Positions 1 through 64,000 of a DNA stretch of 64,000 bases are shown here, in pieces. The DNA lies in the sequence record CP089609.1. One strand, written 5' to 3'. The notes under the pieces were generated by a model that saw nothing but the letters and a program-made list of their open reading frames with translations, was not told the origin of the DNA and made no database searches. This stretch comes from a plasmid. The position numbers were made by a program, and so were the translations under genes. Numbering within the stretch: position 1 is the stretch's first letter; every line of letters starts with the position of its first letter.

Positions 1-1545
1 AGCTTCGGCACGAGCATGCTCACCGAGAAGGCCTATGCCCTTGCCGATTACAACCGCCTCATCGAAGGTGCCGATGACGAGGTTGAAATCCGCTTCACCC
101 CAATCTTCGCCGTCGGCGCCAAGACCCATGCCGCGGCGACCGCCGCAGTCAACGACCTAACCCGAGCCTGCAAGGCCAAGCGCATCACCTTGGAAGCCCC
201 GCTGGGAGCCCAGCGAGAACTGTGGATGTCGATGGTGCCCGGCTCGCACCACACCAGAGCGATCGATGCGTGCGTGCACATCAGCACCAGCGCCGACGTC
301 GCCGCCTTTGTCCCGTGCGTCTCTGCCCGCGTTGGCGACATGACCGGCCCGATCATCGGTGTCAACCTCACGTCCGGCTGCTTTGAACCGGTCCACCTCG
401 ACGTCGTAGGAAAAACCGCTCGTCAGGAGGCGGCAAGCCTGGCGACCGTCGGCCAGCCCGGCGGCGGCAAGACGTACTTCCTGCAGACCGTCCTGGGCCA
501 GGTCATCGACCAGGCCGGCCAGGTCCTGGCGGTCGACCGCACCGAACGCGGCGAGTACGCCGAGTGGGCACGCGGGCTGACCAATCCCACCGTCATCAAC
601 CTGTCGAAGCCGGATTACAGCATGGATCCACTGCGGGTCTTCGACCGCAATGAGGCCGCCGGCCGCACTCTCGATCTTCTGCTTCCTCTGATCAACCTGT
701 CGGCAACCGACAGCGCGGCAAACCTGTTGCAGCGCATGCTTGCCCCCGACTTCCGAGACACCCACGGCATCCTGAGTCTGCCCAATCTCGTGTCGTTCAT
801 CACCGGCCCAGATCTGCCCGCCGAGTTCCGCTGCGGCGAGATCACGGCACTGGGCAATCTATTGAACTTCTGGGTTTCTGACCCCAACGCCGCCGTTCTG
901 TTCGACCCGAATCTCGACCCGCTGCGGCTGGACTCAGCCGCCACCATCATCCGCACCCACCGCTTGCAGCTGCCCACTGTTGAAGAAATCCACTCCCCGC
1001 ACCTGTTCAAGCAGCTGACCCCGACAAAGCACATGGGTCGCGCCTTGTACGGGCTCACCGCGACCATCGCGCGCCGCACCTTCTTCGATCCCCGGAATCT
1101 CGACCGCCTCGGCGTCTATGCCTTGGACGAGGCACACCATCTCACCACCACACACGGTGGCCCTCAGGTAGTTACCGAATTCGCCAGGGACGGCCGCAAG
1201 CACAACGCCGCCATCGTGATGGGTTCGCAGGATCCCGACGACTACGCCGACCTCACCGACTTCTTCACCACCTTGGTCGTCTTCAAGCAGACCAAGGAAA
1301 ACCAGGCCCGCAAATCGTTGAAGTGGCTCGGTCTGGATCCCGACGCCAACCCTCAACTCGTCAAAGACCTTCGCTACCACACCTCCCCGGCCGGCAAGAA
1401 CGGTGAGCAGCCTCCCGTGCATCGCCGCGGGGAGTGCTACATCCGCGATGCCGCTCTCAACATCGCGCGGATGAAGACTCTCGGCCCAGCACTGCAGCGC
1501 CGCGCTGAGAGGATGAACACCAACGCTCCCGGAGCCCGGCGATGA
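1..1545 (+). CDS. Conjugative transfer ATPase, VirB4/TrsE-like (5' partial; frame continues from window start)
   Basis: ORF is in frame from nt 1 with no upstream stop. Walker A GQPGGGKTYF and a DEAH-like Walker B (YALDEAHHL) spaced as in T4SS VirB4/TraE-family ATPases. It sits in an operon with a membrane protein, a wall hydrolase and an FtsK-like ATPase. Confidence 0.6.
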   Translation, partial: SFGTSMLTEKAYALADYNRLIEGADDEVEIRFTPIFAVGAKTHAAATAAVNDLTRACKAKRITLEAPLGAQRELWMSMVPGSHHTRAIDACVHISTSADVAAFVPCVSARVGDMTGPIIGVNLTSGCFEPVHLDVVGKTARQEAASLATVGQPGGGKTYFLQTVLGQVIDQAGQVLAVDRTERGEYAEWARGLTNPTVINLSKPDYSMDPLRVFDRNEAAGRTLDLLLPLINLSATDSAANLLQRMLAPDFRDTHGILSLPNLVSFITGPDLPAEFRCGEITALGNLLNFWVSDPNAAVLFDPNLDPLRLDSAATIIRTHRLQLPTVEEIHSPHLFKQLTPTKHMGRALYGLTATIARRTFFDPRNLDRLGVYALDEAHHLTTTHGGPQVVTEFARDGRKHNAAIVMGSQDPDDYADLTDFFTTLVVFKQTKENQARKSLKWLGLDPDANPQLVKDLRYHTSPAGKNGEQPPVHRRGECYIRDAALNIARMKTLGPALQRRAERMNTNAPGARR

Positions 1546-3698
1546 CCATTCTGTCCCGTCCGCGGCCCCTGTCCTGGGACACCACATGCCCGCCGCACCT
1601 TGCTGTCGCCGGCCTCCTCTTGCGCTGGGTCCACTCCGGAAGCCGTTGGCGCGTACGCATCTTCTACGGACTGCTCATCTGGCAACTCGCCGGCATCTTC
1701 CTTCTGGTCATCGCCGGTCCGGCCCTCGCAGATCCCGCGGGGGCACAGCCCGGCGGCGAAAAACCAAACCCCGCCGACACCTCAATGTTCGGCTGGATTG
1801 ACGTCAAAGACTCCAGCGACATCCCGGTCAGCCAGTACTTCATCGCAGTCGACCAAGGCAACGCATTCTCCGTCATCCCCGGTGTCAACAACGACAAGAA
1901 AGCGAACATCGCCCTGGCCCCGATCCTTGAACTCGAATACGGCTTGATCAAGATCACCTGCCAGATCGCGTTGTGGATCATCGGCTACGGACTGTCGTTC
2001 AAGTGGATGAACTTCATCGCCAGACCATTCCAAAAGCTCGGTGAGGCCACCGAAAGTCTCACCAACAGCACAGCACTCCTGGTACTCGCGTTGACTCTGG
2101 CCGGCGGTGTCGCAGCCTTCTCGGTAGTGCGCGGCCGCCACTCCAAAGCCGCATATCAAGTCGGCTCGGCGCTGGTGATCACCGCCCTGATGGGCAGCAT
2201 CTTCGCTCAACCAGTCGCTCAACTGCTCGGCGAAAACGGCTACCTGTCCAAAGCCCGCGACGTAGGTATCAGCATCTCGTCAGGCATTACCGACGGCACC
2301 GGAGTCTCCCCAGCCGGGTCGGAAGCCAGTATCAACAAGCTCCAGACCAGCCTGGCCGACGGATTCCTCCGCACCCCCACCCAACTCCTCAATTTCAACG
2401 CCAACGTTGACAAGAACGGATGCAAGGGCGTGTGGAACACCGGAATCCGCAATGGCGATCGAGACAAGCTCAAGGACAACATCGAAAAGTGCGGCGCCTC
2501 AGGCAAGAAGATGAAATACGCCGCCGATCACCTCACCGGCGACCGACTCGCCAGCGCCGCCGCCATCGAATTCCTCGCCGGGATCTTGCTGCTGTTCGGC
2601 TGCTTCCTGATCGGCAAGATCGTGCTAACCACCGTCATCGCACTGACCAACGCCATCCTCCTACCTGTTGTTGGCACTCTCGGCGTGGTGGCCGGCGGGC
2701 TGCAAGGCATGGCCTTCAAATGCCTATGCAACATCGGTCTGGCTCTAATCAAACTGCCGCTGACCGTCGTCTACGCCGGCGCCTACGCATCACTGCTAGG
2801 CAGCATGCTCAAAGTCGATGGAAACCCGGTCCAGATTCTGCTCCTCGCAACAGTTCTCCTCGTCATCGCAATCGTCGCTTTCCGGCGTATCGACGCGGGC
2901 CTGAAGAACTCTCACGGCAACGTTCTGAGCTTCCTCAACCGCGGCGGCGGATCCCCCGAGCTCCCCAAGGCCACCACACCCACTCTGCTTAAACGCACAG
3001 GAGCGTTGGCGCTGCAGGCGGGAGGGGCAGCCTTGGGTGTGCCGCCATCGCTGACTGGGTTGGCAATCGGCGCCGGCCGCGGAGTACACAACAAACTCTC
3101 GTCGTCGAAGGCGCACAAACTGCCGGCCACCCAGTCAGCACAAGAGCAGGAACGGCAGCAGTGGTGGGCACAGCAACACCAGTGGTATGGCGCGCAGTAC
3201 CAATGGTGGGCCACGAACCAGGCCAGCGAAAATGCACCTACTCCGGTCGGCTCTGGCCCGTCCTCCCCGCTCCCCGCGCCGCCGGCCGATGGCCCGTCGT
3301 CGTCCGCGCCACGGGTCAACGAAATCCTTCGCGAAGCGCCTCCGATGCATCCTTACGTCGCCAGCGCTGTCGGCGCCATGCCTCAGCAGATTCAGCCCGT
3401 CATTTCTCTTCCGCCTGAGGACCACCCTCACCACACCGCTGGCGGCGGTTCAGTGCCGCCCGTTAACACGTCGTTCTGCGGTGCGCCGCTAGCCCGCGGC
3501 GGTCGATGCAGTAACCGCGCCGGTTCGTGCCCTCATCACTCTGCCGGTGGAGGAATTCTGCCGCCCACACGGGCTCCGCAGCCCACCCCGGTCTATTCGG
3601 CTCCCTCCCCGCCGATTCCGCCCGCACGATGTCCATGCCCTCCGAACCGACGCCCTCGTCCGAGGTGTCCCCGGCGCGGTCCCGAGTCGCCGACCTGA
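1542..3698 (+). CDS. Polytopic membrane protein with Pro/Gln/Trp-rich C-terminal tail (possibly VirB6/TrbL-like channel component)
   Basis: 718-aa ORF with at least 8 hydrophobic helices. Its ATGA start overlaps the upstream ATPase stop. The C-terminal 100 aa are compositionally odd and may be mistranslated. Confidence 0.5.
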   Translation: MTILSRPRPLSWDTTCPPHLAVAGLLLRWVHSGSRWRVRIFYGLLIWQLAGIFLLVIAGPALADPAGAQPGGEKPNPADTSMFGWIDVKDSSDIPVSQYFIAVDQGNAFSVIPGVNNDKKANIALAPILELEYGLIKITCQIALWIIGYGLSFKWMNFIARPFQKLGEATESLTNSTALLVLALTLAGGVAAFSVVRGRHSKAAYQVGSALVITALMGSIFAQPVAQLLGENGYLSKARDVGISISSGITDGTGVSPAGSEASINKLQTSLADGFLRTPTQLLNFNANVDKNGCKGVWNTGIRNGDRDKLKDNIEKCGASGKKMKYAADHLTGDRLASAAAIEFLAGILLLFGCFLIGKIVLTTVIALTNAILLPVVGTLGVVAGGLQGMAFKCLCNIGLALIKLPLTVVYAGAYASLLGSMLKVDGNPVQILLLATVLLVIAIVAFRRIDAGLKNSHGNVLSFLNRGGGSPELPKATTPTLLKRTGALALQAGGAALGVPPSLTGLAIGAGRGVHNKLSSSKAHKLPATQSAQEQERQQWWAQQHQWYGAQYQWWATNQASENAPTPVGSGPSSPLPAPPADGPSSSAPRVNEILREAPPMHPYVASAVGAMPQQIQPVISLPPEDHPHHTAGGGSVPPVNTSFCGAPLARGGRCSNRAGSCPHHSAGGGILPPTRAPQPTPVYSAPSPPIPPARCPCPPNRRPRPRCPRRGPESPT

Positions 3699-3725
3699 TT
3701 AATACGCCCCGGTAAGCGCAGCGCC

Positions 3726-4922
3726 ATGAATTTGAGTTCCAAGTCGCTCATCGCGGGGCTGATCACTCTGCTGATCAGTGCCATGGCCATCCCGATCGTG
3801 ATTATCGGGATGGTCATCGCGCCGTCGTCATCCGTCAACAGCCCTGACCAGCAGCTCAACGACTGCGACACCCAGATGCGCGCTGCCGGAGTCCTGGCCC
3901 AGAACGCCCCAGCCACCACTGTCACCGGACCCAACGCCGGATCCAACGCGGAAACCGTTGTCGCAGTCGGCGAGAAGATGGGCATCCCGCCCCAAGGCAT
4001 CATCGTCGCGCTGGCCACGGCCCTCACCGAATCGGGCTTGAAGAACTACGCCAACGACGGCTCCGATCCGCGCCTCAAACCTGACCAGAAGGGTGTCGAG
4101 GCGTCACTGCGGTTCCCGCACGACGCGGTCGGCCGTGACCACGGATCCATCGGCATCATGCAGCAACAGTGGCCCTGGTGGGGCACCATGCAAGAGCTCA
4201 TGACGCCGGCGATCGCCGCGCGCAAGTTCTACGAAGCACTACTCAAAGTCGCGAACTGGCAGAACCTTCCGGTAACCGTCGCCGCGCAGTCGGTGCAGGG
4301 CAGTGCGCTGCCCGATGCCTACGCCAAATGGGAACCTCGAGCACGAGCGCTCTACGCCGCCTACCGCGGCGCCGGCGGGCATACCAGCGACGAGGACGCC
4401 GCCATGGTCGGCGTCGCCGTCGCCGCAACAGGCCCCGCCGACAACCAGGAAGCCAACGCCGGCAACAGCGGCTCTCTGTGCGACATCCTCAAAGTCAGTG
4501 TCGCCCAACAAAAGGTCCAGGAAGCCAACCCAGCAATCCACTCCAGCGAAGCCGGAGTACGAGCTGTCCGAGCCGCCCAGTCGCAAATCGGCCAGCCGTA
4601 TGTATGGGGCGGCGGAGCACTCGACGGGCCATCCAAAGGCGGATTCGACTGCTCTGGCCTGACCCGCTACGCCGTCTACCAGGCCACCGGAAAAGAACTA
4701 CCACGCACCACATACGACCAAGTCAACGCCGGGGTCGCAGTCCCCGACCTCAGCCAAATGCTCCCCGGAGATCTCGTGCTGTCCAACTTCAGCGAGCGCG
4801 GCCCCGAACACGTCCAGCTCTACGCCGGCGGCGGCCAGGTCGTGGAAGCTCAAACCTTCGGCGTACCCGTGAAAATGAGTCCGTTCCCGAAGGACAAGGT
4901 GATCGTCCGCCGTGTCCTGTGA
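3726..4922 (+). CDS. Secreted peptidoglycan hydrolase: transglycosylase-like domain + C-terminal NlpC/P60 peptidase
   Basis: N-terminal TM/signal segment. The central domain has GSIGIMQQQWPWW...AARKFYEALL (lysozyme-like/transglycosylase fold). The C-terminus has GQPYVWGG..GFDCSGL...HVQLYAG, the NlpC/P60 Cys-His signature. Confidence 0.75.
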   Translation: MNLSSKSLIAGLITLLISAMAIPIVIIGMVIAPSSSVNSPDQQLNDCDTQMRAAGVLAQNAPATTVTGPNAGSNAETVVAVGEKMGIPPQGIIVALATALTESGLKNYANDGSDPRLKPDQKGVEASLRFPHDAVGRDHGSIGIMQQQWPWWGTMQELMTPAIAARKFYEALLKVANWQNLPVTVAAQSVQGSALPDAYAKWEPRARALYAAYRGAGGHTSDEDAAMVGVAVAATGPADNQEANAGNSGSLCDILKVSVAQQKVQEANPAIHSSEAGVRAVRAAQSQIGQPYVWGGGALDGPSKGGFDCSGLTRYAVYQATGKELPRTTYDQVNAGVAVPDLSQMLPGDLVLSNFSERGPEHVQLYAGGGQVVEAQTFGVPVKMSPFPKDKVIVRRVL

Positions 4923-5277
4923 GCACCAAAACTCCAGCCATGAACGACGTACACAACGCCTCAACGCACACGAACTTCGCTGCCACATTCTTCGTGTGCT
5001 GCAAGCAGCCGACGGTCCGCTGACCACGGCGCAGCTTCGCGATCGGATCAGCACATCGCTCGGTCGCACGGTGGTGATCGAAACTGTCTACCGGGCCTTG
5101 GCGATCCTGGCCGACCGCGGCGCGGTCCGCCGTACCGCGCGCTCCCAGGGCCGCCATACCCACTGGGTGGTGGCCGATGCCGCCTTAGTCGGCGGCCTTG
5201 GCCCAGATATTGCTGCCTCCGCCGTGACCGGATCGCCAGATCCACCGGCATATACCTCAGGCCATGAGCACCACTGA
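4912..5277 (+). CDS. Winged-helix DNA-binding protein (PadR/ArsR-like)
   Basis: 121-aa ORF; LRCHILRVLQAADGPLTTAQLRDRI...VYRALAILADRG matches a wHTH recognition pattern. Start is uncertain. Confidence 0.45.
   Translation: MSCEHQNSSHERRTQRLNAHELRCHILRVLQAADGPLTTAQLRDRISTSLGRTVVIETVYRALAILADRGAVRRTARSQGRHTHWVVADAALVGGLGPDIAASAVTGSPDPPAYTSGHEHH
5247..5266 (+). promoter_or_regulatory. Leaderless promoter/start motif GGCATATACCTCaGGcCATG (copy a)
   Basis: The motif ends in the ATG of 5264-6046. A TATACC hexamer sits at -13..-8 relative to the A of the ATG. Confidence 0.5.
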
Positions 5278-6046
5278 CCCCGTGCGCGATCCCGATGAGG
5301 CCGCAGATTGGCCCGACGACTGGGACTCTTTTGATGAGTCGGGCTACCTCGACAATGACGCGCCGGCAGCGGTCCCACGCGTGGAGTTGATTCCCTCGAT
5401 GTGGGCCTACTCTGACGGCGCAGAGCATCGCCCGCCGACCCATCGGCGCAAGATTGGTGTTGCCGTGGGGATCGTCGGTGTGGTTCTGGGCGCGCTGGTG
5501 TGGTGGTGGTCTGACCGATCCGACACGGCCAGCGCCGTGATCATCACCCCTGCCCCGGCCTCCGCACCGCCCAGCTCAGCTCAAGCGCCCGATGACTCGA
5601 CGTATGCCGCCGTGCCGACGATCGATGCTCCCCCGCCGACCGGCCAGCCAGCCACCGGCCCTGCCGACCAGGTAGCTGCCGGCTTCGCCGCCGACTACGG
5701 CAATCCCGGTACGGGCAAAGACGACTGGCTGGCCCGCATCAGTCGATGGACCTCTCCGCAGCTGTCCGACGGATACCGGTTGACAGACCCGAACCGGTTG
5801 CCAGAAGCAGTCTTTCAGCATCTTTCCCCGCCGCTCAACGATGACAGCGGCACGATCGTCTACAACGCGATCTACGACACCATGACGTTGGAAATCCGCC
5901 TAGGGTTCGTCGAGGACCGGTGGCAAGTCATCGCCGCGCTCGACACTCAATCCCACGTCGCTGACGTTTCTCCACCGGGCAGCACACCGGCACCGACTCC
6001 TCCGTTTCTTCCACCCGGGCTGACCCCAGTGCCCGCCGGAACGTGA
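5264..6046 (+). CDS. Pro/Ala-rich membrane-anchored hypothetical protein
   Basis: 260-aa ORF with a single TM helix (VAVGIVGVVLGALVWWW). The start codon sits directly after the conserved GGCATATACCTC..CATG motif. Confidence 0.55.
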   Translation: MSTTDPVRDPDEAADWPDDWDSFDESGYLDNDAPAAVPRVELIPSMWAYSDGAEHRPPTHRRKIGVAVGIVGVVLGALVWWWSDRSDTASAVIITPAPASAPPSSAQAPDDSTYAAVPTIDAPPPTGQPATGPADQVAAGFAADYGNPGTGKDDWLARISRWTSPQLSDGYRLTDPNRLPEAVFQHLSPPLNDDSGTIVYNAIYDTMTLEIRLGFVEDRWQVIAALDTQSHVADVSPPGSTPAPTPPFLPPGLTPVPAGT

Positions 6047-6176
6047 TCCTCAACTCCTCTCCTGGCCCTAATGGAGATCCCTCAGAACAGGACGCCCGCA
6101 TGCCCGAGCTGATCGTCCCCGCCGATCTCAACGACACCGCCGGATCGAACCCGGCGGCGCATCCCAGGCGGTCGTT

Positions 6177-8452
6177 ATGACGCGGCGCCGCGAATCTCAG
6201 CTTGTTTGGCGAGGCACCCAGGTGCCGTGGGTGGCCGCTACGCTGCTCGTCGGCTCGCTTGGCATCGCAGTCGCCGAGTGGTCACATTTGAGCGATCCTG
6301 AGCGAGTTCCCATGTTCGCAGCGGCCATCATGATGGCCGCGTCGCTGGCCGCCGCAGCGATCACCGCCATCTTCACCTACCAGGCCTCCAGACGGGCCAG
6401 CATCACAGCTGAGCTCGTCCAGGCGTTGCATCAAGTATTGGGGTGGTCCGAAGCAAGTCACGGAATTATCCGCGCCAGCTCCTGGAAATCATTGGATGCC
6501 AAGGCCAGTCGCCACGGAGTAGCACCGCAGAAGGTCCGGATGACCTACACGCCGGCAGCCTCCGCGGCGATCAAACAACAGACCGTCGCCGCCCGGGGAC
6601 GCAGCAGCGCCCCGACTCTTTCAGAACCCTCGACAGACGACGCCGCCGGGGCCAATCCCGACTGGCTTCGCGTCATCAAGGATCTGCTGGCAGAAACGCT
6701 CGGACAGCCCTACAAGCTGTCGGTAGACCGTCGACGCTGGCAGTTGACCGCCATCCCGCTATCCGACGCGGACGAACCAGAGGAAGAGCCAAAAGCGATA
6801 CAACGGCTCAGGGCGATCATGGCGACCCTGTTCGAGAACACCGCCACGGTCACCAGCTACGAGATGAACAGCAAGGGGCACATTACTGAGTTCGTGGTGA
6901 AGCACGACATATCGGCCAAACTTATTGGAACGCCACGCATTCACCGCATTGAGCGTGTCGTCACCACGGTGTTGCCCGGGCGCTGGCGCGGCGACTTCGA
7001 TTGGATGACTGACACAGTCACATTCCAGCTGCGGCCCACCCTGCCCAAGCTGGTGTGGCCCCGTGTCTACCCCGAGACTGCGGGTAATGCAGCTGCTCTG
7101 GCGGCCTACAGGAGCTGCAAGTTCGTCTACGCCTACGACGAAGATCGCAAGCCGATTTCCTGGGAGCCGCGAAAGGTACCGCACCGACTGATCATCGGTC
7201 CCACAGGCAGCGGCAAGACTAGTACGATCCACACCTTTATCACGCAGGCTTCGCGCGCCCACTGGGCGATCAGCATCGCTGACCGAAAGAACGTGGAGTA
7301 CAAGGGTTTCCGAGACTGGCCGAACGTTCAGATGGTGGCTACCAGGATCGAAGACCAGATCGCCCTGATCCACTACGCCTGGGTACTGATGAAACAGCGC
7401 TACGAAAGCGTCGAGACAGGTGCGGCGCGGATCGAAGACTTCCCACCGGTCTTGCTGGTGCTCGATGAATTCACTGAACTGGTCAAAGATATCGCAGCTT
7501 GGTATATCAAGCTGCGCGGCTCACGTAAGCCATCCGAAATCAAAGGGTGGCCCAAAGAACTACCGATCGAGGAGGAAGTTGGGTCGATTCTGCGTCTGGG
7601 CCGCACCGCCCGCATCCACATCATCATCGGCATGCAGCGTCCCGACGTGAAGTACGTCGAAGGCGAGAACCGTGACAATCTGACAGGTCGACAGTCCCTG
7701 GGCCGGCTTGGCCGCCAAGGCGCCGACATGCTGTGGGGCGACTACTACACCGGCACCACGATCCCGCCCGGGCTGCTCGGCCGGGGAATGGCCTATGACG
7801 ATCACGGTGACCCTGTCGAAGTACAGAACTTTTTCACTCCCGATCCGAACAAGCCCGACGACTTGGCCGATAGCAACGCCAACAAGGTTCTCAAGGCGCT
7901 GCGCCCGACCACCACCACCCACAAACGCATCGTGTTTGACACTCCGTTCGACCCGCACCAGGACGACGACTTTACATGGACTGACTACCTGGAGGCGCCC
8001 GTTTGGTATGCGACGGATCGTCCCGACTTGGACCCGATGAGCCCGAGTATCGGTTCAAGCCCAAGGCGTCGGCCACGGATCCGACGGCGGCCACCTCGGC
8101 TCTGGGACCCGGTCTTACCCCAAATGTCACCCCGCTGCGGCAGAGCACAACCAGTGGTGGCTCCAAGACGCGTCGCAGGGACGTTGAGGATGACAAGTGG
8201 GCTGGATACGGATCGCCGGCGCCGCGCGCCGTCGATGACCTCCTAATTGGCGACCTGGTGTGCGTGGATCCCGGCCATGGGGTGTGGGCAATCCTGGAGA
8301 AAGAGCCCGAACCCGACCCGATCGATCCTGATGCAGTGATGCTCAGCGTGCGCGGCGAAGGCGACCAGTTCGACCTACTAACTGTTCCCTCCGAGGGCAC
8401 GGTGGTCTCCCGCCCGCTACTTGACGACGACGAGGAATCCAGCGCCGCATGA
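6177..8452 (+). CDS. FtsK/SpoIIIE-family DNA translocase, TraB/TcpA-like conjugative coupling ATPase; apparent frameshift near 7985-8040
   Basis: Two N-terminal TM helices. Walker A LIIGPTGSGKTS, Walker B VLLVLDEFTEL and an arginine-finger region RLGRTARIHIIIGMQRP. After about nt 8030 the GC3 signal moves to a different frame (ORF 8003-8452, acidic C-tail) while the original frame turns Arg-rich. Confidence 0.7.
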
Positions 8453-8476
8453 CGCACGTGAAGAGGAGTTCAGGAC

Positions 8477-8779
8477 ATGACGCAACCCCAACAGTCCGGG
8501 GAACCGGACTGGGTCGAGACGTTCTTTCCGCTGATCATCGCCGGGATGATCGGGTTTGTGGTGTACATCCAGCGCGGCGCGATTCTCGGCTGGCTCGCCA
8601 CCGAACACATCCTTATCGCACCCGCAGCCCAGCCGCCGATAACGCTTTTCGAGGGCTACGGTATCGACGTTGCCCGCATCGCATTCCTACTCATTCCGGC
8701 CACAGTCGCGGTTATATCCGCGGTGGTTATCGGCTTGACTATCTGGCGCAATTGCACAGCTCCGCGGCGGCCTCGCTAG
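8477..8779 (+). CDS. Small membrane protein
   Basis: 100 aa with 3 hydrophobic helices and a GAAGAGGAG SD. The longer overlapping ORF 8449-9306 is Arg-rich junk in this part. Confidence 0.5.
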   Translation: MTQPQQSGEPDWVETFFPLIIAGMIGFVVYIQRGAILGWLATEHILIAPAAQPPITLFEGYGIDVARIAFLLIPATVAVISAVVIGLTIWRNCTAPRRPR

Positions 8780-8868
8780 CTAATTCGCCTGGGATTCCCT
8801 GTCTTCACCTGGGTACGATATGTCTCCATAGCAATCCGGTTCGTAGCACCGAGGAAGGGTCGCTCTGT

Positions 8869-9306
8869 ATGCCGAGAAGCACCAGCAAGAAGGCTCAGTA
8901 TCAAGCCGCGGCGGACAAAGCTATTCGAGATCAGCTGGCCCAACGTAAAGCATTGGTAGGTGCGATCGGCACCGCCGAGGAGAAGTACGAGCAGCAACAG
9001 AAGACGGTTGCCGACGCTCAGCAGCAACTCGAAGTGCTCGCCAATGAAGTCGCCGACGCCTACAACAACGCCATTGAGGGCGGTTGGACTGCGGCCGAAT
9101 TGAAGGGCCTCGGCATCAGCCGGCCGGATGCGAAACCCACCAAGGCCAAGAGCAGCAGCTCCAAAGCGGCCAACAGCGCTGACAATTCGGGGTCGTCGCA
9201 CAACCCACAGACCACCGATAACTCGGACAGTGAGGCGCCGGCTGACACCGAACCAGCGTCGGCCACCCCGGACCCACACCTCGACCCCATGCCTTCCTAC
9301 CAGTAG
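8869..9306 (+). CDS. Coiled-coil / low-complexity hypothetical protein
   Basis: ATG at 8869 preceded by a GAGGAAGGG SD. Gln/Ala-rich helical N-terminus and Ser/Asp-rich tail, with coding-like codon usage. Confidence 0.5.
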   Translation: MPRSTSKKAQYQAAADKAIRDQLAQRKALVGAIGTAEEKYEQQQKTVADAQQQLEVLANEVADAYNNAIEGGWTAAELKGLGISRPDAKPTKAKSSSSKAANSADNSGSSHNPQTTDNSDSEAPADTEPASATPDPHLDPMPSYQ

Positions 9307-9331
9307 CCAGTAGTCCCCGAGGAGTTCAGCG

Positions 9332-9604
9332 ATGCCAGCACAGTCCGGTGGCGACACCTACCCAATGACTGGAGATCCCGCGATCGACGAGGCGATCCGC
9401 CAGGTGTTCACCGATCTGGTCGACGTCCGTGACGCCCACGGCACGGGCCAAACTCCGGTGAGCGGCACCTATTTCACCGACGCGGCCAAAACGGCTTCGG
9501 CCATCCACACCGGGATCCAGGATGTCAGCCGGTCGGCCGGCACTCACTGGCACGGCGAGTCCGGCGATATCTACCAGGCAATCACCAAGCGCCTCGCAAC
9601 CTAG
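9332..9604 (+). CDS. Small hypothetical protein (90 aa)
   Basis: ATG preceded by a GAGGAG SD 8 nt upstream. Confidence 0.45.
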   Translation: MPAQSGGDTYPMTGDPAIDEAIRQVFTDLVDVRDAHGTGQTPVSGTYFTDAAKTASAIHTGIQDVSRSAGTHWHGESGDIYQAITKRLAT

Positions 9605-9639
9605 AACCCAGCGAAGAGTAACGACGAGGGGACTCAACA

Positions 9640-10976
9640 ATGAGTACCGACGGAGCGCAAGACACCCACACCGCGCCCGACCCGCGGGCCGCCACCCTGC
9701 CCAGTCCTCTGGCGGACCTTCTGAACTCCATCCCGAAACCGGCGGCCCCGGCCCCGGCACCGGCACCGGCCCCGGCACCTGCCTCCGGCGGCGGTGGTTC
9801 AGGCAACGGCGGCAAAGGCGGTGGCGGCAACCCCAAGGGCGGCGGCGGTAGCGGCGGACAAACCGGGTCGGGCGGCGGAGCCAACACAGCCTCTCAGACC
9901 GATCAGACCGCAGCCGGGGCCGTCGACGCGTCCGCCGCCAACTCTGCGGCTGGTTTCAACAACAGTCAGGGCAACCTCGACCAGCTGCGCGCCGAGATCG
10001 CACGCCTTGGACCGATCCTTGGCACTCCCGAAGGTGATCAGCAGTTGATGGAAGCGCTGCAGCGCTACCTCAATGCCGGCGGCGGACAGCTGCAGGCCAC
10101 CGATGGCGCTTCACAACAACAGGCTGGAAGCCTCCAGTCGCTGCTCGACCAGCTGCAAAGTGACAAGAAGTCGAAGTCCTCCAGCAAGGACGAAGACGAT
10201 GACAGCTCCGACCACAAGGACAAGGGCAAGGACGAATCGTTCAGTGCCAGCGACCTCAAAGACATGTTGTCGTCGCTGCCCCAGGCACTTCAAAGCCTCA
10301 ACCCCTTCGGGCAGCAGTCCCCGTTCGGTCAGCAATCCCCCTTTGGACAGCAATCTCCCTTTGGGCAGCAGTCCCCGCTCGGTCAGCAGTCCCCGTTCGG
10401 GCCGAACAGCAATTCGCCGACCAGCGGCGGTATCACCCCGGCGGCCAATCCGTTCGGATCACTTCCAGGCACAGGATCCAGCGGCAGTTCAGGCAGCAGC
10501 GGTGGAACGCCGGGTACCCCGGGTCTCCCTTCGACGCTCTCAAAACCGAGGCGGAGAAGGAGGGCGGCGACGGTGGCGACGGCAAGGACGACCCCAACAG
10601 CAAGAGCGTGACGTTGCCCAACGGGGAAACGATCGAGGCCGCTACCCCCGAGTTGGCCAAGGCCATGCGCGACAGCATCAACAACGACAACGCCGCAGCC
10701 GTGTACCAGGAGGCGGGCATCGACACCAGCCACGGCGAAAGTGTGGATCCCGACCAGGTACAGCCAGGCGATTGGGCCCGCTACGACGATGGCAGTATCC
10801 GGGTCGCGGCCGGACCCGGAAAAGTGCTCAACAACGGCCAGGTGGTCGACGTAACTTCGTCCTCAGGTGAAACCGACGGCTTCGAAGGCTGGTACTCACC
10901 ACCGGACAGCGGTGGCGATGCGAGCAGCAGCGGTGGCACGACGGACACCACCGTGACAGCAAGCAAGCATCAGTAG
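9640..10976 (+). CDS. Secreted/low-complexity repeat protein (PAPA run, Gly-rich GGxGG run, 5x FGQQSP), frame switches near 10505-10525
   Basis: ORF 9640-10611 and ORF 10608-10976 are both coding-like and meet at a CCCCGGG run. After GGTPGTPG the +1 frame reads SPFDALKTEAEKEGGDG..., while the original frame decays into RRRRRAATVATART. Confidence 0.55.
10305..10400 (+). repeat. Tandem 18-nt repeat x5 encoding FGQQSP
   Basis: ttcgggcagcagtccccg-like units repeated five times directly in the sequence. Confidence 0.85.
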
Positions 10977-10983
10977 GCCCCCG

Positions 10984-12636
10984 GTGACTGCATCGACGAC
11001 AGAATCGGCGATCGACTGGTACTTCCAGGGCGCTGGGGACGGCTTGGTCGATTCCGCAGTGGCTTCCCTCGGCCAACCGCCGCCACCGATGATGGCGGTC
11101 CTTGCCGAACCCGGCACCATTTCGGTTCTACCGAGCTTGGATGCGTCGTTTCCGCAGCCGCCGTCTCCGTGGGCACACGTTCCCGAAATCGACTCCTGGG
11201 CGTGTGACACCGCGGTGCTGCGCCCGGCTCACGCACCGACGCGATGGCCGGTATTGCTGCCGCTGGGCATCGCCCGAGGTGGGGTACTGCTCGTAAGCCT
11301 CGAGGAGGTCCGTCCACTGGCGGTCACCGGTGAAGCCTCGGATGTGGCGGCCGTCCTGAGGGCCTGGGTGATGAACCTTCTGTTGACCCCGCGTCGTGTC
11401 GTGGCCTCGACGGTGCCCGCAACCAGGCAGCTCGACGTGGTGGGCAGCGACCGCTTCATCAGCGCCTCGGACGCCGAAGCGTTACGCCGCCGATGCGCCG
11501 ATCAGGGGGTCACCCCTGACGTTGTCATCCTCGACGACGGCTCGGACGCCGAGATGTTTCCCTCCACGCCCTGCGTGACCACCACACTGCCCGCGGCTGG
11601 ATGGGATTTCAGGGTTACCGGCTCGATGGCCACCCTCACCAACGCCGGCCGCCAACTCTCGCTTCCCCTCGACGCTGTCACTGCGATCGACGACACCACG
11701 TGGCACGACATGGTCGAGTGTCTACAGGACGATGTCGTCCAGGCACGCTCTGCGCCGCCGGCCGCACCCGAGGCACCCGACGCATCAGAGCTGCCCGCAA
11801 CGCTCCCCGCTCCTGCCGCACCGCACTCTGAGCCCGTCGAGACCATTGCGCCAGATGACGCGGATGACCAGGCTTCAGCAGACGAAGAAGAGCCCCACAT
11901 CTGGGTTCGTGTGATGGGTAGGCCGATCATCACACCACCCGGCGGGCGCACCATCGACGCTCAGGGCCGCGTCAACACGTGGACCTCGATCATCGCTTAT
12001 CTGGCCACGATCGCACGCCGCGGCGCCACACGCGAGGACATCCGCCGCGCCTGCTGGCCATCCAGCGAAGACTTGCCGACGCCGGAAACGGTCCGCCAAA
12101 ACCTCAGTCGGATCCGGCTTTTCCTCGGGCAAGGCCCTGACGGCGAGGAATTGCTTCCCCCGCTCACCCGGGGTGGGCGACGCTCAGACTCCGAACCCGC
12201 CCAGAAGGAGCAGCTCCACAAGTCCGTCCTCAGCGACTGGGAACGCTGGCTTCAGCTTGTCGGCGACAACCCCGAGGAAGCCACCGACGTGGCGTTGGCC
12301 AAGGCGCTGGCGCTGGTCCGCGGTCCCGCATGGGATGTCAGCGCAGACATCGCCAACCGCTACGAATACGCAAAGCACCTCGCTGACACGATGACCGACG
12401 CAATCCCCGACGCAGCCCTCATCCTGGCCGGGCGATGCATCAAGGACGAAGACACCGCCGGCGCCGCCGCGGCCGCGGCCGCCGGACTCAAAGCCAACCC
12501 CCAGCGCCAAGATCTGTGGCGGATCCTTTTGTCGTCCACATCTGACGGCGTCCTACGCGCACAGCTGGTCGACCAATTCCGGCAGACCGTACCCCACGGA
12601 GAGATCGAGCCCGAAACCAGAAAGTTATTGACTTGA
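10984..12636 (+). CDS. Hypothetical protein with C-terminal SARP/AfsR-like winged-helix + BTAD domain
   Basis: C-terminal third: IWVRVMGRPIITPPGGRTID...IIAYLATIARRGATREDIRRACW...VRQNLSRIRLFLG (OmpR-type wHTH of the SARP family), followed by a helical WERWLQLVGDNPEEATDVALAKALALVRGPAW BTAD-like segment. The N-terminal 300 aa are of unknown function. Confidence 0.5.
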   Translation: MTASTTESAIDWYFQGAGDGLVDSAVASLGQPPPPMMAVLAEPGTISVLPSLDASFPQPPSPWAHVPEIDSWACDTAVLRPAHAPTRWPVLLPLGIARGGVLLVSLEEVRPLAVTGEASDVAAVLRAWVMNLLLTPRRVVASTVPATRQLDVVGSDRFISASDAEALRRRCADQGVTPDVVILDDGSDAEMFPSTPCVTTTLPAAGWDFRVTGSMATLTNAGRQLSLPLDAVTAIDDTTWHDMVECLQDDVVQARSAPPAAPEAPDASELPATLPAPAAPHSEPVETIAPDDADDQASADEEEPHIWVRVMGRPIITPPGGRTIDAQGRVNTWTSIIAYLATIARRGATREDIRRACWPSSEDLPTPETVRQNLSRIRLFLGQGPDGEELLPPLTRGGRRSDSEPAQKEQLHKSVLSDWERWLQLVGDNPEEATDVALAKALALVRGPAWDVSADIANRYEYAKHLADTMTDAIPDAALILAGRCIKDEDTAGAAAAAAAGLKANPQRQDLWRILLSSTSDGVLRAQLVDQFRQTVPHGEIEPETRKLLT

Positions 12637-12971
12637 GTAACAACGCTTTTGCCGTCGAAGAACCCACTGCCCACGATGAGCCTGAACTGTTCGTCGGATA
12701 CAACCGCGATCGATCGATCATCGTCACCTACAGCTACTACGGCTTCGTGGGGCTGCAGCTGACAGCTGATGCCTACCGGCTCACCGAATCATCGCTAGCG
12801 CGAGCAATTGTCGAAATCGCCCACCTCGCCCACCAACGCGCCATGGCCAGCATGCGCGAACTGGAGCTGAGCCTTGGAGTCGCCAAGATCAACCTCGATC
12901 GGCGAGGTCTACCCACCCGCGATCAGGTCGACGAATTACAGCACCGCATCCACGAATCACCCGATTTCTGA
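12633..12971 (+). CDS. Small hypothetical protein (possibly YbaB/EbfC-like fold)
   Basis: 112 aa with a TTG start. The pattern FVGLQLTADAYRLTESSLARAIVEIAHLAHQRAMASMRE loosely resembles YbaB-family proteins; weak. Confidence 0.4.
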   Translation: MSNNAFAVEEPTAHDEPELFVGYNRDRSIIVTYSYYGFVGLQLTADAYRLTESSLARAIVEIAHLAHQRAMASMRELELSLGVAKINLDRRGLPTRDQVDELQHRIHESPDF

Positions 12972-13066
12972 CCTCGTCCGGCCCCGACCGGTAGCAGCGC
13001 ACTTCCAGCGCCCATCCAGCCCGAATCGCCTGGGCAATACATCGGTGCGGGCGTATTGTCCGGCGC

Positions 13067-15157
13067 ATGGGCGATCCCGCCGACACCGGACCACCCCCGG
13101 AAACCCGGCAACCACCCCAGGATCTCAGCGCCGAACAATCCACGCTCGGCGGCATGTTACTGAGCAAAGACGCCATCGCCGACGTCATAGAACGACTCCA
13201 ATCCAACGACTTCTACCGGCCAGCCCACCAGACGATCTTCAATGCGATCCTCGACCTCTACGCCGAAGGCGAGCCAGCCGACGCAGTCACCGTCGCAGCA
13301 GAACTCGATCGCCGCGGACAACTTAGAAGGGCCGGCGGCGCACCCTATCTGCACACCCTGATCGCCGGCGTGCCCACGGCGGCCAATGCCGGCTTCTACG
13401 CCGCCATCGTCGCCGACAAAGCCCAACTGCGGCGCCTCGTTGAAGCCGGAACTCGCATCGTCCAGTACGGCTACGCCGGCGCGGACGGCGCCGATGTTCC
13501 CGACGTGGTCGCCCGGGCGCAGGCCGAGGTGTACGACGTCACTGCCGGCCGTCATGCCGAGGACTACTCCCCCTTGGAGGAACTGCTTCAGCCCACCATG
13601 GACGAGCTCGACGCCATCCAGAACCAAGGCGGATCAGCGCGTGGCGTACCAACTGGATTCACCGATCTTGACGCCGTCACCAACGGGCTGCACGGGGGCC
13701 AGATGATCATCATCGCCGCGCGCCCCGGTGTCGGAAAAGCGTTGGCCCTCAATACCGCACTTCCTACGCCGACCGGGTGGACCACCATGGGTGCTGTGAA
13801 TGTGGGCGACGAGCTGCTCGGCGCCGACGGCCGCCCAACTCAAGTCGTAGCCACCACCGAGGTCATGCATGACCGCCCGTGCTATACCGTCGAATTCGAC
13901 GACGGGACGACTCTTGTCGCTGACGCACAGCATCAATGGCCCACCCTCAGCGGCATCCGCACCACCATCGAATTGCAGCCCGGACAAGACCGCATCCCCA
14001 CCACCACCGCTCTCGCGGGCCAGGATTCACGAGGCGCTCTGCCGACGGACCCGTACGTCGCCGGCTGCTGGCTGGCCGACAGGCCCGCCACCCGCCACCT
14101 CCCGCTGTCGGTACCTGAACTGCGACCGTTGCTGCGCGCCACGGCCGAACACCGCCGCTCGGTGCTCGCGGGTCTCCTCGGATCGATCGCCGCCCAGCCC
14201 GCCGGCGGAGTCGTCACGATCCGCGCCAATCCGCGCCGCCCCGGACTGCTCGACTTTGTCGAGGAACTCCTCGCCGCAGAAGGCCTGGCCGCCAGACGCC
14301 TGGGCTGCGACCTGGGCATCCGTTATCGACCGACCGCGCCCCGGCAGCGCACCGTCACCGCAGTGCGCCAGGTCGCATCGGAGCCTGTGCGCTGCGTCGA
14401 GGTCGACAATGCCGATCATGTGTACTTGGCGGGCCGATCCATGGTGCCCACGCACAACTCCACGCTCGGCCTGGACTTCATGCGGTCATGTTCGGTCAGG
14501 CACGGGCTGGCCAGCGTGATCTTCTCGCTGGAGATGAGTAAGTCCGAGATCGTGATGCGCCTGTTGTCGGCGGAAACCGGCATCAAACTCGCCGATATGC
14601 GCTCTGGCCGGATGAGCGATAACGATTGGACCCGGCTTGCCCGAAGGATGGGGGAAATCAGCGAGGCTCCACTCTATATTGACGACTCCCCCAACATGAC
14701 GTTGATGGAAATTCGAGCCAAGGCTCGACGCCTTGCACAGAAACAGGACATTCGCCTCGTTGTCGTAGATTATCTGCAGCTGATGACAACCGGAAAGAAA
14801 TACGATTCGCGACAGCAAGAAGTCTCAGACATGTCACGAGGAATCAAATTACTCGCGAAAGAGCTAGATGTTCCCGTAGTGGCGATATCTCAGCTCAATC
14901 GTGGCCCTGAGCAGAGGCAAGACAAGAGGCCGGTCGTTTCCGACCTTCGCGAAAGCGGATCTTTGGAACAGGACTGCGATTTAGCTATTCTGCTTCATAG
15001 ACCGGATGCAATTGATCGCGATGACCCCCGCGGCGGAGAAGCTGACCTAATTCTAGGAAAACATAGAAACGGAGCAACTGCGGTAATTACAGTTGCCCAT
15101 CAGTTGCATTTAAGTCGCTTTTCGAATATGGCGCGTGGCGACTATACTCAGCTGTAG
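13067..15157 (+). CDS. dnaB: Replicative DNA helicase DnaB interrupted by an in-frame mini-intein
   Basis: N-terminal DnaB primase-interaction motif (LSAEQSTLGGMLLSKDAI). The Walker A RPGVGK is split from its continuation STLGLDFMRS...SLEMS by 240 inserted residues. C-terminal DnaB motifs are present: DYLQLM, SQLNRGPEQR and LRESGSLEQDCDL. Confidence 0.85.
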   Translation: MGDPADTGPPPETRQPPQDLSAEQSTLGGMLLSKDAIADVIERLQSNDFYRPAHQTIFNAILDLYAEGEPADAVTVAAELDRRGQLRRAGGAPYLHTLIAGVPTAANAGFYAAIVADKAQLRRLVEAGTRIVQYGYAGADGADVPDVVARAQAEVYDVTAGRHAEDYSPLEELLQPTMDELDAIQNQGGSARGVPTGFTDLDAVTNGLHGGQMIIIAARPGVGKALALNTALPTPTGWTTMGAVNVGDELLGADGRPTQVVATTEVMHDRPCYTVEFDDGTTLVADAQHQWPTLSGIRTTIELQPGQDRIPTTTALAGQDSRGALPTDPYVAGCWLADRPATRHLPLSVPELRPLLRATAEHRRSVLAGLLGSIAAQPAGGVVTIRANPRRPGLLDFVEELLAAEGLAARRLGCDLGIRYRPTAPRQRTVTAVRQVASEPVRCVEVDNADHVYLAGRSMVPTHNSTLGLDFMRSCSVRHGLASVIFSLEMSKSEIVMRLLSAETGIKLADMRSGRMSDNDWTRLARRMGEISEAPLYIDDSPNMTLMEIRAKARRLAQKQDIRLVVVDYLQLMTTGKKYDSRQQEVSDMSRGIKLLAKELDVPVVAISQLNRGPEQRQDKRPVVSDLRESGSLEQDCDLAILLHRPDAIDRDDPRGGEADLILGKHRNGATAVITVAHQLHLSRFSNMARGDYTQL
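13739..14458 (+). other. DnaB mini-intein (240 aa) in the P-loop; Ala1, block-F Cys, ends THN with +1 Ser (class-3-like)
   Basis: Insertion exactly after GVGK. First intein residue is Ala, not Cys/Ser. CVEVDNADHVYLAG is block F with Cys, VPTHN|S is block G, and there is an HQW in the block-B region. 240 aa leaves no room for a full homing endonuclease. Confidence 0.65.
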
Positions 15158-15394
15158 CGGTTTGGACGCCACTCAACATTTCATGCCTAGTGTTGGACTT
15201 TACTATATTCGCGCCGAAATTTCCTTGCGTGGGCGAGGTCGGCGAGTCCCGCCGCCATGTACCACGGCTGACCATCACAGCTCACTGGACGCGGCAGAAC
15301 GTGCGGGAGATTCCACCGGTGATGCCCGACAATGCCCGACAGTAATGGGAGCGGGCTTCAGGCCCTATCGGCCAGCTCCCCCTGCCAAATGCCC

Positions 15395-15613
15395 TCAGCT
15401 CGGCTGCGTTGTCTCGACGGCCGCCCACGGTTCATGCAGCGTCGCGGCTCTCACGATCCGGTGGTGCTCGACCGCGATGAACAAGGTGTTGCTCTGGCCG
15501 CGGGAATTCACGACCTCGACCACTCCCGCATCAGCGTCGACCAACGTCGGCTCCCCGGTGAGGGTGTAGCACCGACCTCGGTAGACCACCTGAGTTCCGA
15601 CGAAGCCGGTCAT
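15395..15613 (-). CDS. Hypothetical small protein (internal-Met start MTGFVGTQ...)
   Basis: Downstream partner of the 15613-15918 ORF. The longer annotated ORF 15395-15736 overlaps it in another frame. Confidence 0.35.
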   Translation of the reverse strand: MTGFVGTQVVYRGRCYTLTGEPTLVDADAGVVEVVNSRGQSNTLFIAVEHHRIVRAATLHEPWAAVETTQPS

Positions 15614-15918
15614 CACGGCCACTGCTCCGGGATCGCGTCGCGCACGAATTTCTCCCAGGCCAGCGACGTGGGCTCCCCGCGCCCCGGGGGACGCGGCTCG
15701 CCGAGCTCCACCCACAGGCAATGTTCGCGATCCCATTTCTCGGGCTCCTCCCAGTACTCGTCTTCGCGGTCGGGCATGAGATCGGCTTCCCTGAGGACCA
15801 GAGCGAACGTGTAGACGGGTCTACTGAGATCGCTCCATGCGAATGCGGCCTGGGCCAACTCACTGACCTTGCCGACGGTGTTGTGCGACATCGATCGGAT
15901 CCCTTCCGTTCTTCCCAC
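15613..15918 (-). CDS. Hypothetical small acidic protein
   Basis: 101-aa ORF. Its stop overlaps the start of the downstream ORF by 1 nt (TGATG), which suggests coupling. Confidence 0.4.
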   Translation of the reverse strand: MGRTEGIRSMSHNTVGKVSELAQAAFAWSDLSRPVYTFALVLREADLMPDREDEYWEEPEKWDREHCLWVELGEPRPPGRGEPTSLAWEKFVRDAIPEQWP

Positions 15919-16095
15919 TCAGCGCGATGGACCGAGTTCAGCAAACACTCTGCGTAGCTGGTCGAGCCGAGTCTCCCCACACCGATGTGAGCGCATAATG
16001 CTTGCGTTTAATGTAGTTACGCTTTCCAGCGATTGCCCACCGGGTGGTATGGGAGCCAGTTTTCTCCCCCGTTCAGCTACCGTCAATCGACGTCA

Positions 16096-16119
16096 CTGAT
16101 AAGCCCCCTTATCAGTGTG
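16096..16119. other. Perfect 10-bp inverted repeat hairpin (CACTGATAAG-N5-CTTATCAGTG) 3' of minus-strand gene 16131-16478
   Basis: Seen directly in the sequence. No U-tract follows, so at best an I-shaped terminator. Confidence 0.3.
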
Positions 16120-16130
16120 ACTGTGAGCCG

Positions 16131-16478
16131 TCAGCGACCGGCGGATAGGTCGGTGCTGAAGGATTCTGGGCCCAGCCACAGCTGCATGGTGATGGCGCTA
16201 TGCCCGTTTGCGCTGGCGGCATCCAGCAGTACCACTGCGAGGAATCCGCCGGCGCTGGTCCGTATCCAGGCCACCTGTCGGGCACTCATCCACGGCTCAA
16301 GCCGCAGCCCGAAGCCCCGCACCCACAGGGGGAGCGTGTCTTGGCGCATCCCGGCACCGATGTCGGGCAATGCCCGCGCGATCTCAACACGGACGGGCCT
16401 GTCGACCCGAAACAGCGTGGGGTACGCCGCGTCGTTCTCCCAGCGATCGAACATGGCGCCACCGCTCATGCGTTCCAC
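16131..16478 (-). CDS. Hypothetical protein
   Basis: 115-aa ORF with coding-like composition. Confidence 0.45.
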   Translation of the reverse strand: MERMSGGAMFDRWENDAAYPTLFRVDRPVRVEIARALPDIGAGMRQDTLPLWVRGFGLRLEPWMSARQVAWIRTSAGGFLAVVLLDAASANGHSAITMQLWLGPESFSTDLSAGR

Positions 16479-16529
16479 ACGCTGTATCGTACGTATGTTC
16501 GACTGTGCTGGGTTTCAGTCCGCCCAAGA

Positions 16530-17120
16530 TTAAGGTGTGCCGGCCGGCGGTGAGCTGTCAGCCAGCTCGTCCTGAGCGATCTGGACGTGAACGCCGTGGC
16601 CGATATGGATTAGTCGCACCAAGCCACCGCTGTACGGGTTTGTGCTCCTCGCCAAGATGGTGACGGGCTGCCCTTGGTCGGCTATGGCGGGGCGGTATGC
16701 CTGAGCGTGGTAGGTGCGCAGCCCGATCAGGGTCAGCAGCGGATTGCTGGTGAGCAGTATCGTCGTGCGGACTGCGAGGAATCCGAGGAGGAACAGGGCG
16801 GCCAGCGCCGCCCAGCGGGCCGCCGACGGAGAAACCAGTGCGATAGCACTGGGAACGACGTAGAGACTCAGAAGGCTGTCGGCGCTCGTGACGCTGCGCA
16901 CATCCTGGAGCTGCCACAGACCCGAATTGAGGTTGGGAACCGCGCGGCGGAAAAACAGTACGGTGATCGCAACACCGACGGCGGCGACAACGGCGATCGT
17001 GACGTTCACCCAGGTCTGCGGCCAGAGATGCCGTGTGGCCAACATCAGCAGCGATGGCGAGAGCGTGGAGACCGCCAGAGCCGTCGTGATGAACGGTGAC
17101 GGGCCGAATTCACGCATCAT
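16530..17120 (-). CDS. Polytopic membrane protein downstream of jetC
   Basis: 196 aa with about 5 TM helices. Lies directly 3' of the jetABC-like operon; it has no Toprim motif, so it is not JetD. Confidence 0.5.
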   Translation of the reverse strand: MMREFGPSPFITTALAVSTLSPSLLMLATRHLWPQTWVNVTIAVVAAVGVAITVLFFRRAVPNLNSGLWQLQDVRSVTSADSLLSLYVVPSAIALVSPSAARWAALAALFLLGFLAVRTTILLTSNPLLTLIGLRTYHAQAYRPAIADQGQPVTILARSTNPYSGGLVRLIHIGHGVHVQIAQDELADSSPPAGTP

Positions 17121-17252
17121 CGGGCTGCCCCCATCCCTGTTGCGCGCTTACGGCAGTGCGATCCGCAGTGCCGCGCTGATCTCTCTTGCACGGTTCGATG
17201 GCGAAACCACATGGCCCGTCAACCTTTCCGGGCAACCCAACGTGGTGAGACT

Positions 17253-20200
17253 TCACATCGAGCCTTTCGGTCTGCGGCTTCTGCCGGCGCGGCGAGACCG
17301 CGACGGGTCGGCCGACGGTGTCGGTTCGGGGCCAGTGAGCACGGTGATGCGTGATCGGTGATGGCTGTTCTTGGTGATGCACAGGATCCGGTCAACGTGG
17401 GGTTCGATGCTATTGACCTTGTCGTCAGGTGCCCCGATGATCAGTTGGAAGCCCAGACCTTTCCATGCGGCCACAGCGCGGCCGGCGAAGGCGGCATCGG
17501 ATTTGATGAAGCCTTCATCAAGGATGATCGGCGCGTACCGAGGCCAATGGGCGTCGCCGAGTTGGTAGCGCAGCGCGGCGCCGACGATGAAGGCGATCAG
17601 TTCCTGGGATTCGCCGCCGGATTTGCCGGCCAGGCTGGCGTAGACGTTGAGAGTATTCCCGTCGAGGTCGCGGCGTTCGGCTTCTATGTAGACATGGCGC
17701 CGCACGTCGAGGTAATAGTCACGATCAGAGCCGCCGGCGGATTGCCGGATTCGTTGAATGAATCGGGCCAGGGCCAGGAATCGTTTGTGGACCGCGGAAT
17801 CGTCGTCGCCGGGCGCGGTGGTCGCTCCGGCCAGGGCCTTGAGTTCTTTGCGGAAGGCTGCGATATCGGGGGTTTCGGTGTGGCGCAGCGTAATGTGCAG
17901 TCGGTCGCGGCCGGCACCGAAGGGCAGTGTGGTCAAGATGTCGTTGATAGGGTTGAGTCGCGATTCGATGTCGTCGATGGCTTCTTCGAAGGCGCCGTGT
18001 AGCCGCAGTAAGTCGATGCCGGTCCAGTCGTTGACGTCGCGGACGAAGGTGGCTCGGCGGCGGTGCAAACCTTCGGCGGTGAGATCCTCGAAAATGTCTC
18101 GGTAGCCGGGGTAGGACGACACTTCGGTGCCCAGATCGGGGCGGGGCCATTGACGTTGGAAGGTTTCGAAGGTGCTGGTCAGCATCTTGGCTGCCCGTGC
18201 GGCGGCGTTGCGGGCGGCATCGATCTTGGCGTTGAGGGTGGCGTGCAGCCGGGCCAGCGCGGACCCGAACGCGTCTGGGGTGAGGTCGGTGGTGCCCACG
18301 GCGGCCAACTCGTCATCGAGGCGGGCGACCAAGGCGTCGGCCAGGATCGGAGCGCCGGCGGGTTCGACGAGCTCGCCGCGCCTGCAGTCCAGCCGCCTCA
18401 GCTCGTCGATCAGCCGCTCGGTGTCCGCCTCGGCGAGGTGTCGGGCTCGGGCGGCGGATTCGCGGCGGGCGAGCAATTCTTCACGGCGCGCTCCGGTGTC
18501 GGTGTTCCCCTCGACCAGAGCGGTGCGGTGGGCGTGCAGCGCGTCGAGCTGGGCTGTCGCGGCGGCGACGTCGACGGCAGGCCAGGTGGTGTCGGCTACG
18601 TAGCGGTGGGCGTCGCGGCGGACGGTGAGCTCGTCGAGATCGGTGGCGAGACTGTCGAGTTCTGCGGCGGCTGCGGCCAGTTCGGTCTCGGCTGCGGCCA
18701 GTTCGGTCTGCAGCTGGGTGCGGCGTTCAGCATTGGATACGCCGATCACCGGAGGCCGGCTACCGCCGTGGGCTCCTCGGCGTCCGCTCTTCGTTTGTCC
18801 AGTGATCGTCAGGCCGCGGTCCACGTCGTTCAGTTGCGCGGGGTCATCGACGCAGCGGTAGTCGAAGCTGGTCAGGATGCGGGTCATGAGCCAGCCCGCG
18901 AATGGTGAGGTCTCATCGACTCTCAACCGTGCGGGCAGCATCGCAGTGTCGGCGCAGTCTGGGATGGGCTGGTCGACGGGCGCTCCTTCGAAGTTGACCC
19001 GGCGCGGCAGCTTCAAGGTGTTGATTCGGACCCGGGCTTGTTCGATGCGCCGGGTATCGATCAGCACGGTGACCGAAAGGCCCCCCAGCGCGCGATCAGC
19101 GGCCAACCTCCAGTCGTGGAACCCGTCGGCCATGTCGAGCAGTTCTCCGACGAACGGCACCTCGTGGGGATCGAGTTCGAGCGCTTCGGCGATCAAGCAC
19201 CGCGCGTTGTGCAGTTCGGCGGGGATTACGCCGGCACGGCCGGCCAGCGAGTGCAGTTCGTCGACAAGGGCGCCGCGGCGGGCCTGCAAGCCTTGGTGGC
19301 GACCGACGGCGCGGTCGCGTTGCTCGCGCAGTTCGCCGGCGACGTGGGCATAGTCGACGGACAGGAATTGTGCTGCGGCGGCTTGAGCCGCCGCGAACTG
19401 CTCCGCACTCGATGGTGGATCACCGAGCACCGTGGTGCGTTCCCGGTAGATTTTGAGGGCCTGTTCGGTGTCTTGCTGGGCTTGTGCGACCTGTTCCAGA
19501 GTGCGATCGAGTTCATCGAGCGCGACCGTGCCGGGCTCGGTGTCACGTAGGGCAGCCAGTTCGGTCTCGGTGGCCCGTTCCGCTACTCGGGCCTCAGCTG
19601 CCCGCGCCTCGGCTGTAGCACGGTCAGCGGTGAGCTGTCCGATGGTCGCGTCGATCAGCCGCCGTTCGGTCAGTGTTGCCCACACCTGTATCGGCGATGG
19701 CGAATGATCGTCTGCGGCACCGACCAGCATGCTCAGCGTGGCGAGGTCCTCGTGTGCGCTGCTCCAGTCGCCGTACCATTCGGTGATCGGGGTGAGCGTT
19801 TCGACTTGCAGTTCAGCGGTTTTCATGGCCTCGTAGGAGGCTTGCAAGTCGTCGAAATGGGTGATCGCGTCATCGGCGACCGCCAGGGTCTTGGGTCGTT
19901 CAAGGACCATGCTTTTGAACAGGCCGTCCACGGTGGTGACCGCCCGACCGGCCTGGATCCGTGCCAGCAGTCCCAGTGCGCGCTCCCCTTCGCCGGGCAG
20001 GCCGATGCCCAGCCGGGTGCACACTGCGGTGCAGAACGCTCGGTATGACCCGTGAAAGTCGATGCCCTCGAACCGGGTCCGCAGTTGGGCTGGATCGAAC
20101 TGGGAGGGGGCGGAACTGGCGACCTCTGACAGATCGAATCCTCCATCGATGGTGGCCATCCGTTTGGTGATGTCGTCGAAGCGGGTGGCCGACGGCTGTG

Positions 20201-20615
20201 CGTAGTAGAGCCGCATCGCGGTGAACCGCTGATCGGATTCGGTTCGCCAGGTTGCTGCGATCGCCGACCAGGTCGGGGTGGTGCGACCGCGCAGCACCTG
20301 GTCGGTTAGGGCAGATGATCCCTCGACTCGGTTGTCGTCAATCTTTCCGCGCATGTACCGCAGCACATTTCGCTGATCGCCGCCCCGGGCTCGACCGGAC
20401 ACATTGTCGTTGGATGCGCCGTTGAACGGGATCCGCGAGGGCATCAGCAGCGCGATGTAGGCGTCGAGAAGAGTGGACTTGCCGGTGCCGGTCGCCCCGC
20501 TGATCAGCGTCGACGTCGTCGAGACCTCGACTCGGTGGTGCCCCTCGAAACCGCCCCAGTTCACCAGCTGTATCGATTCCAACAGCCACTGGCCGTGCAT
20601 GGTGTCCTCGGTCAT
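17253..20615 (-). CDS. jetC: SMC/MukB-like ABC ATPase, JetC/MksB-like (wadjet/Mks condensin-like system)
   Basis: 1120 aa. N-terminal LESIQLVNWGGFEGHHRV...LISGATGTGKSTLLDA (Walker A), about 800 aa of coiled-coil-type sequence, and a C-terminal signature GKSGGESQ, Walker B PIILDEGF and a D-loop. An ATGA overlap links it to the upstream gene. Confidence 0.75.
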   Translation of the reverse strand: MTEDTMHGQWLLESIQLVNWGGFEGHHRVEVSTTSTLISGATGTGKSTLLDAYIALLMPSRIPFNGASNDNVSGRARGGDQRNVLRYMRGKIDDNRVEGSSALTDQVLRGRTTPTWSAIAATWRTESDQRFTAMRLYYAQPSATRFDDITKRMATIDGGFDLSEVASSAPSQFDPAQLRTRFEGIDFHGSYRAFCTAVCTRLGIGLPGEGERALGLLARIQAGRAVTTVDGLFKSMVLERPKTLAVADDAITHFDDLQASYEAMKTAELQVETLTPITEWYGDWSSAHEDLATLSMLVGAADDHSPSPIQVWATLTERRLIDATIGQLTADRATAEARAAEARVAERATETELAALRDTEPGTVALDELDRTLEQVAQAQQDTEQALKIYRERTTVLGDPPSSAEQFAAAQAAAAQFLSVDYAHVAGELREQRDRAVGRHQGLQARRGALVDELHSLAGRAGVIPAELHNARCLIAEALELDPHEVPFVGELLDMADGFHDWRLAADRALGGLSVTVLIDTRRIEQARVRINTLKLPRRVNFEGAPVDQPIPDCADTAMLPARLRVDETSPFAGWLMTRILTSFDYRCVDDPAQLNDVDRGLTITGQTKSGRRGAHGGSRPPVIGVSNAERRTQLQTELAAAETELAAAAAELDSLATDLDELTVRRDAHRYVADTTWPAVDVAAATAQLDALHAHRTALVEGNTDTGARREELLARRESAARARHLAEADTERLIDELRRLDCRRGELVEPAGAPILADALVARLDDELAAVGTTDLTPDAFGSALARLHATLNAKIDAARNAAARAAKMLTSTFETFQRQWPRPDLGTEVSSYPGYRDIFEDLTAEGLHRRRATFVRDVNDWTGIDLLRLHGAFEEAIDDIESRLNPINDILTTLPFGAGRDRLHITLRHTETPDIAAFRKELKALAGATTAPGDDDSAVHKRFLALARFIQRIRQSAGGSDRDYYLDVRRHVYIEAERRDLDGNTLNVYASLAGKSGGESQELIAFIVGAALRYQLGDAHWPRYAPIILDEGFIKSDAAFAGRAVAAWKGLGFQLIIGAPDDKVNSIEPHVDRILCITKNSHHRSRITVLTGPEPTPSADPSRSRRAGRSRRPKGSM

Positions 20616-21325
20616 GGCTGCACCGCCTCATCGACCGGTTCGGCCGCCAGTTCCTCTGCGCTGCCGCCATTGTGGGCGCGCAGCCAGGTGCCCAATTCTT
20701 TGAGCCGGTCCAGTGACATCAGCGCTTCCACGATCGGGGCGACCTGGTATCGCTCGCCGTCGCCGGTGTCGATCAACAGGTCCAAGCGCACCAGTGAATC
20801 GATAGCGGCTCGGACCGCTTTCTCGTCGCGAACGTGGTTGGTCGCATCAGCGGGCCGGTAGTTGGCGGCCTCGGCCACCAAATCTGAGCGGTCGACGAAT
20901 ACCGCGGGGTCATCGAGATGACGCCCACGCAGCAGCATGCGTAGGTGCACGAGCAGGATCGTTTCTTCCCTCGAATAGCTCTGATCGTGCAACACCGTCG
21001 GGAAGGGCTGACTGCCTCCATCCGGGCGGGCATGACGCTTGTAGGCCACCGCCCGATCGGTATCGACAACCAACTGAATAAACAAATCGTTGAGCCGCGA
21101 CTCCAACAGCGGCCGGTTCTGGATCAGAACCCGCCAGTCAACAGGGTTGCGGTCGGCGGAAATGTAGCGCTTCTTCAACAAGGAAACCAGGGTCCGCCGT
21201 ACATCTGCACCCAACTGCCCCTGATCACCGTCGAACAGCGGCCCCGGGCCGTCAAAGTCCTCCACAGCCTCCGGTGCAGCCCACTGAGGGCCGATCATGT
21301 CTTCGCCGTCACGCATGTCAGTCAT
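20612..21325 (-). CDS. jetB: JetB/MksE-like protein (DUF4194-like)
   Basis: 237 aa when started at ATG 21325 (MTDMRDGED...). The upstream part of the longer ORF is out-of-frame Arg/Trp junk. It overlaps the jetA stop by 8 nt and the jetC start by 4 nt (ATGA). Size and pattern (VSLLKKRYISADRNPVDWRVLIQNRPLLESRLNDLFIQLVVD...) match JetB. Confidence 0.65.
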   Translation of the reverse strand: MTDMRDGEDMIGPQWAAPEAVEDFDGPGPLFDGDQGQLGADVRRTLVSLLKKRYISADRNPVDWRVLIQNRPLLESRLNDLFIQLVVDTDRAVAYKRHARPDGGSQPFPTVLHDQSYSREETILLVHLRMLLRGRHLDDPAVFVDRSDLVAEAANYRPADATNHVRDEKAVRAAIDSLVRLDLLIDTGDGERYQVAPIVEALMSLDRLKELGTWLRAHNGGSAEELAAEPVDEAVQP

Positions 21326-22840
21326 CGTCACCCCCGACCGCCGCGAGCCCGTCGCGATGACGCTCACCGAATGCGATCGCCGGCAGCCGAAGTTGCCGGT
21401 ACGTGCCATCAGCTCGCACCGTTTCGGCCACCTCGCCCCCCTGCGGATCTGCTTCGTCGAGCTCACCCAGGACCGCGGCCAGTTGCATGAGGCCGAACAC
21501 TTCGACGGGTCGTCGCAGCTCCTCGGGCAATCCGTTGAAGATGCTGCCCGCGCTGGTCTCGTCAGCCCCGGCACCGTCGATCGCCGCGGCCACCGCCGCG
21601 CGCAAAGCACGGACACTGGGCCCTCCACGCCGGCGAAGATCTTCCAGGGACGGGGCATCGGCCATGTCACCGGCGGTGTCGGCCAGGGGCGGGGGCGGCG
21701 CGTGCTCAGCCGGATCGTAGAAACGTTCCCTGGTATTGCCGATCGCCAGTCCGGACAACCCCAACTCCAACGGCACCCTCGCACGCGGCCCACTGAGCGT
21801 CATCCACTGTGCCAGTTCTTTTTTCGCCTCACGCAAGGCCTCATCGAAATCGCGATCACGCAGCGCATCATGGCTTGTGATGTAGGCGCGCAACGTTGAG
21901 GACAACCGTCTGCGAGCCTCCAGCACGGTGGTGATGCCCCGCCTGATGGACGTCACCGTCGCACGGAACTCGGCGACCTCGGTGGGCGGCTGCTGACTCG
22001 TGAACGGATGCGCGGTGATGCTATCGAGATCTCGGCGCAGCTGATTCATCAACGTCTCGTCACGGAGCAGTTCGACTGCACCCATAAACGCTTTGCCTTC
22101 AAGAGATTCCGACATGAGTCGCGCAGAACGGTCCAGATAGGTGTCGAGGACCTCGCCGGTGCGTCGGCCTTCCTGCCGGAATTCTTCGACCACACTGCGG
22201 TGAATCGTCTTCACGTGCTCGGAGAGCCGCAGAAAGTCGGCCGGGAGTTGAGCTGTCATGTCACGAATGTTCAGGTACTGCTCTACTACCCGCGCCTCAG
22301 GCACCATCGGCACTGCGCCGGCGGCGAGTTGATCGCGTTCAGCGCGCAGCTCGGCGATCTGCTCGTCGATGCGCGCCAGCCGCGCGTCGAGGTCTGGATC
22401 TGCATCCATAGCGCAGCGTCGAGCTGCGGCGATGATGGTGCGGATCCTCGATTGGCCGAACACTGATCGATCCCCGGCCACGCGGTAGACGTAGTCGATG
22501 GCCTCGCGGGCGTGGGAGGTCAGCGAATATTCTTCTCCGCCTTCGTCGCTCGGGCCAGGACGAGCCATTGTTCGCCGACCCAGCGTCGGCACAGTCCGCG
22601 GGCTGGTTCGTCGATGGTGTCCGCGCCGGCGGCGCGCAGTTCCCCCAGGAGTGCCTCGACGAGGGTGTGGAAGCGGTCGGCGGGCACCACGCGGTGTTCT
22701 TGGCCGAAGATCGTGGTGAACACGGCGATGACTACCGCGGCATTTTTGCGGGACATGAGGCTCAAGGTGGGTTTGTCGAATGCCCGCTCGGCGCGCGCCA
22801 GATCGGCGGCAACTCCGCTCATCGACGCAACTATCGGCAT
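21318..22840 (-). pseudogene. jetA: JetA/MksF-like protein (DUF3375-like) with an apparent frameshift near 22555-22580
   Basis: The N-terminal 100 aa (ORF 22840-22520: ...RKNAAVVIAVF...ADRFHTLVEALLGELRAAGA...RRWVGEQWL) and the remaining 420 aa (ORF 22592-21318: ...PGPSDEGGEEYSLTSHAREAIDYV...) lie in different frames overlapping by 70 nt. Together they reproduce the JetA layout (W-x-E-x-GWL then YP-GSDEP-YDLT). Confidence 0.65.
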
Positions 22841-22904
22841 GTTCAGCGAGCCTAGGCGCGCTGGCGAGGATGGTCGAGGCGATTCATCGGTGCCTGTGAC
22901 CAGC

Positions 22905-22975
22905 GGCGACAGGCAGTAATGTTACGGATCGCCACCACGCCCTGAGCTTGTTATGGTGCCGTACCATTGGATGGG
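22905..22975 (+). repeat. Copy A of a 60-70-nt repeated regulatory-like element (ATGTTACGG..CGC.ACCA..GAGCTTGTTATGGT.C.GT.CCAT..ATGG)
   Basis: About 75% identical to 26545-26612, which forms the hipB promoter/start region. Contains short inverted repeats (GGTA..TACC, CCAT..ATGG). Confidence 0.6.
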
Positions 22976-23262
22976 TCGGCGGTTTCGCGCAGCGAACCCA
23001 CCAGAACGCTCATCGCCCAGACCAGCGTGGCAGTCGCCAATACCAAGATCGCCAAGACCACGACCCGCACCCACACGGCCACACTGTCCGCGCCGGTGGC
23101 CACCCAGAGCGCGCTGCACACTACGCCAGCCAAGTACAGCCCCACGACAAACATCAATCGAGTGGTTCGCGATCGGCCACGCGCCAGACGCTGGGCCCGC
23201 TGCATCACAACGGTACCGGTCAGGTAGAACCCCAGAACGATCCAGCCCAAGCTCAAGCTCAT
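22951..23262 (-). CDS. Small membrane protein (3 TM)
   Basis: 103 aa and strongly hydrophobic. The competing plus-strand ORFs here are Arg/Pro-rich artefacts. Confidence 0.5.
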   Translation of the reverse strand: MSLSLGWIVLGFYLTGTVVMQRAQRLARGRSRTTRLMFVVGLYLAGVVCSALWVATGADSVAVWVRVVVLAILVLATATLVWAMSVLVGSLRETADPSNGTAP

Positions 23263-23342
23263 GTCCGAAGACTAAGCCGGGCCCCCGACAAACCTCGGCA
23301 CCATTGCGCAGTCTCGGCCATGACCGGTTTCACGTCGGAGCG

Positions 23343-23362
23343 GGCATATACCTGGGGACATG
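23343..23362 (+). promoter_or_regulatory. Leaderless motif copy b (GGCATATACCTgGGGaCATG)
   Basis: Followed only by a 39-codon Arg-rich ORF; may drive a short or non-coding transcript upstream of palindrome copy 1. Confidence 0.4.
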
Positions 23363-23436
23363 AGACCTCCCCGGACTCCTTGGCCCCCCAGCGAGCGACA
23401 ACGGACTCACAGCAGAAGCGCCTCACACCGCGTTTA

Positions 23437-23458
23437 TATACACCGCTACCGGTGTATA
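23437..23458. promoter_or_regulatory. Operator-like palindrome TATACACC-gctacc-GGTGTATA (copy 1); right half carries a TATAGT -10-like hexamer
   Basis: Perfect 8-bp arms with a 6-nt spacer, 38 nt upstream of the 23496 start. Confidence 0.6.
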
Positions 23459-23495
23459 GTGTCGTCGTGAGCGTCGCTGACCGCCAGGAGCATTC

Positions 23496-24518
23496 ATGAG
23501 CACCACCATTGCGTTGGCCGATGTCTCAGCGATATCACAAGGCTTCGCGGAATTCACCATGACGGCCAGCTCCATCGTCGCCTTCTGGATCATGCTGGGC
23601 GGTGCGGCGAAGGCCATCGTCGACCTCGTCAAGGGTCGCGGACCGGTCGCCGCGATCCGCACCCTAGGTTTCAGTGCGGCGCTCTGCGCACCGCTGTGGC
23701 TGCTCCCCACAGTCTTCAAGACGCTGCTGCACGCGGACACCGCATCCACACCGACCAGCGACGCACCTACCTCCCCGAGCACCTCGGCGGCGCCCCCGAG
23801 CACACCGCCCGCGTCGCCAGCGCCGCAACCAGACGTAGACCCCACCTCATGGCTGGTCCCGATGGGTATCGCCGCAGCCGGGATCGCGGCGATCGCCGCC
23901 CTGATCGGGTCGAGCATCGTGATCGCGCGAATCATCGCCGGACGCCGGACTGCCCGTCGGCAGGCCACGCAGCGCCGGGCGGCGCAGCTGCAGCGTTGGG
24001 CCGCCGGCGAGAAGGCCCTCACCGCCACCTCTGCGGCATTGATGGAGTTCGAGTCAGATGTGGAGTCGGTGTATTTCACCCGGCCGCTGCTGGCTGATGT
24101 CACAGAGCCCCTGTCAGCTGCGTTCTACACCGCCTACAGCGACGCATTGTCCCTTCAGCTCGATACCGTGCCGACCGACGACGATCAGATCGCCGCCTTC
24201 GTCACCGCCGCGAACGCTGCACACCGCGCGTTCACCGCCGCCAACGACAGTGCGTTACACAAGGCACGGCGCGGCGTGGTTCACGGCGACCGCGAACTCA
24301 CTCCCGCAGAAGCACGCAAGCTCGGCCATGCCCGCAAGCTCTTCGCCCAAGCCCTCGATCCGGCCAACACCACGGAGGCAGCGGCCACGGCTCATTCCAA
24401 AGCCCAGGATCTGCTCGACGAGGTCGGCCTGATCGTCCCTGAACGTCTGGCCTCCACCGTGGTGCGCAGCATCGAGGCTCTACACCAGCCCGCCCTCACC
24501 ACCGGAGCCCAGCAATGA
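23496..24518 (+). CDS. Membrane hypothetical protein (Pro/Thr/Ser linker, 2+ TM)
   Basis: 340 aa. Start lies 38 nt downstream of a TATACACC-N6-GGTGTATA palindrome. Confidence 0.55.
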   Translation: MSTTIALADVSAISQGFAEFTMTASSIVAFWIMLGGAAKAIVDLVKGRGPVAAIRTLGFSAALCAPLWLLPTVFKTLLHADTASTPTSDAPTSPSTSAAPPSTPPASPAPQPDVDPTSWLVPMGIAAAGIAAIAALIGSSIVIARIIAGRRTARRQATQRRAAQLQRWAAGEKALTATSAALMEFESDVESVYFTRPLLADVTEPLSAAFYTAYSDALSLQLDTVPTDDDQIAAFVTAANAAHRAFTAANDSALHKARRGVVHGDRELTPAEARKLGHARKLFAQALDPANTTEAAATAHSKAQDLLDEVGLIVPERLASTVVRSIEALHQPALTTGAQQ

Positions 24519-24775
24519 GCACACCTATCCCGCCGGCCACTCCCGACCAGGAATGGACCTATGTCGATCTCCCCTACTGGACGGCAACGGCCCGGTGGCC
24601 GGCCTTGACCGCGATCAGCCTCTGGGTACATGCCCACGCCGGCTGGCCCCCTTACCAGATGACAGTCATCTCCATGGCGATCGTCGCCACGTTCACGTTC
24701 ATGGGTTGTGCAGATTGGCAAGACCGCCGCGCCACCCGCCGCCGCGACGCCCCGACCATCGAAGAACTCCGCTGA
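24515..24775 (+). CDS. Small membrane protein
   Basis: 86 aa. ATGA overlap with the upstream gene. Confidence 0.5.
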   Translation: MSTPIPPATPDQEWTYVDLPYWTATARWPALTAISLWVHAHAGWPPYQMTVISMAIVATFTFMGCADWQDRRATRRRDAPTIEELR

Positions 24776-24784
24776 AAGGCTCTT

Positions 24785-25255
24785 GTGAAGCTCAACAACG
24801 CCGCACTGATCACCGCGGACGCTGACGACCTCTCCTTCTGCATCAACACAATCCGCGAGAATCCGCACCTCGGGACGTGGTTGTCCATCGAATTCGACGG
24901 TGCGGGCAGCACCGCCGTCGTGCGCGTGACTTCAGCGGCCCTCATCAGCGATACCGACGACGACTACTGGGCGCTGGACTGCGAGATCACCGAGATCCAT
25001 TCGGCTCCCGGGATCGACGTCGGCTACCGCGTGCACGATCAGTGCACGCTGACCACCCCAGCCGATAGCCACTCTCACGAGGCACACCCTGACGGCTTTC
25101 TGTCCCTGCCCGACCCTCCTCGGGGATCGGGATTGCCGCACCAAACGCCAGAGCGCGATGTGCAAGAGCCCGACGAGCAGCAAAACGTGGCTCCCGGCTC
25201 CACTCGCCTGGCTCTTCAGCAAGACACCACCCATGCCAGCCGACATTCCGCCTGA
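24785..25255 (+). CDS. Hypothetical protein
   Basis: 156 aa with a GTG start. Confidence 0.4.
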   Translation: MKLNNAALITADADDLSFCINTIRENPHLGTWLSIEFDGAGSTAVVRVTSAALISDTDDDYWALDCEITEIHSAPGIDVGYRVHDQCTLTTPADSHSHEAHPDGFLSLPDPPRGSGLPHQTPERDVQEPDEQQNVAPGSTRLALQQDTTHASRHSA

Positions 25256-25282
25256 TGAATGACCGGATGTCGCCCACCGACC

Positions 25283-25302
25283 GGCATATACCTCCGGGCA
25301 TG
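25283..25302 (+). promoter_or_regulatory. Leaderless motif copy c (GGCATATACCTCcGGgCATG)
   Basis: Ends in the start codon of 25300-26487. Confidence 0.5.
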
Positions 25303-26487
25303 AGTGATCGCGAAGCCCTCAACCCGGGTCACCAGGACACCTCAAGCCTGCCGCAGCCCTCGGACGGCCAGTGGATGGAAGAGTGGGCCAACCCCGACGC
25401 CGACATCCCGCTGTCCAACGACGTCGACACCGGCATCCCCCACACCTACAGTGCGCGCGAGATCGTCGACGCGCTCGACGCATCCACCCCCAGCGGAATC
25501 CTCGACGACACCGCCCTTCCCGCCGACTTGATCGCCAAGCGCGCCGCCCGCGGCGACATTCCCTACTGCCCACCAGCGCCACGTAAGTCCCTGTCCCTGA
25601 CAGGCTTTCGCGTCGCGCTGCTGGCAGCGATCCCCATTTTGTGGGCCCTGGCCGTGGCCGGTGTCATCACCGGGTTCGTCACCGGCATCGTGGCGATTAT
25701 CGGCTGCCTCGCTGTGCCGACCGTCTTCACCGGCGGAATCTGGACATGGGCGCACAGGCCCACACTGCTGCACCGCGACCCCTACACACCCGAAGATCAC
25801 GCCGCACTACAGCGCGCCATGGCGGATTGGCCGGGCCGGGCTCATCTGGCCCTCTACAGCGACCGCGCAGCGCTGCAGGCGACGTGGGATGACCGCTGGC
25901 CTTGGGCCGGCGACAAGGGGGCCGCCGCCGCGGTCTGGCGCGAACCACACCTCGTCGGCGTTTCCCAGCTCATCGCCAACGACATCACATCCGGAACCGC
26001 ATGGCGTAGCGACCTTTTCGACACCCATCGAGTACGTATCGATGTGCCCGCAACACTGACCAACATCCGGATGCGCGCGTTCCGCATTTGGCGCATCCGC
26101 GCCGACACTCTCGCCCCGACCGAGGCCTCCGATCCAGACGGCGCCGCGGCACGCCGCTACACCGAAATCACCGATGCCCTCGCCGAGGCCGAAAAGCAGC
26201 TGATCGCCATCGTCTGGGAACTGTGGGACTACCGCTGCTCAATGGCCCCCATCAATTCCCTGGTCGACGAGATCTCGGCCCTCAACCTCAGCACCGAGAG
26301 GGTTTCTGACGACGCGGTACGCCAGCTGCGCATCGACGGTGCCGCCAGTGCATTGGAGCGCACACAGATCTCCGATGCGCACGACGAGCTGGCCGACCTG
26401 AAGGCGAATCTCACCGCACGTCTGGAGGTGCTGCATTCACAGCTTCATCTACCGGCCGCAGCCTTGCCCTTGGTTGCGAAGAGGTGA
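25300..26487 (+). CDS. Membrane hypothetical protein (start at conserved leaderless motif)
   Basis: ATG at 25300 directly follows GGCATATACCTCCGGGC. 2 TM helices followed by a helical C-terminal domain. Confidence 0.55.
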   Translation: MSDREALNPGHQDTSSLPQPSDGQWMEEWANPDADIPLSNDVDTGIPHTYSAREIVDALDASTPSGILDDTALPADLIAKRAARGDIPYCPPAPRKSLSLTGFRVALLAAIPILWALAVAGVITGFVTGIVAIIGCLAVPTVFTGGIWTWAHRPTLLHRDPYTPEDHAALQRAMADWPGRAHLALYSDRAALQATWDDRWPWAGDKGAAAAVWREPHLVGVSQLIANDITSGTAWRSDLFDTHRVRIDVPATLTNIRMRAFRIWRIRADTLAPTEASDPDGAAARRYTEITDALAEAEKQLIAIVWELWDYRCSMAPINSLVDEISALNLSTERVSDDAVRQLRIDGAASALERTQISDAHDELADLKANLTARLEVLHSQLHLPAAALPLVAKR

Positions 26488-26544
26488 CCGGCTGCACGGT
26501 GGTTGCACAGGTACCTTCGCCCTCGGGTAGGCGGCGCGGCGAGC

Positions 26545-26612
26545 ACCAGCCAACAGCAGATGTTACGGTACGCTACCATTATCGAGCTTGTTATGGTACG
26601 GTTCCATCATGG
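26545..26612 (+). repeat. Copy B of the repeated element; overlaps the hipB promoter and start codon
   Basis: See copy A. It ends in CCATCATGG, which contains the hipB ATG. Confidence 0.6.
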
Positions 26613-26896
26613 TGTCTGACGTGCGTGAACAGCTAGCCCAGCTCGGGTCGCAGCTCCGTCATGCCCGGCTGGCAGCGAAGCTGAGTCAAGACGAGCTCGG
26701 CCGGCGCGCGGGTATATCCCGCCAACTGATCAGCCGCATCGAATCCGGCCACCCCAACGGGGAGATTTCCGCTGTCGCCGCAGTCGCCGACGCCCTGGAC
26801 TATCGCCTCACCGCAGTGCCCCACAAGGAGCCCAACCGAAGCGAGCAAGCCGCCCTCGATCTGATCAACCGACTCCGCGACACACCCACCGTCTGA
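26609..26896 (+). CDS. hipB: XRE-family HTH antitoxin HipB-like
   Basis: LSQDELGRRAGISRQLISRIESG is a classic XRE HTH. The stop overlaps the hipA start (TGATG). Confidence 0.7.
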   Translation: MVSDVREQLAQLGSQLRHARLAAKLSQDELGRRAGISRQLISRIESGHPNGEISAVAAVADALDYRLTAVPHKEPNRSEQAALDLINRLRDTPTV

Positions 26897-28323
26897 TGCC
26901 CTCGGATCTGGTTGTCGTCCTCAACGGTGAAGTCGCCGGGGTGATCAGCCACGAATTCGGCCGCCCTCGCTTCGCCTACCTCGACAGCTACGCCTCGGTC
27001 GCCGGCCAAACCCCACTGTCCTTGTCGATGCCGCTACGCATCGGCCACCTCTACGGACACCGCACCACCGCACCCTGGCTCTCAGGACTTCTGCCCGACG
27101 ATGCCCGGGTCCGTGAACGGTGGGCACGGGAGTTCGACGTCTCCCCCGACAACCCGTCAGCACTACTGGAGCACCTCGGCCGCGACTGCGCCGGCGCCGT
27201 CCAAATCACCCCACCGGATTCTCTCCCCCAGCTCCTCACCCAGTCCGGCCACCTCGAACCAACCACCGAGTCCGCCATCGGCGCACGACTGCGCCAGCTG
27301 CACACCGAATCCGACCACTGGACTCGCGACAACGACCGCTGGAGCCTGGCCGGCGCACAGTCGAAGTTCACCGTTGCCTCCACTGACGACGGGTGGGCCT
27401 GGACCCATGGCACGGCAGCCAGCACCCACATCATCAAACCCGGCATCACCCGATTCCACGACCAGGCGCTCAACGAACACTTATGCCAGCGCGCATTCGC
27501 CCTCATCGGCATCCATGCCGCCCGCACGGCCTATCACGAATTCGACGGCACCCCAGCCATCGTCGTCACCCGCTATGACCGCGTCATCGACGGCGACGGA
27601 ACCGTCACCCGCATCCACCAGGAAGATATGTGCCAAGCGCTCGGAGTCTGGCCACACAAGAAGTACGCCTCCGACGGCGGGCCGTCGGCCGTCGCGATCG
27701 CCCAAATGCTCGGCCGCTCGGCCACACAGCACGACGTCGACCGCTTCACTGATGCTGTTGTCGCGCAATATCTTTGCGGAGCTCCCGACGCGCACGCGAA
27801 GAACTACAGTGTCATCCTGGCCGGTGACCACGCCGCCCTGGCACCGGTTTACGACGTCGCCAGCGTGTTGCCCTACCACCCCGACCCAAACTCCGGTCTG
27901 GCCCGCGTCGCAATGCCCATCGCCGGGCACAGCCGCTTCGGCGACGTCGATCTGCACTACGTCGAGAAGTTCGCTACCACCGCCGGAACTGACCCCGACC
28001 GCCTCGTCGCCCGCGCCCGCGAAATGGCCGCCGACCTCCCCGACGCCATCTCCACCGCAGCTGCAGACATCCCACCCGAAACCCTGGGATCCATCGCCGA
28101 CCAACTCAGCACCGGAATCTCCGAACACTGCGCCACACTCGACCGCCCGCCCACCAACACCCGGCGCCGACGTCTACCCCCGACCGACCCCGAACCCGAG
28201 CTGGTCCGAGACGCAGAACCCCTCGACGACACCATCCCGGTCGTCGGACACTCCCGCGGCGGCCACCCCATCACCGCCCACCGCCGCCACCGCCCGGGCC
28301 AATCGCTGAGCCGCCCCAGCTGA
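26896..28323 (+). CDS. hipA: HipA-family Ser/Thr kinase toxin with Pro-rich C-terminal extension
   Basis: HipA N-terminal couple domain; catalytic motifs WSLAGAQSKF and CGAPDAHAKNYSV (the D-x-H-x-K-N loop); DVASVLPY. Confidence 0.8.
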   Translation: MPSDLVVVLNGEVAGVISHEFGRPRFAYLDSYASVAGQTPLSLSMPLRIGHLYGHRTTAPWLSGLLPDDARVRERWAREFDVSPDNPSALLEHLGRDCAGAVQITPPDSLPQLLTQSGHLEPTTESAIGARLRQLHTESDHWTRDNDRWSLAGAQSKFTVASTDDGWAWTHGTAASTHIIKPGITRFHDQALNEHLCQRAFALIGIHAARTAYHEFDGTPAIVVTRYDRVIDGDGTVTRIHQEDMCQALGVWPHKKYASDGGPSAVAIAQMLGRSATQHDVDRFTDAVVAQYLCGAPDAHAKNYSVILAGDHAALAPVYDVASVLPYHPDPNSGLARVAMPIAGHSRFGDVDLHYVEKFATTAGTDPDRLVARAREMAADLPDAISTAAADIPPETLGSIADQLSTGISEHCATLDRPPTNTRRRRLPPTDPEPELVRDAEPLDDTIPVVGHSRGGHPITAHRRHRPGQSLSRPS

Positions 28324-28363
28324 CACACCTCACAGACCCGGGGGCCTCACCAAGCGCGAGGAC

Positions 28364-28750
28364 GTGCTTTCCATTGTCCGTGTCACTCTCGTGGTGCACC
28401 ATGCGCCTATGACTGCCCTCTACGTCGCAGCACTTCTGACCACCGTCTCGCTGCTGCTCAATATCGCTCACCGCCGGCGGTGGTGGCCGCCACTGTCCAC
28501 ACCCGCGTTCCTCACTGCCTTCATGTGGCTGGCCACCGCGCTGTCCTACATCGCCGCGGCGATCGAAGCCGCGGTGACCAACCCGGACCAGCCGGCGGCG
28601 TACGCCGGCCCGCTGGTCCTGCTGGCCATCCTTCCGCTGCTGCCGGCTCTTGCCATCGGCGGACCTGTCATTGTGCGCTCGCTCTACCAGGAGGCCCTCG
28701 CGCTCGAACGCGACGGCGCACGCACGACATCCCCCGACCCCGCGGGCTGA
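28364..28750 (+). CDS. Small membrane protein (3-4 TM)
   Basis: 128-aa hydrophobic ORF. Confidence 0.5.
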   Translation: MLSIVRVTLVVHHAPMTALYVAALLTTVSLLLNIAHRRRWWPPLSTPAFLTAFMWLATALSYIAAAIEAAVTNPDQPAAYAGPLVLLAILPLLPALAIGGPVIVRSLYQEALALERDGARTTSPDPAG

Positions 28751-28772
28751 CGCTTCCGTTGGCTCACCACAG

Positions 28773-28785
28773 CCCCCCCCCCCCC
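28773..28785. repeat. Poly-C homopolymer tract (13 C)
   Basis: Seen directly in the sequence; intergenic. Confidence 0.9.
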
Positions 28786-28897
28786 GCAACACCGCGGCGA
28801 CAGACTGCCCCAGAAAGAGCCGATACTTCGCCAACGCGGCTAAAACTGACCCGCGTACGCCACAGCCTCATCGCGCTGCGCGCGCATCTGGCTTACC

Positions 28898-28926
28898 GTA
28901 CTTCGAATGTACTTCGACATGTACTC
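28898..28926 (+). repeat. Iteron-like direct repeats GTACTTCGA x2 + GTACTC (11-12-nt period) upstream of the winged-helix gene
   Basis: ccGTACTTCGAatGTACTTCGAcatGTACTCag lies 9 nt before the ATG at 28935. Confidence 0.45.
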
Positions 28927-28934
28927 AGAAGGTT

Positions 28935-29802
28935 ATCTATAGGCATGTCTGCCGACGCATTTGGACATACCCCACCATGGTTGCCGATCAAAGTTGTAGC
29001 GGCCATGATGAGACGCGTGAATCGCACCATCTCGACTGAGCAAAAAGACACGATCGCGGACATGCTGGCAAAGTCCAAGCGACCGGGTCGACGGGTCCAG
29101 TTCCGTAATCGGTTCGTGCAGCGTGGCACCCAGAGCGCTCCCGAACCTGGCCCTCTAGCCAAGATCGTGCGGTCCCACGATGAACTCGCCCTCGACGCCT
29201 TCATGCTGCACCGCGCTCTGGCCAGCAAGGAGCCGTGGCAGAGCCGTGAACTGCACTCGCTGGTGTGGGCGCGCTCGCTCGGAGTGCACACCGACAGCGA
29301 CGGCGGCGCGGCAGCGGTGTCGCGGGTGTGGCGGCGCCTCGACCAAACTCATCACCTCATCGCGCGCGGGAAGAAAGGCCGCACGGGCGTTTATACGTCG
29401 CTGTGCGAGGACGGCGGCGGCGACCCGTACACCTCCCCGTCAGGCACCGGGGTCGACGGGCGCTACTTCCAGGTGCCGTTCGAGTACTGGGAGCAGGGCT
29501 GGCATCACAGCCTGTCACTGCCCGGCAAGGCGATGCTGCTGGTGGGCTCCACCCTCAAGCCTCCGTTTCTGCTTCCAGTGGACAAGGTCCCGGGCTGGTA
29601 CGGCCTGAGCACCGAGACCGCGCAGCGAGGATTGGCCGAGCTGCGCGATCTCGGAGTGCTCATTGAAAGCATCGAGCTGAAGTACACGCCATTGACCGCC
29701 ACGATGACCACCCGTGAGTACCGGTACACGCTGGCGGCCCCGTTCGGCCGCATTCAGCGGGCCCGCCATCTCACCGTCGTCCCTGATGCGGCGGGCGCAT
29801 GA
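28935..29802 (+). CDS. Winged-helix DNA-binding protein, possible plasmid Rep-like initiator
   Basis: 289 aa starting at ATG 28935; the upstream part of the longer ORF overlaps the previous gene and is junk. C-terminal LSTETAQRGLAELRDLGVLIE is wHTH-like. Iteron-like repeats lie immediately upstream. Confidence 0.45.
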
Positions 29803-29899
29803 CAACGACAAAGCCCCGGCGACATGGCAATCAGCGGTCGTCCGGGGCAATTCGGGAGCCAATCTATCACGCCTCGCGCGCCACTTGGAGGGACCACCG

Positions 29900-30625
29900 A
29901 TGAGCATGCCGATGAACCTAGCTGCGCTCGATGGCCCCTGGGTCGATCAATGGCTCACCCCGCCGCGGTTGGCGACCTATCTGCGCGCTGCCGGCGGATC
30001 CCGCGAGAAAGCTCTGCGCCTCTACGAGTGGAACCATGACGCCGCCAACGCCATCCATCGCGATCTCGGCCACTTCGAGGTTGGTTTACGCAACGCCTAC
30101 GACCACGCACTGCGTGCGCACTGGACGGGGCCGGCCGACTGGACTGACAGTGCCCCGCAACTGTTCCCACCCCGTATGGGTTCGCGCGGAAAGCCGAAAG
30201 TGTCTGTTGACCTCAACGCCACCACACGAGCATTGCTGGTGCGCGCACGCCAGGACGCTGGCGGTGTGGCCGCCCGCCCGGAGAAGGTCGTGGCCGAGCT
30301 GACGTTGGGGTTCTGGCGGTATCTATCCATCAAACGTCAGGAGTCCGCCCTGTGGATCCCTTACCTGCGTCACGCGTTCCCCGCGGGCACTGACCGCGCC
30401 CGCGATGTGGATGGTCCGGTCGGCCGAATTCATGACCTTCGAAACCGCGTTGCCCACCACGAGCCGCTGCTCAACGTCAATCTCGCACGCCGGCACAGCG
30501 ACATCATCGACCTGGCCGATCTGATCAGTCCTGATCTGGGCTCGTTCGTCGCGCGCACAAGCACGCTGCCCGAGGTCCTGGCCCGACGCCCCATCGCCGC
30601 GCTGCCACCGAAGTCGGGCCGATAG
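29900..30625 (+). CDS. Abi_2-family (AbiD/AbiF-like) abortive-infection-type protein
   Basis: ATG 29900 with a GGAGGGACC SD. Family hallmarks: HFEVGLRNAYDHAL...LGFWRYL...LRNRVAHHEPL. Confidence 0.65.
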   Translation: MSMPMNLAALDGPWVDQWLTPPRLATYLRAAGGSREKALRLYEWNHDAANAIHRDLGHFEVGLRNAYDHALRAHWTGPADWTDSAPQLFPPRMGSRGKPKVSVDLNATTRALLVRARQDAGGVAARPEKVVAELTLGFWRYLSIKRQESALWIPYLRHAFPAGTDRARDVDGPVGRIHDLRNRVAHHEPLLNVNLARRHSDIIDLADLISPDLGSFVARTSTLPEVLARRPIAALPPKSGR

Positions 30626-30698
30626 CGTGCCCAAGACGCACTCCTCGCGCCCGCGTTCTTGAGTGTTCTTCTCCTGCCCAATCGGCCTGACGCTCTCC

Positions 30699-30959
30699 TT
30701 ACATCGGGATGGTGGGGATGCCGTGCTCGTCGCAGTGCTGGCGCATGATCTCTCTGCCGGCATGAAGTTTGTCCACGGCGCCCGTTAGAAGCTGCTGCTG
30801 GATGTAAGGGTCACCATCGGCAGCCTGGCCGAGTATGCGCTCGCCGGCGCCGACCTCAGAGATCAAGGCGTGCACGGCGTCCCGCTTGTCAGCGGCCAGG
30901 TTCGGGAGTTCGGCTATCGTGTGCAGCACTTCGCGTGCCAGCCCAGCTTCAGCGGTCAC
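30699..30959 (-). CDS. Hypothetical small protein
   Basis: 86-aa ORF. Confidence 0.35.
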   Translation of the reverse strand: MTAEAGLAREVLHTIAELPNLAADKRDAVHALISEVGAGERILGQAADGDPYIQQQLLTGAVDKLHAGREIMRQHCDEHGIPTIPM

Positions 30960-31219
30960 AAGTCCACCGTCCGTTCATTCAATCGGTTCGTCGGATCGTT
31001 GAACGTCATTGTTTCGCATCGCAGTGGACCGCCGCGTCGATTATTGAGGGCAGTTCGGCGCTCCGTGTTCGGATGCCTGACACGTTGAGCGCTGGTTCAG
31101 CCGAGTTCTCCGTGACACTGGTTCGCCTTCTACGACACCCCTGGGATCAGACAGCGCGCACCGGTTTTCTGATCGATATTCGAATCCGAACCGGTCTAGG
31201 AAATGCTGAGGACGATTAG

Positions 31220-31567
31220 TTGTCGGTGGCTACTCATAAACTCTCCGACATGAAGAACATCGGGTTTATCGGCCGGTCTCGCGACGATCTTCGCGCCTTT
31301 CCGAAAGATATTCGACAGCTAGCCGGGTACCAGCTTTTCCTTATGCAGATGGGCGAGACCCCGAAAGGCTCCAAGCCGATGTCACGGGTGGGGAAGGGAT
31401 GCGTTGAGCTGATCATCAACGGTCACGGGGTCTGGTTTCGCGTCCTTGTGGCTCCCACCGTCGACGCGGACACGATCTGGGTTCTTCACTGCTTCCAGAA
31501 GAAAACGAACACCACACCGGTCAGTGACATTCGCCTGGGGCAAACCCGGTATCGGCAGATAGGCTAG
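31220..31567 (+). CDS. higB: Gp49/HigB-like RelE/ParE-superfamily toxin
   Basis: KPMSRVGKGCVELIINGHGVWFRVLV...IWVLHCFQKKTNTTP matches the DUF891/Gp49 signature (…FRVxY…IVLLHgFqKKTqKTP). Confidence 0.7.
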   Translation: MSVATHKLSDMKNIGFIGRSRDDLRAFPKDIRQLAGYQLFLMQMGETPKGSKPMSRVGKGCVELIINGHGVWFRVLVAPTVDADTIWVLHCFQKKTNTTPVSDIRLGQTRYRQIG

Positions 31568-31571
31568 GGGT

Positions 31572-31826
31572 ATGGCGACGTACAGCCGTGTCTGGGATGC
31601 GATCACTGATTCCGCCGCTGAGGCCGATGACCTCCAGGCGCGCGCGGAGTTGCTCTATGCGTTGCAGAAGCAGATCTCGTCGCGTGGGTGGACGGTGGAT
31701 GAGGCCGCGGACCGCTTGGGTCTCGCGACGGCCCGGGCCAGCCAGTTGATCGCCGGCGATATCGCCGAGTTTCCCCTCCCTGACCTGCAGCAGCTCACCA
31801 GCACCGCCGCCGGCTGCGCGCATTGA
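31572..31826 (+). CDS. higA: HigA-like XRE HTH antitoxin
   Basis: WTVDEAADRLGLATARASQLIAGD is an HTH. Lies immediately downstream of the toxin gene (toxin-first order typical of higBA). Confidence 0.65.
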   Translation: MATYSRVWDAITDSAAEADDLQARAELLYALQKQISSRGWTVDEAADRLGLATARASQLIAGDIAEFPLPDLQQLTSTAAGCAH

Positions 31827-31885
31827 CCCTCAGCTAGTGCGACGCCGTGTCTTGACGATGTACAGGATAGGGAGGCTTTGACCAG

Positions 31886-32026
31886 ATGAGCGAAGACCAG
31901 CCGGCGGGCACGTCGGGTGAAAATGATGTGGTCGAGGATGCCGCGTTGCTGAACGATCTTGCTGACCGGCTGATCCTCGGCGGCGCGTGGACGTGGGCTG
32001 ACGGCGGCCTGGGCGCCACCCGATAG
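31886..32026 (+). CDS. Small ORF (46 aa)
   Basis: A GGGAGG SD sits 11 nt before the ATG; otherwise unsupported. Confidence 0.25.
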   Translation: MSEDQPAGTSGENDVVEDAALLNDLADRLILGGAWTWADGGLGATR

Positions 32027-32491
32027 AAAGCGCTACCTGCGCGGTAGGTCTTTGTCGCATGGGCCAGTTCCGCGGCGGATCCGTCTCCGACAGGAAGCGC
32101 ACTTCGGGGTTGGCGGCGCTCCTATTCGCCGGCCCAGGGCTCGTGCGGGGCGTCCCTACGCCTGCGCGCGCATTACTGACTTCACTTGCTGATACCTATT
32201 TATCAATTCCGCGTAGGTCACCCTGGACTTTTCCGCGAGGAACTTCTTAGCTTAAACAGTAAGCATTCGGAATAAACTCTTTACTCTGAAACTGACAATT
32301 GGGGAACGGATATTTCCTCGCGTGGACCCACACAATGAAGTAGCGGCGGTGACACAATTGTTGACATCGCTGGCAACTGCGCTCGTCGGCTGTCATGATG
32401 GGTGACATGTTCGCTTCAACGGCACGTTGCGCAGCGATCGCCACGCGCATCCTTGGGCGGTGCCATTCCCTCCAGCCAGGACGGTGTGACG

Positions 32492-32860
32492 ATGCCCGCC
32501 GCTGACATCCCTTCGGCCGCCGACGGAAATGCTCTGCGCGCCGAAGTGGCACAGGCCCAGAAGCTCATCGCCGAGGGCGCTCAGATCGGCACGACGCCGG
32601 CAGCAGAATCCGCCGCTTCAGCAGCTCCCCCATGCCGCCCGACTGCAGCGGAGTCTCCGTTTGACACCGCGTTCCAAGCGGTCGTGACTGCACTGCCCCT
32701 GGGCGATTCGGGAGTGGCAACGACGTCCTCAGCTAGCTCCTCCGTACATGCCGGCGGATCGGAGGCTGCGGTGGCCACGGTCGTTACCGCCGACCTCGAC
32801 TCGGCCAACGAGATGTCCCAGGCCGGATCTGCCACCGCCGGAGCGCAGTTCACCATCTGA
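32492..32860 (+). CDS. Ala/Ser-rich hypothetical protein
   Basis: Internal Met of ORF 32402-32860; low complexity. Confidence 0.3.
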   Translation: MPAADIPSAADGNALRAEVAQAQKLIAEGAQIGTTPAAESAASAAPPCRPTAAESPFDTAFQAVVTALPLGDSGVATTSSASSSVHAGGSEAAVATVVTADLDSANEMSQAGSATAGAQFTI

Positions 32861-32904
32861 ACACTCCCCGGATCAGCCGGGCGCGGGTTACGGGTCTCGT
32901 CGGC

Positions 32905-33402
32905 TCAGCACCCGAAGCCCGGCGCAGCCAGGGTCAACCAATCAAGAATTTCGCGTTGCGGCAACGTCCATCCGTCGAGCGGGAGTTGTGCCACCACAAC
33001 GTGTTTATATGCCTGATATACCTCAGGCAGGACCGCGCAGCCGTCGTCGCATGCCGTGCAACACACGCGATATGACGGTGCAGCGCCCTGGGCCTGCCTC
33101 GACGTTGCGGTCTCCGCCGCGGTGAGCGGTTGCAACGTATCTCCATCCCAGCGGGCCCATACTTTTCCACTGCCCGAGCACACCGCGCATCGTGCGCGTG
33201 GGCCGAGCGCATGGATCAGCAATGAGCGGGCCAGGTCGGCCGGGCTGGATCCTTCGTAGCCCCAGCTAAGTCCCCCTGGGGCATGTTTGACGATGTGCGG
33301 TAGTGGCCCGACAACATGGTCATCGATCTCGATGACGACCAGCCGGGGTCCGGCGGGGTTGTCTGGACGGTATCCGCGATAGGTGACCGTACATCCGCTC
33401 AT
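32905..33402 (-). CDS. Hypothetical protein
   Basis: 165-aa ORF. Confidence 0.45.
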   Translation of the reverse strand: MSGCTVTYRGYRPDNPAGPRLVVIEIDDHVVGPLPHIVKHAPGGLSWGYEGSSPADLARSLLIHALGPRARCAVCSGSGKVWARWDGDTLQPLTAAETATSRQAQGAAPSYRVCCTACDDGCAVLPEVYQAYKHVVVAQLPLDGWTLPQREILDWLTLAAPGFGC

Positions 33403-33459
33403 CGGGGACTGTCCTTTCTCAACGGCCCCTATGCGAGACCAGGCCTTGCCTCCGACATT

Positions 33460-33481
33460 AATACACCCATATCGGTGTATT
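33460..33481. promoter_or_regulatory. Palindrome copy 2 (aATACACC-catatc-GGTGTATt)
   Basis: 7/8 arms; upstream of 33639. Confidence 0.5.
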
Positions 33482-33638
33482 CAATGGATCTCAGCGCGCG
33501 ACGCCGGCTCGATGACCCACATTTCCCGTGCGGAACCCGTACAGAAACACAAATCCTCGTTCTGGACCGCCATGAGAACGTCTGATCTGCAAATACCACT
33601 GTTTACCATCCCTGTGTCGCATTGATGGTATCTCCCGT

Positions 33639-36053
33639 ATGTGCTATTCATGGCTCATGGTGTTCAACACTCCCGAGTTTGGCCGTATCGCTCGATCAGC
33701 TCGCGGTGAGCTCAGCCAGGACGACATCACCACCCGCGGCGGACCACCCCGACAACGACAGTCACCGATCGAGCGCGGCGATCGCGTCGAGCTGTCTGAC
33801 ACGGTTCTGGCCCAGCTGGACATGGGCTATGCGTGGGCGCCGGACACCGCCCGCGCACTGCTGGTCCGGCCCTCACGGCCGGAAGGATTCAGTGAGCAGT
33901 TCAGCGCACTGTCGGCAAACGCTTTGGGACTGGATGAGGACGGTGCCGACGTCCCACTGCCCGATCTCCTCGTGACCCGCTGTGCTCGCGACCTTCTTCC
34001 CGTCATCACGCGGTGGCCGGGACCTGTGCTGATCGGCGTTGCCAACGACGCCATGGCCCGCCGGGACCCCGATTCGCTCGCGGCGCTGATCGAGAACTGG
34101 GATGCGTGGACCGACGATGCCGATGATCCGTACCGCCGGCGCGAGTTCCATCTGCGCGCCGGATTACACAGTCCGGCCGCAGCTTCGGCGATCGCTCTGG
34201 ATCCCATCGTTGCCGTTCGCTCCTTCCGTCAAGTGGTTGACCTGTTTCTTTCGCTCGCCAAAGTGCAGACCTCTGTAGAACATGAGACTCGCGAAACGCT
34301 TGAGAAGCAGGCGTTTACGCTCCTGTTCGTTGCCAGTGAGGCTCGCCGCCGCGGTCTCGGCGCCGGGCTGAACGCCTTGGACGATCTGGCTGGCTTCATT
34401 CGTCAGGAACCTTCCCACGGTCTCGGCTGGCGGACCCCGCGCGACGGCGGCTGGGATGTCCAGAGCGATTGGGAGACGTTTCGCAACCACACCGGGCTCA
34501 GTTCTCGTTTCGAGAAGCCTCATGCCGGCCTCATCGCGGTGCTCGACGGTCTCAACGCCATCCGTGATTTCCACGTCGACGCCGAACTTGTCGATCCCTA
34601 CCCCGATGGTCTGGTCAATCCCGACGATCAGTACGACCCTGATCGGGCCGTTCAGCCGACGACGCAGCCTGCCATGCGCGCGATCACCGATCTCGACGAG
34701 ACCATCTTGTTCTACAACGCATCGTTGTGCCCAGAACTGCCGGTGATCGTCGACTGGGCCTATCGCGGACGTCCGCACCCACCACTGGTTATCAGTGACT
34801 TCCACGATACGACAAGGGGTTTGAGTAGCTCCAAGTTCATCATGGTCGACAACAACGCCGAGCTCGACACCGAGATCGCGAAGGCGCCGTTGTGCTCGCG
34901 CCTGGTGCAAACCGACAGCTTCGGGCGGGCAATCTTCGTCCCGGCCCGTTCGGCTTCAGGGCCGTCGCAGCCGGCCAGACACGTCTGGTTGGCTCGAAAT
35001 GGACGCATCACCTCCAACCGGTATGACGGTGCATCCCGTCTCACCTCGGCAGCCGCAGCCACCGAGGTTCGCGATTTCTACGACGCCCACAAGGACTCGC
35101 TGGGCCCTGTCCTCTACGCCCATCACAACCGCTTCGCCAGCCGCAGTCCCCTGCTCACCCTGGTCGACAACACTGGGCATCAAATGCTGCTCTGGGGACC
35201 ACCGGACCTCAAAGAGCGTGAGCACGGTCCGGGGATCGCTCCGGTAATCACCCCGACGCGCATGGCAATCGCATCCATCCTCGAGGAGGCGGGGTTCGGC
35301 TCGGTCCAGGCGATGATCGACGAAACCCACACCGCCGACAGAAGGCTGTTTCGCTCGAACCCTGATCTCGTGCTGACGTTCGACGTAGACCACGGTGAGG
35401 CCCAGCGCCAACTCGTCACCGTCAACGCCACTGAATTCACCATTGGGCTCTGCCTTTCCGACGACGAAGGCGCCCGCGAGCTGATGATCGACGCGATCTG
35501 GCGGCTCTGCAACGAGCGACCCACCCATGAGATCCGGGTGCTCACACTCATCGGGGAAAACCTATCGACGGACAGCCCGTGGACCGACATCACCAGGCAG
35601 CCTCACCTGTTGGCACACTTCTCACCAGCCAAACCGGCCGACCTCGATACCGTCCTGGAGAAGTTCAACGCGACGCTGCAACACGAAATCGACGCTCGCG
35701 AGGCGGTCCCCCGCCAACCCGGGATCTCCGGAATGCCCGCCCGCCGACAGCCTTTGCCGCACCTTCTGGTCGCCATCGACGGCTTCGCCGACGCCGAACG
35801 ACTGCTGCGTTCACCGGCGTTCTGCTACGCAGTGCAACACGGTAAAACCCTCGGTATCCACGTGGTGCTCTGCGGTCCCGGCCAGGCACTGGATTCCTAC
35901 AACCACCTCGACTGCTACCACGTCCCCAGCGCCGGACCGATCGTCATCGACTCAGAGGGGAAGTACCGCCCAGGGATCCCGAAGGTGGAAGGCGTCAACA
36001 CGCTCCCGGGGTCAGGGTCACAAAACCTAGCCGCCAACCCTTTCCAGCGGTAG
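33639..36053 (+). CDS. Large hypothetical protein with C-terminal degenerate FtsK-like domain (Walker B only)
   Basis: 804 aa. The C-terminus has PHLLVAIDGFADAE and KTLGIHVVLCGP, which correspond to the Walker B and arginine-finger regions of the FtsK-like proteins at 6177 and 36840. No P-loop was found. Confidence 0.6.
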   Translation: MCYSWLMVFNTPEFGRIARSARGELSQDDITTRGGPPRQRQSPIERGDRVELSDTVLAQLDMGYAWAPDTARALLVRPSRPEGFSEQFSALSANALGLDEDGADVPLPDLLVTRCARDLLPVITRWPGPVLIGVANDAMARRDPDSLAALIENWDAWTDDADDPYRRREFHLRAGLHSPAAASAIALDPIVAVRSFRQVVDLFLSLAKVQTSVEHETRETLEKQAFTLLFVASEARRRGLGAGLNALDDLAGFIRQEPSHGLGWRTPRDGGWDVQSDWETFRNHTGLSSRFEKPHAGLIAVLDGLNAIRDFHVDAELVDPYPDGLVNPDDQYDPDRAVQPTTQPAMRAITDLDETILFYNASLCPELPVIVDWAYRGRPHPPLVISDFHDTTRGLSSSKFIMVDNNAELDTEIAKAPLCSRLVQTDSFGRAIFVPARSASGPSQPARHVWLARNGRITSNRYDGASRLTSAAAATEVRDFYDAHKDSLGPVLYAHHNRFASRSPLLTLVDNTGHQMLLWGPPDLKEREHGPGIAPVITPTRMAIASILEEAGFGSVQAMIDETHTADRRLFRSNPDLVLTFDVDHGEAQRQLVTVNATEFTIGLCLSDDEGARELMIDAIWRLCNERPTHEIRVLTLIGENLSTDSPWTDITRQPHLLAHFSPAKPADLDTVLEKFNATLQHEIDAREAVPRQPGISGMPARRQPLPHLLVAIDGFADAERLLRSPAFCYAVQHGKTLGIHVVLCGPGQALDSYNHLDCYHVPSAGPIVIDSEGKYRPGIPKVEGVNTLPGSGSQNLAANPFQR

Positions 36054-36102
36054 CCCTGTTCCCGAATCGCACCGCACTAACAACGAACTCACCCGTGCGT
36101 GG

Positions 36103-36714
36103 CTATCCGCAGATGCTCGACTCGTGTTGGCGGTAGAAGGTCCGCGCGGCCGGCACCTCATCGGCGTAGGGCCCCAAGAACGCCGCTCTTTGCACTGCTT
36201 GCGCGGCAACGGCTTCCGGCATGTGTTGCCAGCCCGCGATCTTCTGCAGCGCGTCGAAGAACCGATGGGCGGCCATGCTCGGCGTCATCCGCTCGACAAC
36301 CGAACCCCAGTCTGGGCCTTGCAGAAACAGTCCCACGGCCTGGCCGTTGTCGAGGGCCAGACCGTCATGGCGCATCGCGAGGGATTCCGGCACGCGTGGG
36401 TTCGCCACATTCCGCATTCCGGTTTCACGCTGTGCGGCGATCAGTCCGGCGACGATGCCTCGCTGGGGGATCCCCATGTGTCGTCCGGTCGAGATGATCG
36501 ACACACCGTAGTCGGCCGGGCCGCTCACCTCGTGAGAGCATGGCGCCGCCGCTGTCGTCTCGGGCGCGGCGATAATGTCCGGGCTGACTATTCGAAGGCC
36601 CGCCAGCACCGGCGCGGCCAGCGCAATAACCAGGGAGGCCGCGGCGCCCAGGACCAGCCGCCGGCCGCGGCGATCGCCGCCCGCGCCCAGCACGCGCTCT
36701 TCAGGTGTGCTCAT
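36103..36714 (-). CDS. Secreted transglycosylase-like protein (paralog of the central domain of 3726-4922)
   Basis: GQAVGLFLQGPDWGSVVERMTPSMAAHRFFDALQKIAGWQHMPEAVAAQAVQRAAF aligns with GSIGIMQQQWPWWGTMQELMTPAIAARKFYEALLKVANWQNLPVTVAAQSVQGSAL. N-terminal TM. Its start sits at a conserved leaderless motif. Confidence 0.65.
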   Translation of the reverse strand: MSTPEERVLGAGGDRRGRRLVLGAAASLVIALAAPVLAGLRIVSPDIIAAPETTAAAPCSHEVSGPADYGVSIISTGRHMGIPQRGIVAGLIAAQRETGMRNVANPRVPESLAMRHDGLALDNGQAVGLFLQGPDWGSVVERMTPSMAAHRFFDALQKIAGWQHMPEAVAAQAVQRAAFLGPYADEVPAARTFYRQHESSICG

Positions 36715-36731
36715 GTCCTGAGGTATATGCC
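36712..36731 (-). promoter_or_regulatory. Leaderless motif copy d (minus strand) for 36103-36714
   Basis: The reverse complement reads GGCATATACCTCAGGACATG. Confidence 0.5.
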
Positions 36732-36822
36732 GGCACGCTCGCTGATCCGGTCAACTGGCTGCGCCTCCGATCGAGCCGCCCGTCTCTGACGCCGGATGTG
36801 TGACCGGAATAATCGATGGACG

Positions 36823-36842
36823 GGCATATACCTCAGGGCATG
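36823..36842 (+). promoter_or_regulatory. Leaderless motif copy e for 36840-37610 (divergent from copy d, 110 nt apart)
   Basis: GGCATATACCTCAGGGCATG. Confidence 0.5.
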
Positions 36843-37610
36843 ACCGTCCATACGCAGTTCGTAGCGCATACGAAGTCACTCGCGCAGCCGCCGCTGCATC
36901 CCGAGGCGGTCGACGCTCACGCGGCGATCACGGACTATTCGCGGTTCACCGTCGCCCTGGCCGAAGACAATGCCGGCCGCATGCTCTGCTGGCGACCGGT
37001 GGACTGCCCGCACCTTGCTGTCGTCGGCGACTCTGGGTGCGGCCAGACCGTCACCGTCCAAAACGCTGTGGTCCAGTTCGCGCGTGCGCATTGGGCCGTG
37101 CACGTCGCGGCGCGGTTCGACTTCGAGTACGAACAGTTCCGCGCGTGGCCGAATGTGCGGTGCATCGCCACCGATCCGGATACGCAGATCGCGTTGATCG
37201 GCCATCTGAAGCAGATTCTCCGGCAGCGGCTCCTCGCGGGTCGCACCCGTGTCCCTGCGCCGATAGTCCTGCTGGTCGACAACCTCTACGAGCTCACCGG
37301 AAATTTCTCGTTCGCCCACGCCTATTCCGGGACGCCAACCTCGGATCCAGCCACCACTGATCTCCGCCTTCTGCTGCGGTACGGCCGCCGGGCGCGCATC
37401 CATGTGCTGACAGCGACAATGCCCCGGAGCCACGCCGCCCAGCTCGACGGCGAAACCCGTGAGCATTTTGTGGAACTGCCCCTCAGCCGCCGCCATCACG
37501 GGCCCGACTTATCGGCATATCTCGACGAGGACCGCGGATTCATCGCCCACCGCAATCTCGCCGTTCTTCGACCCACGCGCACCAGCTACGAGCCGCTGGA
37601 CCTGAACTGA
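36840..37610 (+). CDS. Stand-alone FtsK/SpoIIIE-like ATPase domain protein (Walker A + B)
   Basis: Walker A VVGDSGCGQT, Walker B IVLLVDNLYEL and an R-finger region RARIHVLTAT. Paralog of the C-terminal domain of 6177-8452. Starts at a leaderless motif, divergent from 36714. Confidence 0.7.
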   Translation: MTVHTQFVAHTKSLAQPPLHPEAVDAHAAITDYSRFTVALAEDNAGRMLCWRPVDCPHLAVVGDSGCGQTVTVQNAVVQFARAHWAVHVAARFDFEYEQFRAWPNVRCIATDPDTQIALIGHLKQILRQRLLAGRTRVPAPIVLLVDNLYELTGNFSFAHAYSGTPTSDPATTDLRLLLRYGRRARIHVLTATMPRSHAAQLDGETREHFVELPLSRRHHGPDLSAYLDEDRGFIAHRNLAVLRPTRTSYEPLDLN

Positions 37611-37662
37611 CCGGTGCTGACCTGTTGCAACCCTTTCAGCACCAACGAAACGGAGACCCACC

Positions 37663-38229
37663 GTGACCAATCATGCTGACTTCCCCACGCGTCCAACATG
37701 GTTGACCCGCACCGTGCGTGCGGGTACAGCCCTGGTCCTGAGTGTGGGGTGCTTCGGCGCGGGATGGTGGACCGGCGCGAGGACCACCAGCGACCCGGTA
37801 GCGCACCAGGTGGCCGCCGATATGCAAACGTGCGGCGCATTCCAGGCGATTGACCACCTGGCCGATGAATCGAAGGATCCACTGTCTGGCCCCCACGGGT
37901 CGACGCAGACACACGATTTCATCGCCCTGTCCTCGGCAATGAACAACGCCCGGGCAGCAGAGCTTTCCGACTCGCTCGATGCTGCGGTCACGACCTACGT
38001 GTACGCCCTGGCGAATCTGGGTGCGGTCGTCAACGCCCGGGAGCCGATCGACGACATCGAGTCGATGCGCCTGATCGTGAATCTGAGCGCGCACACCGTG
38101 GCCACGGTATGCCAACGACCAGCCACCGATCGAACCTCGGGGACCGCCGATCACGGTGCCGATGAGGCCGCCACCCAGACGCATCGTGACGTCCACGGCT
38201 CGCAGTCCACAGCCACCGACCACCCGTGA
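37663..38229 (+). CDS. Secreted hypothetical protein
   Basis: GTG start with a GGAG SD. Signal peptide/TM segment TALVLSVGCFGAGWW. Confidence 0.5.
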   Translation: MTNHADFPTRPTWLTRTVRAGTALVLSVGCFGAGWWTGARTTSDPVAHQVAADMQTCGAFQAIDHLADESKDPLSGPHGSTQTHDFIALSSAMNNARAAELSDSLDAAVTTYVYALANLGAVVNAREPIDDIESMRLIVNLSAHTVATVCQRPATDRTSGTADHGADEAATQTHRDVHGSQSTATDHP

Positions 38230-38283
38230 CCCTGCCCAACACCCAACCATCGCCGCCGCGGTGACAGGATTGGCATGCGCGCC

Positions 38284-38303
38284 GGCATATACCTGTGGTC
38301 ATG
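38284..38303 (+). promoter_or_regulatory. Leaderless motif copy f for 38301-38807
   Basis: GGCATATACCTGTGGTCATG. Confidence 0.5.
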
Positions 38304-38807
38304 ACCAACGAATTCGCTGACCGCACTAAGCCGACCGAGGTCGCCAACCTGGCGGCCTATGCCACCAAAACCGGATGGGCGGTGAGTGTTCTCACGCTCA
38401 AGGACTCCACACACCACGGTATCGACGACCCCCGTATCGACATTGCCTCCACCCCCGACGACCATGTGAAGCTCATCGCCCGCCTCTATGCGCAGATGCA
38501 GCAGCGGGCCGCGGCCGAGCCCTGCCAGGATCCACCGGTTCTCCTGGTCATCGACGAGTACGCCGATGTTTCTTCCGCCTTGGAGAGCTGGAGGCAAGAC
38601 CACCCCGACGCCCAGGCCGGTCGGCAGCTGCGGGAGCTTTTCCGGCTCGGCCGCCGACAGAAGATCACCGTCATCGCCCAGAGCCGGCGGCCCGCACCGG
38701 ACTTCTTCCCCGCTGAGCAGACAGCAGACCTCACCAACCGTCGGGTAGGGCCCGGCGCGCTCCCCTACGCCGTCATCCAGCAGTACTTCGGATCATCGCC
38801 GCAGTAA
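38301..38807 (+). CDS. Degenerate FtsK-like fragment (Walker B + R-finger region, no P-loop)
   Basis: PPVLLVIDEYADV and RLGRRQKITVIAQSRRP match the Walker B and arginine-finger region of 6177-8452 and 36840-37610. Starts at a leaderless motif. Confidence 0.5.
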   Translation: MTNEFADRTKPTEVANLAAYATKTGWAVSVLTLKDSTHHGIDDPRIDIASTPDDHVKLIARLYAQMQQRAAAEPCQDPPVLLVIDEYADVSSALESWRQDHPDAQAGRQLRELFRLGRRQKITVIAQSRRPAPDFFPAEQTADLTNRRVGPGALPYAVIQQYFGSSPQ

Positions 38808-38837
38808 TCGGCGCTGCCGATCACACCTGAGCGCGAT

Positions 38838-40835
38838 TCACGAGAGGCCAGGAGCCTCCGCGCCGGCCAGGACGGATCTCAGCAGCGCAGTGGCGGCGGC
38901 CACCTTGGCTGCGGTCTTGGCTGGCGCTGCCGCGGTGTACGTGACACCGGCCAACGTCGCCCTACAGGTGAACCCGTCTTCCTGAGTAGGCCCGGCCGGC
39001 GCGACATTGAACTCCACAGGGCCCAGCGACTGGCTGGCGGCAAAACCCGTCAGCCAGCCGACCGGATTGGCGAAAGCGTTCGTCCGCTTGACGTCGCTCA
39101 TGCTGGCGACTTTTCTGCGAGCCGTTTCCGGCAGGAGCATCTCCCCGACGTGCTCCGGTACAGTCGGCGCCGCCGGCGCCCCGGTCTGAGTCGTTGGCTG
39201 CAGGTTCGCTGGCACCGGGGCCGGCGGATCCGCCGGCCAGGAGACCGCCTCATCGACTGAGTCTGTGTGTCCGCACACCACGTCGAGCAGTTCCCACATC
39301 GCTTGTGTGGAGGCGGTTTTCTTCGATTCCCCGATCTGCCACCGGCCCACACCGTCCCCGAGCCGTGCGCGGGCGGCGAACAGCGGTTGATGGATTGGTC
39401 GGCTCGGATGGTTCTGTATGTCGATCTCGGCGCCCTGATCGGTGCCGAGGATCTGGGATCGACCGCTCAGTGCGCTGGGACCGAATTCGGGGTGCACCTC
39501 ACGAACTTTGGCGAAGAATCGTTTCCGGATGCCATCCCAGGCCGAGCTGGTGGTGGCCAAGCGGGCAATGTCGTTGGCTACCAGTAGATTTTCATCGAGC
39601 CGGCGGCACAGTTCGGCCTCGATTCCCGGCGCGGGTCCGGTGGCGGTCATCAGGTCGAACATCTTGCGCCACTGCTTTTGATCGAGCGCATCGTAGTTTC
39701 GGTCCAGGATGTGTCGCGCGCTGACTTTGCGGCTCATCTGCTTGAAATGGTCGGCGGTCTCGTTTCGTTTGGCGTCGTTGGATGCGTTGATTTCCGTGGC
39801 GATCGCCGCCAGTTCGTCGGAGCTGTAGACGGCCGGTCCTCCGGCAAGGTGATTCCACACAATCCGTTGAGTGATCAGGTCGGCATAGCGGCGCAGTGGG
39901 GAGGTCACATGGGCGTAGGCGGGCAACCGCAGACCGTGGTGCCCTCGCGGCCGCGGTTCATAACGGGCGCGTCCGAAGGTGCGGGTGACCCGCTGCGCGA
40001 GCTGCTCGAACAACCCTGGATCGTGCAGCGCCGCAGCGAGGTCGGCGGCGATTTCGCGGCCATCGCTGAGCAGGTTGGATTGGTGATTGCGGTAGAGGAC
40101 TTCCAGTCCCTCGTCGATGCACCAATCGGCCAGGGCGCTACTGGCTGCGACCATCAGTTCGGTGTTGATGAGATATCCCACGGTGCGTTGAGCCGGGGGA
40201 ATTTCGGTGAGTTGGCCGTCCTCGGTCACGGTGATTCCGTGGACGAGGTCGTACACGGTGGCCGCACCGGCGGCTGAGCGTCTGGCGAACAGCTGCTGGG
40301 CCAGCCGGTGCGCGGCGTCGAGCATCGGGTTCAGCTGATGCCCTTGCTCATGCAGCACCTTGGGGACGTCCTTGTAGGACAACCGTATGCACGTCCCGGC
40401 GGGCAGAAAGCTCTGGCGCACCGACACCTCGGTGCGTTGCCCGGTGGCATCGAACACCGCTGCGATGGTCAGTGCCGAGCGATCCAGACGGTCGGACAAT
40501 GTGACCTCACGCTCGACTTCGCCGAGCATCGGAATGGTTCTACGTGGCAGATATCGTGAGGCCACCCGGGCCCGGGCCAGCCGATCGTGCTCGCTGTCGC
40601 GCGCGATAACAGCCGCTGTGGCGGCGACGTGAACGGTCAGATTCCATCCTCCGTCAGCGATGGGCTCGACGGTCAGGGCATCGTCAAGGTCGATACTGCC
40701 CGCAGGATCGATCATCACTGCTGACCCGCGCCATTGTCGGCCGGACGCGTTGGGGCAGCTCGCGGTCGCAGTTGGACCGGGTGCTGGTGTCGAGTGGATT
40801 TCGGTCACGGTTTCGGCAGGTCGTTCGCAGCGCAC
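38838..40835 (-). CDS. RNase II/R-family (RNB domain) exoribonuclease with C-terminal dsRNA-binding domain
   Basis: RNB motifs IDLDDALTVE and HHGLRLPAYAHVTSPLRRYADLITQRIV. No N-terminal cold-shock/S1 domains. C-terminal ...FTCRATLAGVTYTAAAPAKTAAKVAAATALLRSVLA is a DSRM-like pattern. The true start may be the internal MIDPAG (about 40715). Confidence 0.7.
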   Translation of the reverse strand: MRCERPAETVTEIHSTPAPGPTATASCPNASGRQWRGSAVMIDPAGSIDLDDALTVEPIADGGWNLTVHVAATAAVIARDSEHDRLARARVASRYLPRRTIPMLGEVEREVTLSDRLDRSALTIAAVFDATGQRTEVSVRQSFLPAGTCIRLSYKDVPKVLHEQGHQLNPMLDAAHRLAQQLFARRSAAGAATVYDLVHGITVTEDGQLTEIPPAQRTVGYLINTELMVAASSALADWCIDEGLEVLYRNHQSNLLSDGREIAADLAAALHDPGLFEQLAQRVTRTFGRARYEPRPRGHHGLRLPAYAHVTSPLRRYADLITQRIVWNHLAGGPAVYSSDELAAIATEINASNDAKRNETADHFKQMSRKVSARHILDRNYDALDQKQWRKMFDLMTATGPAPGIEAELCRRLDENLLVANDIARLATTSSAWDGIRKRFFAKVREVHPEFGPSALSGRSQILGTDQGAEIDIQNHPSRPIHQPLFAARARLGDGVGRWQIGESKKTASTQAMWELLDVVCGHTDSVDEAVSWPADPPAPVPANLQPTTQTGAPAAPTVPEHVGEMLLPETARRKVASMSDVKRTNAFANPVGWLTGFAASQSLGPVEFNVAPAGPTQEDGFTCRATLAGVTYTAAAPAKTAAKVAAATALLRSVLAGAEAPGLS

Positions 40836-41216
40836 GCATTGGTGACGGGAAGCGTCGCGATCATCGTGTCGAATCGCCTTCTTTGATCTCGACGTGACGC
40901 GTCATAGCTGGTGACTCTCCTTCACATCCCCTGTGGTTGTACCGGCCAGGGTGACCCAATTCTGGTCATCGTCTCATTGGCGATTGTTTCCGCGACAGCC
41001 GATTCGTCGGCTGGACAGCAACACCCGCCACTACCAGCGGATTCACCCACGGCGGATACACCGCATTCGGTCTATATTTGCCACCACCCCTGTCCGCCCT
41101 CCTCGATGGCGGCGCGAGAGGGGCGATCGCACAGACCCCGTCCGCCCGTGCTCTTGAAAGACCCCATGCCACCCGAAAACCGGCAGCCCTGGACTGACCG
41201 GATCAGCCAACCCTGT

Positions 41217-41236
41217 GGCATATACCTCAGGTCGTG
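41217..41236 (+). promoter_or_regulatory. Leaderless motif copy g (GTG variant)
   Basis: GGCATATACCTCAGGTCGTG, upstream of the family-A gene 41398. Confidence 0.45.
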
Positions 41237-41371
41237 ACCACCACTCCCACGCTCCCTGCCGACTGGGCCATCCGGATCCGTCCCATGCCGCGGCGTGAAT
41301 CGCTCGCACGCACCGCGCACGCACTGCGCCGCCTCAACAAGGCACCCGCACGCGGCCAAGACAACTGACCC
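41234..41371 (+). CDS. Small leaderless ORF (45 aa) defined by the conserved promoter/start motif
   Basis: The GTG is aligned exactly as the ATG in the other motif copies; no other support. Confidence 0.25.
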
Positions 41372-41397
41372 CGACACCCTTCAGGAGAAACCACCGC

Positions 41398-42315
41398 ATG
41401 GCCTACGAACGCTGGACACCCATCGCCGCGCAGAGCAACAACTGCTCCCCGCACACCTGGATCCTCTCCTGGGACCGCGACGTCGAATCTCTGCGGGCGG
41501 CGGCGCTGGCCGCCGCCTGGCAGTGGCACCTCGCCCTCGACACCACCCGGAACCACCAGCTCGTCATCGACCTCCATCAGCTCGCGGCCACCCGCTACGC
41601 CGACTACCGCGACGCCTCGACACACGACCGAAACCGCTACCTCAGCACCGTCGAGCACGTGATTCTCGCCGTAGGCCCAGGCTTCGACTGCACCAACCGC
41701 CACCTCCGGTGGATCGCCCGACTCGGCCGCACGACAGGCATTCATCTCGCCGTCGACTCCCGCCACCGCGACGACCCACTGGTAGCCGACGAGTTCATCG
41801 ACAACATCAACGGCTACTGGACGCCCATCCCCAGTGAAACCTCATATCCCAGCAGCTATAGCTATGTCAGCACCGGAGCATTACAGATCCTCACCGACAC
41901 CACCCGAGCTCATGCCGCCACGATTGACGCTCGCGCCTCGGCACTTGACACCATGTTCGCCGGCGCCGCACGCAGTGCACAGCACCTCGTCGACGCGAAC
42001 CCGCTTTCCCCCGACGATCCCCGCATCCAAGCGGTCATTGCCGCGGCCAAAAACCAGCGGTGGCGGGTCACACCGTACAACGCCGGTCGCTGCGATTTCA
42101 TCCATGACGCCAGTGACACCGCGGTGGTGGTGCGCTGGGGCACCGAGCAGCATCCGGTGCGCTACGCGGCCACCGGCCCTGTAGATGCTGAGCGCGGAGC
42201 CGACCGTCGCACCCTGGTCTCGGCCGGCAGCCCGGCCGACGGTGACCCCATCGCCGCGCTGGTGCGGTTCTTCACGCAAGCGCCCCGGCCTGACACGAAC
42301 ACGTTGAGCGAATAG
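41398..42315 (+). CDS. Hypothetical protein, paralog family A (short form)
   Basis: N-terminal HTWILSWDRDVESLRAAALAAAW...YLSTVEHVILAVGPGF...RHLRWIARLGRTTGIHLAVDSRHRDDPL is clearly homologous to 47556-48902, and the C-terminal RWGTEQHPVRYA region as well. CAGGAG SD. Confidence 0.55.
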   Translation: MAYERWTPIAAQSNNCSPHTWILSWDRDVESLRAAALAAAWQWHLALDTTRNHQLVIDLHQLAATRYADYRDASTHDRNRYLSTVEHVILAVGPGFDCTNRHLRWIARLGRTTGIHLAVDSRHRDDPLVADEFIDNINGYWTPIPSETSYPSSYSYVSTGALQILTDTTRAHAATIDARASALDTMFAGAARSAQHLVDANPLSPDDPRIQAVIAAAKNQRWRVTPYNAGRCDFIHDASDTAVVVRWGTEQHPVRYAATGPVDAERGADRRTLVSAGSPADGDPIAALVRFFTQAPRPDTNTLSE

Positions 42316-42376
42316 TCACGAAGTGCCCAAACCATCGCAGCTGGAGGACAGGACACTGGACCAACAACGATAGTTG

Positions 42377-42398
42377 TATACACCCTTTTAGGTGTATT
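42377..42398. promoter_or_regulatory. Palindrome copy 3 (TATACACC-ctttta-GGTGTATt, TATTGT -10-like)
   Basis: Between 41398-42315 and 42515-42805. Confidence 0.55.
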
Positions 42399-42514
42399 GT
42401 TTGATCGGTTGCCACCCCATCTCATCTGCGCAGCCGCACGAGGCCTTCGCGGGCGCGAACCATGTTGCCAGGCAAGCCGGATTCGCCCGCCACGACGACA
42501 GGAGCACTCTTTTG

Positions 42515-42805
42515 ATGGCTACCCGGCGCGAACTGAAGGTCACTCACCGTTTGATCGGTCAGGACAAGGTCGACGAATTCACCGCGCTGTGTTTCGTCCT
42601 GAAATTGCGTCCTCACCAGTTGCTGAGTCAGCTGGTCACAGAGGGAGTCGCTCGGTACCGCGAGGACCCCGATCTCGACGAGGACATTCGCCAGCTCTGC
42701 CAACTACGCCAGCAGCACCTCGACCACATCAGCCACAGAGATGACGACGGTAGGAATTCCTCAGCACACCTTCCGGGTCACTTTGCCGCAGACCGAACTA
42801 CCTGA
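42515..42805 (+). CDS. Small hypothetical protein (candidate DNA-binding/regulator)
   Basis: 96 aa from ATG 42515 with a GGAGC SD. Lies 117 nt downstream of a palindrome copy. Confidence 0.4.
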   Translation: MATRRELKVTHRLIGQDKVDEFTALCFVLKLRPHQLLSQLVTEGVARYREDPDLDEDIRQLCQLRQQHLDHISHRDDDGRNSSAHLPGHFAADRTT

Positions 42806-42825
42806 CCACCAAGGAGATACGTCCG

Positions 42826-43329
42826 ATGACAACGACCACCGCCCCTAGTGCGCAGGTCGCCGGCGCCGAGCCCGGCCCCACTCGGCCCACCAAGCACACC
42901 GCACCGGCACTGCTGGAGACCACCCCTGACGCCAACACCGCGATCTGGACCAGCCACGGCCACGGCGACTACAACGGCCACGACATCACCGCATCCATCG
43001 CCAGCGACGACACCCGGCGCCTCTGGGTCAGCATTGCCGAGGCTGACCCGTTGACCCCCAGCGACGTACGCCAGCTGATCGCGCATCTGCAGTACGCCCT
43101 GACCACGCTGGAGGGCGCCCCGCTCAACGTCGACACCTACCGCGCCCACGCCACCTCTCCACAGAGAGACGGGATCATCGAGGCCGTCGTCGACGAAACC
43201 ACCGACATCGACACCATCACGTCGTTCTGCAGCGACCACCGTGACCGCGGGCGCACTGTGAGCGTCGAAACCAGACACTGGCAGACCCTCACCGAGGCCT
43301 CCGGCTGGCACCGGAATCACGATCTGTAA
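42826..43329 (+). CDS. Hypothetical protein
   Basis: AAGGAGA SD; 167 aa. Confidence 0.5.
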   Translation: MTTTTAPSAQVAGAEPGPTRPTKHTAPALLETTPDANTAIWTSHGHGDYNGHDITASIASDDTRRLWVSIAEADPLTPSDVRQLIAHLQYALTTLEGAPLNVDTYRAHATSPQRDGIIEAVVDETTDIDTITSFCSDHRDRGRTVSVETRHWQTLTEASGWHRNHDL

Positions 43330-43379
43330 CTGGTCATCAGTCCTCACTCGATAGTCGAATCACTGCAAGGGAATCGGTC

Positions 43380-43778
43380 ATGATCTACGGTGCGAGCAAC
43401 CCCGACGAGTATCTGCTCAACCTGACGAAGTCCACCGGATCGCTGATGCTGATCCGCGTCTACCGCACCCCGGCGGGAACGCTTCAGGCGCACTGGGCCA
43501 CTGGCGAGCAGGACACGACCGAAATCGACCCTCTCGACGTCGTCAAGATCGCCCACTCAACCACGGGATGCAGACCCGGCCGTCGGATAGATCCCACCCC
43601 AGGCGATGACGAGCAGCTCGCCACAGCGTGGGAGGCCGGCTATCAGGCCGCACAGAAGTACCAGCGGGAACGTGAGGAAGACCGCCGCGTATTCGAACGC
43701 CACAACCTACCGTGGGGTGGCCTCATCCCGGATCGACCCACCAATCCGTACCGCTCAACACCGGAGTGGGACTTCTAG
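43380..43778 (+). CDS. Hypothetical protein
   Basis: 132-aa ORF. Confidence 0.45.
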   Translation: MIYGASNPDEYLLNLTKSTGSLMLIRVYRTPAGTLQAHWATGEQDTTEIDPLDVVKIAHSTTGCRPGRRIDPTPGDDEQLATAWEAGYQAAQKYQREREEDRRVFERHNLPWGGLIPDRPTNPYRSTPEWDF

Positions 43779-43838
43779 CTGCGCTGTTCCATGACATTCG
43801 TTACAGGAAAAACGAGCGGGGTAAGGAGCGAAAACCCA

Positions 43839-44516
43839 ATGGACGTAACAACAGTCACGAGTCCTGACGCACTGGAAATGCTCACCGACGACAAGGAGAG
43901 TCGCCATGCGGATCTTACGTTGATCGGCGGCCCCGCCAGGGTGGGGAAGACAACTTTGGCCCGGCGCTGGACCGCAACTAGGCCAGCGGAGCTTGTACAC
44001 CTTGATCACCTTCTTCACGCCGTAGCTGCGGTCGCCACGGGGGATGAACTCAGTGCGCTGCGACAAGCGCCGAGCATCACCACTCACAGCCCAGAGCAGT
44101 GGTTAGCCGGACTGCGTGAACGTGACGAAGTGCTCTGGAAGGCGGCGGGAGCTTATTCCACGGCCGCGAAGAGTGGCTTGGTCTTGGAAGGCGGACTCTG
44201 GCCCGACTGGGTAGCCAACATCAGCCGGCCTCATGCGGCGATCTTCATCGTAGACACTGGTGACAGTGCCGATCGCCTGGTCGACATCACGCGCGCTGAC
44301 CCGCATAGCTGGATGGCTCAACGCCGATGGCCGGAGGAAAAGATCCGGAAGTGGGCGTGCTACAACATGTTCCGCAGCACGGTCATCGCCGAACTTGCAG
44401 ATCGTCATGGCTATCCCGTCTTCGATATCGCCGACGGCATAGCTGCAGCCCAGGACAAAGCACTCGCGTACCTCGCGACCATCACAAGTGCAGGGATGAC
44501 TGTTCATGAGCATTGA
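43839..44516 (+). CDS. P-loop NTPase, nucleotide/polynucleotide-kinase-like
   Basis: ATG 43839 with an AAGGAGCG SD. Walker A LIGGPARVGKTTLARRW plus Walker B-like AIFIVDTGD. A locally lower-GC leader. Confidence 0.6.
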   Translation: MDVTTVTSPDALEMLTDDKESRHADLTLIGGPARVGKTTLARRWTATRPAELVHLDHLLHAVAAVATGDELSALRQAPSITTHSPEQWLAGLRERDEVLWKAAGAYSTAAKSGLVLEGGLWPDWVANISRPHAAIFIVDTGDSADRLVDITRADPHSWMAQRRWPEEKIRKWACYNMFRSTVIAELADRHGYPVFDIADGIAAAQDKALAYLATITSAGMTVHEH

Positions 44517-44937
44517 CGCACTCATCACCGCTCGAGAAGCTTCTTACCGCGGCGAAGGGGACTGGAGAACACCGGCCATTTACAACACCGTGGACGAGTT
44601 GCTTTTCCTGCGGGAATCCCGGTACTTGATCGGACCTGACGCTAGAACCGTTGCGGCGCAGAAGTTCACCGCACACAAAGACAACCCCCACTACAGCCAC
44701 GCCCCACCGGGCCAAGGCACTGCTCGCCACTGGACCGCCGAGGAAATCGAGAGCATCAGGCGCTGCTACTGGCGCGAGGAGCATGTTGCCCGTATCCGCC
44801 AGGCGTTTCCCGTTGAAACCGCCGCGTTTGACCGCGAGAAGTGGAATCTTCAGGTGTTTAACGATCCGGAGTTGTGCGACATCTGGGACGAACCTGGTGA
44901 TATCGGCCGGAGCCAGGCCCAAGGCGAGCACCGGTGA
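44506..44937 (+). CDS. Hypothetical protein (overlaps both neighbours; operon member)
   Basis: 143 aa. Start and stop overlap the flanking genes. Confidence 0.45.
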   Translation: MSIDALITAREASYRGEGDWRTPAIYNTVDELLFLRESRYLIGPDARTVAAQKFTAHKDNPHYSHAPPGQGTARHWTAEEIESIRRCYWREEHVARIRQAFPVETAAFDREKWNLQVFNDPELCDIWDEPGDIGRSQAQGEHR

Positions 44938-45830
44938 TCCCCGTGGCGCCAAACGTCTCAAATGGCTGGCACTCCACGCCGGCAACCACGTTGATTGCCG
45001 TTGATCTCGACCGGACCCTGATCTATTCGCGCCGGTGGTTCTCCGACACCGACCGTGACACCGCGTGGTGCGTGGAACGTCGCGATGGCCGAGAAGTTTC
45101 GTTCATGACCCCCGCCGCGATGGCCGCTCTTGAACAGCTGGCAGCGGGCCCGGGCCAGATCGTTGTCCCTGCCACGACCCGCGCCCTGGCCCACTACCAG
45201 CGCATCGCGTTGCCCGGCGGGCCCTACCGCTATGCGGTAACCAGCAACGGAGGCACCATCCTCGTCGACGGGCAGCCCGATCCCACGTGGACCGCGACCG
45301 TGGCGGCCACACTGCGTGCCGAAAGCGTCCCACTCGAAGTGTTGAGGACAGCTCTGCACACCGCGATCAGTGCCGCCGACTGGGTGCACCGTGTCGTTGT
45401 CGTCGACGGACTGTTCTGCTATGTCGCCATTGACGAATCAGCGCTGCCCCAAGACTTCATCGAGTTGTGGAAAGACTGGTGCGAACCGCGCGGCTGGAAA
45501 GTGGTACGCCAGGACCGCAAGATCTACACCCTTCCCCGATCACTGTGTAAATCCCACGCCGTCGAAGAGGTCAGGAAGCGACTTACTACCCGGGGCGAGT
45601 TGATCGCCGACGCGCCGGTGCTTGCTGCTGGCGACGGTGCGCTCGATACGGCACTTCTGGCCGCAGCCAACGCCGCTATACGCCCATCTCACGGCGAGCT
45701 GCACAACACGGGATGGCGCACCGCCAAGACAGTCGTCGCAACGGCATTCGGCGCGAAAGCGGCCGAACAGATTCTGACATGGTGCCGTCTGCGGGCCGAA
45801 GCTGGCCGCGCCGAAGGTACCTCTGTGTAA
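44934..45830 (+). CDS. HAD-superfamily phosphatase (HAD-IIB/Cof-like)
   Basis: Motif I IAVDLDRTLI (DxDxT), motif II VPATTR, motif IV AAGDGALD. Confidence 0.7.
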   Translation: MIPVAPNVSNGWHSTPATTLIAVDLDRTLIYSRRWFSDTDRDTAWCVERRDGREVSFMTPAAMAALEQLAAGPGQIVVPATTRALAHYQRIALPGGPYRYAVTSNGGTILVDGQPDPTWTATVAATLRAESVPLEVLRTALHTAISAADWVHRVVVVDGLFCYVAIDESALPQDFIELWKDWCEPRGWKVVRQDRKIYTLPRSLCKSHAVEEVRKRLTTRGELIADAPVLAAGDGALDTALLAAANAAIRPSHGELHNTGWRTAKTVVATAFGAKAAEQILTWCRLRAEAGRAEGTSV

Positions 45831-45904
45831 CCGACAGGTGGAACACCAACATGTCAGTGGCGGATGCCACACTGACCAACATCTATCCGAGGAGAAGGAC
45901 AGCG

Positions 45905-46150
45905 ATGAACACCGACGGCGCGGAGTGGACCATGTTCACGATCCCTCGCGCGGTCAGGCTGGTGAAATGGCTGATCTACGCGGCTGGCAACGCACTGGCG
46001 GCATATTCGGCGATCACCGCTGCGGGATGGCTGGCCGTCCCCCTGGTCATCGTGTTCGCCGCGTTCGCCATCGCATGCCTGGGCTCAGGCTGGGCAGAGT
46101 GGACCGAACAACGGCCCGAGCTCGGGCCGACGATCGAAAGCCTCCCGTAG
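45905..46150 (+). CDS. Small membrane protein
   Basis: A GAGGAGAAGGA SD 8 nt upstream of ATG 45905; 2 TM helices. Confidence 0.4.
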   Translation: MNTDGAEWTMFTIPRAVRLVKWLIYAAGNALAAYSAITAAGWLAVPLVIVFAAFAIACLGSGWAEWTEQRPELGPTIESLP

Positions 46151-46594
46151 CTACCGGCGAAAGCTGTCCACGGTGTACCGGTCGGGATCTCTGGCGATCA
46201 ACGCCCGTTGGTGCTGATAGTGCACGTCCGAGCCCCACCACGGCGGCGCCAGCCATCCGGCGCTTCGCCCGAAGTGAAGGACTCGCTGCAGTTCGGCGAC
46301 GTGTTTGAGGCGACAGGTAACCTCGTCGGCGCTGATCACCCCATGCTTCTCCAATGCGTATATCGCCCACATGTTGTACACACTCAACGCCGGGCCGTGA
46401 CGGGTCCACTCTCCCAGATCGCTGTCCGGATCGTTGGCATGCAGTTCGATGGCCAACAGGGACAGATTGTGCGCCTCAATGAGTTCTGGACTGTCCAACG
46501 CGCACAGCGCATCTCGATACCGATAGCCGTTGTCCGCCCCAAGGCCAGGGGAGGGAACCCAGATGCGGGAGGACGCATCCGGCGAGCTAGGCAT
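46151..46594 (-). CDS. Hypothetical protein
   Basis: 147-aa ORF. Confidence 0.4.
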   Translation of the reverse strand: MPSSPDASSRIWVPSPGLGADNGYRYRDALCALDSPELIEAHNLSLLAIELHANDPDSDLGEWTRHGPALSVYNMWAIYALEKHGVISADEVTCRLKHVAELQRVLHFGRSAGWLAPPWWGSDVHYQHQRALIARDPDRYTVDSFRR

Positions 46595-47162
46595 CCAAGT
46601 GCTGCGCGCCGCTGAGCGCTGCTTGACGATCGGTCTGCGGCCAGAGGACGCGTGATGCCGCGACGGCCAGTGACATGACCGTGGCCAAGCGCTGCTGTAG
46701 TGCTGCGCCGTCGGCTGGGCGCCAGCCGTTGTCGCGCCACCGTTCGGCCGCGGCCAACAGCCCCACCGAATCGTCGATGCTGTTGGTGACCTCGTGCAGT
46801 GCTGTCACGGCCGCAATGAGATGGTCGGCGTCGCCGCGGCCTTCGCAGGACGGGCAGGGTTCCTCGGCCGGTGTGCCGGCGCCGGGACTGTGCGCGTCGA
46901 GCTCGGCGTAGTCGGCACTGGCGGCCCAGCGCTCCTCAGGATGGACGGTCTTCCACGCCCGTTCAGCATCATCATGGCGCTTCCACCACAGCGCCCCCAG
47001 CGGATTCTCGACAGTGCCGCTGCCGCCGCAGTCCAGGCACTGATTCACAGCTGCTTGTTGGTTGCATGGTTCAGGTGTCCTTTGCGAGCTCGCGCTTCTG
47101 CCGTGGTCAGTGTAGGTCTGGTCACCTCCTGGATCGAGCCATGTCACCAGGACCCAGTCCAT
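46587..47162 (-). CDS. Zinc-ribbon hypothetical protein
   Basis: Started at internal Met MDWVLV (47162); the upstream ORF part is junk. CLDCGGSG...CPSCEGRG is a Cys4 pattern. Confidence 0.45.
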   Translation of the reverse strand: MDWVLVTWLDPGGDQTYTDHGRSASSQRTPEPCNQQAAVNQCLDCGGSGTVENPLGALWWKRHDDAERAWKTVHPEERWAASADYAELDAHSPGAGTPAEEPCPSCEGRGDADHLIAAVTALHEVTNSIDDSVGLLAAAERWRDNGWRPADGAALQQRLATVMSLAVAASRVLWPQTDRQAALSGAQHLDA

Positions 47163-47224
47163 GGGAGCTGGGAGGCCTTCGGCCCGCCTACCGCGCCCGA
47201 TAGCCTGGTCCACGGACCGACTTT

Positions 47225-47246
47225 TATACACCCTCGCCGGTTCATA
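47225..47246. promoter_or_regulatory. Palindrome copy 4, degenerate right arm (TATACACC-ctcgcc-GGTtcATA), between divergent genes 47162(-) and 47556(+)
   Basis: The left arm is perfect; the right arm has 6/8. Confidence 0.4.
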
Positions 47247-47537
47247 GTGTGATGTAGGGGCACCGCCCTCGATCCGCATTTCATGTTGGAGCACCAAGGG
47301 ATATGACGCTCGCCGATGCGGCACTATTCGGTTACGCCAGCACCGACAACGCTCGGCCACCGGCAGTGGTGATGAGCTACGGCATGGGCCTGGATTCATC
47401 GTCATTGTTGCCGACCGCAGCTGTACTGCAGGGAATGTGACTGAGCACCTCACACACGCGGTGTGGGCGACACACACCCCGTGTGGGTCGCCTGGCTAGA
47501 GATGCGTACTGATCGTTGACCGGATCTCCGAAACCCC

Positions 47538-47558
47538 GGGCATATACCTGTGGGCATG
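47538..47558 (+). promoter_or_regulatory. Leaderless motif copy h for 47556-48902
   Basis: GGGCATATACCTGTGGGCATG. Confidence 0.5.
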
Positions 47559-48902
47559 AGCAACATGTCGACTCAGGCGACGACACTGGATGCCTTCAAC
47601 GACGCCCCGCACACCTGGATCGAATGCTGGGATGAGGAGGTCGAGCCGCTGCGAGCCGCGGCGCTGGCCGCCGGCTGGACGTGGCATTGCGTTGATACCT
47701 CCGAGGATCTCCCGGCCCTGCTCTGGGCCCTTGAGCTCGCCAGTTCCCGCCACCAGAACCTCATGCCGGCAGAGCGCCGGCGCTATCTGGCGGCGGTCGG
47801 CCACGTCGTGATCGCCGTCGGCCCCGGCTACCAGGGCAGCTACCGCTATCTGAGGTGGATTGCACGGGCGGGAGCGCGCACCGGAATTCACCTGGCTGTC
47901 GCTGCCAGCCACCGTCGAAACCCCCTGGCCCCTCAGGATCTCAAGGACGGCATCACCGATCCACCGAGTGCGTACGTGGGCCCGGTGTCCGGCTGCGCAG
48001 CCGCCGCGCGGTCCAGCGAGCACCCGTGGCTGCCCACGTCGCCCGATGGGCACGGGCCCGACGACTACAGCGCACCGGCGGCCGGTCTCCTGGGTGCCTT
48101 CCGGCATCGCCTGCGCCGGCGTCGTAACGCCGATCGTCGAGTCCGTCCAGAGCAGCGGGTGTGTTCGGAATCGGATCTGGCTTGGCTCGATGACGATCCT
48201 CGGGTTCAGCTGATCGTCGCTACGGCCACGCGCGAGGGATGGCGCCGTGAACCTGGCGCCCAGACGGCTGTGTGGCGGTTCGTGCACGACATCGGGACAA
48301 CCCTCACGGTGCACTGGGGGACTCCGGAGATGCCGCTACTTCACGCCGCAGCGACCGCGACGGCGACGGTACGTTGGGGCGCCGTCACCTTGCCCGTCCT
48401 GGTAGCTGCCGGCGACACCGCCAGCAGCCCGGCCGACAACATCGTCTTGGCTTGCGACGCCGACGCCCAGTGGATCGAATCGCAGATCGATCGGGTTCAG
48501 AACTTTCTCCGTAGCCATCCCGCCGAATATCGCGTCATGTCCCAGATCTCGGCCGACCCGCGCGCGCGTTCGGTGATCAATACCGCTGAGCAACACGGCT
48601 GGGAAATTCACCCGCACGACGTGGACAGGTGCACCTTCGCCCGAGGTGGAACCGAGATCTGGCTTCGCTGGGGCATCATCGATTGCCCATGGCCATTCCT
48701 CTATGCGCACACCGCCCCGCACGGCGATGGGCCCTCCGTCTACCTCTCTCATGGGGATGATCCTCCCGAGGAGCAGCTCGTGGCCATGCTGCGATTCCTC
48801 GCGGCCCCAGACACCGGCCCAACAGGCGCTTCCTCCAATGCAATCGAGCCGAAAGGCCACAGCTTCGAGTTAGGAGACACATCACTCAATACACCTAAAT
48901 AG
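47556..48902 (+). CDS. Hypothetical protein, paralog family A (long form)
   Basis: Homolog of 41398-42315 (see above). ATG 47556 sits at a leaderless motif. The stop overlaps a palindrome copy. Confidence 0.55.
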   Translation: MSNMSTQATTLDAFNDAPHTWIECWDEEVEPLRAAALAAGWTWHCVDTSEDLPALLWALELASSRHQNLMPAERRRYLAAVGHVVIAVGPGYQGSYRYLRWIARAGARTGIHLAVAASHRRNPLAPQDLKDGITDPPSAYVGPVSGCAAAARSSEHPWLPTSPDGHGPDDYSAPAAGLLGAFRHRLRRRRNADRRVRPEQRVCSESDLAWLDDDPRVQLIVATATREGWRREPGAQTAVWRFVHDIGTTLTVHWGTPEMPLLHAAATATATVRWGAVTLPVLVAAGDTASSPADNIVLACDADAQWIESQIDRVQNFLRSHPAEYRVMSQISADPRARSVINTAEQHGWEIHPHDVDRCTFARGGTEIWLRWGIIDCPWPFLYAHTAPHGDGPSVYLSHGDDPPEEQLVAMLRFLAAPDTGPTGASSNAIEPKGHSFELGDTSLNTPK

Positions 48903-48909
48903 GTGTATT
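48888..48909. promoter_or_regulatory. Palindrome copy 5 (aATACACC-taaata-GGTGTATt), overlaps stop of 47556-48902 and lies 73 nt upstream of the Rnl1-like gene
   Basis: Seen directly. Confidence 0.55.
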
Positions 48910-48981
48910 GTTCGCATCGGGTCACCACCTGACGCAGGCCTCATCAGATCACCGAATGTACCGAGGAACGAGAACCTACCC

Positions 48982-50076
48982 ATGACCGCCGTCACTGATG
49001 TGTTCAGCGAAGACGAACTCGAGGCCGCCATCGGCAGCGGGTTCATCGAGTCTTTCCGGCATCCTCAGCTGCCACTGACCATCTACAACTACACCGAACG
49101 CGCCCAGTTTGAGACCGCCTGGAACGCCGCCACCCGCGCGTGCCGGGGCCTCATCGTCAACGACGATCGCCGGATCGTCGCCCGCCCCTGGGCGAAGTTC
49201 TTCGAGTACAAGCCGGTAGGCGGACAACACGGCCCCGTGGACCTCGACGCAGCTGTCGAGGCCACCGATAAGGTCGACGGATCTCTGGGCATCCTTTACC
49301 CCGCCGGCCACACGTGGGCGATCGCCACCCGTGGATCCTTCACCGGCAACCAGGCCGCTCACGCCACCACCCTCTATCAGCAGCGCTACGCCGGCGCCTG
49401 GTCCCCTGATCCCGAACTGACCTACTTGTTCGAGATCGTCTATCCGGACAACCGGGTCGTCCTGAACTACGGCGACACAGACGATCTCGTCCTTCTCGGC
49501 GCTTGCCGCATCGCTGACGGTGCATCCGTTACAGCAAGTTCGATCGGCGACTGGCCGGGGCCGCGTGCACAGACTCTGCCGGTCACAACCCTTCGCGATG
49601 CGTTGGCCTTCCCAGACCGGGCCAACGCCGAGGGCCTCGTGGTGACCGTGGTGGAATCCGGCCTCAAACTCAAACTCAAACAACGCGATTACGTACTCCG
49701 GCATCGCATGGTCACCGGGATGTCGGCGCTGGCGGTATGGGAGTACTTGGCCACGGGTGCGGGGATTTCAGGTCTGATATCGGATGGGCACCTTCCCGAC
49801 GAGCTCCACGACTGGGCCCGCGCCGTTGTCGCCGAGCTGCAAGGCCAGCATCTCGCGCTCAAAGATGCCGCCGAACAGGCACATGCAGAGATCATCGCGC
49901 GCCTCGAACCCGGGCACACCCGAAAGGACTATGCCGCCGAGGCTGTCAAACACGCTGACCTGAAAGGCTTCCTGTTCGCGCTCGCGGACGGGCGCCTGGA
50001 CAAGTTCGAGGCTGCGTTGTGGAAGTCCGTTCGACCTGATGCCAACGAACTGCGCTCCGAAGGGGCTTCCCGATGA
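48982..50076 (+). CDS. T4 Rnl1-family ATP-dependent RNA ligase
   Basis: Motif I TDKVDGSLGILY (compare T4 Rnl1 LTKEDGSLVSTY). N-terminal LTIYNYTERAQF...RACRGLIVN...RIVARPWAKFFEY parallels T4 Rnl1 RIFSYNYASYSDW..ALECRGIMFE..VRIASRPMEKFFNL. Later EGLVV..SGLKLKLKQRDY parallels [20 protein letters not shown]. About 364 aa, the same size class as gp63. Confidence 0.8.
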   Translation: MTAVTDVFSEDELEAAIGSGFIESFRHPQLPLTIYNYTERAQFETAWNAATRACRGLIVNDDRRIVARPWAKFFEYKPVGGQHGPVDLDAAVEATDKVDGSLGILYPAGHTWAIATRGSFTGNQAAHATTLYQQRYAGAWSPDPELTYLFEIVYPDNRVVLNYGDTDDLVLLGACRIADGASVTASSIGDWPGPRAQTLPVTTLRDALAFPDRANAEGLVVTVVESGLKLKLKQRDYVLRHRMVTGMSALAVWEYLATGAGISGLISDGHLPDELHDWARAVVAELQGQHLALKDAAEQAHAEIIARLEPGHTRKDYAAEAVKHADLKGFLFALADGRLDKFEAALWKSVRPDANELRSEGASR

Positions 50077-51097
50077 ATCACCAGCCGCCCCGCCCCGCCT
50101 CGACCAATCACGCACCCGCCGAGCGTGGCCTCGCCCCTATACTCGGAACTTTCCCGTCTGTCAGAATCGCACTGTTCGGGCCCCGAGTCTTGTTCGCCTA
50201 CCTGGGCGCGATGAACACGCTCTACCTCATCGGCTACATGTTGGCGGCCATCTTTCCCCGGCCCCCTGCCACCATTTTGGAGTACGACACCGCGGGCGCC
50301 ATGCTGTCGGTTTTCGGCGAGGTTTTCTCCGGAATTCGAGATTTTGCCGCGCAATGGGCATTCTTCGGCGCCACGCCTTCTCCCCTCGTCGCCGGCGGCC
50401 TCGTCGTCTTTTCCCTGATGTGTGGTCACGCACTGGCGACCATGTCCCGGCCCGCCCGCCGACGGCCCGAACTTGTCGAACGCTTGATTCAGCTCCCAGA
50501 CGTGGCTGCCGATAACGGCGACCAGCTCGGCGCCGTGGACGCCAAGGATCGGGCCCAACGGACACGCGGGACAAGATCGCCGACGTACATGCCGCCCTGT
50601 CCCAGCTGGATGCGGAGTGGCTTGCTTACACCATGGACGTGACCGCCTACTACCTCACCAAACCTGTTCTGCGGGACGCCGATACACCGCAGACTGCGGC
50701 ATACCAGGCCGCGCTCTACGAGTTGCGTGAGCGCTCAGAAGGCCTCGGCGACCATTCCAGCGACAGTCAGATCCAAGCCGCCGAGAAGGCCGCGGACTCA
50801 GCGTTGCAAGCGTGGGCGACAGCCAACGACCATGCTCTGACGGTCGGTGTCAGTGATCGCAGCCCGACCGAACGGGCCGCGCTGCGCCGTCTCCACGCTC
50901 TGATCGGCCAGTTGAGCGACCCAGCAACACCGAAGCCGATGCGCGACACCATCGTCGAGGCGATGGCCCGCGAAATGGACAAGCTGACCACGGTTCCCGC
51001 TTCACGGGAACACCTGGCGGCTTTGCCGGCATTGGCGGGACGCAACTTCGACGCAATCGCGTCCGGCCGGTCGAAGCAGCCGACTGTTGAGAGATGA
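50073..51097 (+). CDS. Membrane protein; either two genes (50073-50642, 50633-51097) or one gene with a frameshift near 50555-50575
   Basis: The GC3 signal moves from frame 0 to frame 2 around 50560, and frame 2 reads protein-like (RDKIADVHAALSQLDAEWLAYT) upstream of the annotated ATG 50633. Confidence 0.4.
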
Positions 51098-51122
51098 CTG
51101 TCCAGCCAGCCAGAAATGTCTT

Positions 51123-51144
51123 CATACACCGCTTCGGGTGTATA
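51123..51144. promoter_or_regulatory. Palindrome copy 6 (cATACACC-gcttcg-GGTGTATA, TATAGT)
   Basis: 43 nt upstream of the 51187 TTG start. Confidence 0.55.
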
Positions 51145-51186
51145 GTATGAGAATGTCGACTCGCTCTAGCCTGAGGAGGGAAAACC

Positions 51187-51522
51187 TTGACAACCACCGC
51201 TGAGCAGTTGGCCGCCTACAAGGCGCAGATCGACGCAAAGTATGCACGTGGCTACGTCCCGGCGAAATCTGCTGCCGCGCAGCGCCACCAACGGATCGCC
51301 GAGGACCGCGCTCAGCCCGGCTGGCTACTCCTCGATCCGAACGGTGTCGTTGACGGCTTCCACACCTACTCGCGTGATCTCGGCTGGGACACCACTGAAA
51401 ACGTGTGGGAGAAGTTCGAGAAGCGCAAGCGCGACCGCGAACGGCTGCAGTCAGAGGGATGGACGGTCATCCGCGACGACGGCCGAGTCCGCAACACAAC
51501 CCCGACAGCCAACGAACCGTGA
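51187..51522 (+). CDS. Hypothetical protein (TTG start, GAGGAGGG SD)
   Basis: 111 aa. The start is 43 nt after a palindrome copy. Confidence 0.5.
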   Translation: MTTTAEQLAAYKAQIDAKYARGYVPAKSAAAQRHQRIAEDRAQPGWLLLDPNGVVDGFHTYSRDLGWDTTENVWEKFEKRKRDRERLQSEGWTVIRDDGRVRNTTPTANEP

Positions 51523-51532
51523 GAGAAACGCA

Positions 51533-51703
51533 GTGGCAACCAAGTACAGCAACACATTCGTCGAATTCAACGCCCTAGAGGCAGCGCTCTCTGATGACAC
51601 CGAAGGCATGCGCCAGGTGCTGGCATCGATGTTTCCCACAGAGCGCCAAGCACTCAAACGAGCAATGCTCGATGTGGTCGACGCGATAGACGATCTGGAC
51701 TGA
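51533..51703 (+). CDS. Small hypothetical protein (56 aa, GTG start)
   Basis: Coding-like tail of ORF 51242-51703. Confidence 0.3.
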   Translation: MATKYSNTFVEFNALEAALSDDTEGMRQVLASMFPTERQALKRAMLDVVDAIDDLD

Positions 51704-51708
51704 CTGAC

Positions 51709-52179
51709 ATGTCCACACAGCCCAGGACGAGGCCGCTGACCGACAACCAGCTCGAAGTGCTGCGTCAGTTCGGTTCCGAGACCGGCTGGCTGCGGCCACT
51801 GGACCTCGGCGGGAGTAACCGCTCCAACCACAGCGCGGTCCTGGCGCAGCTGCAACGCCGCGGCCTCGTCGACTCGAAGGTCCGCTCACACGGCGTACGA
51901 GGCTCCAAGCTCTACAGGATCACTCCCGCCGGCCGCCACGCACTCCTGACTCGCACCACAGCGGTGAACACGCCAGGAGGCGTGGAACACGGCGGGTCTG
52001 AATCCACACCCCAACATCGCCCTACCACCGCCGCCCGGTGCCGCGCACTCGCCGACCAGCTGGACACAGCGGACCCGACCAAAGCATCGAACTACCGCCA
52101 GTTCGCCGACGCGCTCGACCACAAAGACATGGGCGCAATCTGCGCCGTCAGTGCATCCATCAACCACACCGTCGGCTGA
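51709..52179 (+). CDS. Winged-helix (MarR/PadR-like) DNA-binding protein
   Basis: LTDNQLEVLRQFGSETGWLRPLDL...NHSAVLAQLQRRGLVDS...KLYRITPAGRHAL. Confidence 0.5.
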   Translation: MSTQPRTRPLTDNQLEVLRQFGSETGWLRPLDLGGSNRSNHSAVLAQLQRRGLVDSKVRSHGVRGSKLYRITPAGRHALLTRTTAVNTPGGVEHGGSESTPQHRPTTAARCRALADQLDTADPTKASNYRQFADALDHKDMGAICAVSASINHTVG

Positions 52180-52193
52180 ACCACGGAGGCGAC

Positions 52194-52643
52194 ATGGACC
52201 CGATCGATCACGTTGTTCGTACATCATTGCCTTGGCGCAGTGAATCTTTGACCGAATGTGGGCGAGGACTCAACGATGTCGGCTCAGCGATCACTCAGCA
52301 AAAGCTCCACGAGCGCGTCAAGGAGTACGGCGCGCAGCGTACCGCGTTCACCGTGTGCATGACGTGCTGGACGACGGCCTCAGCACACCGGGAAACCTGG
52401 GAATCTGACCCCATCGCAGTGCTCTACCGAGAGGCGCAGCGCGCTGGAGGCGCACTGGTGAGCCCGCGCTCCGACAGACCGGAACGAGTACTACTGACAG
52501 CGGAACTGCGGGCCATTGCAGCACTGATCGAGGCGCATCGCGACGAGTTCGATCATTACATCGCCAGCCTGGCCGAAACGGCAAGCCTCGACGCCGTGCG
52601 GAACGCACGTAGATCGAGTCAACTACGCCGCGCCCCTCGCTAG
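52194..52643 (+). CDS. Hypothetical protein
   Basis: ATG with a GGAGGCGAC SD; 149 aa. Confidence 0.45.
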   Translation: MDPIDHVVRTSLPWRSESLTECGRGLNDVGSAITQQKLHERVKEYGAQRTAFTVCMTCWTTASAHRETWESDPIAVLYREAQRAGGALVSPRSDRPERVLLTAELRAIAALIEAHRDEFDHYIASLAETASLDAVRNARRSSQLRRAPR

Positions 52644-52680
52644 ACCGGCCCGAACCCCGTACGAGGAAAGAGATTCCGCG

Positions 52681-53603
52681 ATGTCCACCCGCTGGTTGAG
52701 CCCCTTGCGGTACCCCGGCGGAAAAGGGCGCATGGCCGACGCGTTAGCCGACGTGTTCCAACAGCAGTTCGGTCTGCTCGACGTCGAAGTATGGGCCGAG
52801 CCATTCGCCGGCGGCGCGGGGGCCGGACTGCATCTGCTCGATCGCGGCGTCGTCGACGAGGTCTGGCTGACCGAGAGAAACCCGGCCCTGGCCGCGTTCT
52901 GGCGCACCACCACCACCAACAGCGACGAACTGGCCGCGCGGGTCCGCACATGCCAACCCGACATGTCCACCTGGCACGCCGCGCGCGAGATCGTCGCGGA
53001 GGCGCGGACTGGCGCCGAGATCGCCGATCTCGACCTCGCATTCGCCGCCCTTCTCATCAACCGGTGCTCACGTTCAGGCATGGTCAACCCCAGTGTCGGC
53101 CCGATCGGCGGCAAGAACCAGAACGGCCGCTGGCACCTTCGCTCCCGATGGAACCCCGAGGGCCTGTCCGAACGCATCGATTCGATCGGACGGCTCGGCA
53201 ACCGGATCCGCGTCAGCGAAGGAGATGCGATCACACACATCGCGGAGTTGAACGGATCGGTGGGCATTGAGCACGAGCTCCTGCTGTTCGTCGACCCGCC
53301 CTATCTGGTCCAGGGCAACAAGCTTTATCACGACGGTATGACCTTCGACGACCACAAGAACCTCGCCGAGGCACTACCAACTGCGCAGCTCGCTGGCTGC
53401 TCACCTACGACAGCGACGAACGCATCCTCGGCCTCTATCCGGGCCATCGCATCCTGGCCTACGAGATCGCCCACACCGCTAACCAGGCCCGCATCGAAGA
53501 GGAATACGCGGTCCTATCCGACAATCTCGCGGTCCGCGACGACCAAAACCTACTCACCACGGGCGCATCCCGATGGGTCCAGCACGAGCCCACGCACAAC
53601 TAG
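52681..53603 (+). pseudogene. Dam-family N6-adenine DNA methyltransferase with apparent +1 frameshift near 53380-53390
   Basis: Motif I YPGGKGR, FAGGAG and motif IV FVDPPY are all present. After ...FDDHKNLAEAL the annotated frame turns to Pro/Ser/Thr junk, while the adjacent frame reads ARWLLTYDSDERILGLYPGHRILAYEI..., the canonical Dam C-terminus, ending at TAG 53601-53603. Confidence 0.7.
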
Positions 53604-53629
53604 TCCACCCCGCGAGGAAGGAAACCCGC

Positions 53630-53860
53630 ATGTCAACACCCACCGGCGACCACGAATGGACTAGCGAAGCTGTCGACGGCGCATCTCTAGTCCACCTGGC
53701 CCGCCTCGCAACGGCCGGCGACCAGACCGACATCGTCATGTACGTCCGCAGGCAGGCACACCGGCTCCGCACCCGGGCCCCACAAACGTCACAAGCGCTC
53801 ACCGCACTGATCGACGGAGCTGCCCCGCCTCCCAGCCCGCTACGTGGTGCAGCAACATGA
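53630..53860 (+). CDS. Small hypothetical protein
   Basis: ATG 53630 with a GAGGAAGGAAAC SD. Confidence 0.4.
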   Translation: MSTPTGDHEWTSEAVDGASLVHLARLATAGDQTDIVMYVRRQAHRLRTRAPQTSQALTALIDGAAPPPSPLRGAAT

Positions 53861-54177
53861 GCTCGCCGCTAACCAGGTCAGGATGGGCACTCGGCGGCCT
53901 CTCGACAGCGCTCATCTTGGCGACCTTGTCAGCGCCGATCGCCGCAGCAGCCAAGGTGGAGCCGACCCCGCCCGAGCCCTCACATTGTCGGGTACCGCTA
54001 CAGCTGATCGGCGATACGGCTGTCATGCCTCCGGATCCGCGGTTCGACTGGAGAAAGTGGCTCGACACAGCCCCAGACGATGCGGATCTCCCATGTGATC
54101 CAGACGCGGTATTCGGCGGCACCCTGCCGGCACACATGATCCCGTCATGGGTTCTCGATGAACTGCTGCGGAGATAA
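53857..54177 (+). CDS. Secreted small protein (signal peptide)
   Basis: ATGA overlap with the upstream gene; N-terminal LGGLSTALILATLSAPIAAAA. Confidence 0.45.
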   Translation: MSSPLTRSGWALGGLSTALILATLSAPIAAAAKVEPTPPEPSHCRVPLQLIGDTAVMPPDPRFDWRKWLDTAPDDADLPCDPDAVFGGTLPAHMIPSWVLDELLRR

Positions 54178-54219
54178 AACACCCAGTGCGCGAACACAGT
54201 TGAAAGAAAGGGACTGAAC

Positions 54220-54732
54220 ATGACGATATGGCTCATGTCTGTCGCGCTGACCACCCAGGCAGTGCGGGACCGCCAGAAAACACAAACCCGCAGAGCCGGT
54301 TGGCGGCACCTCAAAGAAGGTGATCAGCTGGCCCTGTGTCCGAAAGTTCGCGGCGTCCGCCGCGACAATCGCGAGCTGATCACCATCGTCGATGTCGTTT
54401 CAGTGCGCCGGGAGCTGCTGCGGGCGATCACAGCAGAAGACGTTGTTGCCGAAGGCTTCCCGAATCTCACCACAGCTGACTTCATCACGTTCTTCTGCGA
54501 CAGCCACCGCGGTGTCCGACCGGAATCGGAAATCACGCGCATCGAATGGGCCTATCCCCGCCTGTGTCGACAGTGCCGCTGCACGGAGTACGCCGCATGC
54601 ACAACAATCACTGGACCGTGCAGCTGGCGAACAACATATGACGACAACACCGGCATCTGCACCGCATGCACCGCTGCCGCGACCACAAGGCAACTCGATT
54701 TGTCGGAACGTCGAGGGAGGATGGGAGTATGA
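54220..54732 (+). CDS. ASCH/PUA-like domain protein with Cys-rich C-terminus
   Basis: N-terminal MSVALTTQAVRDRQKTQTRRAGWRHLKEGDQLAL resembles the ASCH pattern (G-K-T-x-R...GD-L); weak. The C-terminus has 7 Cys. Confidence 0.4.
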   Translation: MTIWLMSVALTTQAVRDRQKTQTRRAGWRHLKEGDQLALCPKVRGVRRDNRELITIVDVVSVRRELLRAITAEDVVAEGFPNLTTADFITFFCDSHRGVRPESEITRIEWAYPRLCRQCRCTEYAACTTITGPCSWRTTYDDNTGICTACTAAATTRQLDLSERRGRMGV

Positions 54733-55190
54733 CGAAGGAATTTGACGAGTTGCCGCCCGTTTCGGCGGCGCCGTTGTCACGAATCCGTCGCGGGTTCATC
54801 GTCGCGGAAGGGTGCGTGATTGGCCTTTTGGCGGGGACTGCGGCGGCAGTCCTCGCGCTATCAGTGGCACCGTGGGTGGTGAGGTTGATCGCGTCTGTAT
54901 CGGCGGGGGCGATCGGCGATCGACCGGCAGAGGCGGCGTCATTCAGCGGGGGCCCACCCTGGTTTATGTGGCTGACCGGAGTGGTCGTTGGCCTGTTCGG
55001 AGCCGGGATCGTTGGATTTGAGGCGATCGAGAAACGTATCGCTGAAGCCAAGCTGCGTGTGCATGTCGCCATGTACCGCAACGTCATTGAAGAACACATG
55101 CGCAGCGAAGCTGCGCTGAGAAAACCCCACGACGACTACGCCCCGAGCCAGGATGATCGCCGTCGCCCCGACGCGGTTGGCGGCGACTGA
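54729..55190 (+). CDS. Membrane protein
   Basis: ATG 54729; 3 TM helices. Confidence 0.45.
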   Translation: MTKEFDELPPVSAAPLSRIRRGFIVAEGCVIGLLAGTAAAVLALSVAPWVVRLIASVSAGAIGDRPAEAASFSGGPPWFMWLTGVVVGLFGAGIVGFEAIEKRIAEAKLRVHVAMYRNVIEEHMRSEAALRKPHDDYAPSQDDRRRPDAVGGD

Positions 55191-55277
55191 CGATTCGAGC
55201 ATAGGCAACACCTACGCCCATGACCGCCCAGCTGAACGACCACGAAATGTCAGACCTGTCCAGGAGAATTCAGACCC

Positions 55278-55775
55278 ATGAAGATTTCCAATGGCGAACC
55301 GCGGAGTGAACGGCTAATTCGAGCCCTGGCCGCTGTCGGTGGGTGCGCGATCCTCGTCGCATCTGTGCTAACGACGATCAAGCTGATCGCTTGGCTACAG
55401 GCCTCGGCTTCGGCGTTTAGCACTCTGGATGCGGCAATCGCAGCATTTGCATTGTGCGGACTGGTCACCGCCGGCTTGATCGCTCTGTACATTTTCCAAC
55501 GAGGATCAGTTGGGGCACGCCGTATCGGTGCGTTACTCACCGATACGGCACCGGGACAGGTCCTTGGCGGACTGATCGGACTTGTCCTCGCCATCGCCTC
55601 AATCTCTACCGCGGCCGCCGCCGCGCAAGGGTGGGGATCATGGTTGATATCGGTCTTGTCAGCCGTGTTCTGGGGCGCTGTGGGACTGCGCGAGCTGCGC
55701 AACGGGTGGCGCCAATGGGCATCGCGCCGCGACGACTTGCGTAATGGCCCTGCGATCGAGCGTATTCCGGAATAG
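55278..55775 (+). CDS. Membrane protein (4 TM)
   Basis: SD CAGGAGAA; hydrophobic. Confidence 0.5.
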   Translation: MKISNGEPRSERLIRALAAVGGCAILVASVLTTIKLIAWLQASASAFSTLDAAIAAFALCGLVTAGLIALYIFQRGSVGARRIGALLTDTAPGQVLGGLIGLVLAIASISTAAAAAQGWGSWLISVLSAVFWGAVGLRELRNGWRQWASRRDDLRNGPAIERIPE

Positions 55776-55824
55776 ATGGCCAAGACCACCCCGACCGCAC
55801 ACCAGCACTGGCGTTGAGAGGGAG

Positions 55825-56166
55825 ATGATCGCTATGGACGTGAACATGTTTCCCGTCATTGACAACCGCGGGCAACTAGAGGAACTCACCGGCCGCCAGG
55901 CCACGACGTCCGTCTGGACCGCAGTCGTTGTCGACCGACAAGGCGACGTGTTTGGGACGTACTTGGGCAATGGAACATGGACCGAACTGGGCTCGGCCGT
56001 CCCCTTCTGTCTGAGCGGACGGATAGCTCTGCCCGCACGCTTGGTGGCAGGCCAGGCATCCGAGCGCCCTCAGACCGCCCGCGTAACCAACGTGGCGGAA
56101 CACAAGGTCGGTCTGCCCAAGCAGCTTTCGTCGCCACAGACCGCTGACGTGTCTTTGCTCGACTGA
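55825..56166 (+). CDS. Hypothetical protein
   Basis: GAGGGAGATG SD region; 113 aa. Confidence 0.4.
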   Translation: MIAMDVNMFPVIDNRGQLEELTGRQATTSVWTAVVVDRQGDVFGTYLGNGTWTELGSAVPFCLSGRIALPARLVAGQASERPQTARVTNVAEHKVGLPKQLSSPQTADVSLLD

Positions 56167-56297
56167 GTGGATTTCAGATCCACCCACAGTCACCACCTCG
56201 ATTCCCACGATCCGAACGGCTTGCAACGCCCCTGGACAGCGGCCGCAAACATGGTGTGCACACTTGTGCGGCACAACTGTGCGTAAAATCTGGGCAC

Positions 56298-57209
56298 ATG
56301 CCTGACAACTACGTCCGCGGCTTCGATCAACGAGCGGACTACCTGACCGCCACCGCCCAGCTCTACCTGAGCACTCAACAGGTCGCCGACCGTCTCGGCA
56401 TCACCCGTGACGTGCTACAGCACCAAATCCGCGACGGCGACTTCATCGCACCCGACGTCGTCGTCGGCGAACGCGGGATCCAAGGCTGGTCACCCGCTCG
56501 CATCGATGAGGTCCGCCTAGAGAGAATGGGCAACTCGGTAGACATCGACCCTGACAAGGTGTTCGCCGAACTCAACCACCTACGCGCCGCGGCCGAAACA
56601 CTTCGCGCCTACATCCGTGATGACGATCGAGCCGAGCCCATCCACCGGCTCCCATACGATCTGCACAGGCTGTGCGCGGCAATCGAAAACTCCGTCCGGG
56701 ACATGATGACCGTCCACGAGGAGTTCCTCACACAGATCGAACCTGAACGGGCTACGGGCCAACCCCGGCGCATGCCAGTCGCGTGCCAATCCCCCGACCT
56801 GATCATTCCCGACCCATCGACCAATGACCGCCTCCGGATCCATCAACTCAGCACCGCGGTAAAGGTTCTGGAGTCGGTGATTCAACAGATTCCCACGATA
56901 TTCGCGTCGAAACCTGGCCGTGAAGCCTTGCGCAAACTGCAGAACTACCGGTCCGAGATCGCCACCTATATCGACAAACTTAAGGCCCGCCCGGGCCAGC
57001 ACGACGTCGTGCGGCTACTGCAACCGTTGCCCGAGCACAGCATCGCCGCTGGCACCGAAGGCACCGTGGAGACGGTTCACGACCACAGCTACCAGAGGAA
57101 ACCACCAGCCTACGAAGTGAAATTCTCCGACTCCGACGGCGCGACACTGGCAACGGCGATCCTTGGGCCTGAAGACGTCGAAGTCACCTGGCGATGGACC
57201 GCCGTCTGA
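56298..57209 (+). CDS. HTH (MerR/excisionase-like) protein with C-terminal DUF4926-like domain
   Basis: ATG 56298 sits 7 nt after a TAAAAT -10-like hexamer, so the transcript may be leaderless. LSTQQVADRLGITRDVLQHQIRDGDF is an HTH. Confidence 0.5.
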   Translation: MPDNYVRGFDQRADYLTATAQLYLSTQQVADRLGITRDVLQHQIRDGDFIAPDVVVGERGIQGWSPARIDEVRLERMGNSVDIDPDKVFAELNHLRAAAETLRAYIRDDDRAEPIHRLPYDLHRLCAAIENSVRDMMTVHEEFLTQIEPERATGQPRRMPVACQSPDLIIPDPSTNDRLRIHQLSTAVKVLESVIQQIPTIFASKPGREALRKLQNYRSEIATYIDKLKARPGQHDVVRLLQPLPEHSIAAGTEGTVETVHDHSYQRKPPAYEVKFSDSDGATLATAILGPEDVEVTWRWTAV

Positions 57210-57282
57210 CCGACAAGTCCCCTTTCTCACCCCGACACTGACAATTGGATCGCCCACTGCTGACCGGATCGCCGGACCAGCC

Positions 57283-57302
57283 GGCATATACCTCCGGGCA
57301 TG
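57283..57302 (+). promoter_or_regulatory. Leaderless motif copy i for 57300-57713
   Basis: GGCATATACCTCCGGGCATG. Confidence 0.5.
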
Positions 57303-57713
57303 TCCACACATACACATACAGAAATAACGCCGACCGACAGCGATAGGCATCGCCACGAATTCCCGGTGGTAGAGACGGTATTGACCCTCGCAGTGACGCT
57401 GACTCCACTGGTGTGGGCTATGACGTCGGCGCCGACGCGCGGCATCTCGACCACGGGATCGTTTGTTGATGCGGTGTTCCCCTTCCCCGCCGGCACCTAT
57501 ACCGCATTCCTCGTCTTCGGGATCAGCCTCGTCCTCGGCGTCAGAATCGCTGTCAGAGCCGCGCGCACCTCGACAAGACTGCTGACCGTCACGGCGACCG
57601 TGCTCCTGGTCACCGCCGTTTCCCTCACAGTGAATGGCTTGTTCGGCATCGCGAGTGATACAGGCGGCATCTGTGTGGGATGTCCAGTGCACCCTTACCC
57701 TACGGCTCACTGA
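57300..57713 (+). CDS. Small membrane protein with C-terminal CxGC motif
   Basis: Starts at a leaderless motif; 3 TM helices. The C-terminal GICVGCPV is paralogous to the TICVCTG of 57948-58220. Confidence 0.5.
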   Translation: MSTHTHTEITPTDSDRHRHEFPVVETVLTLAVTLTPLVWAMTSAPTRGISTTGSFVDAVFPFPAGTYTAFLVFGISLVLGVRIAVRAARTSTRLLTVTATVLLVTAVSLTVNGLFGIASDTGGICVGCPVHPYPTAH

Positions 57714-57816
57714 AAGTCAGGCACCGGGCCGCCTGCCACACTGAAACGCACGGCATTGCCCCCGGCCCGCCGTTGCCGATGTTCACCTCGCCGGTGACCG
57801 GATCACCGAATCGGCC

Positions 57817-57836
57817 GGCATATACCTCAGGTCATG
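57817..57836 (+). promoter_or_regulatory. Leaderless motif copy j (tiny ORF, then 57948-58220)
   Basis: GGCATATACCTCAGGTCATG. Confidence 0.45.
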
Positions 57837-57944
57837 GACACCAACCATGCCTGGGAAACCTTCGACAGATTCCTTCGCGAGAACGTCAGAACAATCGTGT
57901 CGGCCATGACACGCCCGCCCCTTAGCCCCAACTACCCCAGGTGA
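57834..57944 (+). CDS. Tiny leaderless ORF (36 aa)
   Basis: Defined only by the conserved motif. Confidence 0.2.
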   Translation: MDTNHAWETFDRFLRENVRTIVSAMTRPPLSPNYPR

Positions 57945-57947
57945 GAC

Positions 57948-58220
57948 ATGGCACCTCTTGAACTTCTGACCAACGCCTACGATCGGTTCTTCCCGTTCAC
58001 CAGCGGGACCTTCGCCGTATTCGCCCTCGCCGGCATGGCCATCGTGATCACCATCCGGATCGTGCGCCCGATCCCACTCACCGGCAAGCTGCGCACGGCC
58101 ACGGCCGCATTGCTCCTGACCATCGCATGCATGCTCACCGTCATCGGGATGGTGGGACTGTCGTTGCGACTGCCTGACGACACGATCTGCGTGTGCACCG
58201 GTACCGGCTACCTCCGCTGA
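57948..58220 (+). CDS. Small membrane protein (paralog of 57300-57713)
   Basis: 90 aa with 2 TM helices and a CVCTGTG tail. Confidence 0.45.
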   Translation: MAPLELLTNAYDRFFPFTSGTFAVFALAGMAIVITIRIVRPIPLTGKLRTATAALLLTIACMLTVIGMVGLSLRLPDDTICVCTGTGYLR

Positions 58221-58239
58221 GAGACAGGTCCTTATCCCC

Positions 58240-58587
58240 ATGCTCACGGACCGCGCGGAACGTCACGCCTGGTGCATTCGAGACGACGAGGACGACAGCG
58301 TTGTGCATGCCTGCATCAAGGAGTACAGCGACACCGCCTTCACCGATATCGTCGTCGACTACGACGACACTGAGTACGCGCGCTATTTGAAGAACCTCGA
58401 CGAGGACCGGGACGACGCTTTCACACCGCGAGGGGAGAAACACTTCAAGATGCATCGCGTCCCTGAGACGGATATCCCACCGCATGTCGAGATCGTCGGC
58501 TGCCACTGGCCACGCAGACTCAAACTCGACCCCGAGAGTCCCGACTGGGACACCACGCCGCTGGCCGCGACCCACCCGAACACATAG
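58240..58587 (+). CDS. Acidic hypothetical protein
   Basis: 115-aa ORF. Confidence 0.4.
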   Translation: MLTDRAERHAWCIRDDEDDSVVHACIKEYSDTAFTDIVVDYDDTEYARYLKNLDEDRDDAFTPRGEKHFKMHRVPETDIPPHVEIVGCHWPRRLKLDPESPDWDTTPLAATHPNT

Positions 58588-58653
58588 CGGTCACTAGACA
58601 CGCAAGCAACCGAGACATTTGCCCAACCGAGAGCATGATCGGAGTCCCCCATC

Positions 58654-59547
58654 ATGAACAGCAGCATCGACATGCACGGCACGCCAAAGCAAGCCGACTA
58701 CGCCCGCCGAGCCCTAGCCCGCTATACCGAACGTTCCGTACCAAGGCCCGCAGTTCAAAATCCGGGCGAAGACGAGTACGTGACATTCAACGGCGGATGG
58801 CTGCACGCTATCGCCATCGACGAGGACGTGTTCGCACCCGAGTTTGTCACCGAGCTGCGCGACAAAGTGATCGGCGACCTGATCCACCTCACAGAGGAGC
58901 AACTCTCCGAAATCGCTCCCTCAGCCGAGCTGGATCCCGCTGTGGCCGGCCCTGAATTCCTCCACGAAGAGCTCGTGGAAGCGGACTGGGGCGTGGATGA
59001 CGAAGGCGTATTGATCTACATCGAAATCAAAGACGTCTACTTCAAGATCGACAGCGAAGGCCGCATCACGGGCTGCTCAGACGTCGCCAGCGTCGATACC
59101 TTCATCACCGACGCGGGCGCCAACTGCGTCATTCGTGCCATTCACCACCCGGCTGACGTCTTCGGCGCAACAGGAACCCCACTGCGGACCGCTTTCGACC
59201 TTCTCGAAGATCTCGATTCTGACCTCGACGCCATCAACGCCGCCCGACAAAATCTCCTGGCGGACAAGGGCATTGAATTCGGAGATCCCCGCTCGCTTCA
59301 TCAGCGCAGCGGCACGTACACATGTCGGGTGAACGCTGCAGAGAAGGCGCTCACTTCAGCTGGACGAAACGCACGCTTTCCCAGGTCATGCTGCCACGGA
59401 GACGAGTACCTCGCGATCGCCGCACGCGACCTGATCGGCAGTGCTCCGGACTGGACCTGGGACGCCTACGAACTCATCGCCCGCCCGTACGCGGAAGCCA
59501 CAGGCCGCAAGCTTCACCCCGCCGACCCCGATTGGCTAAGGGTGTGA
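58654..59547 (+). CDS. Hypothetical protein
   Basis: 297-aa ORF with coding-like composition. Confidence 0.45.
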   Translation: MNSSIDMHGTPKQADYARRALARYTERSVPRPAVQNPGEDEYVTFNGGWLHAIAIDEDVFAPEFVTELRDKVIGDLIHLTEEQLSEIAPSAELDPAVAGPEFLHEELVEADWGVDDEGVLIYIEIKDVYFKIDSEGRITGCSDVASVDTFITDAGANCVIRAIHHPADVFGATGTPLRTAFDLLEDLDSDLDAINAARQNLLADKGIEFGDPRSLHQRSGTYTCRVNAAEKALTSAGRNARFPRSCCHGDEYLAIAARDLIGSAPDWTWDAYELIARPYAEATGRKLHPADPDWLRV

Positions 59548-59666
59548 CCGGCGACCAAGTGCACCAGCACGTGTGCCTGTCGAGCCCGGGCTGCCAACGC
59601 TTCGCACTGCAATGGCGCGTGGCCAGCACATAACCCACCCGGACCAGGAAGCGAGCCCCACTGTTG

Positions 59667-60700
59667 TCAGGCGGTGGGAATAGTGCGGAGCGCGTTCATA
59701 ATTGCCGCGTTCTCCCGCGCAAAGTTGAACACAGTCGGCGGTGCCAACCATCGGCCATCATCTGGCACGTCAAGTGCGGCTGACGCGGGGCGCATCACGA
59801 GAACATGGTGAGACCCAGCCGCTCGCCCCAGCCCCACCCGGTAGCCGACATTGCCGATCAACTGACGCATATCCTCTTCGCAACGGTCACTGTCGCGAGG
59901 GTTCAACCAGGACAGGACGTGTATGCCCAGACTCGCGCGCGCCTCGGCCGAACCTATCCGCTCCAGGGGAAACATGGAGCTCGCGACGCCGCGGCCGACC
60001 GGTGCATCGATGATCGCCACCAAATCTGGCAACACCGGCGCGTCCGGGGCAGGTCGGCTTGCCTGTACGCGCCGATGCTGTCCACGCAATATGCGGCCAG
60101 AATGTCTTGGCGCCGTTGATACTCGCACCGGAGCACCTCACCGAGCTCATCGACAATCGGCGATACTCCCGCTCCAAACGGATCGTCGGCGCTCGGGGTG
60201 CGCATCCAATGCTGCAGAACGTGAGGCAGTCCCGTCGGCAGGTCCGCAAAAGTGCCCTGTCCAAACGCGTCTAGATCCGCCAGCAGTAGATTGACCCGCT
60301 TCGGGAGTACTGCAAGCAGAGCGCCGCCGCGGCGGCGGCGAGGAGAGTGCTTTTGCCGAGACCCCCACAACCTCCAGCAACGAGGCCGAAGATCAAGCCA
60401 GGTACCCCGACGGTGACCACGGCCCCGTCTTCGTCGTAGCCCACCGGGATCTGCAACTCTGAGTCGTGCTCATGGGTCCGCCAGACACCGGCGGGGTCGA
60501 AACCTCTGGTAGTGATACCGAGAGCTTCAGCGAAGCTGGGCACGATGGACGTCCGAGTGACAGCTCGGGCTGCATCGCGATATTCGCCGCCATACTTGGC
60601 TTGGTGGGCACGCGCGGCTTCTTTGCGGGCATTGTTTCGCTGGCGGGGATGATTGGTCACGAGAGGCCTCCATTGCTTACCTTCGGGCGCACCCCACACA
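59667..60700 (-). pseudogene. ParA/MinD/CpaE-like ATPase remnant spread over three frames (two apparent frameshifts)
   Basis: Minus-strand ORFs 60798-60271 (..VTVGVPGLIFGLVAGGCGGLGKSTLLAAAAAAL), 60370-59954 (..RVNLLLADLDAFGQGTFADLP..) and 60128-59667 (..LVAIIDAPVG...VLVMRPASAALD...) together read as a ParA-like protein. Confidence 0.45.
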
Positions 60701-61094
60701 TGCAGTCCCAGATGACAACGGGGCGTTGTACCGCGTCGCCCGAAGGGCGGGGCCCCAACACAACAATGCCTGGTCGGGATTGCCGGTGCGGGCGGCACAG
60801 ACCGGACGAAGCTGGGGGTACGCCGCGCGGTGCGACGATGCGCTCCAGCCTATCGACGCGGCCACCGATTTCAACCCATGTCTGATCGCGCGCCTGACCG
60901 TTCGCTGGGTGACGCGGATCGTGAGGAACCAAGTTCCATGTGGTCTACACCGCGATCACTGCGACCTATATCGTCGAGCTCTACCAGGTCGAGCACGCCG
61001 AAGGCGGCCACACACCATCAGGGCGCCGGCCGGGTGGCAGATCGGACGGAAGCTCAGACCTGTTGGCTGGCTGTGGGATGCTCACCACTCGCAC

Positions 61095-61116
61095 TATACA
61101 CCGCCTCAGGTGTATA
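61095..61116. promoter_or_regulatory. Palindrome copy 7 (TATACACC-gcctca-GGTGTATA)
   Basis: About 100 nt upstream of the deaminase-fusion gene. Confidence 0.55.
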
Positions 61117-61213
61117 CAGCGGATTGGTTGGACACCTCCGTTCTCGCGCACATTTTCCAGGTCATGCGCCCATCCTGCGAACTTGATCACCTCCGGACAG
61201 TTACGCTGCGCGG

Positions 61214-62628
61214 GTGGTTACCAAGGGCCCGGAACTGGTCATCGGTCTCGTCGCACCGCTGGGCACGAGCACCACCGAACTCGCCACCGAAGTCAAAGGC
61301 GCACTGGCGGCGTACGGCTACAAGCCGGTCATCATCAAGATGTCTGACCTGATACCCGGATCCGGCCCGCTCGGTGAAGCAGAAGATGACCGGATCCGCC
61401 GGCTTATCGCTGCCGGCAATGCCTTCTGCAAAGCAAACGACGATGACCCGGCCGCCCTGGCCCGGCTCGCTATCAACAGAATCCGCGCCAGCCGCATCGA
61501 CCTGCTACGCCAAACCGGCGATACCCGTCCCACCGAGGACCTGGTCATCGGTGGCCGGCCACGCACCGCCTACATCATCCAGTCACTCAAGCGGCTCGAC
61601 GAAGTCCAGCTTCTGCGCGAGGTCTACGGCAGCCAGTTCATCCTCCTGGGCAGCCAGGGCACCCTCGAACAGCGCACCGCCAGCCTGATGCGGTTGAGCC
61701 TGTCCTCGCTGCCCGAATCCAGCCGCCGTGATCTGGTCAAACTCCTGATTCAGGTCGACGCCAAAGACGACGACCCGCTCGGACAGAACGTCAACGCCAC
61801 CTACCCGCAAGCCGACTTCTTCATCCGCAACAACGCCCGCAGTGAGATCGACAGGGCGATCGGGCTGCTGTTCGGAGCTTCCATCGCACCCGAGATCGGT
61901 GAATTCGCGATGTATGTGGCCCGGGCCAGCCGCGCCCGTTCCCTGGCCGCCAGCCGCAAGGTCGGCGCAGCGATCGTCGTCGGCGACGCAGTCGTTGCCA
62001 CCGGCTACAACGACGTCCCCACGGCCAGGAGGCCGACATTCTCGAAGGCGTCGACACCAGTGAACAGTTCAAACGCGACAACCTCTCAGACACTCTCCGA
62101 CGTCTCAAGTCCGCCGGCATGCTCAACGACGCCGTGACCATCGACGAGGCCGCCGTCTCCGCGGCCGCGGCCGCTCTCAAAGGTGGAGACCTGCTGAGCG
62201 TGATCGAATACCAGCGCGCCGTCCACGCCGAGGCCAGAGCCATCGACGACGCCACCATCCGCGGCGTCTCCACCGTCGACGGCATCCTCTACGTCACCAC
62301 CTTCCCGTGCCATCTCTGCTACAAGCACGCCCTGTCGGCACGGATCAAACGCGTCGAATACATCGACCCCTATCCCAAGAGCCGAGCCGTCCAGATGTAC
62401 CCCGTGGATGTCGAAGAACGACTCATCCCGTTCACCGGCGTCGCACCACGCCGCTACTTGGAGATTTTCGACGACCGCCCCGCACCCCAATCGGACGAAT
62501 CAGGGAGATTCCCCACACACGACCCGAGCGTCGCACAGCCACTTGTCGGACCCGTGAGCGAAGATGACAGCCGAGCCGACAAAGAACGCCGCGCGATCCA
62601 CCGGTTGAAGGAGCAGTACCGAACATGA
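61214..62628 (+). CDS. Two-domain protein: N-terminal kinase-like domain (degenerate P-loop) + C-terminal CMP/dCMP-type zinc deaminase; apparent -1 frameshift at CCCC run near 62018-62022
   Basis: The deaminase motifs RKVGAAIVVGDAVVATGYNDVP, HAEARAI (the zinc-binding HAE motif) and PCHLCYKH (PCxxC) are split between ORF 61214-62137 and ORF 62119-62628. The N-terminus has VIGLVAPLGTSTTEL, a P-loop-like GxxxxGT/S motif without the Lys. Confidence 0.6.
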
Positions 62629-62798
62629 CGCCACTACCAGGCCTGACCCCTCAGGACCGCGACTACCTGGCCAGATCAGCTGCCGACTTCAGCGACATCG
62701 ACGCCCGGACCCTCGCAAGAATCGACGCGGGTTTCGAGCGCGCGCACCAAACCGCACGAGGGATCGCCAACGGATTCCTCGACCCACTGACGCACTGA
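62625..62798 (+). CDS. Small ORF (57 aa) coupled by ATGA overlap to the deaminase gene
   Basis: Overlap only. Confidence 0.3.
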   Translation: MTPLPGLTPQDRDYLARSAADFSDIDARTLARIDAGFERAHQTARGIANGFLDPLTH

Positions 62799-62820
62799 CG
62801 AGTCACGGGGCGCTCACTGC

Positions 62821-63258
62821 ATGTCGAACGTGATCGACCGAAGAAAGAGCTTGCTGGCCCGATTCACAATGGACGACGGATGGCACGCACCGGAGATCAT
62901 CCTCGACGAAGACGCTTGCACAACGGCGGGACGCGCGCAGTATCGATCGAAATGCTCATGTGGCGTCGTGTCGCCCGCCACCGACAGCGCCATGGACGCC
63001 CTTGTGGCTCATACCGCGCACGTTGACACCCGCCTCGGACCTTCACACCTCGGCGCACGGATCGCACTGCTGATGTCGGTAATGCTGATGATCTGCGTCG
63101 GCTGCTACATGATCGGTGAGCTCCTCACCCACTCCTACAGCCTCGCCGGCACAACGGCCGCGATCGTGCGCGCCGGATCGTGCATCGTCGGCTTCGCAAT
63201 GGCCTTCAGCCTGATGCTGGCCGTCCGCCGGTTCATCGGGCCCACTCGCCACGCGTAG
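62821..63258 (+). CDS. Membrane protein with Cys-rich N-terminal region
   Basis: 145 aa with 2 TM helices. Confidence 0.45.
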   Translation: MSNVIDRRKSLLARFTMDDGWHAPEIILDEDACTTAGRAQYRSKCSCGVVSPATDSAMDALVAHTAHVDTRLGPSHLGARIALLMSVMLMICVGCYMIGELLTHSYSLAGTTAAIVRAGSCIVGFAMAFSLMLAVRRFIGPTRHA

Positions 63259-63291
63259 TCGATAAACGTAACGGAAAGGGCACCACGGGAA

Positions 63292-63645
63292 ATGACAGAC
63301 ATCAGCAACAGCGTTCAAGCTCCGCGCGGATGGGCAGTCCTGGACCATCACTACAACGACCGCGACTTACCCGAACCGTTCAGATCACTGGGATTCGACT
63401 CCAACAACCTCGGCGCTTCCGTGTGGCTGAACCTGGGAACCGGCGCGATGGTCGGCGCCATCCCGACCGGCCTCTGGAAACAACGCGCTAAATACGCCTT
63501 CTACCACGTCGCACCGAACGCTGGCCAAGCAATCCCGATGCCAGCATGGACCTACGAGCAGCCACAGTGGGATGGGTCCAACGTCAACGAATGTGTTCGG
63601 TTGCACGACGCCGCTATCGAGTACTTCAATAAGCTCAATGATTGA
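63292..63645 (+). CDS. Hypothetical protein
   Basis: GGAAAGGG SD; 117 aa. Confidence 0.45.
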   Translation: MTDISNSVQAPRGWAVLDHHYNDRDLPEPFRSLGFDSNNLGASVWLNLGTGAMVGAIPTGLWKQRAKYAFYHVAPNAGQAIPMPAWTYEQPQWDGSNVNECVRLHDAAIEYFNKLND

Positions 63646-63973
63646 CAACAGCAGTGATGGCTCGTCGCGAACCGGGATAATCGCCGATGGCTATCGCTAC
63701 GGCACTGATTGAGCAGTAGTCTCACGACGGTTCTCGACACACATCGATTCCCGATTACGCTGCCGCTCGCCTCGACGGCGTATACGACCTACCCGCGGTC
63801 GCCGAGCACGCAGTGGACCAGCTGGAAGCCAAGTCTCCGTTCGCATTCGAGCTGGGCCTTCTAGTCGAAGCATTCTTCGGAAACGACGAAGAAGTTGCGG
63901 TCGGGGTATCTGAAATGTTCCCCGACGAGAGACGCACCGCATCAAGTGGTCGAGTGGTTCCAACCCTACACCG

Positions 63974-63995
63974 TATACACCTGCTGCGGTGTATA
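63974..63995. promoter_or_regulatory. Palindrome copy 8 (TATACACC-tgctgc-GGTGTATA, TATAGT) at window end
   Basis: Perfect arms; an extra TACACC half-site lies just upstream (63966-63971). Confidence 0.55.
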
Positions 63996-64000
63996 GTTTG

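Follow-up and report, generated by a model that had tools for sequence, protein, structure and literature searches.

A 22-bp palindrome recurring before genes of a mycobacterial plasmid is a candidate operator joined to a putative −10 hexamer

Results

Distribution of the palindrome

The window analysed here is a stretch of 64,000 nt from a plasmid (sequence record CP089609.1), of which ~87% is coding according to our own ORF calls. It belongs to a mycobacterial conjugative element and carries a 22-bp palindrome, TATACACC-N6-GGTGTATA, with nine matches at ≤3 mismatches against 0.06 expected, and none of 100 shuffled windows contained more than one match at this threshold. A degenerate copy before dnaB brings the total to ten. 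Eight copies had been listed in an earlier note on this DNA, at 23437, 33460, 42377, 47225, 48888, 51123, 61095 and 63974, and all eight were recovered at these coordinates; the two sites absent from that list are 41055 (two mismatches) and the degenerate 13036. The spacer of 6 nt is invariant, as had been proposed, since a scan of spacers of 0–14 nt gave no new sites beyond re-registrations and one lone match. In that variable-spacer scan, position 45523 is an isolated match with three mismatches. Outside the palindrome the half-site GGTGTAT occurs in the window only at 24068 and 50682, and an unbiased enumeration of perfect palindromes with 7-bp arms and at least three copies returned this motif alone.

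All copies are non-coding, lying between genes or at a gene end as described before, save that at 48888, which overlaps the final codons of a gene. The distance from site to start codon is ~37–157 nt (40–160 nt in the earlier note), and 9 nt for the dnaB copy. Past the right end of the window further palindromes are found in L007 (13483) and L011 (14080 and 14149). The same palindrome is thus repeated at several putative promoters of one element, ten times in the window and again rightward, with orthologues in the related loci L218 and L219.

The individual sites

The leftmost copy, AATACATCggtgcgGGCGTATT (13036–13057, plus strand), is the degenerate one. It scores 19.5 with the PWM, whereas 20 shuffles reached 13.1 at most; GT comes next, then 7 nt and the ATG of dnaB at 13067, whose product is identified as DnaB by Pfam. 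The perfect palindrome TATACACCgctaccGGTGTATA (23437–23458, plus) is followed by GT, giving a putative −10 hexamer TATAGT, and after 37 nt by ATG 23496, the head of an operon extending to hipBA (26588–28323). The copy AATACACCcatatcGGTGTATT (33460–33481), to which no strand was assigned, lies in the divergent intergenic region between a DUF6166 gene (32905–33402, minus) and the gene of an 804-aa protein (33639–36053, plus). It has a TANNNT hexamer on neither side, and the orthologous site is kept in L218 at 965. The 804-aa protein had been termed FtsK-like, a description that found no FtsK match in Pfam, and a protein search with it returned only two matches, both distant and both in Mycobacterium plasmids.

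Site GATACACCgcattcGGTCTATA (41055–41076, plus), with TT next and a putative −10 TATATT, is located upstream of a copy of the second motif described below (41217) and of gene 41398–42315, and its deviations from the consensus are identical in L218 at 8564. Site TATACACCcttttaGGTGTATT (42377–42398, plus; GT next, putative −10 TATTGT) is separated by 116 nt from gene 42515–42805. Site TATACACCctcgccGGTTCATA (47225–47246, plus), in which the right arm has decayed, precedes a truncated remnant of a PP-loop-like gene (ATG 47303); its counterpart in L218 is a perfect palindrome at 12667 with an intact PP-loop-like gene of 401 aa (12742–13947). Site AATACACCtaaataGGTGTATT (48888–48909, plus; GT next, putative −10 TATTGT) overlaps the stop codon of 47556–48902, and 72 nt past it starts an Rnl1-like ligase gene (48982–50076), the L218 ortholog of which matches RNA_lig_T4_1. 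Site CATACACCgcttcgGGTGTATA (51123–51144, plus) is followed by GT, giving a putative −10 TATAGT (TATAAT in L218), and after 42 nt by gene 51187–51522, behind which comes a wHTH gene (51709–52179). The two rightmost copies are perfect. The TATAGT extension of that at 61095–61116 faces the minus strand, toward a DUF6884/FtsK-like operon that is present in relatives, while its plus side carries a deaminase gene (61214–62629). The copy at 63974–63995 (plus; GT next, putative −10 TATAGT) lies at the edge of the window, and the gene downstream, seen in L007 (10759–11448), encodes a 229-aa zinc-ribbon-like protein.

Conservation and symmetry of the half-sites

Six orthologous sites were compared between the window and L218 (84–86% DNA identity). 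The arms are identical at 93 of 96 positions (97%), against 15 of 36 (42%) in the spacer and 35% and 54% in the 40-nt flanks, and bases of the arms that depart from the consensus are conserved too. In L219 (Mycobacterium sp. SWH-M3), a more distant relative, palindromes occupy the same gene junctions though the sequence between genes has diverged beyond alignment, and in the L009 and L011 copies changes are confined to the spacers. A logo built on 23 non-redundant sites is nearly invariant at positions 2–8 and 15–21, AT-rich in the centre and at background level outside positions 1–24. Single-arm deviations number seven among the 23 sites and none is compensated, which points to recognition of half-sites in double-stranded DNA, not of a hairpin. 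The unit thus combines the symmetry of a site for an oligomer, a spacing fixed at N6 and selection on the half-sites alone.

Promoter signature

The sole asymmetry in the conserved positions is G23 (17/23) and T24 (20/23), which lack a left-side counterpart and which complete a TANNNT hexamer toward the downstream gene in 20 of the 23 sites. The proposal that the right arm supplies a −10-like hexamer agrees with this signature and with the arrangement TATTGT-N7-ATG in two copies (dnaB, 13036; L011, 14149), which is the geometry of leaderless mycobacterial genes. Where a divergent region contains two sites (L072, 441/488; L011, 14080/14149), each TATAGT or TATTGT hexamer faces its own gene. Counting against the promoter reading are 33460, which has no TANNNT, and 61095, which has one toward the minus strand only. 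No −35 element was recognisable at the palindromes, and a simple sigma-70 consensus scan called a promoter at none of these sites. Mycobacterial SigA promoters are often devoid of a −35 element.

The palindrome is not alone as a start signal: ten other genes are headed by a second conserved module, TGACCGGAT-N13-GGCATATACCT-N6-ATG. The palindrome is always accompanied by this second, element-specific motif. Literature searches with the second motif and the arm sequences returned irrelevant primer-type matches only.

Occurrence in other elements

The palindrome is not the property of one element, being common to several mycobacterial mobile elements that differ in gene content; the window family, L136, L035/L107/L129 and L072 all carry it, and protein similarity between them is slight or undetectable. 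An exact-pattern genome scan gave at least 120 loci, a set dominated by palindromes upstream of integron integrases and unsuited to counts per genome, and among the matches listed five loci are mycobacterial, all in mobile-element-like contexts. A 41-kb stretch of the M. avium plasmid pP3-3a, around one of the two distant matches of the 804-aa protein, contains neither the palindrome nor the second motif, and near-identity searches of phage and plasmid records found no match. The identical 16 specified bases lie upstream of integron integrase genes in Betaproteobacteria, and a scan of viral contigs revealed an Actinomyces-type phage group with the same arms and a constant loop, which was judged a different unit. 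The recurrence of the 16 bases in these two settings indicates that the sequence is not diagnostic of one system.

Candidate regulators

No regulator common to all site-bearing elements was found in their sampled DNA, and no small DNA-binding protein is shared next to the sites of the site-bearing loci. Pfam and NCBIfam searches with backbone and candidate proteins gave almost no matches, and nothing resembling KorA, KorB or ParB was detected among the proteins of the window. The 96-aa protein encoded at 42515–42805 (plus) is the first gene product behind site 42377, so autoregulation is possible. Listed before as a small HTH/wHTH protein, it is still a candidate, but the family alignment, an AlphaFold2 model and Foldseek indicate a ribbon-helix-helix (RHH)-like protein and not an HTH. 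A first AlphaFold model, from four sequences, was too poor for use; the AlphaFold2 model (pLDDT 81.6) displays an extended N-terminus and helices at residues 16–29 and 33–49. Its Foldseek matches are mostly RHH repressors, including Reg576, CopG and Arc, all at E > 0.8, and the top match, Reg576 (6gyg_B; E = 0.81, 18% identity), is non-significant. A homologue in L230 (50% identity) has no palindrome within 6 kb on either side, and in the DNA sampled from other elements with the palindrome no homologue was seen. This protein is the best candidate for the cognate regulator, if a weak one.

Two further candidates of the earlier note encode wHTH proteins. That at 51709–52179 (plus), in the operon behind site 51123, is weakly PadR/Rv3488-like (the PadR matches are weak) and is disfavoured, its wHTH domain being ~80% conserved in L221, L224, L225 and L227, which are palindrome-free over 13–20 kb. 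The small protein at 4912–5277 (plus), from the conjugation backbone, is the only protein detectably common to the window and L138, a distant element bearing the second motif; it has close homologues only, on very short contigs. The HTH_17/MerR-like proteins of the window, L136 and L219 are mutually non-homologous and were set aside as a common regulator, as was HipB, which has its own, different inverted repeat at 26567–26605.

Discussion

We propose that the palindrome is a SigA-type promoter fused to the operator of an oligomeric repressor, with a probability of roughly 0.6. Positions 19–24 of the unit (TATAGT, TATTGT, TATAAT), made of the final four right-arm bases and two flanking ones, would constitute a SigA-type −10 hexamer (TANNNT) firing toward the downstream operon. 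The 8-bp arms would be the half-sites of a dimeric or dimer-of-dimers protein, their inner cores ACACC and GGTGT lying about one helical turn apart around an AT-rich, unconstrained centre. A protein seated on the −10 and the spacer would exclude RNA polymerase, and would thus act as a repressor. A single regulator could in this way keep some ten operons silent together; the genes concerned would be of accessory, defence or establishment type (RNA ligase, deaminase, PP-loop protein, hipBA operon, dnaB, membrane proteins), and their joint release would most plausibly be brief and follow entry of the element into a new cell, in the manner of plasmid establishment regulons. Dyad, fixed spacer, arm conservation and promoter-proximal position all fit an oligomeric DNA-binding protein, so that this much of the repressor-site geometry put forward earlier stands; the regulator was not found, and we infer protein binding, repression, its timing and the encoding of the regulator by the element.

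An extension of this proposal, more tentative and less likely than not, is that a highly mosaic mycobacterial conjugative family has a self-contained transcription programme with two classes of promoter, one represented by the palindrome and the other by the second motif. Class 1 promoters would be SigA-type and kept shut by a repressor that is specific to these elements and belongs to no recognisable protein family, and class 2 promoters non-canonical, leaderless and in need of an element-encoded factor, the two forming a phage-like two-stage cascade after transfer.

The presence of the palindrome in elements whose protein similarity is slight or undetectable, and the failure to find a common small DNA-binding protein beside the sites, would both be explained if a host chromosomal transcription factor bound the site and had been co-opted by several unrelated mobile elements, with no element-encoded regulator. 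We regard this as unlikely, as all five mycobacterial loci among the at least 120 matches listed are in mobile-element-like contexts, 41 kb of the M. avium plasmid pP3-3a are without the palindrome, and the palindrome is always accompanied by the element-specific second motif; moreover, it resembles no mycobacterial operator that we know of. The location of the dyad over the −10 hexamer and the entire spacer, where a bound protein would normally occlude polymerase, makes it decidedly unlikely that the palindrome is a positive control site, at which an activator or dedicated polymerase-recruiting factor, host- or element-encoded, would be needed for the promoters to fire and would co-activate a gene set. 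Promoters lacking a −35 element may be weak alone, and the palindrome of the Actinomyces-type phages sits ~19 nt upstream of a TATAAT box, an activator-like position, but SigA promoters commonly dispense with the −35 element and no activator need be invoked. MerR-type activation geometry, CRP-like sites and a restriction-modification recognition site were dropped on geometry or sequence, by reasoning alone.

Perfect copies fold into stems of 8–9 bp (−8 to −10.5 kcal/mol) with an unconstrained loop, and one copy was flagged as terminator-like, as might be expected of a nucleic-acid hairpin serving as terminator or attenuator, as RNA processing or stability signal, or as a single-stranded DNA structure in conjugative transfer. 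Such a role is nevertheless very unlikely: arm changes are uncompensated, two copies fold poorly (−1.3 and −3.9 kcal/mol), a T-tract is absent in eight of nine copies, unrelated contexts share the arm sequence and not the pairing, a terminator is impossible where a copy lies between divergent genes and, should the −10 reading be correct, the hairpin would lie outside the transcript. An intrinsic terminator was rejected on similar grounds (one of nine copies flagged, stems AT-rich at the base, copies in divergent promoter regions), as was a structured RNA element, given the seven single-arm changes without compensation and the lack of an Rfam match at gathering thresholds. A dispersed selfish (MITE-like) repeat or a recombination or module-junction site would agree with the varying gene content of relatives near some copies, with one L007/L009 homology break ~80 bp from a site and with the same palindrome adjoining integron integrase genes in Betaproteobacteria. 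It is nonetheless highly improbable, because indels between the window and L218 fall away from the sites, and the oriented G23/T24 signature and fixed position before start codons would be unexpected. The flanks are unrelated between copies and diverged between orthologs, in keeping with the original view of a regulatory site and not a MITE, and a MITE or dispersed repeat was discarded because no longer conserved unit, terminal repeats or target duplications are present.

To our knowledge, almost nothing is known of gene control in mycobacterial conjugative elements. One 22-bp site before about ten operons offers both an experimental handle and a search pattern for related elements, and the motif pair can serve as a signature by which genomes and metagenomes are searched for an element family that otherwise defies annotation. 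If the palindrome is a repressor-gated promoter, the genes behind it probably form a regulon for establishment or anti-defence, with a burst of expression once the element has been transferred.

Comparison with known systems

The repressors KorA and KorB of plasmid RK2, and ArdK, KorA and StbA of R388, act on palindromic or repeated operators at many plasmid promoters, some over the −10. In these networks many promoters are repressed in concert, and expression rises in a burst when the plasmid enters a new host. Their sequences, proteins and hosts are unrelated to those described here, and their regulators are known. Another comparison is with operators of XRE-type antitoxins, such as TATCC-N8-GGATA of E. 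coli HipB and ATATAGG-N6-CCTATAT of M. tuberculosis HigA, which resemble the palindrome in their AT-rich outer and GC inner half-sites, fixed 6–8-bp spacer and promoter overlap. HipB/HigA-type operators control their own operon only. No palindrome lies directly before hipB or higBA here. The window itself encodes HipB and a HigA-like protein.

Short conserved sites spread in dozens of copies over mycobacterial mobile genomes are also known from phages. Cluster O mycobacteriophages carry a 17-bp dyad repeat, TGTTCGGNNNCCGAACA, whose centre is free and whose binding protein is unknown, about a third of the copies lying inside genes and without a tie to promoters, and Cluster A stoperators are asymmetric and oriented along transcription (PMC4351075). 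In contrast to the Cluster O repeats, the palindrome described here is intergenic or at gene ends and fused to a putative −10 hexamer. It was also rejected as a stoperator proper, an asymmetric 13–14-bp site in transcribed regions with a cognate immunity repressor, being a symmetric 22-bp dyad with no near match in phage records.

A further comparison is with Reg576, the RHH repressor of plasmid p576 of Bacillus pumilus, which acts on its own promoter and on those of establishment genes, four in number; each operator is occupied by two dimers, and repression is lifted for a short time after transfer (Val-Calvo et al. 2018; PMC6294495). Its operators are direct TTATCCC repeats 2 bp apart, mostly upstream of the −35, and the four promoters lie within 8 kb (PMC6294495). 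As in p576, a short motif recurs at several putative promoters of accessory or establishment-type genes in one block of a conjugative plasmid, and an RHH-like gene (42515–42805; fold match non-significant) follows one site. Here, however, inverted 8-mers 6 bp apart lie on a putative −10, at least ten promoters are spread over 50 kb, the host is mycobacterial and not a Firmicute, and the operator is read from sequence whereas binding has been demonstrated for Reg576. Membership of the Reg576 family proper was rejected in view of the inverted 8-6-8 dyad and the 6gyg_B fold match at E = 0.81 and 18% identity. If the proposed repressor-gated promoter is correct, Mycobacteriales would follow a principle already established in plasmids of Gram-negative bacteria and of Bacillus.

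Copies and position of the palindrome

The observation reported in the earlier note is confirmed and extended. The palindrome TATACACC-N6-GGTGTATA occurs nine times in the window at three or fewer mismatches, against 0.06 expected: all eight sites listed previously (23437, 33460, 42377, 47225, 48888, 51123, 61095 and 63974) were recovered, and a ninth copy lies at 41055. A PWM built from 23 sites added a degenerate tenth copy at 13036, with a score of 19.5 versus a shuffle maximum of 13.1. The 6-nt spacer is indeed invariant, no other spacing being found, and the half-site almost never occurs alone in the window, where this motif is the only perfect palindrome with 7-bp arms to reach three or more copies. 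About 87% of the window is coding according to the ORF calls of this analysis, and every copy either is non-coding or overlaps a stop codon, in agreement with the intergenic or gene-end position previously claimed. The minus-strand ORF 46587-47477 seemed to contain site 47225, but no real gene exists in that portion, where the match at protein level comes from a gene start conserved on the plus strand, ATG 47303. This codon opens a truncated PP-loop-like remnant (47303-47434, 43 codons, motif SYGMGLDSS) of a gene that is intact in the relative L218 (12742-13947, 401 aa) and in M. hubeiense, where its 5' part lies at the edge of locus L072. The right arm of the palindrome ahead of the remnant has decayed, consistent with relaxed selection after gene loss.

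Conservation is confined to the arms

Comparison of six orthologous sites between the window and L218, a diverged relative of 84-86% DNA identity, revealed arms identical at 93 of 96 positions and spacers at 15 of 36, with the 40-nt flanks displaying 35% and 54% identity in an ungapped comparison. Non-consensus arm bases (A1/T22, G1 and C18) were also kept. In L219, a further diverged relative from Mycobacterium sp. SWH-M3, genes are 72-83% identical and intergenic DNA is unalignable, yet the sites occupy the same junctions, and in the relatives L009 and L011 changes fall mostly within spacers. In the logo of 23 non-redundant sites, positions 2-8 and 15-21 are essentially invariant, the centre is free but AT-rich, and information content equals background before position 1 and past position 24. 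Since positions 1-24 hold all of the information, the palindrome is not part of a longer repeat, and the MITE origin that the earlier note had set against its own reading is ruled out. Judged from these comparisons, selection acts on the palindrome arms only.

A probable promoter within the proposed operator

Symmetry is broken at only two conserved positions, G23 (17/23 sites) and T24 (20/23); the mirror position -2 is T, not A. Combined with T19 and A20, these two bases complete TANNNT, the -10 consensus of mycobacterial SigA promoters, in line with the proposal that the right arm supplies a putative -10 hexamer. The hexamer is oriented toward the following gene, and in divergent regions with two sites the TATAGT or TATTGT of each is directed at its own gene. 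Two copies, those at dnaB (13036) and L011 14149, read TATTGT-N7-ATG, as would be expected of a leaderless transcript. Neither the promoter scan nor the site logo revealed a -35 consensus at the sites, an absence common among mycobacterial promoters. Polymerase recognition involves neither the inner arm bases (CACC and GGTG) nor any part of the left arm, and a second protein would thus be needed; as this protein would sit on both the spacer and the -10 hexamer, the most economical reading is repression by occlusion, in which the putative regulator would exclude the polymerase. The reading of the palindrome as operator plus promoter is well supported by the sequence comparisons.

A structural role, with the palindrome acting as a hairpin, was rejected. 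Single-arm changes occur in seven sites, four times at positions 6/17 and once each at 5/18, 2/21 and 3/20, and in none of the seven (0/7) is there a compensating change in the opposite arm. Two copies fold poorly (-1.3 and -3.9 kcal/mol), a T-rich tail is present at one copy only, several copies lie between divergent genes (33460; L072 441 and 488; L011 14080 and 14149) and an Rfam search gave no match. Two identical half-sites recognised independently by a symmetric protein explain this pattern, and a structural role does not.

Candidate regulators

The protein that would bind the operator is represented by candidates, none of which is confirmed. The wHTH protein 51709-52179, proposed in the earlier note as a possible repressor, has weak PadR/Rv3488 similarity, and its DNA-binding domain is ~80% conserved in an M. 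abscessus region and three other elements; those sharing the domain contain no palindrome in 13-20 kb, which argues against this protein as the regulator. The conserved domain, LTxNQxEVLxQFGSExGWLRPLDLGGxxxSNHSAVLAQLxRRGLVESKVRS...GSKLYRITPAG, occurs in otherwise different mycobacterial mobile elements, one of which carries type IV CRISPR-Cas genes (copies at L221 10001-10267, L224 10001-10627 and L225 10001-10288). HipB, a further candidate, carries a different inverted repeat at its own start. The backbone wHTH protein 4912-5277 is the only protein detectably common to the window and the distant element L138, and a host factor is a possible binder.

The gene for protein 42515-42805 is the first to follow site 42377. 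A profile search across the library identified 35 small homologues, and the AlphaFold2 model built with them is confident (pLDDT 81.6) and comprises an extended N-terminus, two helices and then a third. Structural similarity search with Foldseek returned mostly ribbon-helix-helix (RHH) repressors, Reg576 ranking first, followed by CopA, CopG, Arc and several antitoxins, all at E > 0.8; Pfam RHH_9 is touched by just two family members. A homologue of 50% identity sits in a site-free context, and no family member was found in the sampled parts of other site-bearing elements. We regard this protein, tentatively and with the odds against it, as the best candidate regulator.

The element and the spread of the palindrome

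The window has a G+C content of 64%. Its left part contains conjugation-type genes for a VirB4-like AAA_10 ATPase (16-1545), an NlpC/P60 hydrolase (3726-4922) and an FtsK/TrwB-like coupling protein (6177-8246), as well as a DnaB helicase (13067-15157). The latter, of 696 aa, matches the N-terminal domain at residues 15-117 and the C-terminal domain in two stretches, best at 450-687, and the extra sequence between the two domains may be an intein or other insertion. A DUF3375 protein and a 1120-aa SbcC/MukB-like ATPase (17253-22592, minus) form a Wadjet/condensin-like pair on an apparent conjugative element. From ~23 kb on, the window is a long, mostly unannotatable gene array of nearly uniform direction, in which hipBA, a higBA-like pair, an RNB RNase, an Rnl1-type RNA ligase, a D12-class methyltransferase and a deaminase fusion are recognisable. 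Searches of phage and plasmid record collections with the window gave no close match; near-identical copies are present in several public read-set assemblies (L001-L012), and L009 sits on a 240-kb contig of GCA_039668315.1. Our conclusion is that the window forms part of a mycobacterial element, either a conjugative plasmid or an integrative element, whose family is undescribed. Relative to L007, otherwise 99.9% identical, it has six single-base deletions (56229, 56362, 57759, 60046, 60303 and 62017), which break an FtsK-like 331-aa gene (59667-60662, minus) and a 471-aa deaminase gene (61214-62629) into apparent fragments and most likely reflect errors made in assembling the source of the window, rather than pseudogenes.

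Among the matches listed from the genome scan (at least 120), the mycobacterial ones are in M. hubeiense QGD101 (two scaffolds), Mycolicibacterium sphagni and a Mycobacterium MAG. Each of these loci has two close sites, except M. sphagni, whose second site falls just beyond the stored stretch; all lie in mobile-element-like contexts, with a RadC-like gene, a PP-loop gene, a GmrSD_C-type nuclease and homologues of window genes as neighbours. The metagenomic contig L136 has three sites, but none of its proteins shows detectable similarity to the window; among its genes are a C5 methylase, DUF2786, a DNA ligase and a WhiA-like HTH protein. In contrast, 41 kb of an M. avium plasmid contain no site. 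The palindrome thus marks a mosaic family of mycobacterial elements, not this element alone.

The same 16 bases occur in other settings. At least ~51 loci among the matches listed (L013-L132), from Betaproteobacteria and relatives (Thiobacillus, Gallionella, Nitrosomonas, Methylotenera, Azonexus, Vogesella and others), display one identical palindrome, its spacer often TGnnCA, 16-124 nt upstream of an integron integrase gene identified by TIGR02249 (491 bits); examples are L023 at 2088, L027 at 6627 and L030 at 132. The palindrome there is probably a regulatory or att-region element of an unrelated kind. IMG/VR contigs of 30-40 kb (~50% GC) and an Actinomyces MAG carry 3-5 exact copies of the arms (L087, L151, L168, L184, L186, L201, L215 and other IMG/VR loci). 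In these the palindrome has a 10-bp stem closed by a constant loop (TTACAT; ATACAC in a sister group) and is followed by a CTTT tail, with a TATAAT box ~19 nt downstream of the unit, a layout suggestive of repeated cassettes of the terminator-promoter or activator-promoter type. We judge the integron and viral-contig settings unrelated to the window palindrome. In another viral group, two exact and two degenerate palindromes flank a 75-aa XRE/HTH-type gene (L192 162-389, cluster 34-468; also L145 10227-10661 and L152); this looks like an immunity-type operator cluster, and no relative of the 75-aa protein was detected in the window family.

A second start-site motif

A separate motif has the form TGACCGGAT-N13-GGCATATACCT-N6-ATG(A). 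Its core GGCATATACCT has 10 exact copies in the window against 0.31 expected, with TGACCGGAT always 13 nt ahead, and ATG or GTG follows exactly 6 nt past the core in 27/29 distinct copies across the family. The window copies are at 5225-5266, 23321-23362, 25261-25302, 36712-36753 (minus), 36801-36842, 38262-38303, 41195-41236, 47517-47558, 57261-57302 and 57795-57836, and further copies occur in L218, L219, L035, L107, L134 and L136-L139. Most precede long-ORF starts (5264, 25300, 36714 (minus), 36840, 38301, 47556 and 57300), and the remainder begin a mini-ORF of 9-45 codons whose stop may overlap the next start codon. Such mini-ORFs, which take the place of the main-gene start behind certain copies of both motifs, include L035 737-790, L107 1557-1500 (minus), window 41234-41368 and L136 6354-6392; in L035 and L107 the stop overlaps the start of a downstream GmrSD_C-like gene (GTGA/ATGA). 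Their layout suggests leaderless upstream ORFs with translational coupling.

The two motifs occur together in every family member sampled at length. In the viral collection the second motif is absent save one chance-like match, and no match to it was found in the literature. Its TATACC stands N7 from ATG, as does TATTGT in the leaderless palindrome copies; the final T is missing, leaving no TANNNT, and the upstream box, 20-21 nt from TATACC, is too distant for a SigA -35 element. The motif looks like a second, non-canonical leaderless promoter class and may be the region's more unusual feature.

Comparison with known systems

The window palindrome is not a stoperator, and it also differs from the dyad repeat of Cluster O, one third of which lies inside genes (PMC4351075). 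Functionally, the closest case is Reg576 of the Bacillus plasmid p576. The global Kor (RK2) and ArdK (R388) networks follow the same logic. On p576 four promoters of establishment genes carry the Reg576 motif, as does that of the gene for the RHH repressor; each operator is bound by two dimers, and a transient derepression of the genes follows transfer (PMC6294495). In contrast to the Reg576 operators, which are direct heptamers near -35, the window palindrome is a dyad of inverted 8-6-8 form that overlies the putative -10 hexamer, and scale and host differ too. On this comparison we would place it with the known multi-promoter plasmid operators, from which it differs in architecture, scale and host.

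Follow-up and report, generated by a model that had tools for sequence, protein, structure and literature searches.

Catalytically degenerate FtsK/EccC-like domains and a predicted GH184 muramidase in a conserved five-gene plasmid cluster

A cluster of five genes located at 33.6-38.8 kb of the analyzed window (a 64,000-nt plasmid stretch of sequence record CP089609.1) encodes three proteins, p804, p264 and p170, which carry true FtsK/EccC-superfamily domains, each missing catalytic parts. The reading that we favor, tentatively, is that this accessory cluster of a Mycobacterium-type conjugative plasmid may supply non-catalytic, presumably independently transcribed accessory or modulator proteins of a TraB-type transfer ATPase, along with a small membrane-anchored protein and a predicted GH184 muramidase.

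Results

Organization of the cluster

The genes of the cluster, called by third-position GC content (GC3), are as follows:

33639-36053, plus strand: p804, 804 aa, with an alternative start at ATG 33657 (MVFNT); GC3
36103-36714, minus strand: p203, predicted membrane-anchored GH184-family muramidase; GC3 and similarity
36816-37610, plus strand: p264, stand-alone FtsK-like domain; GC3 and similarity
37663-38229, plus strand: p188, GTG start, single N-terminal hydrophobic anchor; GC3
38295-38807, plus strand: p170, FtsK-like domain without strand beta1 and the P-loop; GC3 and alignment

The minus-strand gene p203 sits between p804 and p264. The presence of GGAG 8 nt 5' of the p188 start points to probable co-transcription of this gene, whose product showed no detectable homology, with p264. 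Three protein families of the cluster are very rare and lack Pfam models (11, 5 and 4 matches among 5.8 billion proteins).

The cluster lies approx. 25 kb away from the T4SS genes of the same window, which include:

3726-4922, plus strand: T4SS cell-wall hydrolase, GH184 muramidase domain plus NlpC/P60 domain
6177-8246, plus strand: complete TraB/TcpA-type FtsK-like coupling ATPase, 689 aa, with GPTGSGKT and VLLVLDEF motifs

A preceding reading of the same DNA (the sequence-only reading) had correctly recognized the latter as a complete ATPase, and its Walker motifs are intact, but the ORF ends at 8246 and not at 8452. The same reading saw in the cluster a second conjugation-like module. FtsK-like and GH184 domains are indeed common to the cluster and the T4SS module, but they are the only such types and the term is overstated: a VirB4-like AAA_10 protein is encoded in the window only at 16-1545, and neither a second VirB4-like gene nor any further T4SS-module paralogue was found in or beside the 33.6-38.8 kb region.

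The neighbors of the cluster are accessory genes, among them toxin-antitoxin, Wadjet-like and RNase genes; those of conflict type comprise a Wadjet-like JetA/JetC pair, HipBA, a Gp49/HTH_37 toxin-antitoxin pair, DUF6166 and an RNB nuclease. Such a setting, at this distance from the T4SS, fits a role in conflict or defence equally well, and in this respect counts against a helper of the transfer ATPase.

Three FtsK/EccC-type domains

Within the resident FtsK-like protein, p264 aligns with residues 280-502 (31% identity over 224 aa, E 6e-32); it also shows 28-34% identity to annotated FtsK proteins of other plasmids. It is thus no nearer to the resident TraB than to its counterparts elsewhere, i.e. 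there is no sign of co-evolution, which argues against a helper role.

The sequence-only reading had described a 257-aa stand-alone domain with Walker A and Walker B. The stand-alone FtsK-like domain is real, but both motifs are altered: Walker A is GDSGCGQT, with Gln in place of Lys, and Walker B is VLLVDN, with Asn in place of Glu and with D-S/N/G throughout the p264 family. Since relatives at no more than 70% identity (P0004-P0009) keep GKT in Walker A, the Lys to Gln change is recent. The family reaches 41% identity with its specific motifs conserved, and a C-terminal LRPTRxSY motif is family-specific.

One family member (P0009), encoded near VirB4/TcpC genes, combines a canonical GKT with a hydrophobic segment at its N-terminus. 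These features weaken the label of pseudo-ATPase for the family overall, and some of its members may function in coupling even with a D-S Walker B. On another plasmid (locus L011), a second stand-alone degenerate EccC-like gene adjoins a p264-family gene, so that the theme recurs on related plasmids.

In the case of p170, the alignment covers TraB-like residues 347-506 (E 2e-12), and comparison with the p264 family gave an hhalign probability of 96%. The protein begins directly past the P-loop position, strand beta1 being absent. Its Walker B (VLLVIDEY) is intact, with INEY in one relative, and the Arg of its TNRR motif is aligned by MAFFT with the TGR motif of TraB, a position which we take to be the FtsK Arg finger. 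The earlier description of a 169-aa fragment with only the Walker B/R-finger part is therefore borne out.

The N-terminus of p804 (residues ~10-60) belongs to the XRE-family HTH, an HTH_3-like class with an IERG signature in the recognition helix, for which DNA binding is predicted: the family profile matches C.BclI (2b5a, E 1e-4), while the HTH_3/HTH_31 matches of its homologues are weak and sub-threshold. A middle part of ~500 aa, to which no fold was assigned, separates the HTH from the following domain:

35370-35933, plus strand: degenerate FtsK/EccC-like domain of p804, residues ~578-765; profile, AF2 with Foldseek, and alignment

This domain was missed by single-sequence and 3-sequence comparisons. 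A 10-sequence profile matched EccC (4nh0, E 3e-11), EccC5 (1e-10) and EssC (~4e-10), as well as FtsK. With an AF2 model of the domain (pLDDT 70.7), the top Foldseek matches were EccCb1-D2, FtsK, EccC and EssC (E 7e-8 to 1e-5), with a probability of 1.00 for EccCb1-D2, FtsK and EssC. The p804 C-terminus is thus a complete FtsK/EccC-fold domain and not, as first proposed, its Walker B/R-finger part only. Its P-loop is deleted or degenerate (the alignment revealed a family-wide shortening of the loop to G-D-x-E), its Walker B (LLVAIDG) is without the catalytic Glu, and this degenerate form is kept in homologues down to 28% identity.

In all three cases the likeness to FtsK/EccC, by paralogy, profile and fold, extends beyond the short motifs. 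Motif alignments revealed a complete catalytic site in none of the three domains (0/3), and no transmembrane segment was evident on direct reading of the p804, p264 and p170 translations.

A GH184 muramidase family member

The sequence-only reading had assigned p203 as a paralogue of a lytic-transglycosylase domain. The paralogy itself was confirmed, with 33% identity (E 6e-28) between p203 and the N-terminal domain of the T4SS hydrolase 3726-4922, but the domain is of GH184 and not SLT type and the gene lies on the minus strand. Over the whole catalytic domain, p203 matches the GH184 muramidases 8b2h (E ~6.7e-25) and 8b2e (E ~1.9e-22). Glu41 of KsGH184, a catalytic residue shown by mutation to be essential (PMC10394673), has its aligned counterpart in E97 of p203, and the equivalent of Asp66 is also kept. 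We consider p203 a member of the GH184 muramidase family and a predicted enzyme.

The label of SLT/GH23 lytic transglycosylase was rejected for p203, since the Pfam SLT model matched neither this protein nor 3726-4922, and the GH184 match explains the domain.

Promoter-like motifs and a putative operator

Three genes of the cluster are preceded by a leaderless motif, CATATACCT-N6-ATG, present in 10 copies in the window versus 0.01 expected, and p804 is preceded by a palindrome:

36712-36753, minus strand: leaderless promoter-like unit of p203, TGACCGGA-N16-CATATACCT-N6-ATG
36801-36842, plus strand: leaderless promoter-like unit of p264, implying a start at ATG 36840
38262-38303, plus strand: leaderless promoter-like unit of p170, -35 element TGACAGGA, implying a start at ATG 38301
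33460-33481, no strand: 22-bp palindrome upstream of p804, half-sites AATACACCCAT and ATCGGTGTATT; putative operator

The leaderless motif, which the sequence-only reading took to drive most of these genes, precedes p203, p264 and p170 and is absent upstream of p188 and p804. The palindrome 5' of p804, which had been noticed from the sequence alone, belongs to a set of 8 WATACACC-N6-GGTGTATW copies found in the window (0 expected), and is conserved in L012, L013 and L014.

Each of the three promoter-like motifs is conserved in relatives: the p170 unit in L012 and L014, and a leaderless unit is also found 5' of the p264 homologue of M. hubeiense (L009). The motif also precedes a gene of the T4SS module at 5264, which suggests co-regulation of this gene with the cluster.

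Conservation, selection and co-inheritance

The five-gene synteny was found in at least four lineages, down to ~69% amino-acid identity. The reading frames of all five genes are intact, with no internal stops in four lineages, and all five are under purifying selection: dN/dS is 0.21-0.42, significantly below 1 for each gene (Fisher p 3e-3 to 1e-38), with per-gene ranges listed as 0.29-0.35 for p804, 0.21-0.39 for p264, 0.25-0.48 for p188 and 0.33-0.36 for p170. For the cluster versus its relatives, pN/pS is 0.30-0.52 and dS reaches 0.7-0.8.

These values bear on the proposal, made in the sequence-only reading, that the cluster is a decayed duplicate of the transfer module. Decaying remnants could account for the loss of catalytic residues in 3/3 domains, the apparent 5'-truncation of p170 exactly at the P-loop, the recent change in p264, the absence of p170 from L013 (Mycobacterium sp. 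SWH-M3) and the IS-type transposase gene located after p188 in L006 and L007, whose contigs end there. Yet the genes are intact in diverged relatives at dN/dS of about 0.2-0.4, their promoter-like motifs are conserved, and the degenerate p804 domain and the p264 family motifs persist to 28% and 41% identity, respectively, so that decay is scarcely probable. The status of pseudogene or decaying fragment is largely refuted by the lack of stops in the four lineages and by dN/dS values that are not ~1.

Plasmids that are otherwise similar differ most in the block at 36.1-38.8 kb (75-81% versus 87-99% in the flanks), and the dN/dS of this block exceeds that of the neighboring RNB and DUF6166 genes. 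A recombination breakpoint splits p804 from the other four genes, and in distant loci p264-family and p804-family genes were found without each other. The cluster is thus not an obligate unit in distant relatives.

This lack of co-inheritance, the loss of p170 and the breakpoint make an obligate split motor of the EccCa/EccCb kind unlikely. According to this alternative, which was also raised in the sequence-only reading, a stacked or ring machine like EccCa/EccCb D1-D3 would be built in trans from p264, p170 and the C-terminal domain of p804. EccC/EssC D1-D3 are the best solved matches of the p804 domain, the graded degeneracy of the three domains recalls the DUF, D1, D2 and D3 domains of EccC, and in close relatives the genes form a syntenic cluster. 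We nevertheless regard it as very unlikely, because no subunit unites a full Walker A, the Walker B Glu and an Arg finger, so that a motor domain is missing; in addition, the genes have separate promoter-like units, p804 belongs to a different regulon, and a minus-strand gene intervenes.

No T7SS genes (EccB/D/E, MycP, WXG100) were found in the neighborhood of the cluster, and the matches to the NCBIfam EccCb and EssC models were far under the cut-off (13 bits versus 347). Membership in EccCa/EccCb split ATPases was rejected in view of these missing families, the separate promoter-like units and the lack of an evident transmembrane segment.

Discussion

Possible roles of the cluster

If the cluster indeed provides accessory proteins of the transfer ATPase, p804, p264 and p170 would be incapable of ATP hydrolysis alone and would retain the oligomerization scaffold of ring ATPases. 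A dead site combined with a kept scaffold points most likely to protein contact, with the TraB/TcpA-type ATPase 6177-8246 or with its substrates. Such pseudo-ATPases could tune or gate DNA transfer, as do the degenerate D2, D3 and DUF domains within EccC. Through its HTH, p804 may anchor the FtsK/EccC-like domain on DNA or link it to regulation, and p203 would add local peptidoglycan cleavage.

Several observations speak for a helper role: p264 and p170 have a paralogue in the resident TraB-like ATPase, and p203 has one in the T4SS hydrolase; further support comes from the FtsK/EccC membership of the p804 domain by profile and fold, the motif states of the three domains, the purifying selection and synteny of the five genes, the leaderless motif common with gene 5264, the precedent of TcpB (see below) and the recurrence in L011. 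The dispensability of p170 in one relative speaks against it.

A somewhat unlikely alternative is a conflict system built on dominant-negative "poison" subunits. These would block FtsK-type DNA translocases, either those of related plasmids entering the cell (entry exclusion or fertility inhibition) or those of phages; p170, unable to bind ATP, would contribute an Arg finger, and the envelope would be the site of action of p188 and the muramidase. The accessory region is rich in conflict genes, the presence of p170 is variable, and the divergence of the 36.1-38.8 kb block, with dN/dS above its RNB and DUF6166 neighbors, is typical of arms-race genes. On the other hand, no known exclusion or defence family was matched (PADLOC, NCBIfam) and there is no overall signal of positive selection (dN/dS < 0.5). 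The weak PADLOC matches to mad8, which could be taken in favor of a conflict system, reflect the common FtsK fold, because TraB matches mad8 better.

It is also conceivable, if improbable, that the three proteins are a new class of trans-acting pseudo-ATPase subunits, which insert into or cap a hexameric TraB/TcpA-type translocase and thereby form hetero-oligomeric motors set by "dead" subunits. In such a motor (i) p170 would be an Arg-finger donor without ATP binding, (ii) p264 a non-hydrolysing spacer, and (iii) p804 a DNA-tethered docking domain, in an in-trans version of EccC D1-D3 regulation, used either for gating the plasmid's own transfer or for poisoning rival plasmids.

In actinobacteria, FtsK/EccC ring ATPases power type VII secretion and the conjugative transfer of DNA, and their regulation is understood only in part. 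The cluster offers a concrete example, on a conjugative plasmid, in which regulation or sabotage of ring motors by pseudo-enzymes can be tested. If it merely fine-tunes transfer, it is of specialist interest; if exclusion or poison subunits prove true, plasmids would compete by a new mechanism. The GH184 muramidases were defined recently, and the present analysis adds bacterial, T4SS-linked members.

Comparison with known systems

The p804 C-terminal domain has its best solved matches in EccC/EssC, with which it has the FtsK/SpoIIIE-like fold in common. In EccC/EssC, ATPase-like domains whose catalytic motifs are impaired have regulatory or receptor functions, a principle that the cluster would share. 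One or two membrane-anchored chains, encoded in a T7SS locus, combine the EccC domains with an active D1, whereas the cluster encodes three separate soluble proteins, none with a full active site and one with an HTH.

The resident ATPase to which p264 and p170 are paralogous is of the type of Streptomyces TraB and of TcpA from pCW3. The latter two are membrane-anchored, with their Walker motifs intact; in contrast, the cluster proteins are domain-sized, cytoplasmic, catalytically degenerate, three in number, and encoded ~25 kb from the T4SS. Plasmid pCW3 carries a second FtsK-like protein, TcpB. The latter is variably present and not needed for transfer (PMC6137059, PMC3181468), and the cluster likewise includes an extra FtsK-like gene whose presence on a conjugative plasmid is variable.

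Protein p203 shares its catalytic domain and catalytic Glu with the GH184 muramidases (KsGH184, 8b2e; TtGH184, 8b2h) and the N-terminal lysozyme-like domain of phi29 gp13, but it is bacterial, carries an N-terminal membrane anchor and is without the SH3-like wall-binding domain. The hydrolase 3726-4922 has the glycosidase plus NlpC/P60 (CHAP-like) layout typical of Gram-positive T4SS hydrolases (TcpG, pIP501 TraG, PrgK). In contrast to these bifunctional enzymes, p203 is the stand-alone form of the domain fused to NlpC/P60, duplicating the glycosidase half of 3726-4922 without the peptidase half, and its gene lies outside the T4SS operon and on the strand opposite to its neighbors.

Gene layout and plasmid setting

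The window (G+C approx. 64%) contains a conjugation module of the Gram-positive/actinobacterial type and, at 33.6-38.8 kb, a cluster of five genes, called from third-position GC in agreement with the gene calls in public assemblies.

Genes of the conjugation (T4SS) module and of the cluster
16-1545, VirB4-like AAA_10 ATPase, T4SS module
1542-3698, 718-aa protein, T4SS module
3726-4922, NlpC/P60 hydrolase, T4SS module
6177-8246, FtsK/SpoIIIE-type coupling ATPase (TraB), 689 aa, canonical GPTGSGKT and VLLVLDEF
33639-36053 (+), p804, FtsK/EccC-like domain
36103-36714 (-), p203, muramidase
36816-37610 (+), p264, FtsK/EccC-like domain
37663-38229 (+), p188, membrane-anchored protein
38295-38807 (+), p170, FtsK/EccC-like domain

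TraB is approx. 35% identical to FtsK/SpoIIIE proteins from Rhodococcus plasmids. Elsewhere the window carries accessory cargo: DnaB, Wadjet-like JetA/JetC, HipBA, a Gp49/HTH_37 pair, DUF6166, an RNB nuclease, an RNA ligase and a Dam-like methylase. The Wadjet-like anti-plasmid genes, located on the plasmid itself (17253-22592, minus strand), encode a 1120-aa SMC/JetC-like ATPase (AAA_29, SbcC_Walker_B) and a DUF3375 JetA-like protein. The DnaB helicase (13067-15157, 696 aa) has approx. 250 additional residues between its N- and C-terminal domains, possibly an intein or an insertion, and its DnaB_C match falls in two stretches.

Many public read-set assemblies contain the same DNA as the window, and Mycobacterium sp. 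SWH-M3 holds a diverged copy; phage and plasmid collections, queried by megablast with 33.0-39.5 kb, gave no DNA-level match.

Degenerate FtsK/EccC-like domains

The sequence-only reading, which described the cluster as a second, diverged conjugation-like module, was largely right in recognizing FtsK-like pieces and a hydrolase paralogue, and the FtsK fold of the pieces is supported by paralogy, profile and fold searches. It needed correcting on the strand of the paralogue, on whether the motifs are intact, on the family of the hydrolase and on how far the p804 domain extends. As single sequences, p804, p203, p188 and p170 had no significant match in Pfam, NCBIfam or PDB.

The p264 protein aligns with residues 280-502 of TraB (31% identity over 224 aa, E 6e-32) and with the ATPase domains of large proteins annotated as FtsK/SpoIIIE on actinobacterial plasmids (28-34% identity). 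Its family has 11 members among 5.8 billion proteins, all of 218-274 aa except P0009 (409 aa), and scans of genome collections with the p804 and p264 profiles found M. hubeiense and one distant MAG only. Both Walker motifs had been read as intact in p264. The family alignment revealed that GxxGxGKT is retained in more distant members and is GDSGCGQT in the lineage of the window, and that the Walker B Glu is missing in every member (D-S/N/G instead). The motif LRPTRxSY, near the C-terminus, is specific to the family.

The long member, P0009 (L010 8001-9230), has an N-terminal hydrophobic segment, a canonical GKT and a D-S Walker B; its gene lies approx. 6 kb from VirB4/TcpC genes, and it may serve its plasmid as the working coupling protein. 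Stand-alone degenerate EccC/FtsK-like genes seem to be a recurring feature of related plasmids, since L011 carries, 1 kb downstream of its p264-family gene and adjoining DarT/DarG-like genes, a stand-alone 278-aa EccC/FtsK-like protein (9562-10398) whose Walker A (GAPGAGTT) and Walker B (IIDN) motifs are both degenerate.

The p170 protein aligns with TraB residues 347-506 (E 2e-12) and with the p264 family (hhalign probability 96%, E 2e-9). It starts directly after the P-loop position and retains VLLVIDEY, and the Arg of its TNRR aligns with that of TGR in TraB, which we take to be the FtsK Arg-finger position.

The C-terminal domain of p804 gave no signal by single-sequence methods, and became detectable only once a library-wide HMMER search had supplied homologues. 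Full-length homologues (28-40% identity) keep this domain; shorter ones (approx. 430-535 aa) are without it. A 10-sequence profile matched EccC (4nh0, 3e-11), EccC5 (7np7, 1e-10), EssC (5fv0/4lya, approx. 4e-10), YukB (2e-6) and FtsK (0.03), and the top Foldseek matches of an AF2 model (pLDDT 70.7, pTM 0.72) were EccCb1-D2, FtsK, EccC and EssC. The domain is therefore complete, not reduced to its Walker B/R-finger part as previously proposed. Where the P-loop is expected, the p804 family has hhhhG-D-x-E..T in place of hhhhGxxGxGKS, and its Walker B is hhhhDG. Comparison with the p264 family by hhalign gave a probability of 0.6% with 3 sequences and still only 11% with 10; the domain is therefore EccC-like and not close kin of p264 or p170.

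At its N-terminus p804 carries an XRE-type HTH: the family profile matches C.BclI (E 1e-4), and homologues give weak HTH_3/31 matches. Approx. 500 aa without an assigned domain separate the HTH from the ATPase-like domain. The full-length AF2 model, from 5 sequences, was unusable (pLDDT 35).

The p203 and p188 proteins

The hydrolase paralogue p203 is encoded on the minus strand, opposite to its neighbours, which had been overlooked. It shares 33% identity (E 6e-28) with the NlpC/P60 protein's N-terminal domain, and the joint profile matches solved GH184 muramidases (8b2h, E 7e-25; 8b2e, E 2e-22). Its invariant E97 aligns with Glu41 of KsGH184, which is essential (PMC10394673). These matches place the domain among the GH184 muramidases, and not among the SLT-type lytic transglycosylases as it had been labelled. 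Direct reading of the translation places a hydrophobic anchor at the N-terminus of p203.

In p188, too, there is one hydrophobic segment, at the N-terminus; no relatives of p188 were detected beyond the close plasmid group. The possibility that p188 and p170 are a split TraB was rejected: no frame upstream of p170 holds a TraB-like remnant, and p188 does not resemble TraB.

Selection on the cluster

The orthologues in three diverged loci, L012, L013 and L014, are intact (69-84% amino-acid identity). Pairwise dN/dS, computed at dS up to 0.8, was 0.29-0.35 for p804, 0.25-0.42 for p203, 0.21-0.39 for p264, 0.25-0.48 for p188 and 0.33-0.36 for p170; Fisher tests of pN versus pS gave p values from 3e-3 (the p804 C-terminal domain by itself) to 1e-38. 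The cluster genes are not decaying fragments. A decayed duplicate of the transfer module, as once suggested, finds no support in intact orthologues with dN/dS of 0.21-0.48, and we regard decay as extremely improbable.

The p170 gene is absent from L013, where a 168-aa gene was rejected as its orthologue (25% identity, no tblastn match). Longer genes after p188 in L006 (11591-13018) and L007 (8260-8532), where p170 is expected, were rejected as full-length p170 ancestors; they are IS-type transposase genes (at least 476 aa), within which the contigs end.

Convergent with p170 is an RNase II/R-like RNB nuclease gene (38838-40835, minus strand) with a C-terminal dsRNA-binding motif, which every relative retains and whose dN/dS (0.16-0.19) is lower than any other in the region.

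Promoter units and palindromes

The promoter-like unit TGACCGGA-N16-CATATACCT-N6-(A/G)TG occurs 10 times in the window, where 0.01 copies of the core CATATACCT-N(4-7)-RTG are expected.

Copies of the promoter-like unit
5225-5266
23321-23362
25261-25302
36712-36753 (-)
36801-36842
38262-38303
41195-41236
47517-47558
57261-57302
57795-57836

The starts of p203, p264 and p170 each coincide exactly with a copy of the unit, which implies, as read from the motif, starts at 36840 for p264 and 38301 for p170. Because the units end exactly on start codons, the transcripts would be leaderless. The unit also precedes the T4SS-module gene at 5264, is kept upstream of orthologues in related plasmids, and precedes the M. 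hubeiense p264 homologue (46% identical; L009 7961-8003). The p188 gene lacks the promoter unit but is preceded by a Shine-Dalgarno sequence, GGAG.

Upstream of p804 there is, in place of the promoter unit, a 22-bp palindrome, one of 8 copies of WATACACC-N6-GGTGTATW (up to 2 mismatches; 0 expected).

Copies of the palindrome
13036-13057
23437-23458
33460-33481 (upstream of p804)
42377-42398
48888-48909
51123-51144
61095-61116
63974-63995

These palindromes lie upstream of DnaB, p804, the RNA-ligase gene and others, and are kept in L012-L014; they are probably operators of a plasmid repressor.

One machine or separate parts

No p804, p170 or p203 homologues were found within 8 kb either side of the p264-family genes of L009-L011, and no p264 homologue near the p804-family genes of L002 and L016-L019, some of which are on short contigs. 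Nucleotide identity between the window and a sister plasmid, L014, is 97-99% over 31.3-36.0 kb (including p804) and then falls sharply to 75-81% over 36.3-39.2 kb; this marks a recombination breakpoint between p804 and p203, by which p804 has been uncoupled from the rest of the cluster. There is no full catalytic site in the p804 C-terminal domain, p264 or p170, and no T7SS genes are present with the cluster.

The absences, the uncoupling of p804 and the missing catalytic sites argue against an obligate complex of the cluster proteins. An EccC-like ATPase with domains supplied in trans is thus unsupported as stated, and a true split EccC-like assembly seems quite improbable.

Possible roles and known systems

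We consider it secure that the cluster comprises three selected pseudo-ATPase domains of the FtsK/EccC superfamily, behind separate predicted promoters, and a spare muramidase. A ring-ATPase scaffold without ATP hydrolysis would most plausibly act by binding an active ATPase to which it is cognate, or the substrates of that ATPase; the plasmid's own TraB/TcpA-type motor is the obvious candidate. We tentatively propose that the proteins serve transfer of the plasmid itself as modulators or adaptors. A role in conflict (exclusion, fertility inhibition or anti-phage poison subunits) would fit the location of the cluster in an accessory island and the block's faster evolution, but PADLOC gave mad8 matches only, which reflect the generic FtsK fold, and such a role is rather doubtful. 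Functions outside these readings of transfer, conflict, decay and split assembly are unlikely.

No published account of plasmid genes for stand-alone, degenerate FtsK-like proteins emerged from a literature search. The nearest conceptual parallels to the cluster are (i) EccC, whose D2, D3 and DUF domains are degenerate, and (ii) the dispensable TcpB of pCW3, which is variably present and without which transfer proceeds (PMC6137059, PMC3181468).

What the first reader, a model, noticed from the sequence alone, without database searches (positions are those of the whole stretch)
43839..50076. Candidate RNA-repair gene set: P-loop kinase + HAD phosphatase + T4 Rnl1-family RNA ligase
48982-50076 shows near-diagnostic similarity to T4 RNA ligase 1 (gp63): motif I TDKVDGSLGILY versus LTKEDGSLVSTY, and matching upstream and downstream blocks. 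Within 4 kb upstream lies an overlapping three-gene operon encoding a Walker-A kinase-like protein (43839-44516) and a HAD phosphatase (DxDxT, GDGxxD; 44934-45830). In T4, Pnkp (kinase + phosphatase) plus Rnl1 repair tRNA cut by anticodon nucleases (PrrC). A split kinase/phosphatase/ligase set on an actinobacterial mobile element would be a counter-defence or RNA-damage-repair module. As far as I know this is not a standard feature of such elements. The ligase gene has a palindrome operator immediately upstream.
Basis: partly seen in the sequence, partly recalled or inferred. Interest (0 to 1): 0.75.

Follow-up and report, generated by a model that had tools for sequence, protein, structure and literature searches.

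The report
Lone plasmid RNA ligase, unrelated kinase-phosphatase cassette
A large mycobacterial conjugative plasmid carries a genuine T4-Rnl1-type RNA ligase, but the nearby kinase and phosphatase genes are a separate, movable small-molecule cassette, so the proposed three-part RNA-repair set is not supported.

Summary
The sequence features are real. 48982-50076 encodes a full-length Rnl1-family RNA ligase: Pfam PF09511 above its cut-off, PHROG 562 at 8e-56, and the KxDG lysine and the other nucleotidyl-transferase motifs invariant across homologues. 43839-45830 is an overlapping three-gene operon of a P-loop kinase, a 143-aa orphan protein and a HAD phosphatase. An 11+11 bp palindrome lies 72 nt upstream of the ligase.

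The functional link is not supported. The kinase-orphan-HAD block is a precise 2.05-kb indel. A syntenic plasmid whose ligase is 90% identical lacks it. Three other contexts carry it with no ligase within 10 kb. In PLSDB no plasmid holds both a ligase and a kinase or HAD homologue.

The HAD is a capped subclass-IIB enzyme whose structural neighbours are sugar-phosphate phosphatases. It branches inside the HADs of the Ter-linked "nucleoside-like metabolite" gene clusters (64% identity). The kinase model is closest to gluconate, APS and nucleotide kinases.

Actinophage and prophage relatives of the ligase do sit next to true Pnkp genes. The window HAD does not match that phosphatase model, and the window holds no Pnkp homologue.

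The palindrome belongs to a plasmid-wide operator motif with 8 copies in the window.

Verdict: a stand-alone ligase, a new member of a known kind, next to an unrelated metabolite cassette.

The parts
48982..50076 (+). Rnl1-family (T4 RnlA-like) ATP-dependent RNA ligase, 364 aa. It belongs to the conserved plasmid backbone.
   Evidence: PF09511 scores 36.3 bits against a cut-off of 28.3. phrog_562 matches at 8e-56 over nearly the full length. It aligns to T4 Rnl1 2c5u. R55, K72, F74, K97, D99, G100, R117, E151, E217, G218, K231 and K233 are invariant in 27 homologues. It is 45-46% identical to actinophage RNA ligases. dN/dS is 0.13-0.19.
48887..48910 (.). Perfect 11+11 bp palindrome, 72 nt upstream of the ligase ATG and overlapping the stop codon of the 450-aa gene. 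It is one copy of the plasmid-wide operator-like motif ATACACC-N6-GGTGTAT.
   Evidence: The motif occurs 8 times in the window with 0 expected. It is conserved at the same position in L014 and L015.
50073..51097 (+). Gene translationally coupled to the ligase by an ATGA overlap. Its product has N-terminal hydrophobic segments that look membrane-spanning (my reading of the sequence, not tested) and a conserved helical C-terminal domain. It is a single 338-aa ORF in relatives but is split by a frameshift here (50073-50642 and 50633-51097).
   Evidence: No Pfam, PHROG or PADLOC family matches. The C-terminal domain is multi-copy on related plasmids.
43779..45830 (+). The kinase-orphan-HAD cassette: a precise 2.05-kb indel relative to the syntenic plasmid backbone.
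   Evidence: The junction alignment shows that the L014 sequence continues directly from the stop of the 132-aa gene into the sequence that follows the HAD stop in the window. The cassette is absent from L014 and present as a unit in L004/5, L029/30 and L031.
43839..44516 (+). P-loop kinase-like protein (225 aa) with a nucleotide or small-molecule kinase fold. Substrate unknown.
44506..44937 (+). 143-aa orphan protein between the kinase and the HAD. It is fused to the HAD in one relative.
   Evidence: No family hit. It has only 4 representatives among 1.84 billion proteins. P0063 (454 aa) is a fusion of the middle protein and the HAD. dN/dS is 0.30.
44934..45830 (+). HAD subclass-IIB (C2B-capped) phosphatase, derived from the HAD of Ter-linked biosynthetic clusters.
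   Evidence: The profile matches PDB 6cj0/6d3v at 9.5e-22. The AF2 model has pLDDT 95.6 with an alpha/beta cap at roughly residues 112-203. The Foldseek top 50 are all HAD-IIB sugar-phosphate enzymes. It is 64% identical to the HAD of the M. alvei Ter cluster and nested among Ter HADs in a tree.
42378..42397 (.). A copy of the same operator-like motif, upstream of the + strand gene run (137-, 167- and 132-aa genes) into which the cassette is inserted.

Best explanation
Two independent things lie side by side on a large mycobacterial conjugative plasmid.

(A) The ligase. It is a stand-alone Rnl1-family RNA ligase and part of the conserved plasmid backbone. It sits behind a plasmid-wide operator palindrome and is translationally coupled to a protein of unknown function that has N-terminal hydrophobic, apparently membrane-spanning segments. 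By homology it should self-adenylylate on K97 and seal 3'-OH/5'-phosphate nicks in RNA, in tRNA-like loops. It was most likely acquired from actinophage RNA-repair modules, where its closest relatives sit next to Pnkp, and it has lost the Pnkp partner. I infer that on its own it can only reseal breaks that already carry 5'-P and 3'-OH ends, or breaks healed by host enzymes.

(B) The cassette. It is a movable three-gene unit of a P-loop kinase, an orphan protein and a capped HAD-IIB phosphatase. Its phosphatase descends from the HAD of Ter-associated 'nucleoside-like metabolite' clusters. I infer that it phosphorylates and dephosphorylates a small molecule, of sugar-phosphate or nucleoside-like type, and not RNA ends.

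Shown here: the family assignments, the motif conservation, the cap domain, the indel boundaries, the independent distribution of the two parts, and purifying selection on all the genes. Inferred: the substrates and the biological roles.
For: Ligase identity. PF09511 above its cut-off. phrog_562 at 8e-56. Alignment to T4 Rnl1 with the catalytic residues matched. Motifs invariant in 27 homologues. dN/dS 0.13-0.19.

Independence of the two parts. L014 and L015 share the backbone order RNB, 305, 137, 167, 132, [gap], membrane protein, 147, 296, 450, ligase, 338-aa gene, then Dam, at 75-90% amino-acid identity, but lack the cassette, and the junctions are exact. The cassette is intact in L004/5, L029/30 and L031 with no ligase within 10 kb. 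The kinase occurs alone in M. abscessus and M. aubagnense plasmids. In PLSDB the ligase is on 27 plasmids, the kinase on 2 and the HAD on 8, and no plasmid with the ligase has either of the others.

HAD. The model is a capped IIB enzyme and the matches are sugar-phosphate phosphatases. Its homologues lie in TerD / HpcH / PRTase / StiP / HAD clusters. The cassette HADs are nested in that clade. The window HAD gives no hit to HAD_PNKP or HAD_SAK_2, while the control proteins do.

Kinase. Its structural neighbours are generic small-molecule and NMP kinases. The hhalign probability against Pnkp is 15% over 39 columns.

True Pnkp genes. They lie beside the ligase relatives in phage Seahorse, phage BillNye and a Xylanimonas prophage. 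None is detectable in the window or in any plasmid locus that carries the ligase.
Against: - The kinase belongs to the same broad P-loop clan (AAA_33, gluconate kinase, CPT, zeta toxin) that includes polynucleotide kinases. It has a conserved Asp (D56) at the position of their catalytic base, so activity on RNA 5'-OH ends cannot be excluded by sequence or fold.
- In one further plasmid lineage (L016) a kinase homologue lies 3.5 kb from a ligase homologue. That makes two of the plasmid contexts examined with both genes.
- Both operons sit behind the same operator motif, although 8 sites in the window share it.
- Only 64 kb of a plasmid of roughly 220 kb was available, so a Ter cluster or a Pnkp elsewhere on the plasmid is not excluded.
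- No substrate was tested.
- A ligase with no healing enzyme has no demonstrated source of ligatable breaks in mycobacteria.
Confidence: 0.72

Rival explanations
1. The kinase heals 5'-OH ends, the HAD removes 3'- or 2',3'-cyclic phosphate, and the Rnl1 ligase seals. Together they form a split Pnkp/Rnl1 pathway that repairs tRNA cut by anticodon nucleases.
For: All three enzyme classes lie within 6.3 kb on one mobile element. The kinase is in the AAA_33 clan, which also holds the Pnkp kinase domains. L016 also has a kinase and a ligase 3.5 kb apart. Both operons carry the same operator motif. Split stand-alone HADs do accompany RNA ligases elsewhere, for example HAD_SAK_2 in L025 (PMC7824862).
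Against: The HAD is a capped IIB enzyme of Ter-cluster descent and does not match either RNA-repair HAD family. Capped HADs generally take small substrates; this is established HAD-superfamily knowledge and my own basis. The cassette is absent where the ligase is conserved and present where the ligase is absent. There is no co-occurrence in 72,556 plasmids. The two parts are in different transcription units, separated by opposite-strand genes. The hhalign probabilities against Pnkp are 15% for the kinase and 6% for the HAD.
Confidence: 0.08
2. The ligase is a plasmid anti-defence or anti-toxin factor that works alone. After plasmid entry or establishment it reseals host or plasmid RNAs (tRNA, rRNA) nicked by nucleases that leave 5'-P/3'-OH ends, such as the metal-dependent PIN/VapC-type toxins I know to be abundant in mycobacteria. 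It might do so together with the neighbouring RNB exoribonuclease.
For: The ligase is conserved on the backbone under strong purifying selection in several plasmid lineages with different neighbours. It lies in a same-strand gene run with an orphan Dam-type methyltransferase and behind a plasmid-wide operator. Ligases of the Rnl1/Rnl2 type need exactly 5'-P and 3'-OH ends (PMC7824862). There is no healing enzyme nearby. An RNB+dsRBD exoribonuclease is conserved 8 kb upstream.
Against: This is purely inferential. The end chemistry of mycobacterial VapC products was not verified here. No defence-system or anti-defence model hits the ligase. The window holds no tRNA genes and no Rfam element. The coupled downstream gene is frameshifted in this copy.
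Confidence: 0.15
3. The ligase is a passenger left over from a phage-derived insertion and has no role for the plasmid, or it acts on nucleic acids other than damaged RNA, for example in conjugative DNA/RNA processing.
For: Its closest characterised-type relatives are phage genes. It has no conserved functional partner across plasmid lineages. Two nearby genes in this copy are frameshifted.
Against: dN/dS is 0.13-0.19 and every catalytic motif is retained across plasmid lineages that are 53-90% identical. Its place in the syntenic backbone is conserved, operator included.
Confidence: 0.05

Closest known systems
Bacteriophage T4 RNA ligase 1 (RnlA/gp63) with Pnkp: tRNA anticodon-loop repair after PrrC cleavage
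   Same: The window ligase shares the Rnl1 family fold and motifs. The equivalents of T4 R54, K75, F77, K99, G102, E159, E227, G228, K240 and K242 are all present. The profile match also covers the Rnl1-specific C-terminal region.
   Different: Identity to T4 Rnl1 is low (E 7e-4). The NCBIfam equivalog score is 48.9 against a cut-off of 242. The position of T4 K119 is Arg (R117), and this Arg is invariant in the whole actinobacterial clade. No Pnkp is present. The gene sits on a conjugative plasmid and not on a lytic phage.
Actinophage and prophage Rnl1+Pnkp pairs (Arthrobacter phage Seahorse gp81/gp82; Streptomyces phage BillNye gp095/gp089; Xylanimonas protaetiae prophage)
   Same: These are the closest annotated relatives of the ligase, at 45-49% identity over the full length.
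   Different: In those genomes the ligase is next to, or overlaps, a gene with a full AAA_33 domain plus HAD_PNKP (1e-43 to 1e-47). In the plasmid the downstream coupled gene is instead a protein with no family match and hydrophobic N-terminal segments.
HAD phosphatase of Ter (tellurite-resistance) linked biosynthetic clusters: TerD, HpcH/HpaI lyase, PRTase, StiP, HAD. Anantharaman, Iyer and Aravind (2012) predicted these clusters make a nucleoside-like metabolite, as cited in PMC8115787.
   Same: The window HAD is 64% identical to the HAD of the M. alvei pJCM12272 Ter cluster. The cassette HADs branch inside the mycobacterial Ter-cluster HADs.
   Different: The window holds no TerD, lyase, PRTase or StiP gene. 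The partners here are a P-loop kinase and an orphan protein.
Pseudomonas aeruginosa 'chromosomal trehalose-6-phosphate phosphatase' (PDB 6CJ0/6D3V) and other HAD-IIB sugar-phosphate phosphatases
   Same: This is the best solved-structure match by sequence profile (9.5e-22) and by fold (Foldseek 1.9e-16, TM 0.67-0.80). It has the same core and the same C2B cap.
   Different: Identity is only 24%, so the substrate cannot be transferred.
Gluconate kinase, APS kinase, dephospho-CoA kinase, AK6 and shikimate kinase: the P-loop small-molecule and NMP kinases
   Different: Identity is at most 19%. The family is essentially confined to Mycobacteriaceae, with about 44 clusters. It has its own invariant residues: LRxRD, EGGxWPD and FxVDT.

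Membership tests
Rnl1 (T4 RnlA-type) RNA ligase family | Match to the family profile above the curated threshold | tested here: met
   PF09511 scores 36.3 bits against a cut-off of 28.3. phrog_562 matches at 8e-56, residues 18-352 against profile positions 20-362 of 377.
Rnl1 (T4 RnlA-type) RNA ligase family | Motif I lysine (KxDG), the site of adenylylation | tested here: met
   K97-V-D99-G100 aligns with T4 K99-E-D-G and is invariant in 27 homologues.
Rnl1 (T4 RnlA-type) RNA ligase family | The other residues essential in T4 Rnl1 (R54, K75, F77, G102, K119, E159, E227, G228, K240, K242; the list is from my own knowledge of the Shuman-lab mutagenesis) | tested here: met
   R55, K72, F74, G100, E151, E217-G218, K231 and K233 are present and invariant. 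The K119 position is R117, a conservative change that is invariant in the clade.
Rnl1 (T4 RnlA-type) RNA ligase family | Orthology to T4 RnlA (NCBIfam equivalog TIGR02308) | tested here: not met
   48.9 bits against a cut-off of 242.25. It is a family member but not an equivalog of the T4 enzyme.
Rnl1 (T4 RnlA-type) RNA ligase family | ATP-dependent sealing of 3'-OH/5'-P RNA ends | not testable with these tools
   This needs an enzyme assay.
T4-type Pnkp (polynucleotide 5'-kinase / 3'-phosphatase) | Phosphatase domain of the HAD_PNKP type (PF25109) | tested here: not met
   The window HAD gives no hit at E<=5. The controls Seahorse gp82 and the Xylanimonas neighbour hit at 4.8e-47 and 2.5e-43. 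hhalign of the HAD family against actinophage Pnkp gives 6% probability over 43 columns.
T4-type Pnkp (polynucleotide 5'-kinase / 3'-phosphatase) | Capless (C0) HAD core that admits polynucleotide ends | tested here: not met
   The AF2 model (pLDDT 95.6) has an alpha/beta C2B cap of about 90 residues. The Foldseek top 50 are all capped HAD-IIB enzymes.
T4-type Pnkp (polynucleotide 5'-kinase / 3'-phosphatase) | Kinase domain that matches AAA_33 over its full length above threshold and resembles Pnk | tested here: not met
T4-type Pnkp (polynucleotide 5'-kinase / 3'-phosphatase) | Conserved linkage with the RNA ligase | tested here: not met
   The cassette is absent from L014 and L015, which keep the ligase. 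It is present without a ligase in L004/5, L029/30 and L031. There is no co-occurrence in PLSDB.
Swiss-army-knife (SAK) stand-alone RNA-repair HAD | Match to HAD_SAK_2 (PF18143) or related models | tested here: not met
   No hit at E<=5. The control protein from L025 hits at 2.9e-13.
HAD superfamily, subclass IIB | Catalytic motifs I-IV (DxDxT, T/S, K, GDxxxD) | tested here: met
   D24, D26, T28, T81, K206, G233, D234 and D238 are invariant in 56 homologues.
HAD superfamily, subclass IIB | C2B alpha/beta cap inserted between motifs II and III | tested here: met
   Model elements H117-145, E151-166, H175-186 and E188-201. The best structural matches are TPP, SPP, Cof-type and PMM enzymes.
HAD superfamily, subclass IIB | Curated sequence model TIGR01484 above its cut-off | tested here: not met
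   21 bits against 41.8. The family is divergent, so the assignment rests on structure and on the PDB profile match.
Ter-cluster-associated HAD phosphatase | Close sequence relationship to the HAD genes inside TerD / lyase / PRTase / StiP clusters | tested here: met
   64% identity to M. alvei, 55% to M. abscessus pGD25-3, and 45-49% to Rhodococcus and Nocardia chromosomal copies. It is nested among them in an NJ tree.
Ter-cluster-associated HAD phosphatase | Genomic context with TerD, PRTase, C-C lyase and StiP | tested here: not met
   No homologue of these is found in the 64-kb window. The rest of the plasmid was not available.

The most novel reading that the evidence does not exclude
A stand-alone, phage-derived Rnl1 ligase has been fixed on the backbone of a family of mycobacterial conjugative plasmids and placed under a plasmid-wide operator. 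It acts as an RNA-level counter-defence, resealing tRNA or rRNA nicked with 5'-P/3'-OH ends by host toxins or defence nucleases during plasmid establishment. In some lineages the kinase of the movable cassette, whose fold does not exclude polynucleotide substrates, may have been recruited to extend this to 5'-OH ends.
Probability: 0.12. Interest if true: 0.7.

Novelty: new member of a known kind. Interest (0 to 1): 0.3.

Why it matters
RNA repair by Rnl1 is a textbook phage counter-defence. Finding the ligase fixed on a conjugative plasmid backbone in mycobacteria, without its Pnkp partner, suggests that plasmids may also protect RNA, or use RNA ligation in some other way. Mycobacteria are, to my knowledge, hosts rich in RNA-cutting toxins.

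Showing that the neighbouring kinase and HAD genes are an unrelated cassette derived from a Ter-cluster HAD prevents a mis-annotation as a 'split Pnkp'. It also points to an uncharacterised small-molecule cassette that moves between mycobacterial plasmids.

The plasmid-wide operator motif gives a handle on the global regulation of these poorly studied plasmids.

Tried and rejected
- **Pnkp elsewhere in the window.** tblastn with two actinophage Pnkp proteins found only a 41-residue P-loop match. No Pnkp was found in any plasmid locus that carries the ligase.
- **Known defence or anti-defence system.** PADLOC gave only a weak P-loop hit for the kinase.
- **tRNA genes or structured RNAs near the ligase.** ARAGORN found none and Rfam found none at gathering thresholds.
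- **Terminator or promoter scan of 43-51.5 kb.** Nothing above the shuffled expectation.
- **Chain of association from the ligase to the 338-aa protein to the kinase.** In L016 a protein with the same C-terminal domain precedes the kinase. I rejected this as weak evidence, because that domain is multi-copy on these plasmids: it occurs twice in L029.
- **Genome-contig scan for ligase relatives.** It returned only 8 distant loci and no mycobacterial ones, so it did not help with linkage.
- **Near-identical DNA in PLSDB.** No match.
- **Viral structure library search with the kinase model.** Only weak, mixed nucleotide-kinase and Pnk hits with TM at most 0.54, so it did not discriminate.
- **afdb50 structure library.** Not available.
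- **Two key papers.** Anantharaman et al. 2012 and Burroughs and Aravind 2016 are not held. Their content is cited second-hand through PMC8115787 and PMC7824862, or from my own knowledge.
- **End chemistry of VapC cleavage products.** I could not confirm it from the papers I searched.

Full report
**What is there**

The window has 61-67% G+C and comes from a large mycobacterial conjugative plasmid.
- The kinase-like protein is 100% identical to a protein annotated on a Mycolicibacterium fortuitum plasmid, found on contigs of up to 220 kb.
- The window also holds VirB4-like (AAA_10), FtsK/SpoIIIE-like, NlpC/P60 and DnaB genes.

Codon-position G+C and homology give the following gene order around the finding:

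| Coordinates | Strand | Gene |
|---|---|---|
| 38838-40835 | - | RNB exoribonuclease |
| 41398-42315 | + | 305-aa protein |
| 42392-43778 | + | three small genes (137, 167 and 132 aa) |
| 43839-44516 | + | kinase |
| 44506-44937 | + | 143-aa 'middle' protein |
| 44934-45830 | + | HAD |
| 45905-46150 | + | 81-aa hydrophobic protein |
| 46151-47477 | - | two opposite-strand genes |
| 47550-48902 | + | 450-aa protein, a paralogue of the 305-aa one |
| 48982-50076 | + | ligase |
| 50073-51097 | + | coupled downstream gene |
| 51187-52643 | + | further small genes |
| 52681-53664 | + | Dam-type methyltransferase |

- The ligase ORF contains K97-V-D99-G100.
- The kinase has the Walker A motif GGPARVGKTT.
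- The HAD has DLDRT and GDGALD.
- The three cassette genes overlap, by 11 nt and by 4 nt.
- A perfect 11+11 bp palindrome lies at 48887-48910.

**The ligase is a true Rnl1-family enzyme**

- It passes the Pfam PF09511 threshold, at 36.3 bits against 28.3.
- It matches PHROG 562 ('RNA ligase and tail fiber protein attachment catalyst', the T4 gp63 group) at 8e-56 over residues 18-352.
- It aligns to the T4 Rnl1 crystal-structure sequence.

In that alignment, and in an alignment of 27 homologues of 37-90% identity, the counterparts of the T4 residues known to be essential are invariant: R55, K72, F74, K97, G100, E151, E217-G218 and K231/K233. The position of T4 K119 is an invariant arginine, R117.

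It is not an equivalog of T4 RnlA by NCBIfam, at 48.9 bits against 242. The family has more than 2,100 members at E<=1e-10; the named ones among the best 120 are nearly all actinobacterial. The closest annotated relatives, at 45-46% identity, are the 'RNA ligase' genes of Streptomyces and Arthrobacter phages. dN/dS against plasmid orthologues is 0.13-0.19.

**What the ligase's relatives sit next to**

- In Arthrobacter phage Seahorse the ligase (gp81) overlaps a 'polynucleotide kinase' gene (gp82).
- In Streptomyces phage BillNye a polynucleotide kinase gene lies 1.4 kb downstream.
- In a Xylanimonas prophage the next, overlapping gene carries AAA_33 plus HAD_PNKP.
- In a Streptosporangium prophage a HAD_SAK_2 protein lies 1 kb downstream.

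So the classical healing-and-sealing pair exists in this ligase clade. That gave me positive controls for testing the window proteins.

**The kinase and the HAD fail those tests**

*HAD.*
- Scanned at E<=5, the window HAD hits neither HAD_PNKP nor HAD_SAK_2. The controls hit at 4.8e-47, 2.5e-43 and 2.9e-13.
- hhalign of the HAD family (56 sequences) against actinophage Pnkp gives 6% probability, covering motif I only.
- The HAD profile matches the P. aeruginosa trehalose-6-phosphate phosphatase structures at 9.5e-22 over the full length.
- Its AlphaFold model (pLDDT 95.6) has an alpha/beta cap of about 90 residues between motifs II and III.
- The 50 best Foldseek matches in the PDB are all HAD-IIB sugar-phosphate phosphatases or mutases. 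Capped HADs generally act on small molecules. The HADs that act on polynucleotides or proteins are capless. This is general HAD-superfamily knowledge and was not tested here.

*Kinase.*
- It reaches only 24-25 bits on AAA_33, against a cut-off of 27, and only over the first half of the model.
- hhalign against Pnkp gives 15% probability over 39 columns, covering the P-loop and the following Asp.

The fold therefore neither points to nor excludes a polynucleotide substrate.

**Where the HAD comes from**

- Chromosomal homologues in Rhodococcus and Nocardia (45-49% identity) are the last gene of a C-C-lyase / PRTase / StiP-PELOTA / HAD operon, flanked by TerD and TerC genes.
- The same arrangement occurs on M. 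alvei pJCM12272 (64% identity) and M. abscessus pGD25-3 (55% identity).
- These are the Ter-linked biosynthetic clusters predicted to make a nucleoside-like metabolite (Anantharaman et al. 2012, as cited in PMC8115787).
- In a neighbour-joining tree the four cassette HADs form one clade. It is sister to the M. alvei Ter HAD and lies inside the mycobacterial Ter HADs.
- The window itself contains no TerD, lyase, PRTase or StiP gene.

**The cassette is a unit, and it is independent of the ligase**

- The order kinase, middle gene, HAD recurs in three other contexts: Mycolicibacterium sp. CBMA 213 plasmid (L004/5), L029/30, and L031, where it lies between conjugation genes. None has a ligase within 10 kb.
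- The middle protein is fused to the HAD in one relative (P0063). It has only four representatives among 1.84 billion proteins.
- L014 and L015 carry the same backbone at 75-90% amino-acid identity, including a ligase that is 90% identical, but lack the cassette. The DNA alignment shows that the L014 sequence runs from the stop codon of the 132-aa gene straight into the sequence that follows the HAD stop in the window. The cassette (43779-45830) is therefore a clean 2.05-kb indel.
- The kinase occurs without the HAD in M. abscessus and M. aubagnense plasmids.
- In PLSDB (72,556 plasmids) the ligase has homologues on 27 plasmids (Rhizobium, Streptomyces, Bacillus, Pontibacillus), the kinase on 2 and the HAD on 8. 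No plasmid has the ligase together with either of the others.
- The one observation in favour of linkage is L016, where a ligase (69% identical) and a kinase (71% identical) lie 3.5 kb apart on opposite strands.

**The palindrome**

The core of the palindrome, ATACACC-N6-GGTGTAT, occurs 8 times in the window, with 0 expected. Seven copies are exact and one has a single mismatch. For six copies I placed a + strand gene start 40-330 nt downstream. The 42378 copy overlaps the first possible start of the next gene, and the 63975 copy is too close to the window end to assign. The copies upstream of the ligase and at 51124 are conserved in L014 and L015. It is therefore better read as the operator of a plasmid-wide regulator than as a ligase-specific control element. 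One copy (42378) precedes the gene run into which the cassette is inserted, so shared regulation is only a weak argument for a shared function.

**Most likely mechanism**

- *Ligase.* The enzyme should adenylylate K97 with ATP, transfer AMP to a 5'-phosphate RNA end, and seal it to a 3'-OH, as T4 Rnl1 does. This is inferred from the conserved catalytic residues. Ligases of this type need 5'-P and 3'-OH ends (PMC7824862). With no healing enzyme nearby, the enzyme is limited to breaks that already have those ends, or to ends healed by host factors. Its retention on the backbone under purifying selection argues for a real role. An RNA-level protective or counter-defence role is the most attractive idea, but it is untested.
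- *Cassette.* A small-molecule kinase-fold protein together with a Ter-type capped phosphatase points to phosphorylation and dephosphorylation of a sugar-like or nucleoside-like metabolite. The substrate is unknown.

**Novelty and score**

Rnl1-family ligases, their actinophage relatives and stand-alone bacterial 'RNA ligase' genes are all known and annotated. A copy on a mycobacterial conjugative plasmid backbone is a new member of a known kind. The tripartite RNA-repair reading, which carried the original interest, is not supported. I set interest at 0.3, for the unexplained role of a Pnkp-less plasmid ligase, the uncharacterised cassette and the operator regulon.

Noticed in passing
window 23438, 33461, 41056, 42378, 48889, 51124, 61096, 63975 (20 nt each): The inverted repeat ATACACC-N6-GGTGTAT occurs 8 times with 0 expected by chance, mostly 40-330 nt upstream of + strand gene starts, and is conserved in the related plasmid loci L014 and L015. 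It looks like the operator set of one plasmid-encoded global regulator. A protein at 51709-52179 that looks to me like a winged-helix DNA binder is an untested candidate.
   Followed up: partly
window 50073-51097: The gene translationally coupled to the ligase is one 338-aa ORF in L014 and L015 but is split here by a frameshift near 50540-50570 (50073-50642 plus 50633-51097). Its C-terminal helical domain recurs in several proteins of related plasmids. No family matches it.
   Followed up: partly
window 52681-53664: The Dam-type (D12 class) DNA methyltransferase is frameshifted after about residue 232 relative to its L014 and L004 orthologues. The conserved C-terminus can be read in another frame. 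With the split gene above, that makes two frameshifts within 3.5 kb, from either sequencing error or gene decay.
   Followed up: partly
window 38838-40835 (-): A plasmid-borne RNase II/R-family (RNB) exoribonuclease with a C-terminal double-stranded-RNA-binding motif. It is 84% conserved in L014 and is transcribed divergently from an operator copy. It is a second RNA-metabolism gene on the backbone, about 8 kb from the ligase.
   Followed up: partly
window 41398-42315 and 47550-48902: Two paralogous proteins of unknown function (305 and 450 aa, 33-35% identity, no family hit). Each is followed directly by a copy of the operator palindrome and similar downstream sequence, which suggests an old segmental duplication.
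   Followed up: partly
window 17253-21793 (-): An SbcC/MukB-like ATPase of 1120 aa next to a DUF4194 protein. This resembles the JetC and JetB genes of a Wadjet-type anti-plasmid system, carried here on a plasmid.
   Followed up: no
window 13067-15157: The DnaB helicase is 696 aa, and its DnaB_C domain matches in two stretches. The extra length of roughly 240 residues suggests an intein.
   Followed up: no
window 46587-47477 (-): This ORF, probably shorter in reality (159 aa in L014), has two CxxCxGxG motifs of the DnaJ or anti-TRAP zinc-finger type. It lies between the cassette and the ligase on the opposite strand.
   Followed up: no
L029 17663-18247 (-) and 2545-3141: In another plasmid context that carries the kinase-orphan-HAD cassette, a PTP-SAK ('Swiss-army-knife' phosphatase) protein lies about 5.6 kb downstream of the cassette and a metallophosphatase about 7 kb upstream of it. 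No ligase lies within 10 kb.
   Followed up: no
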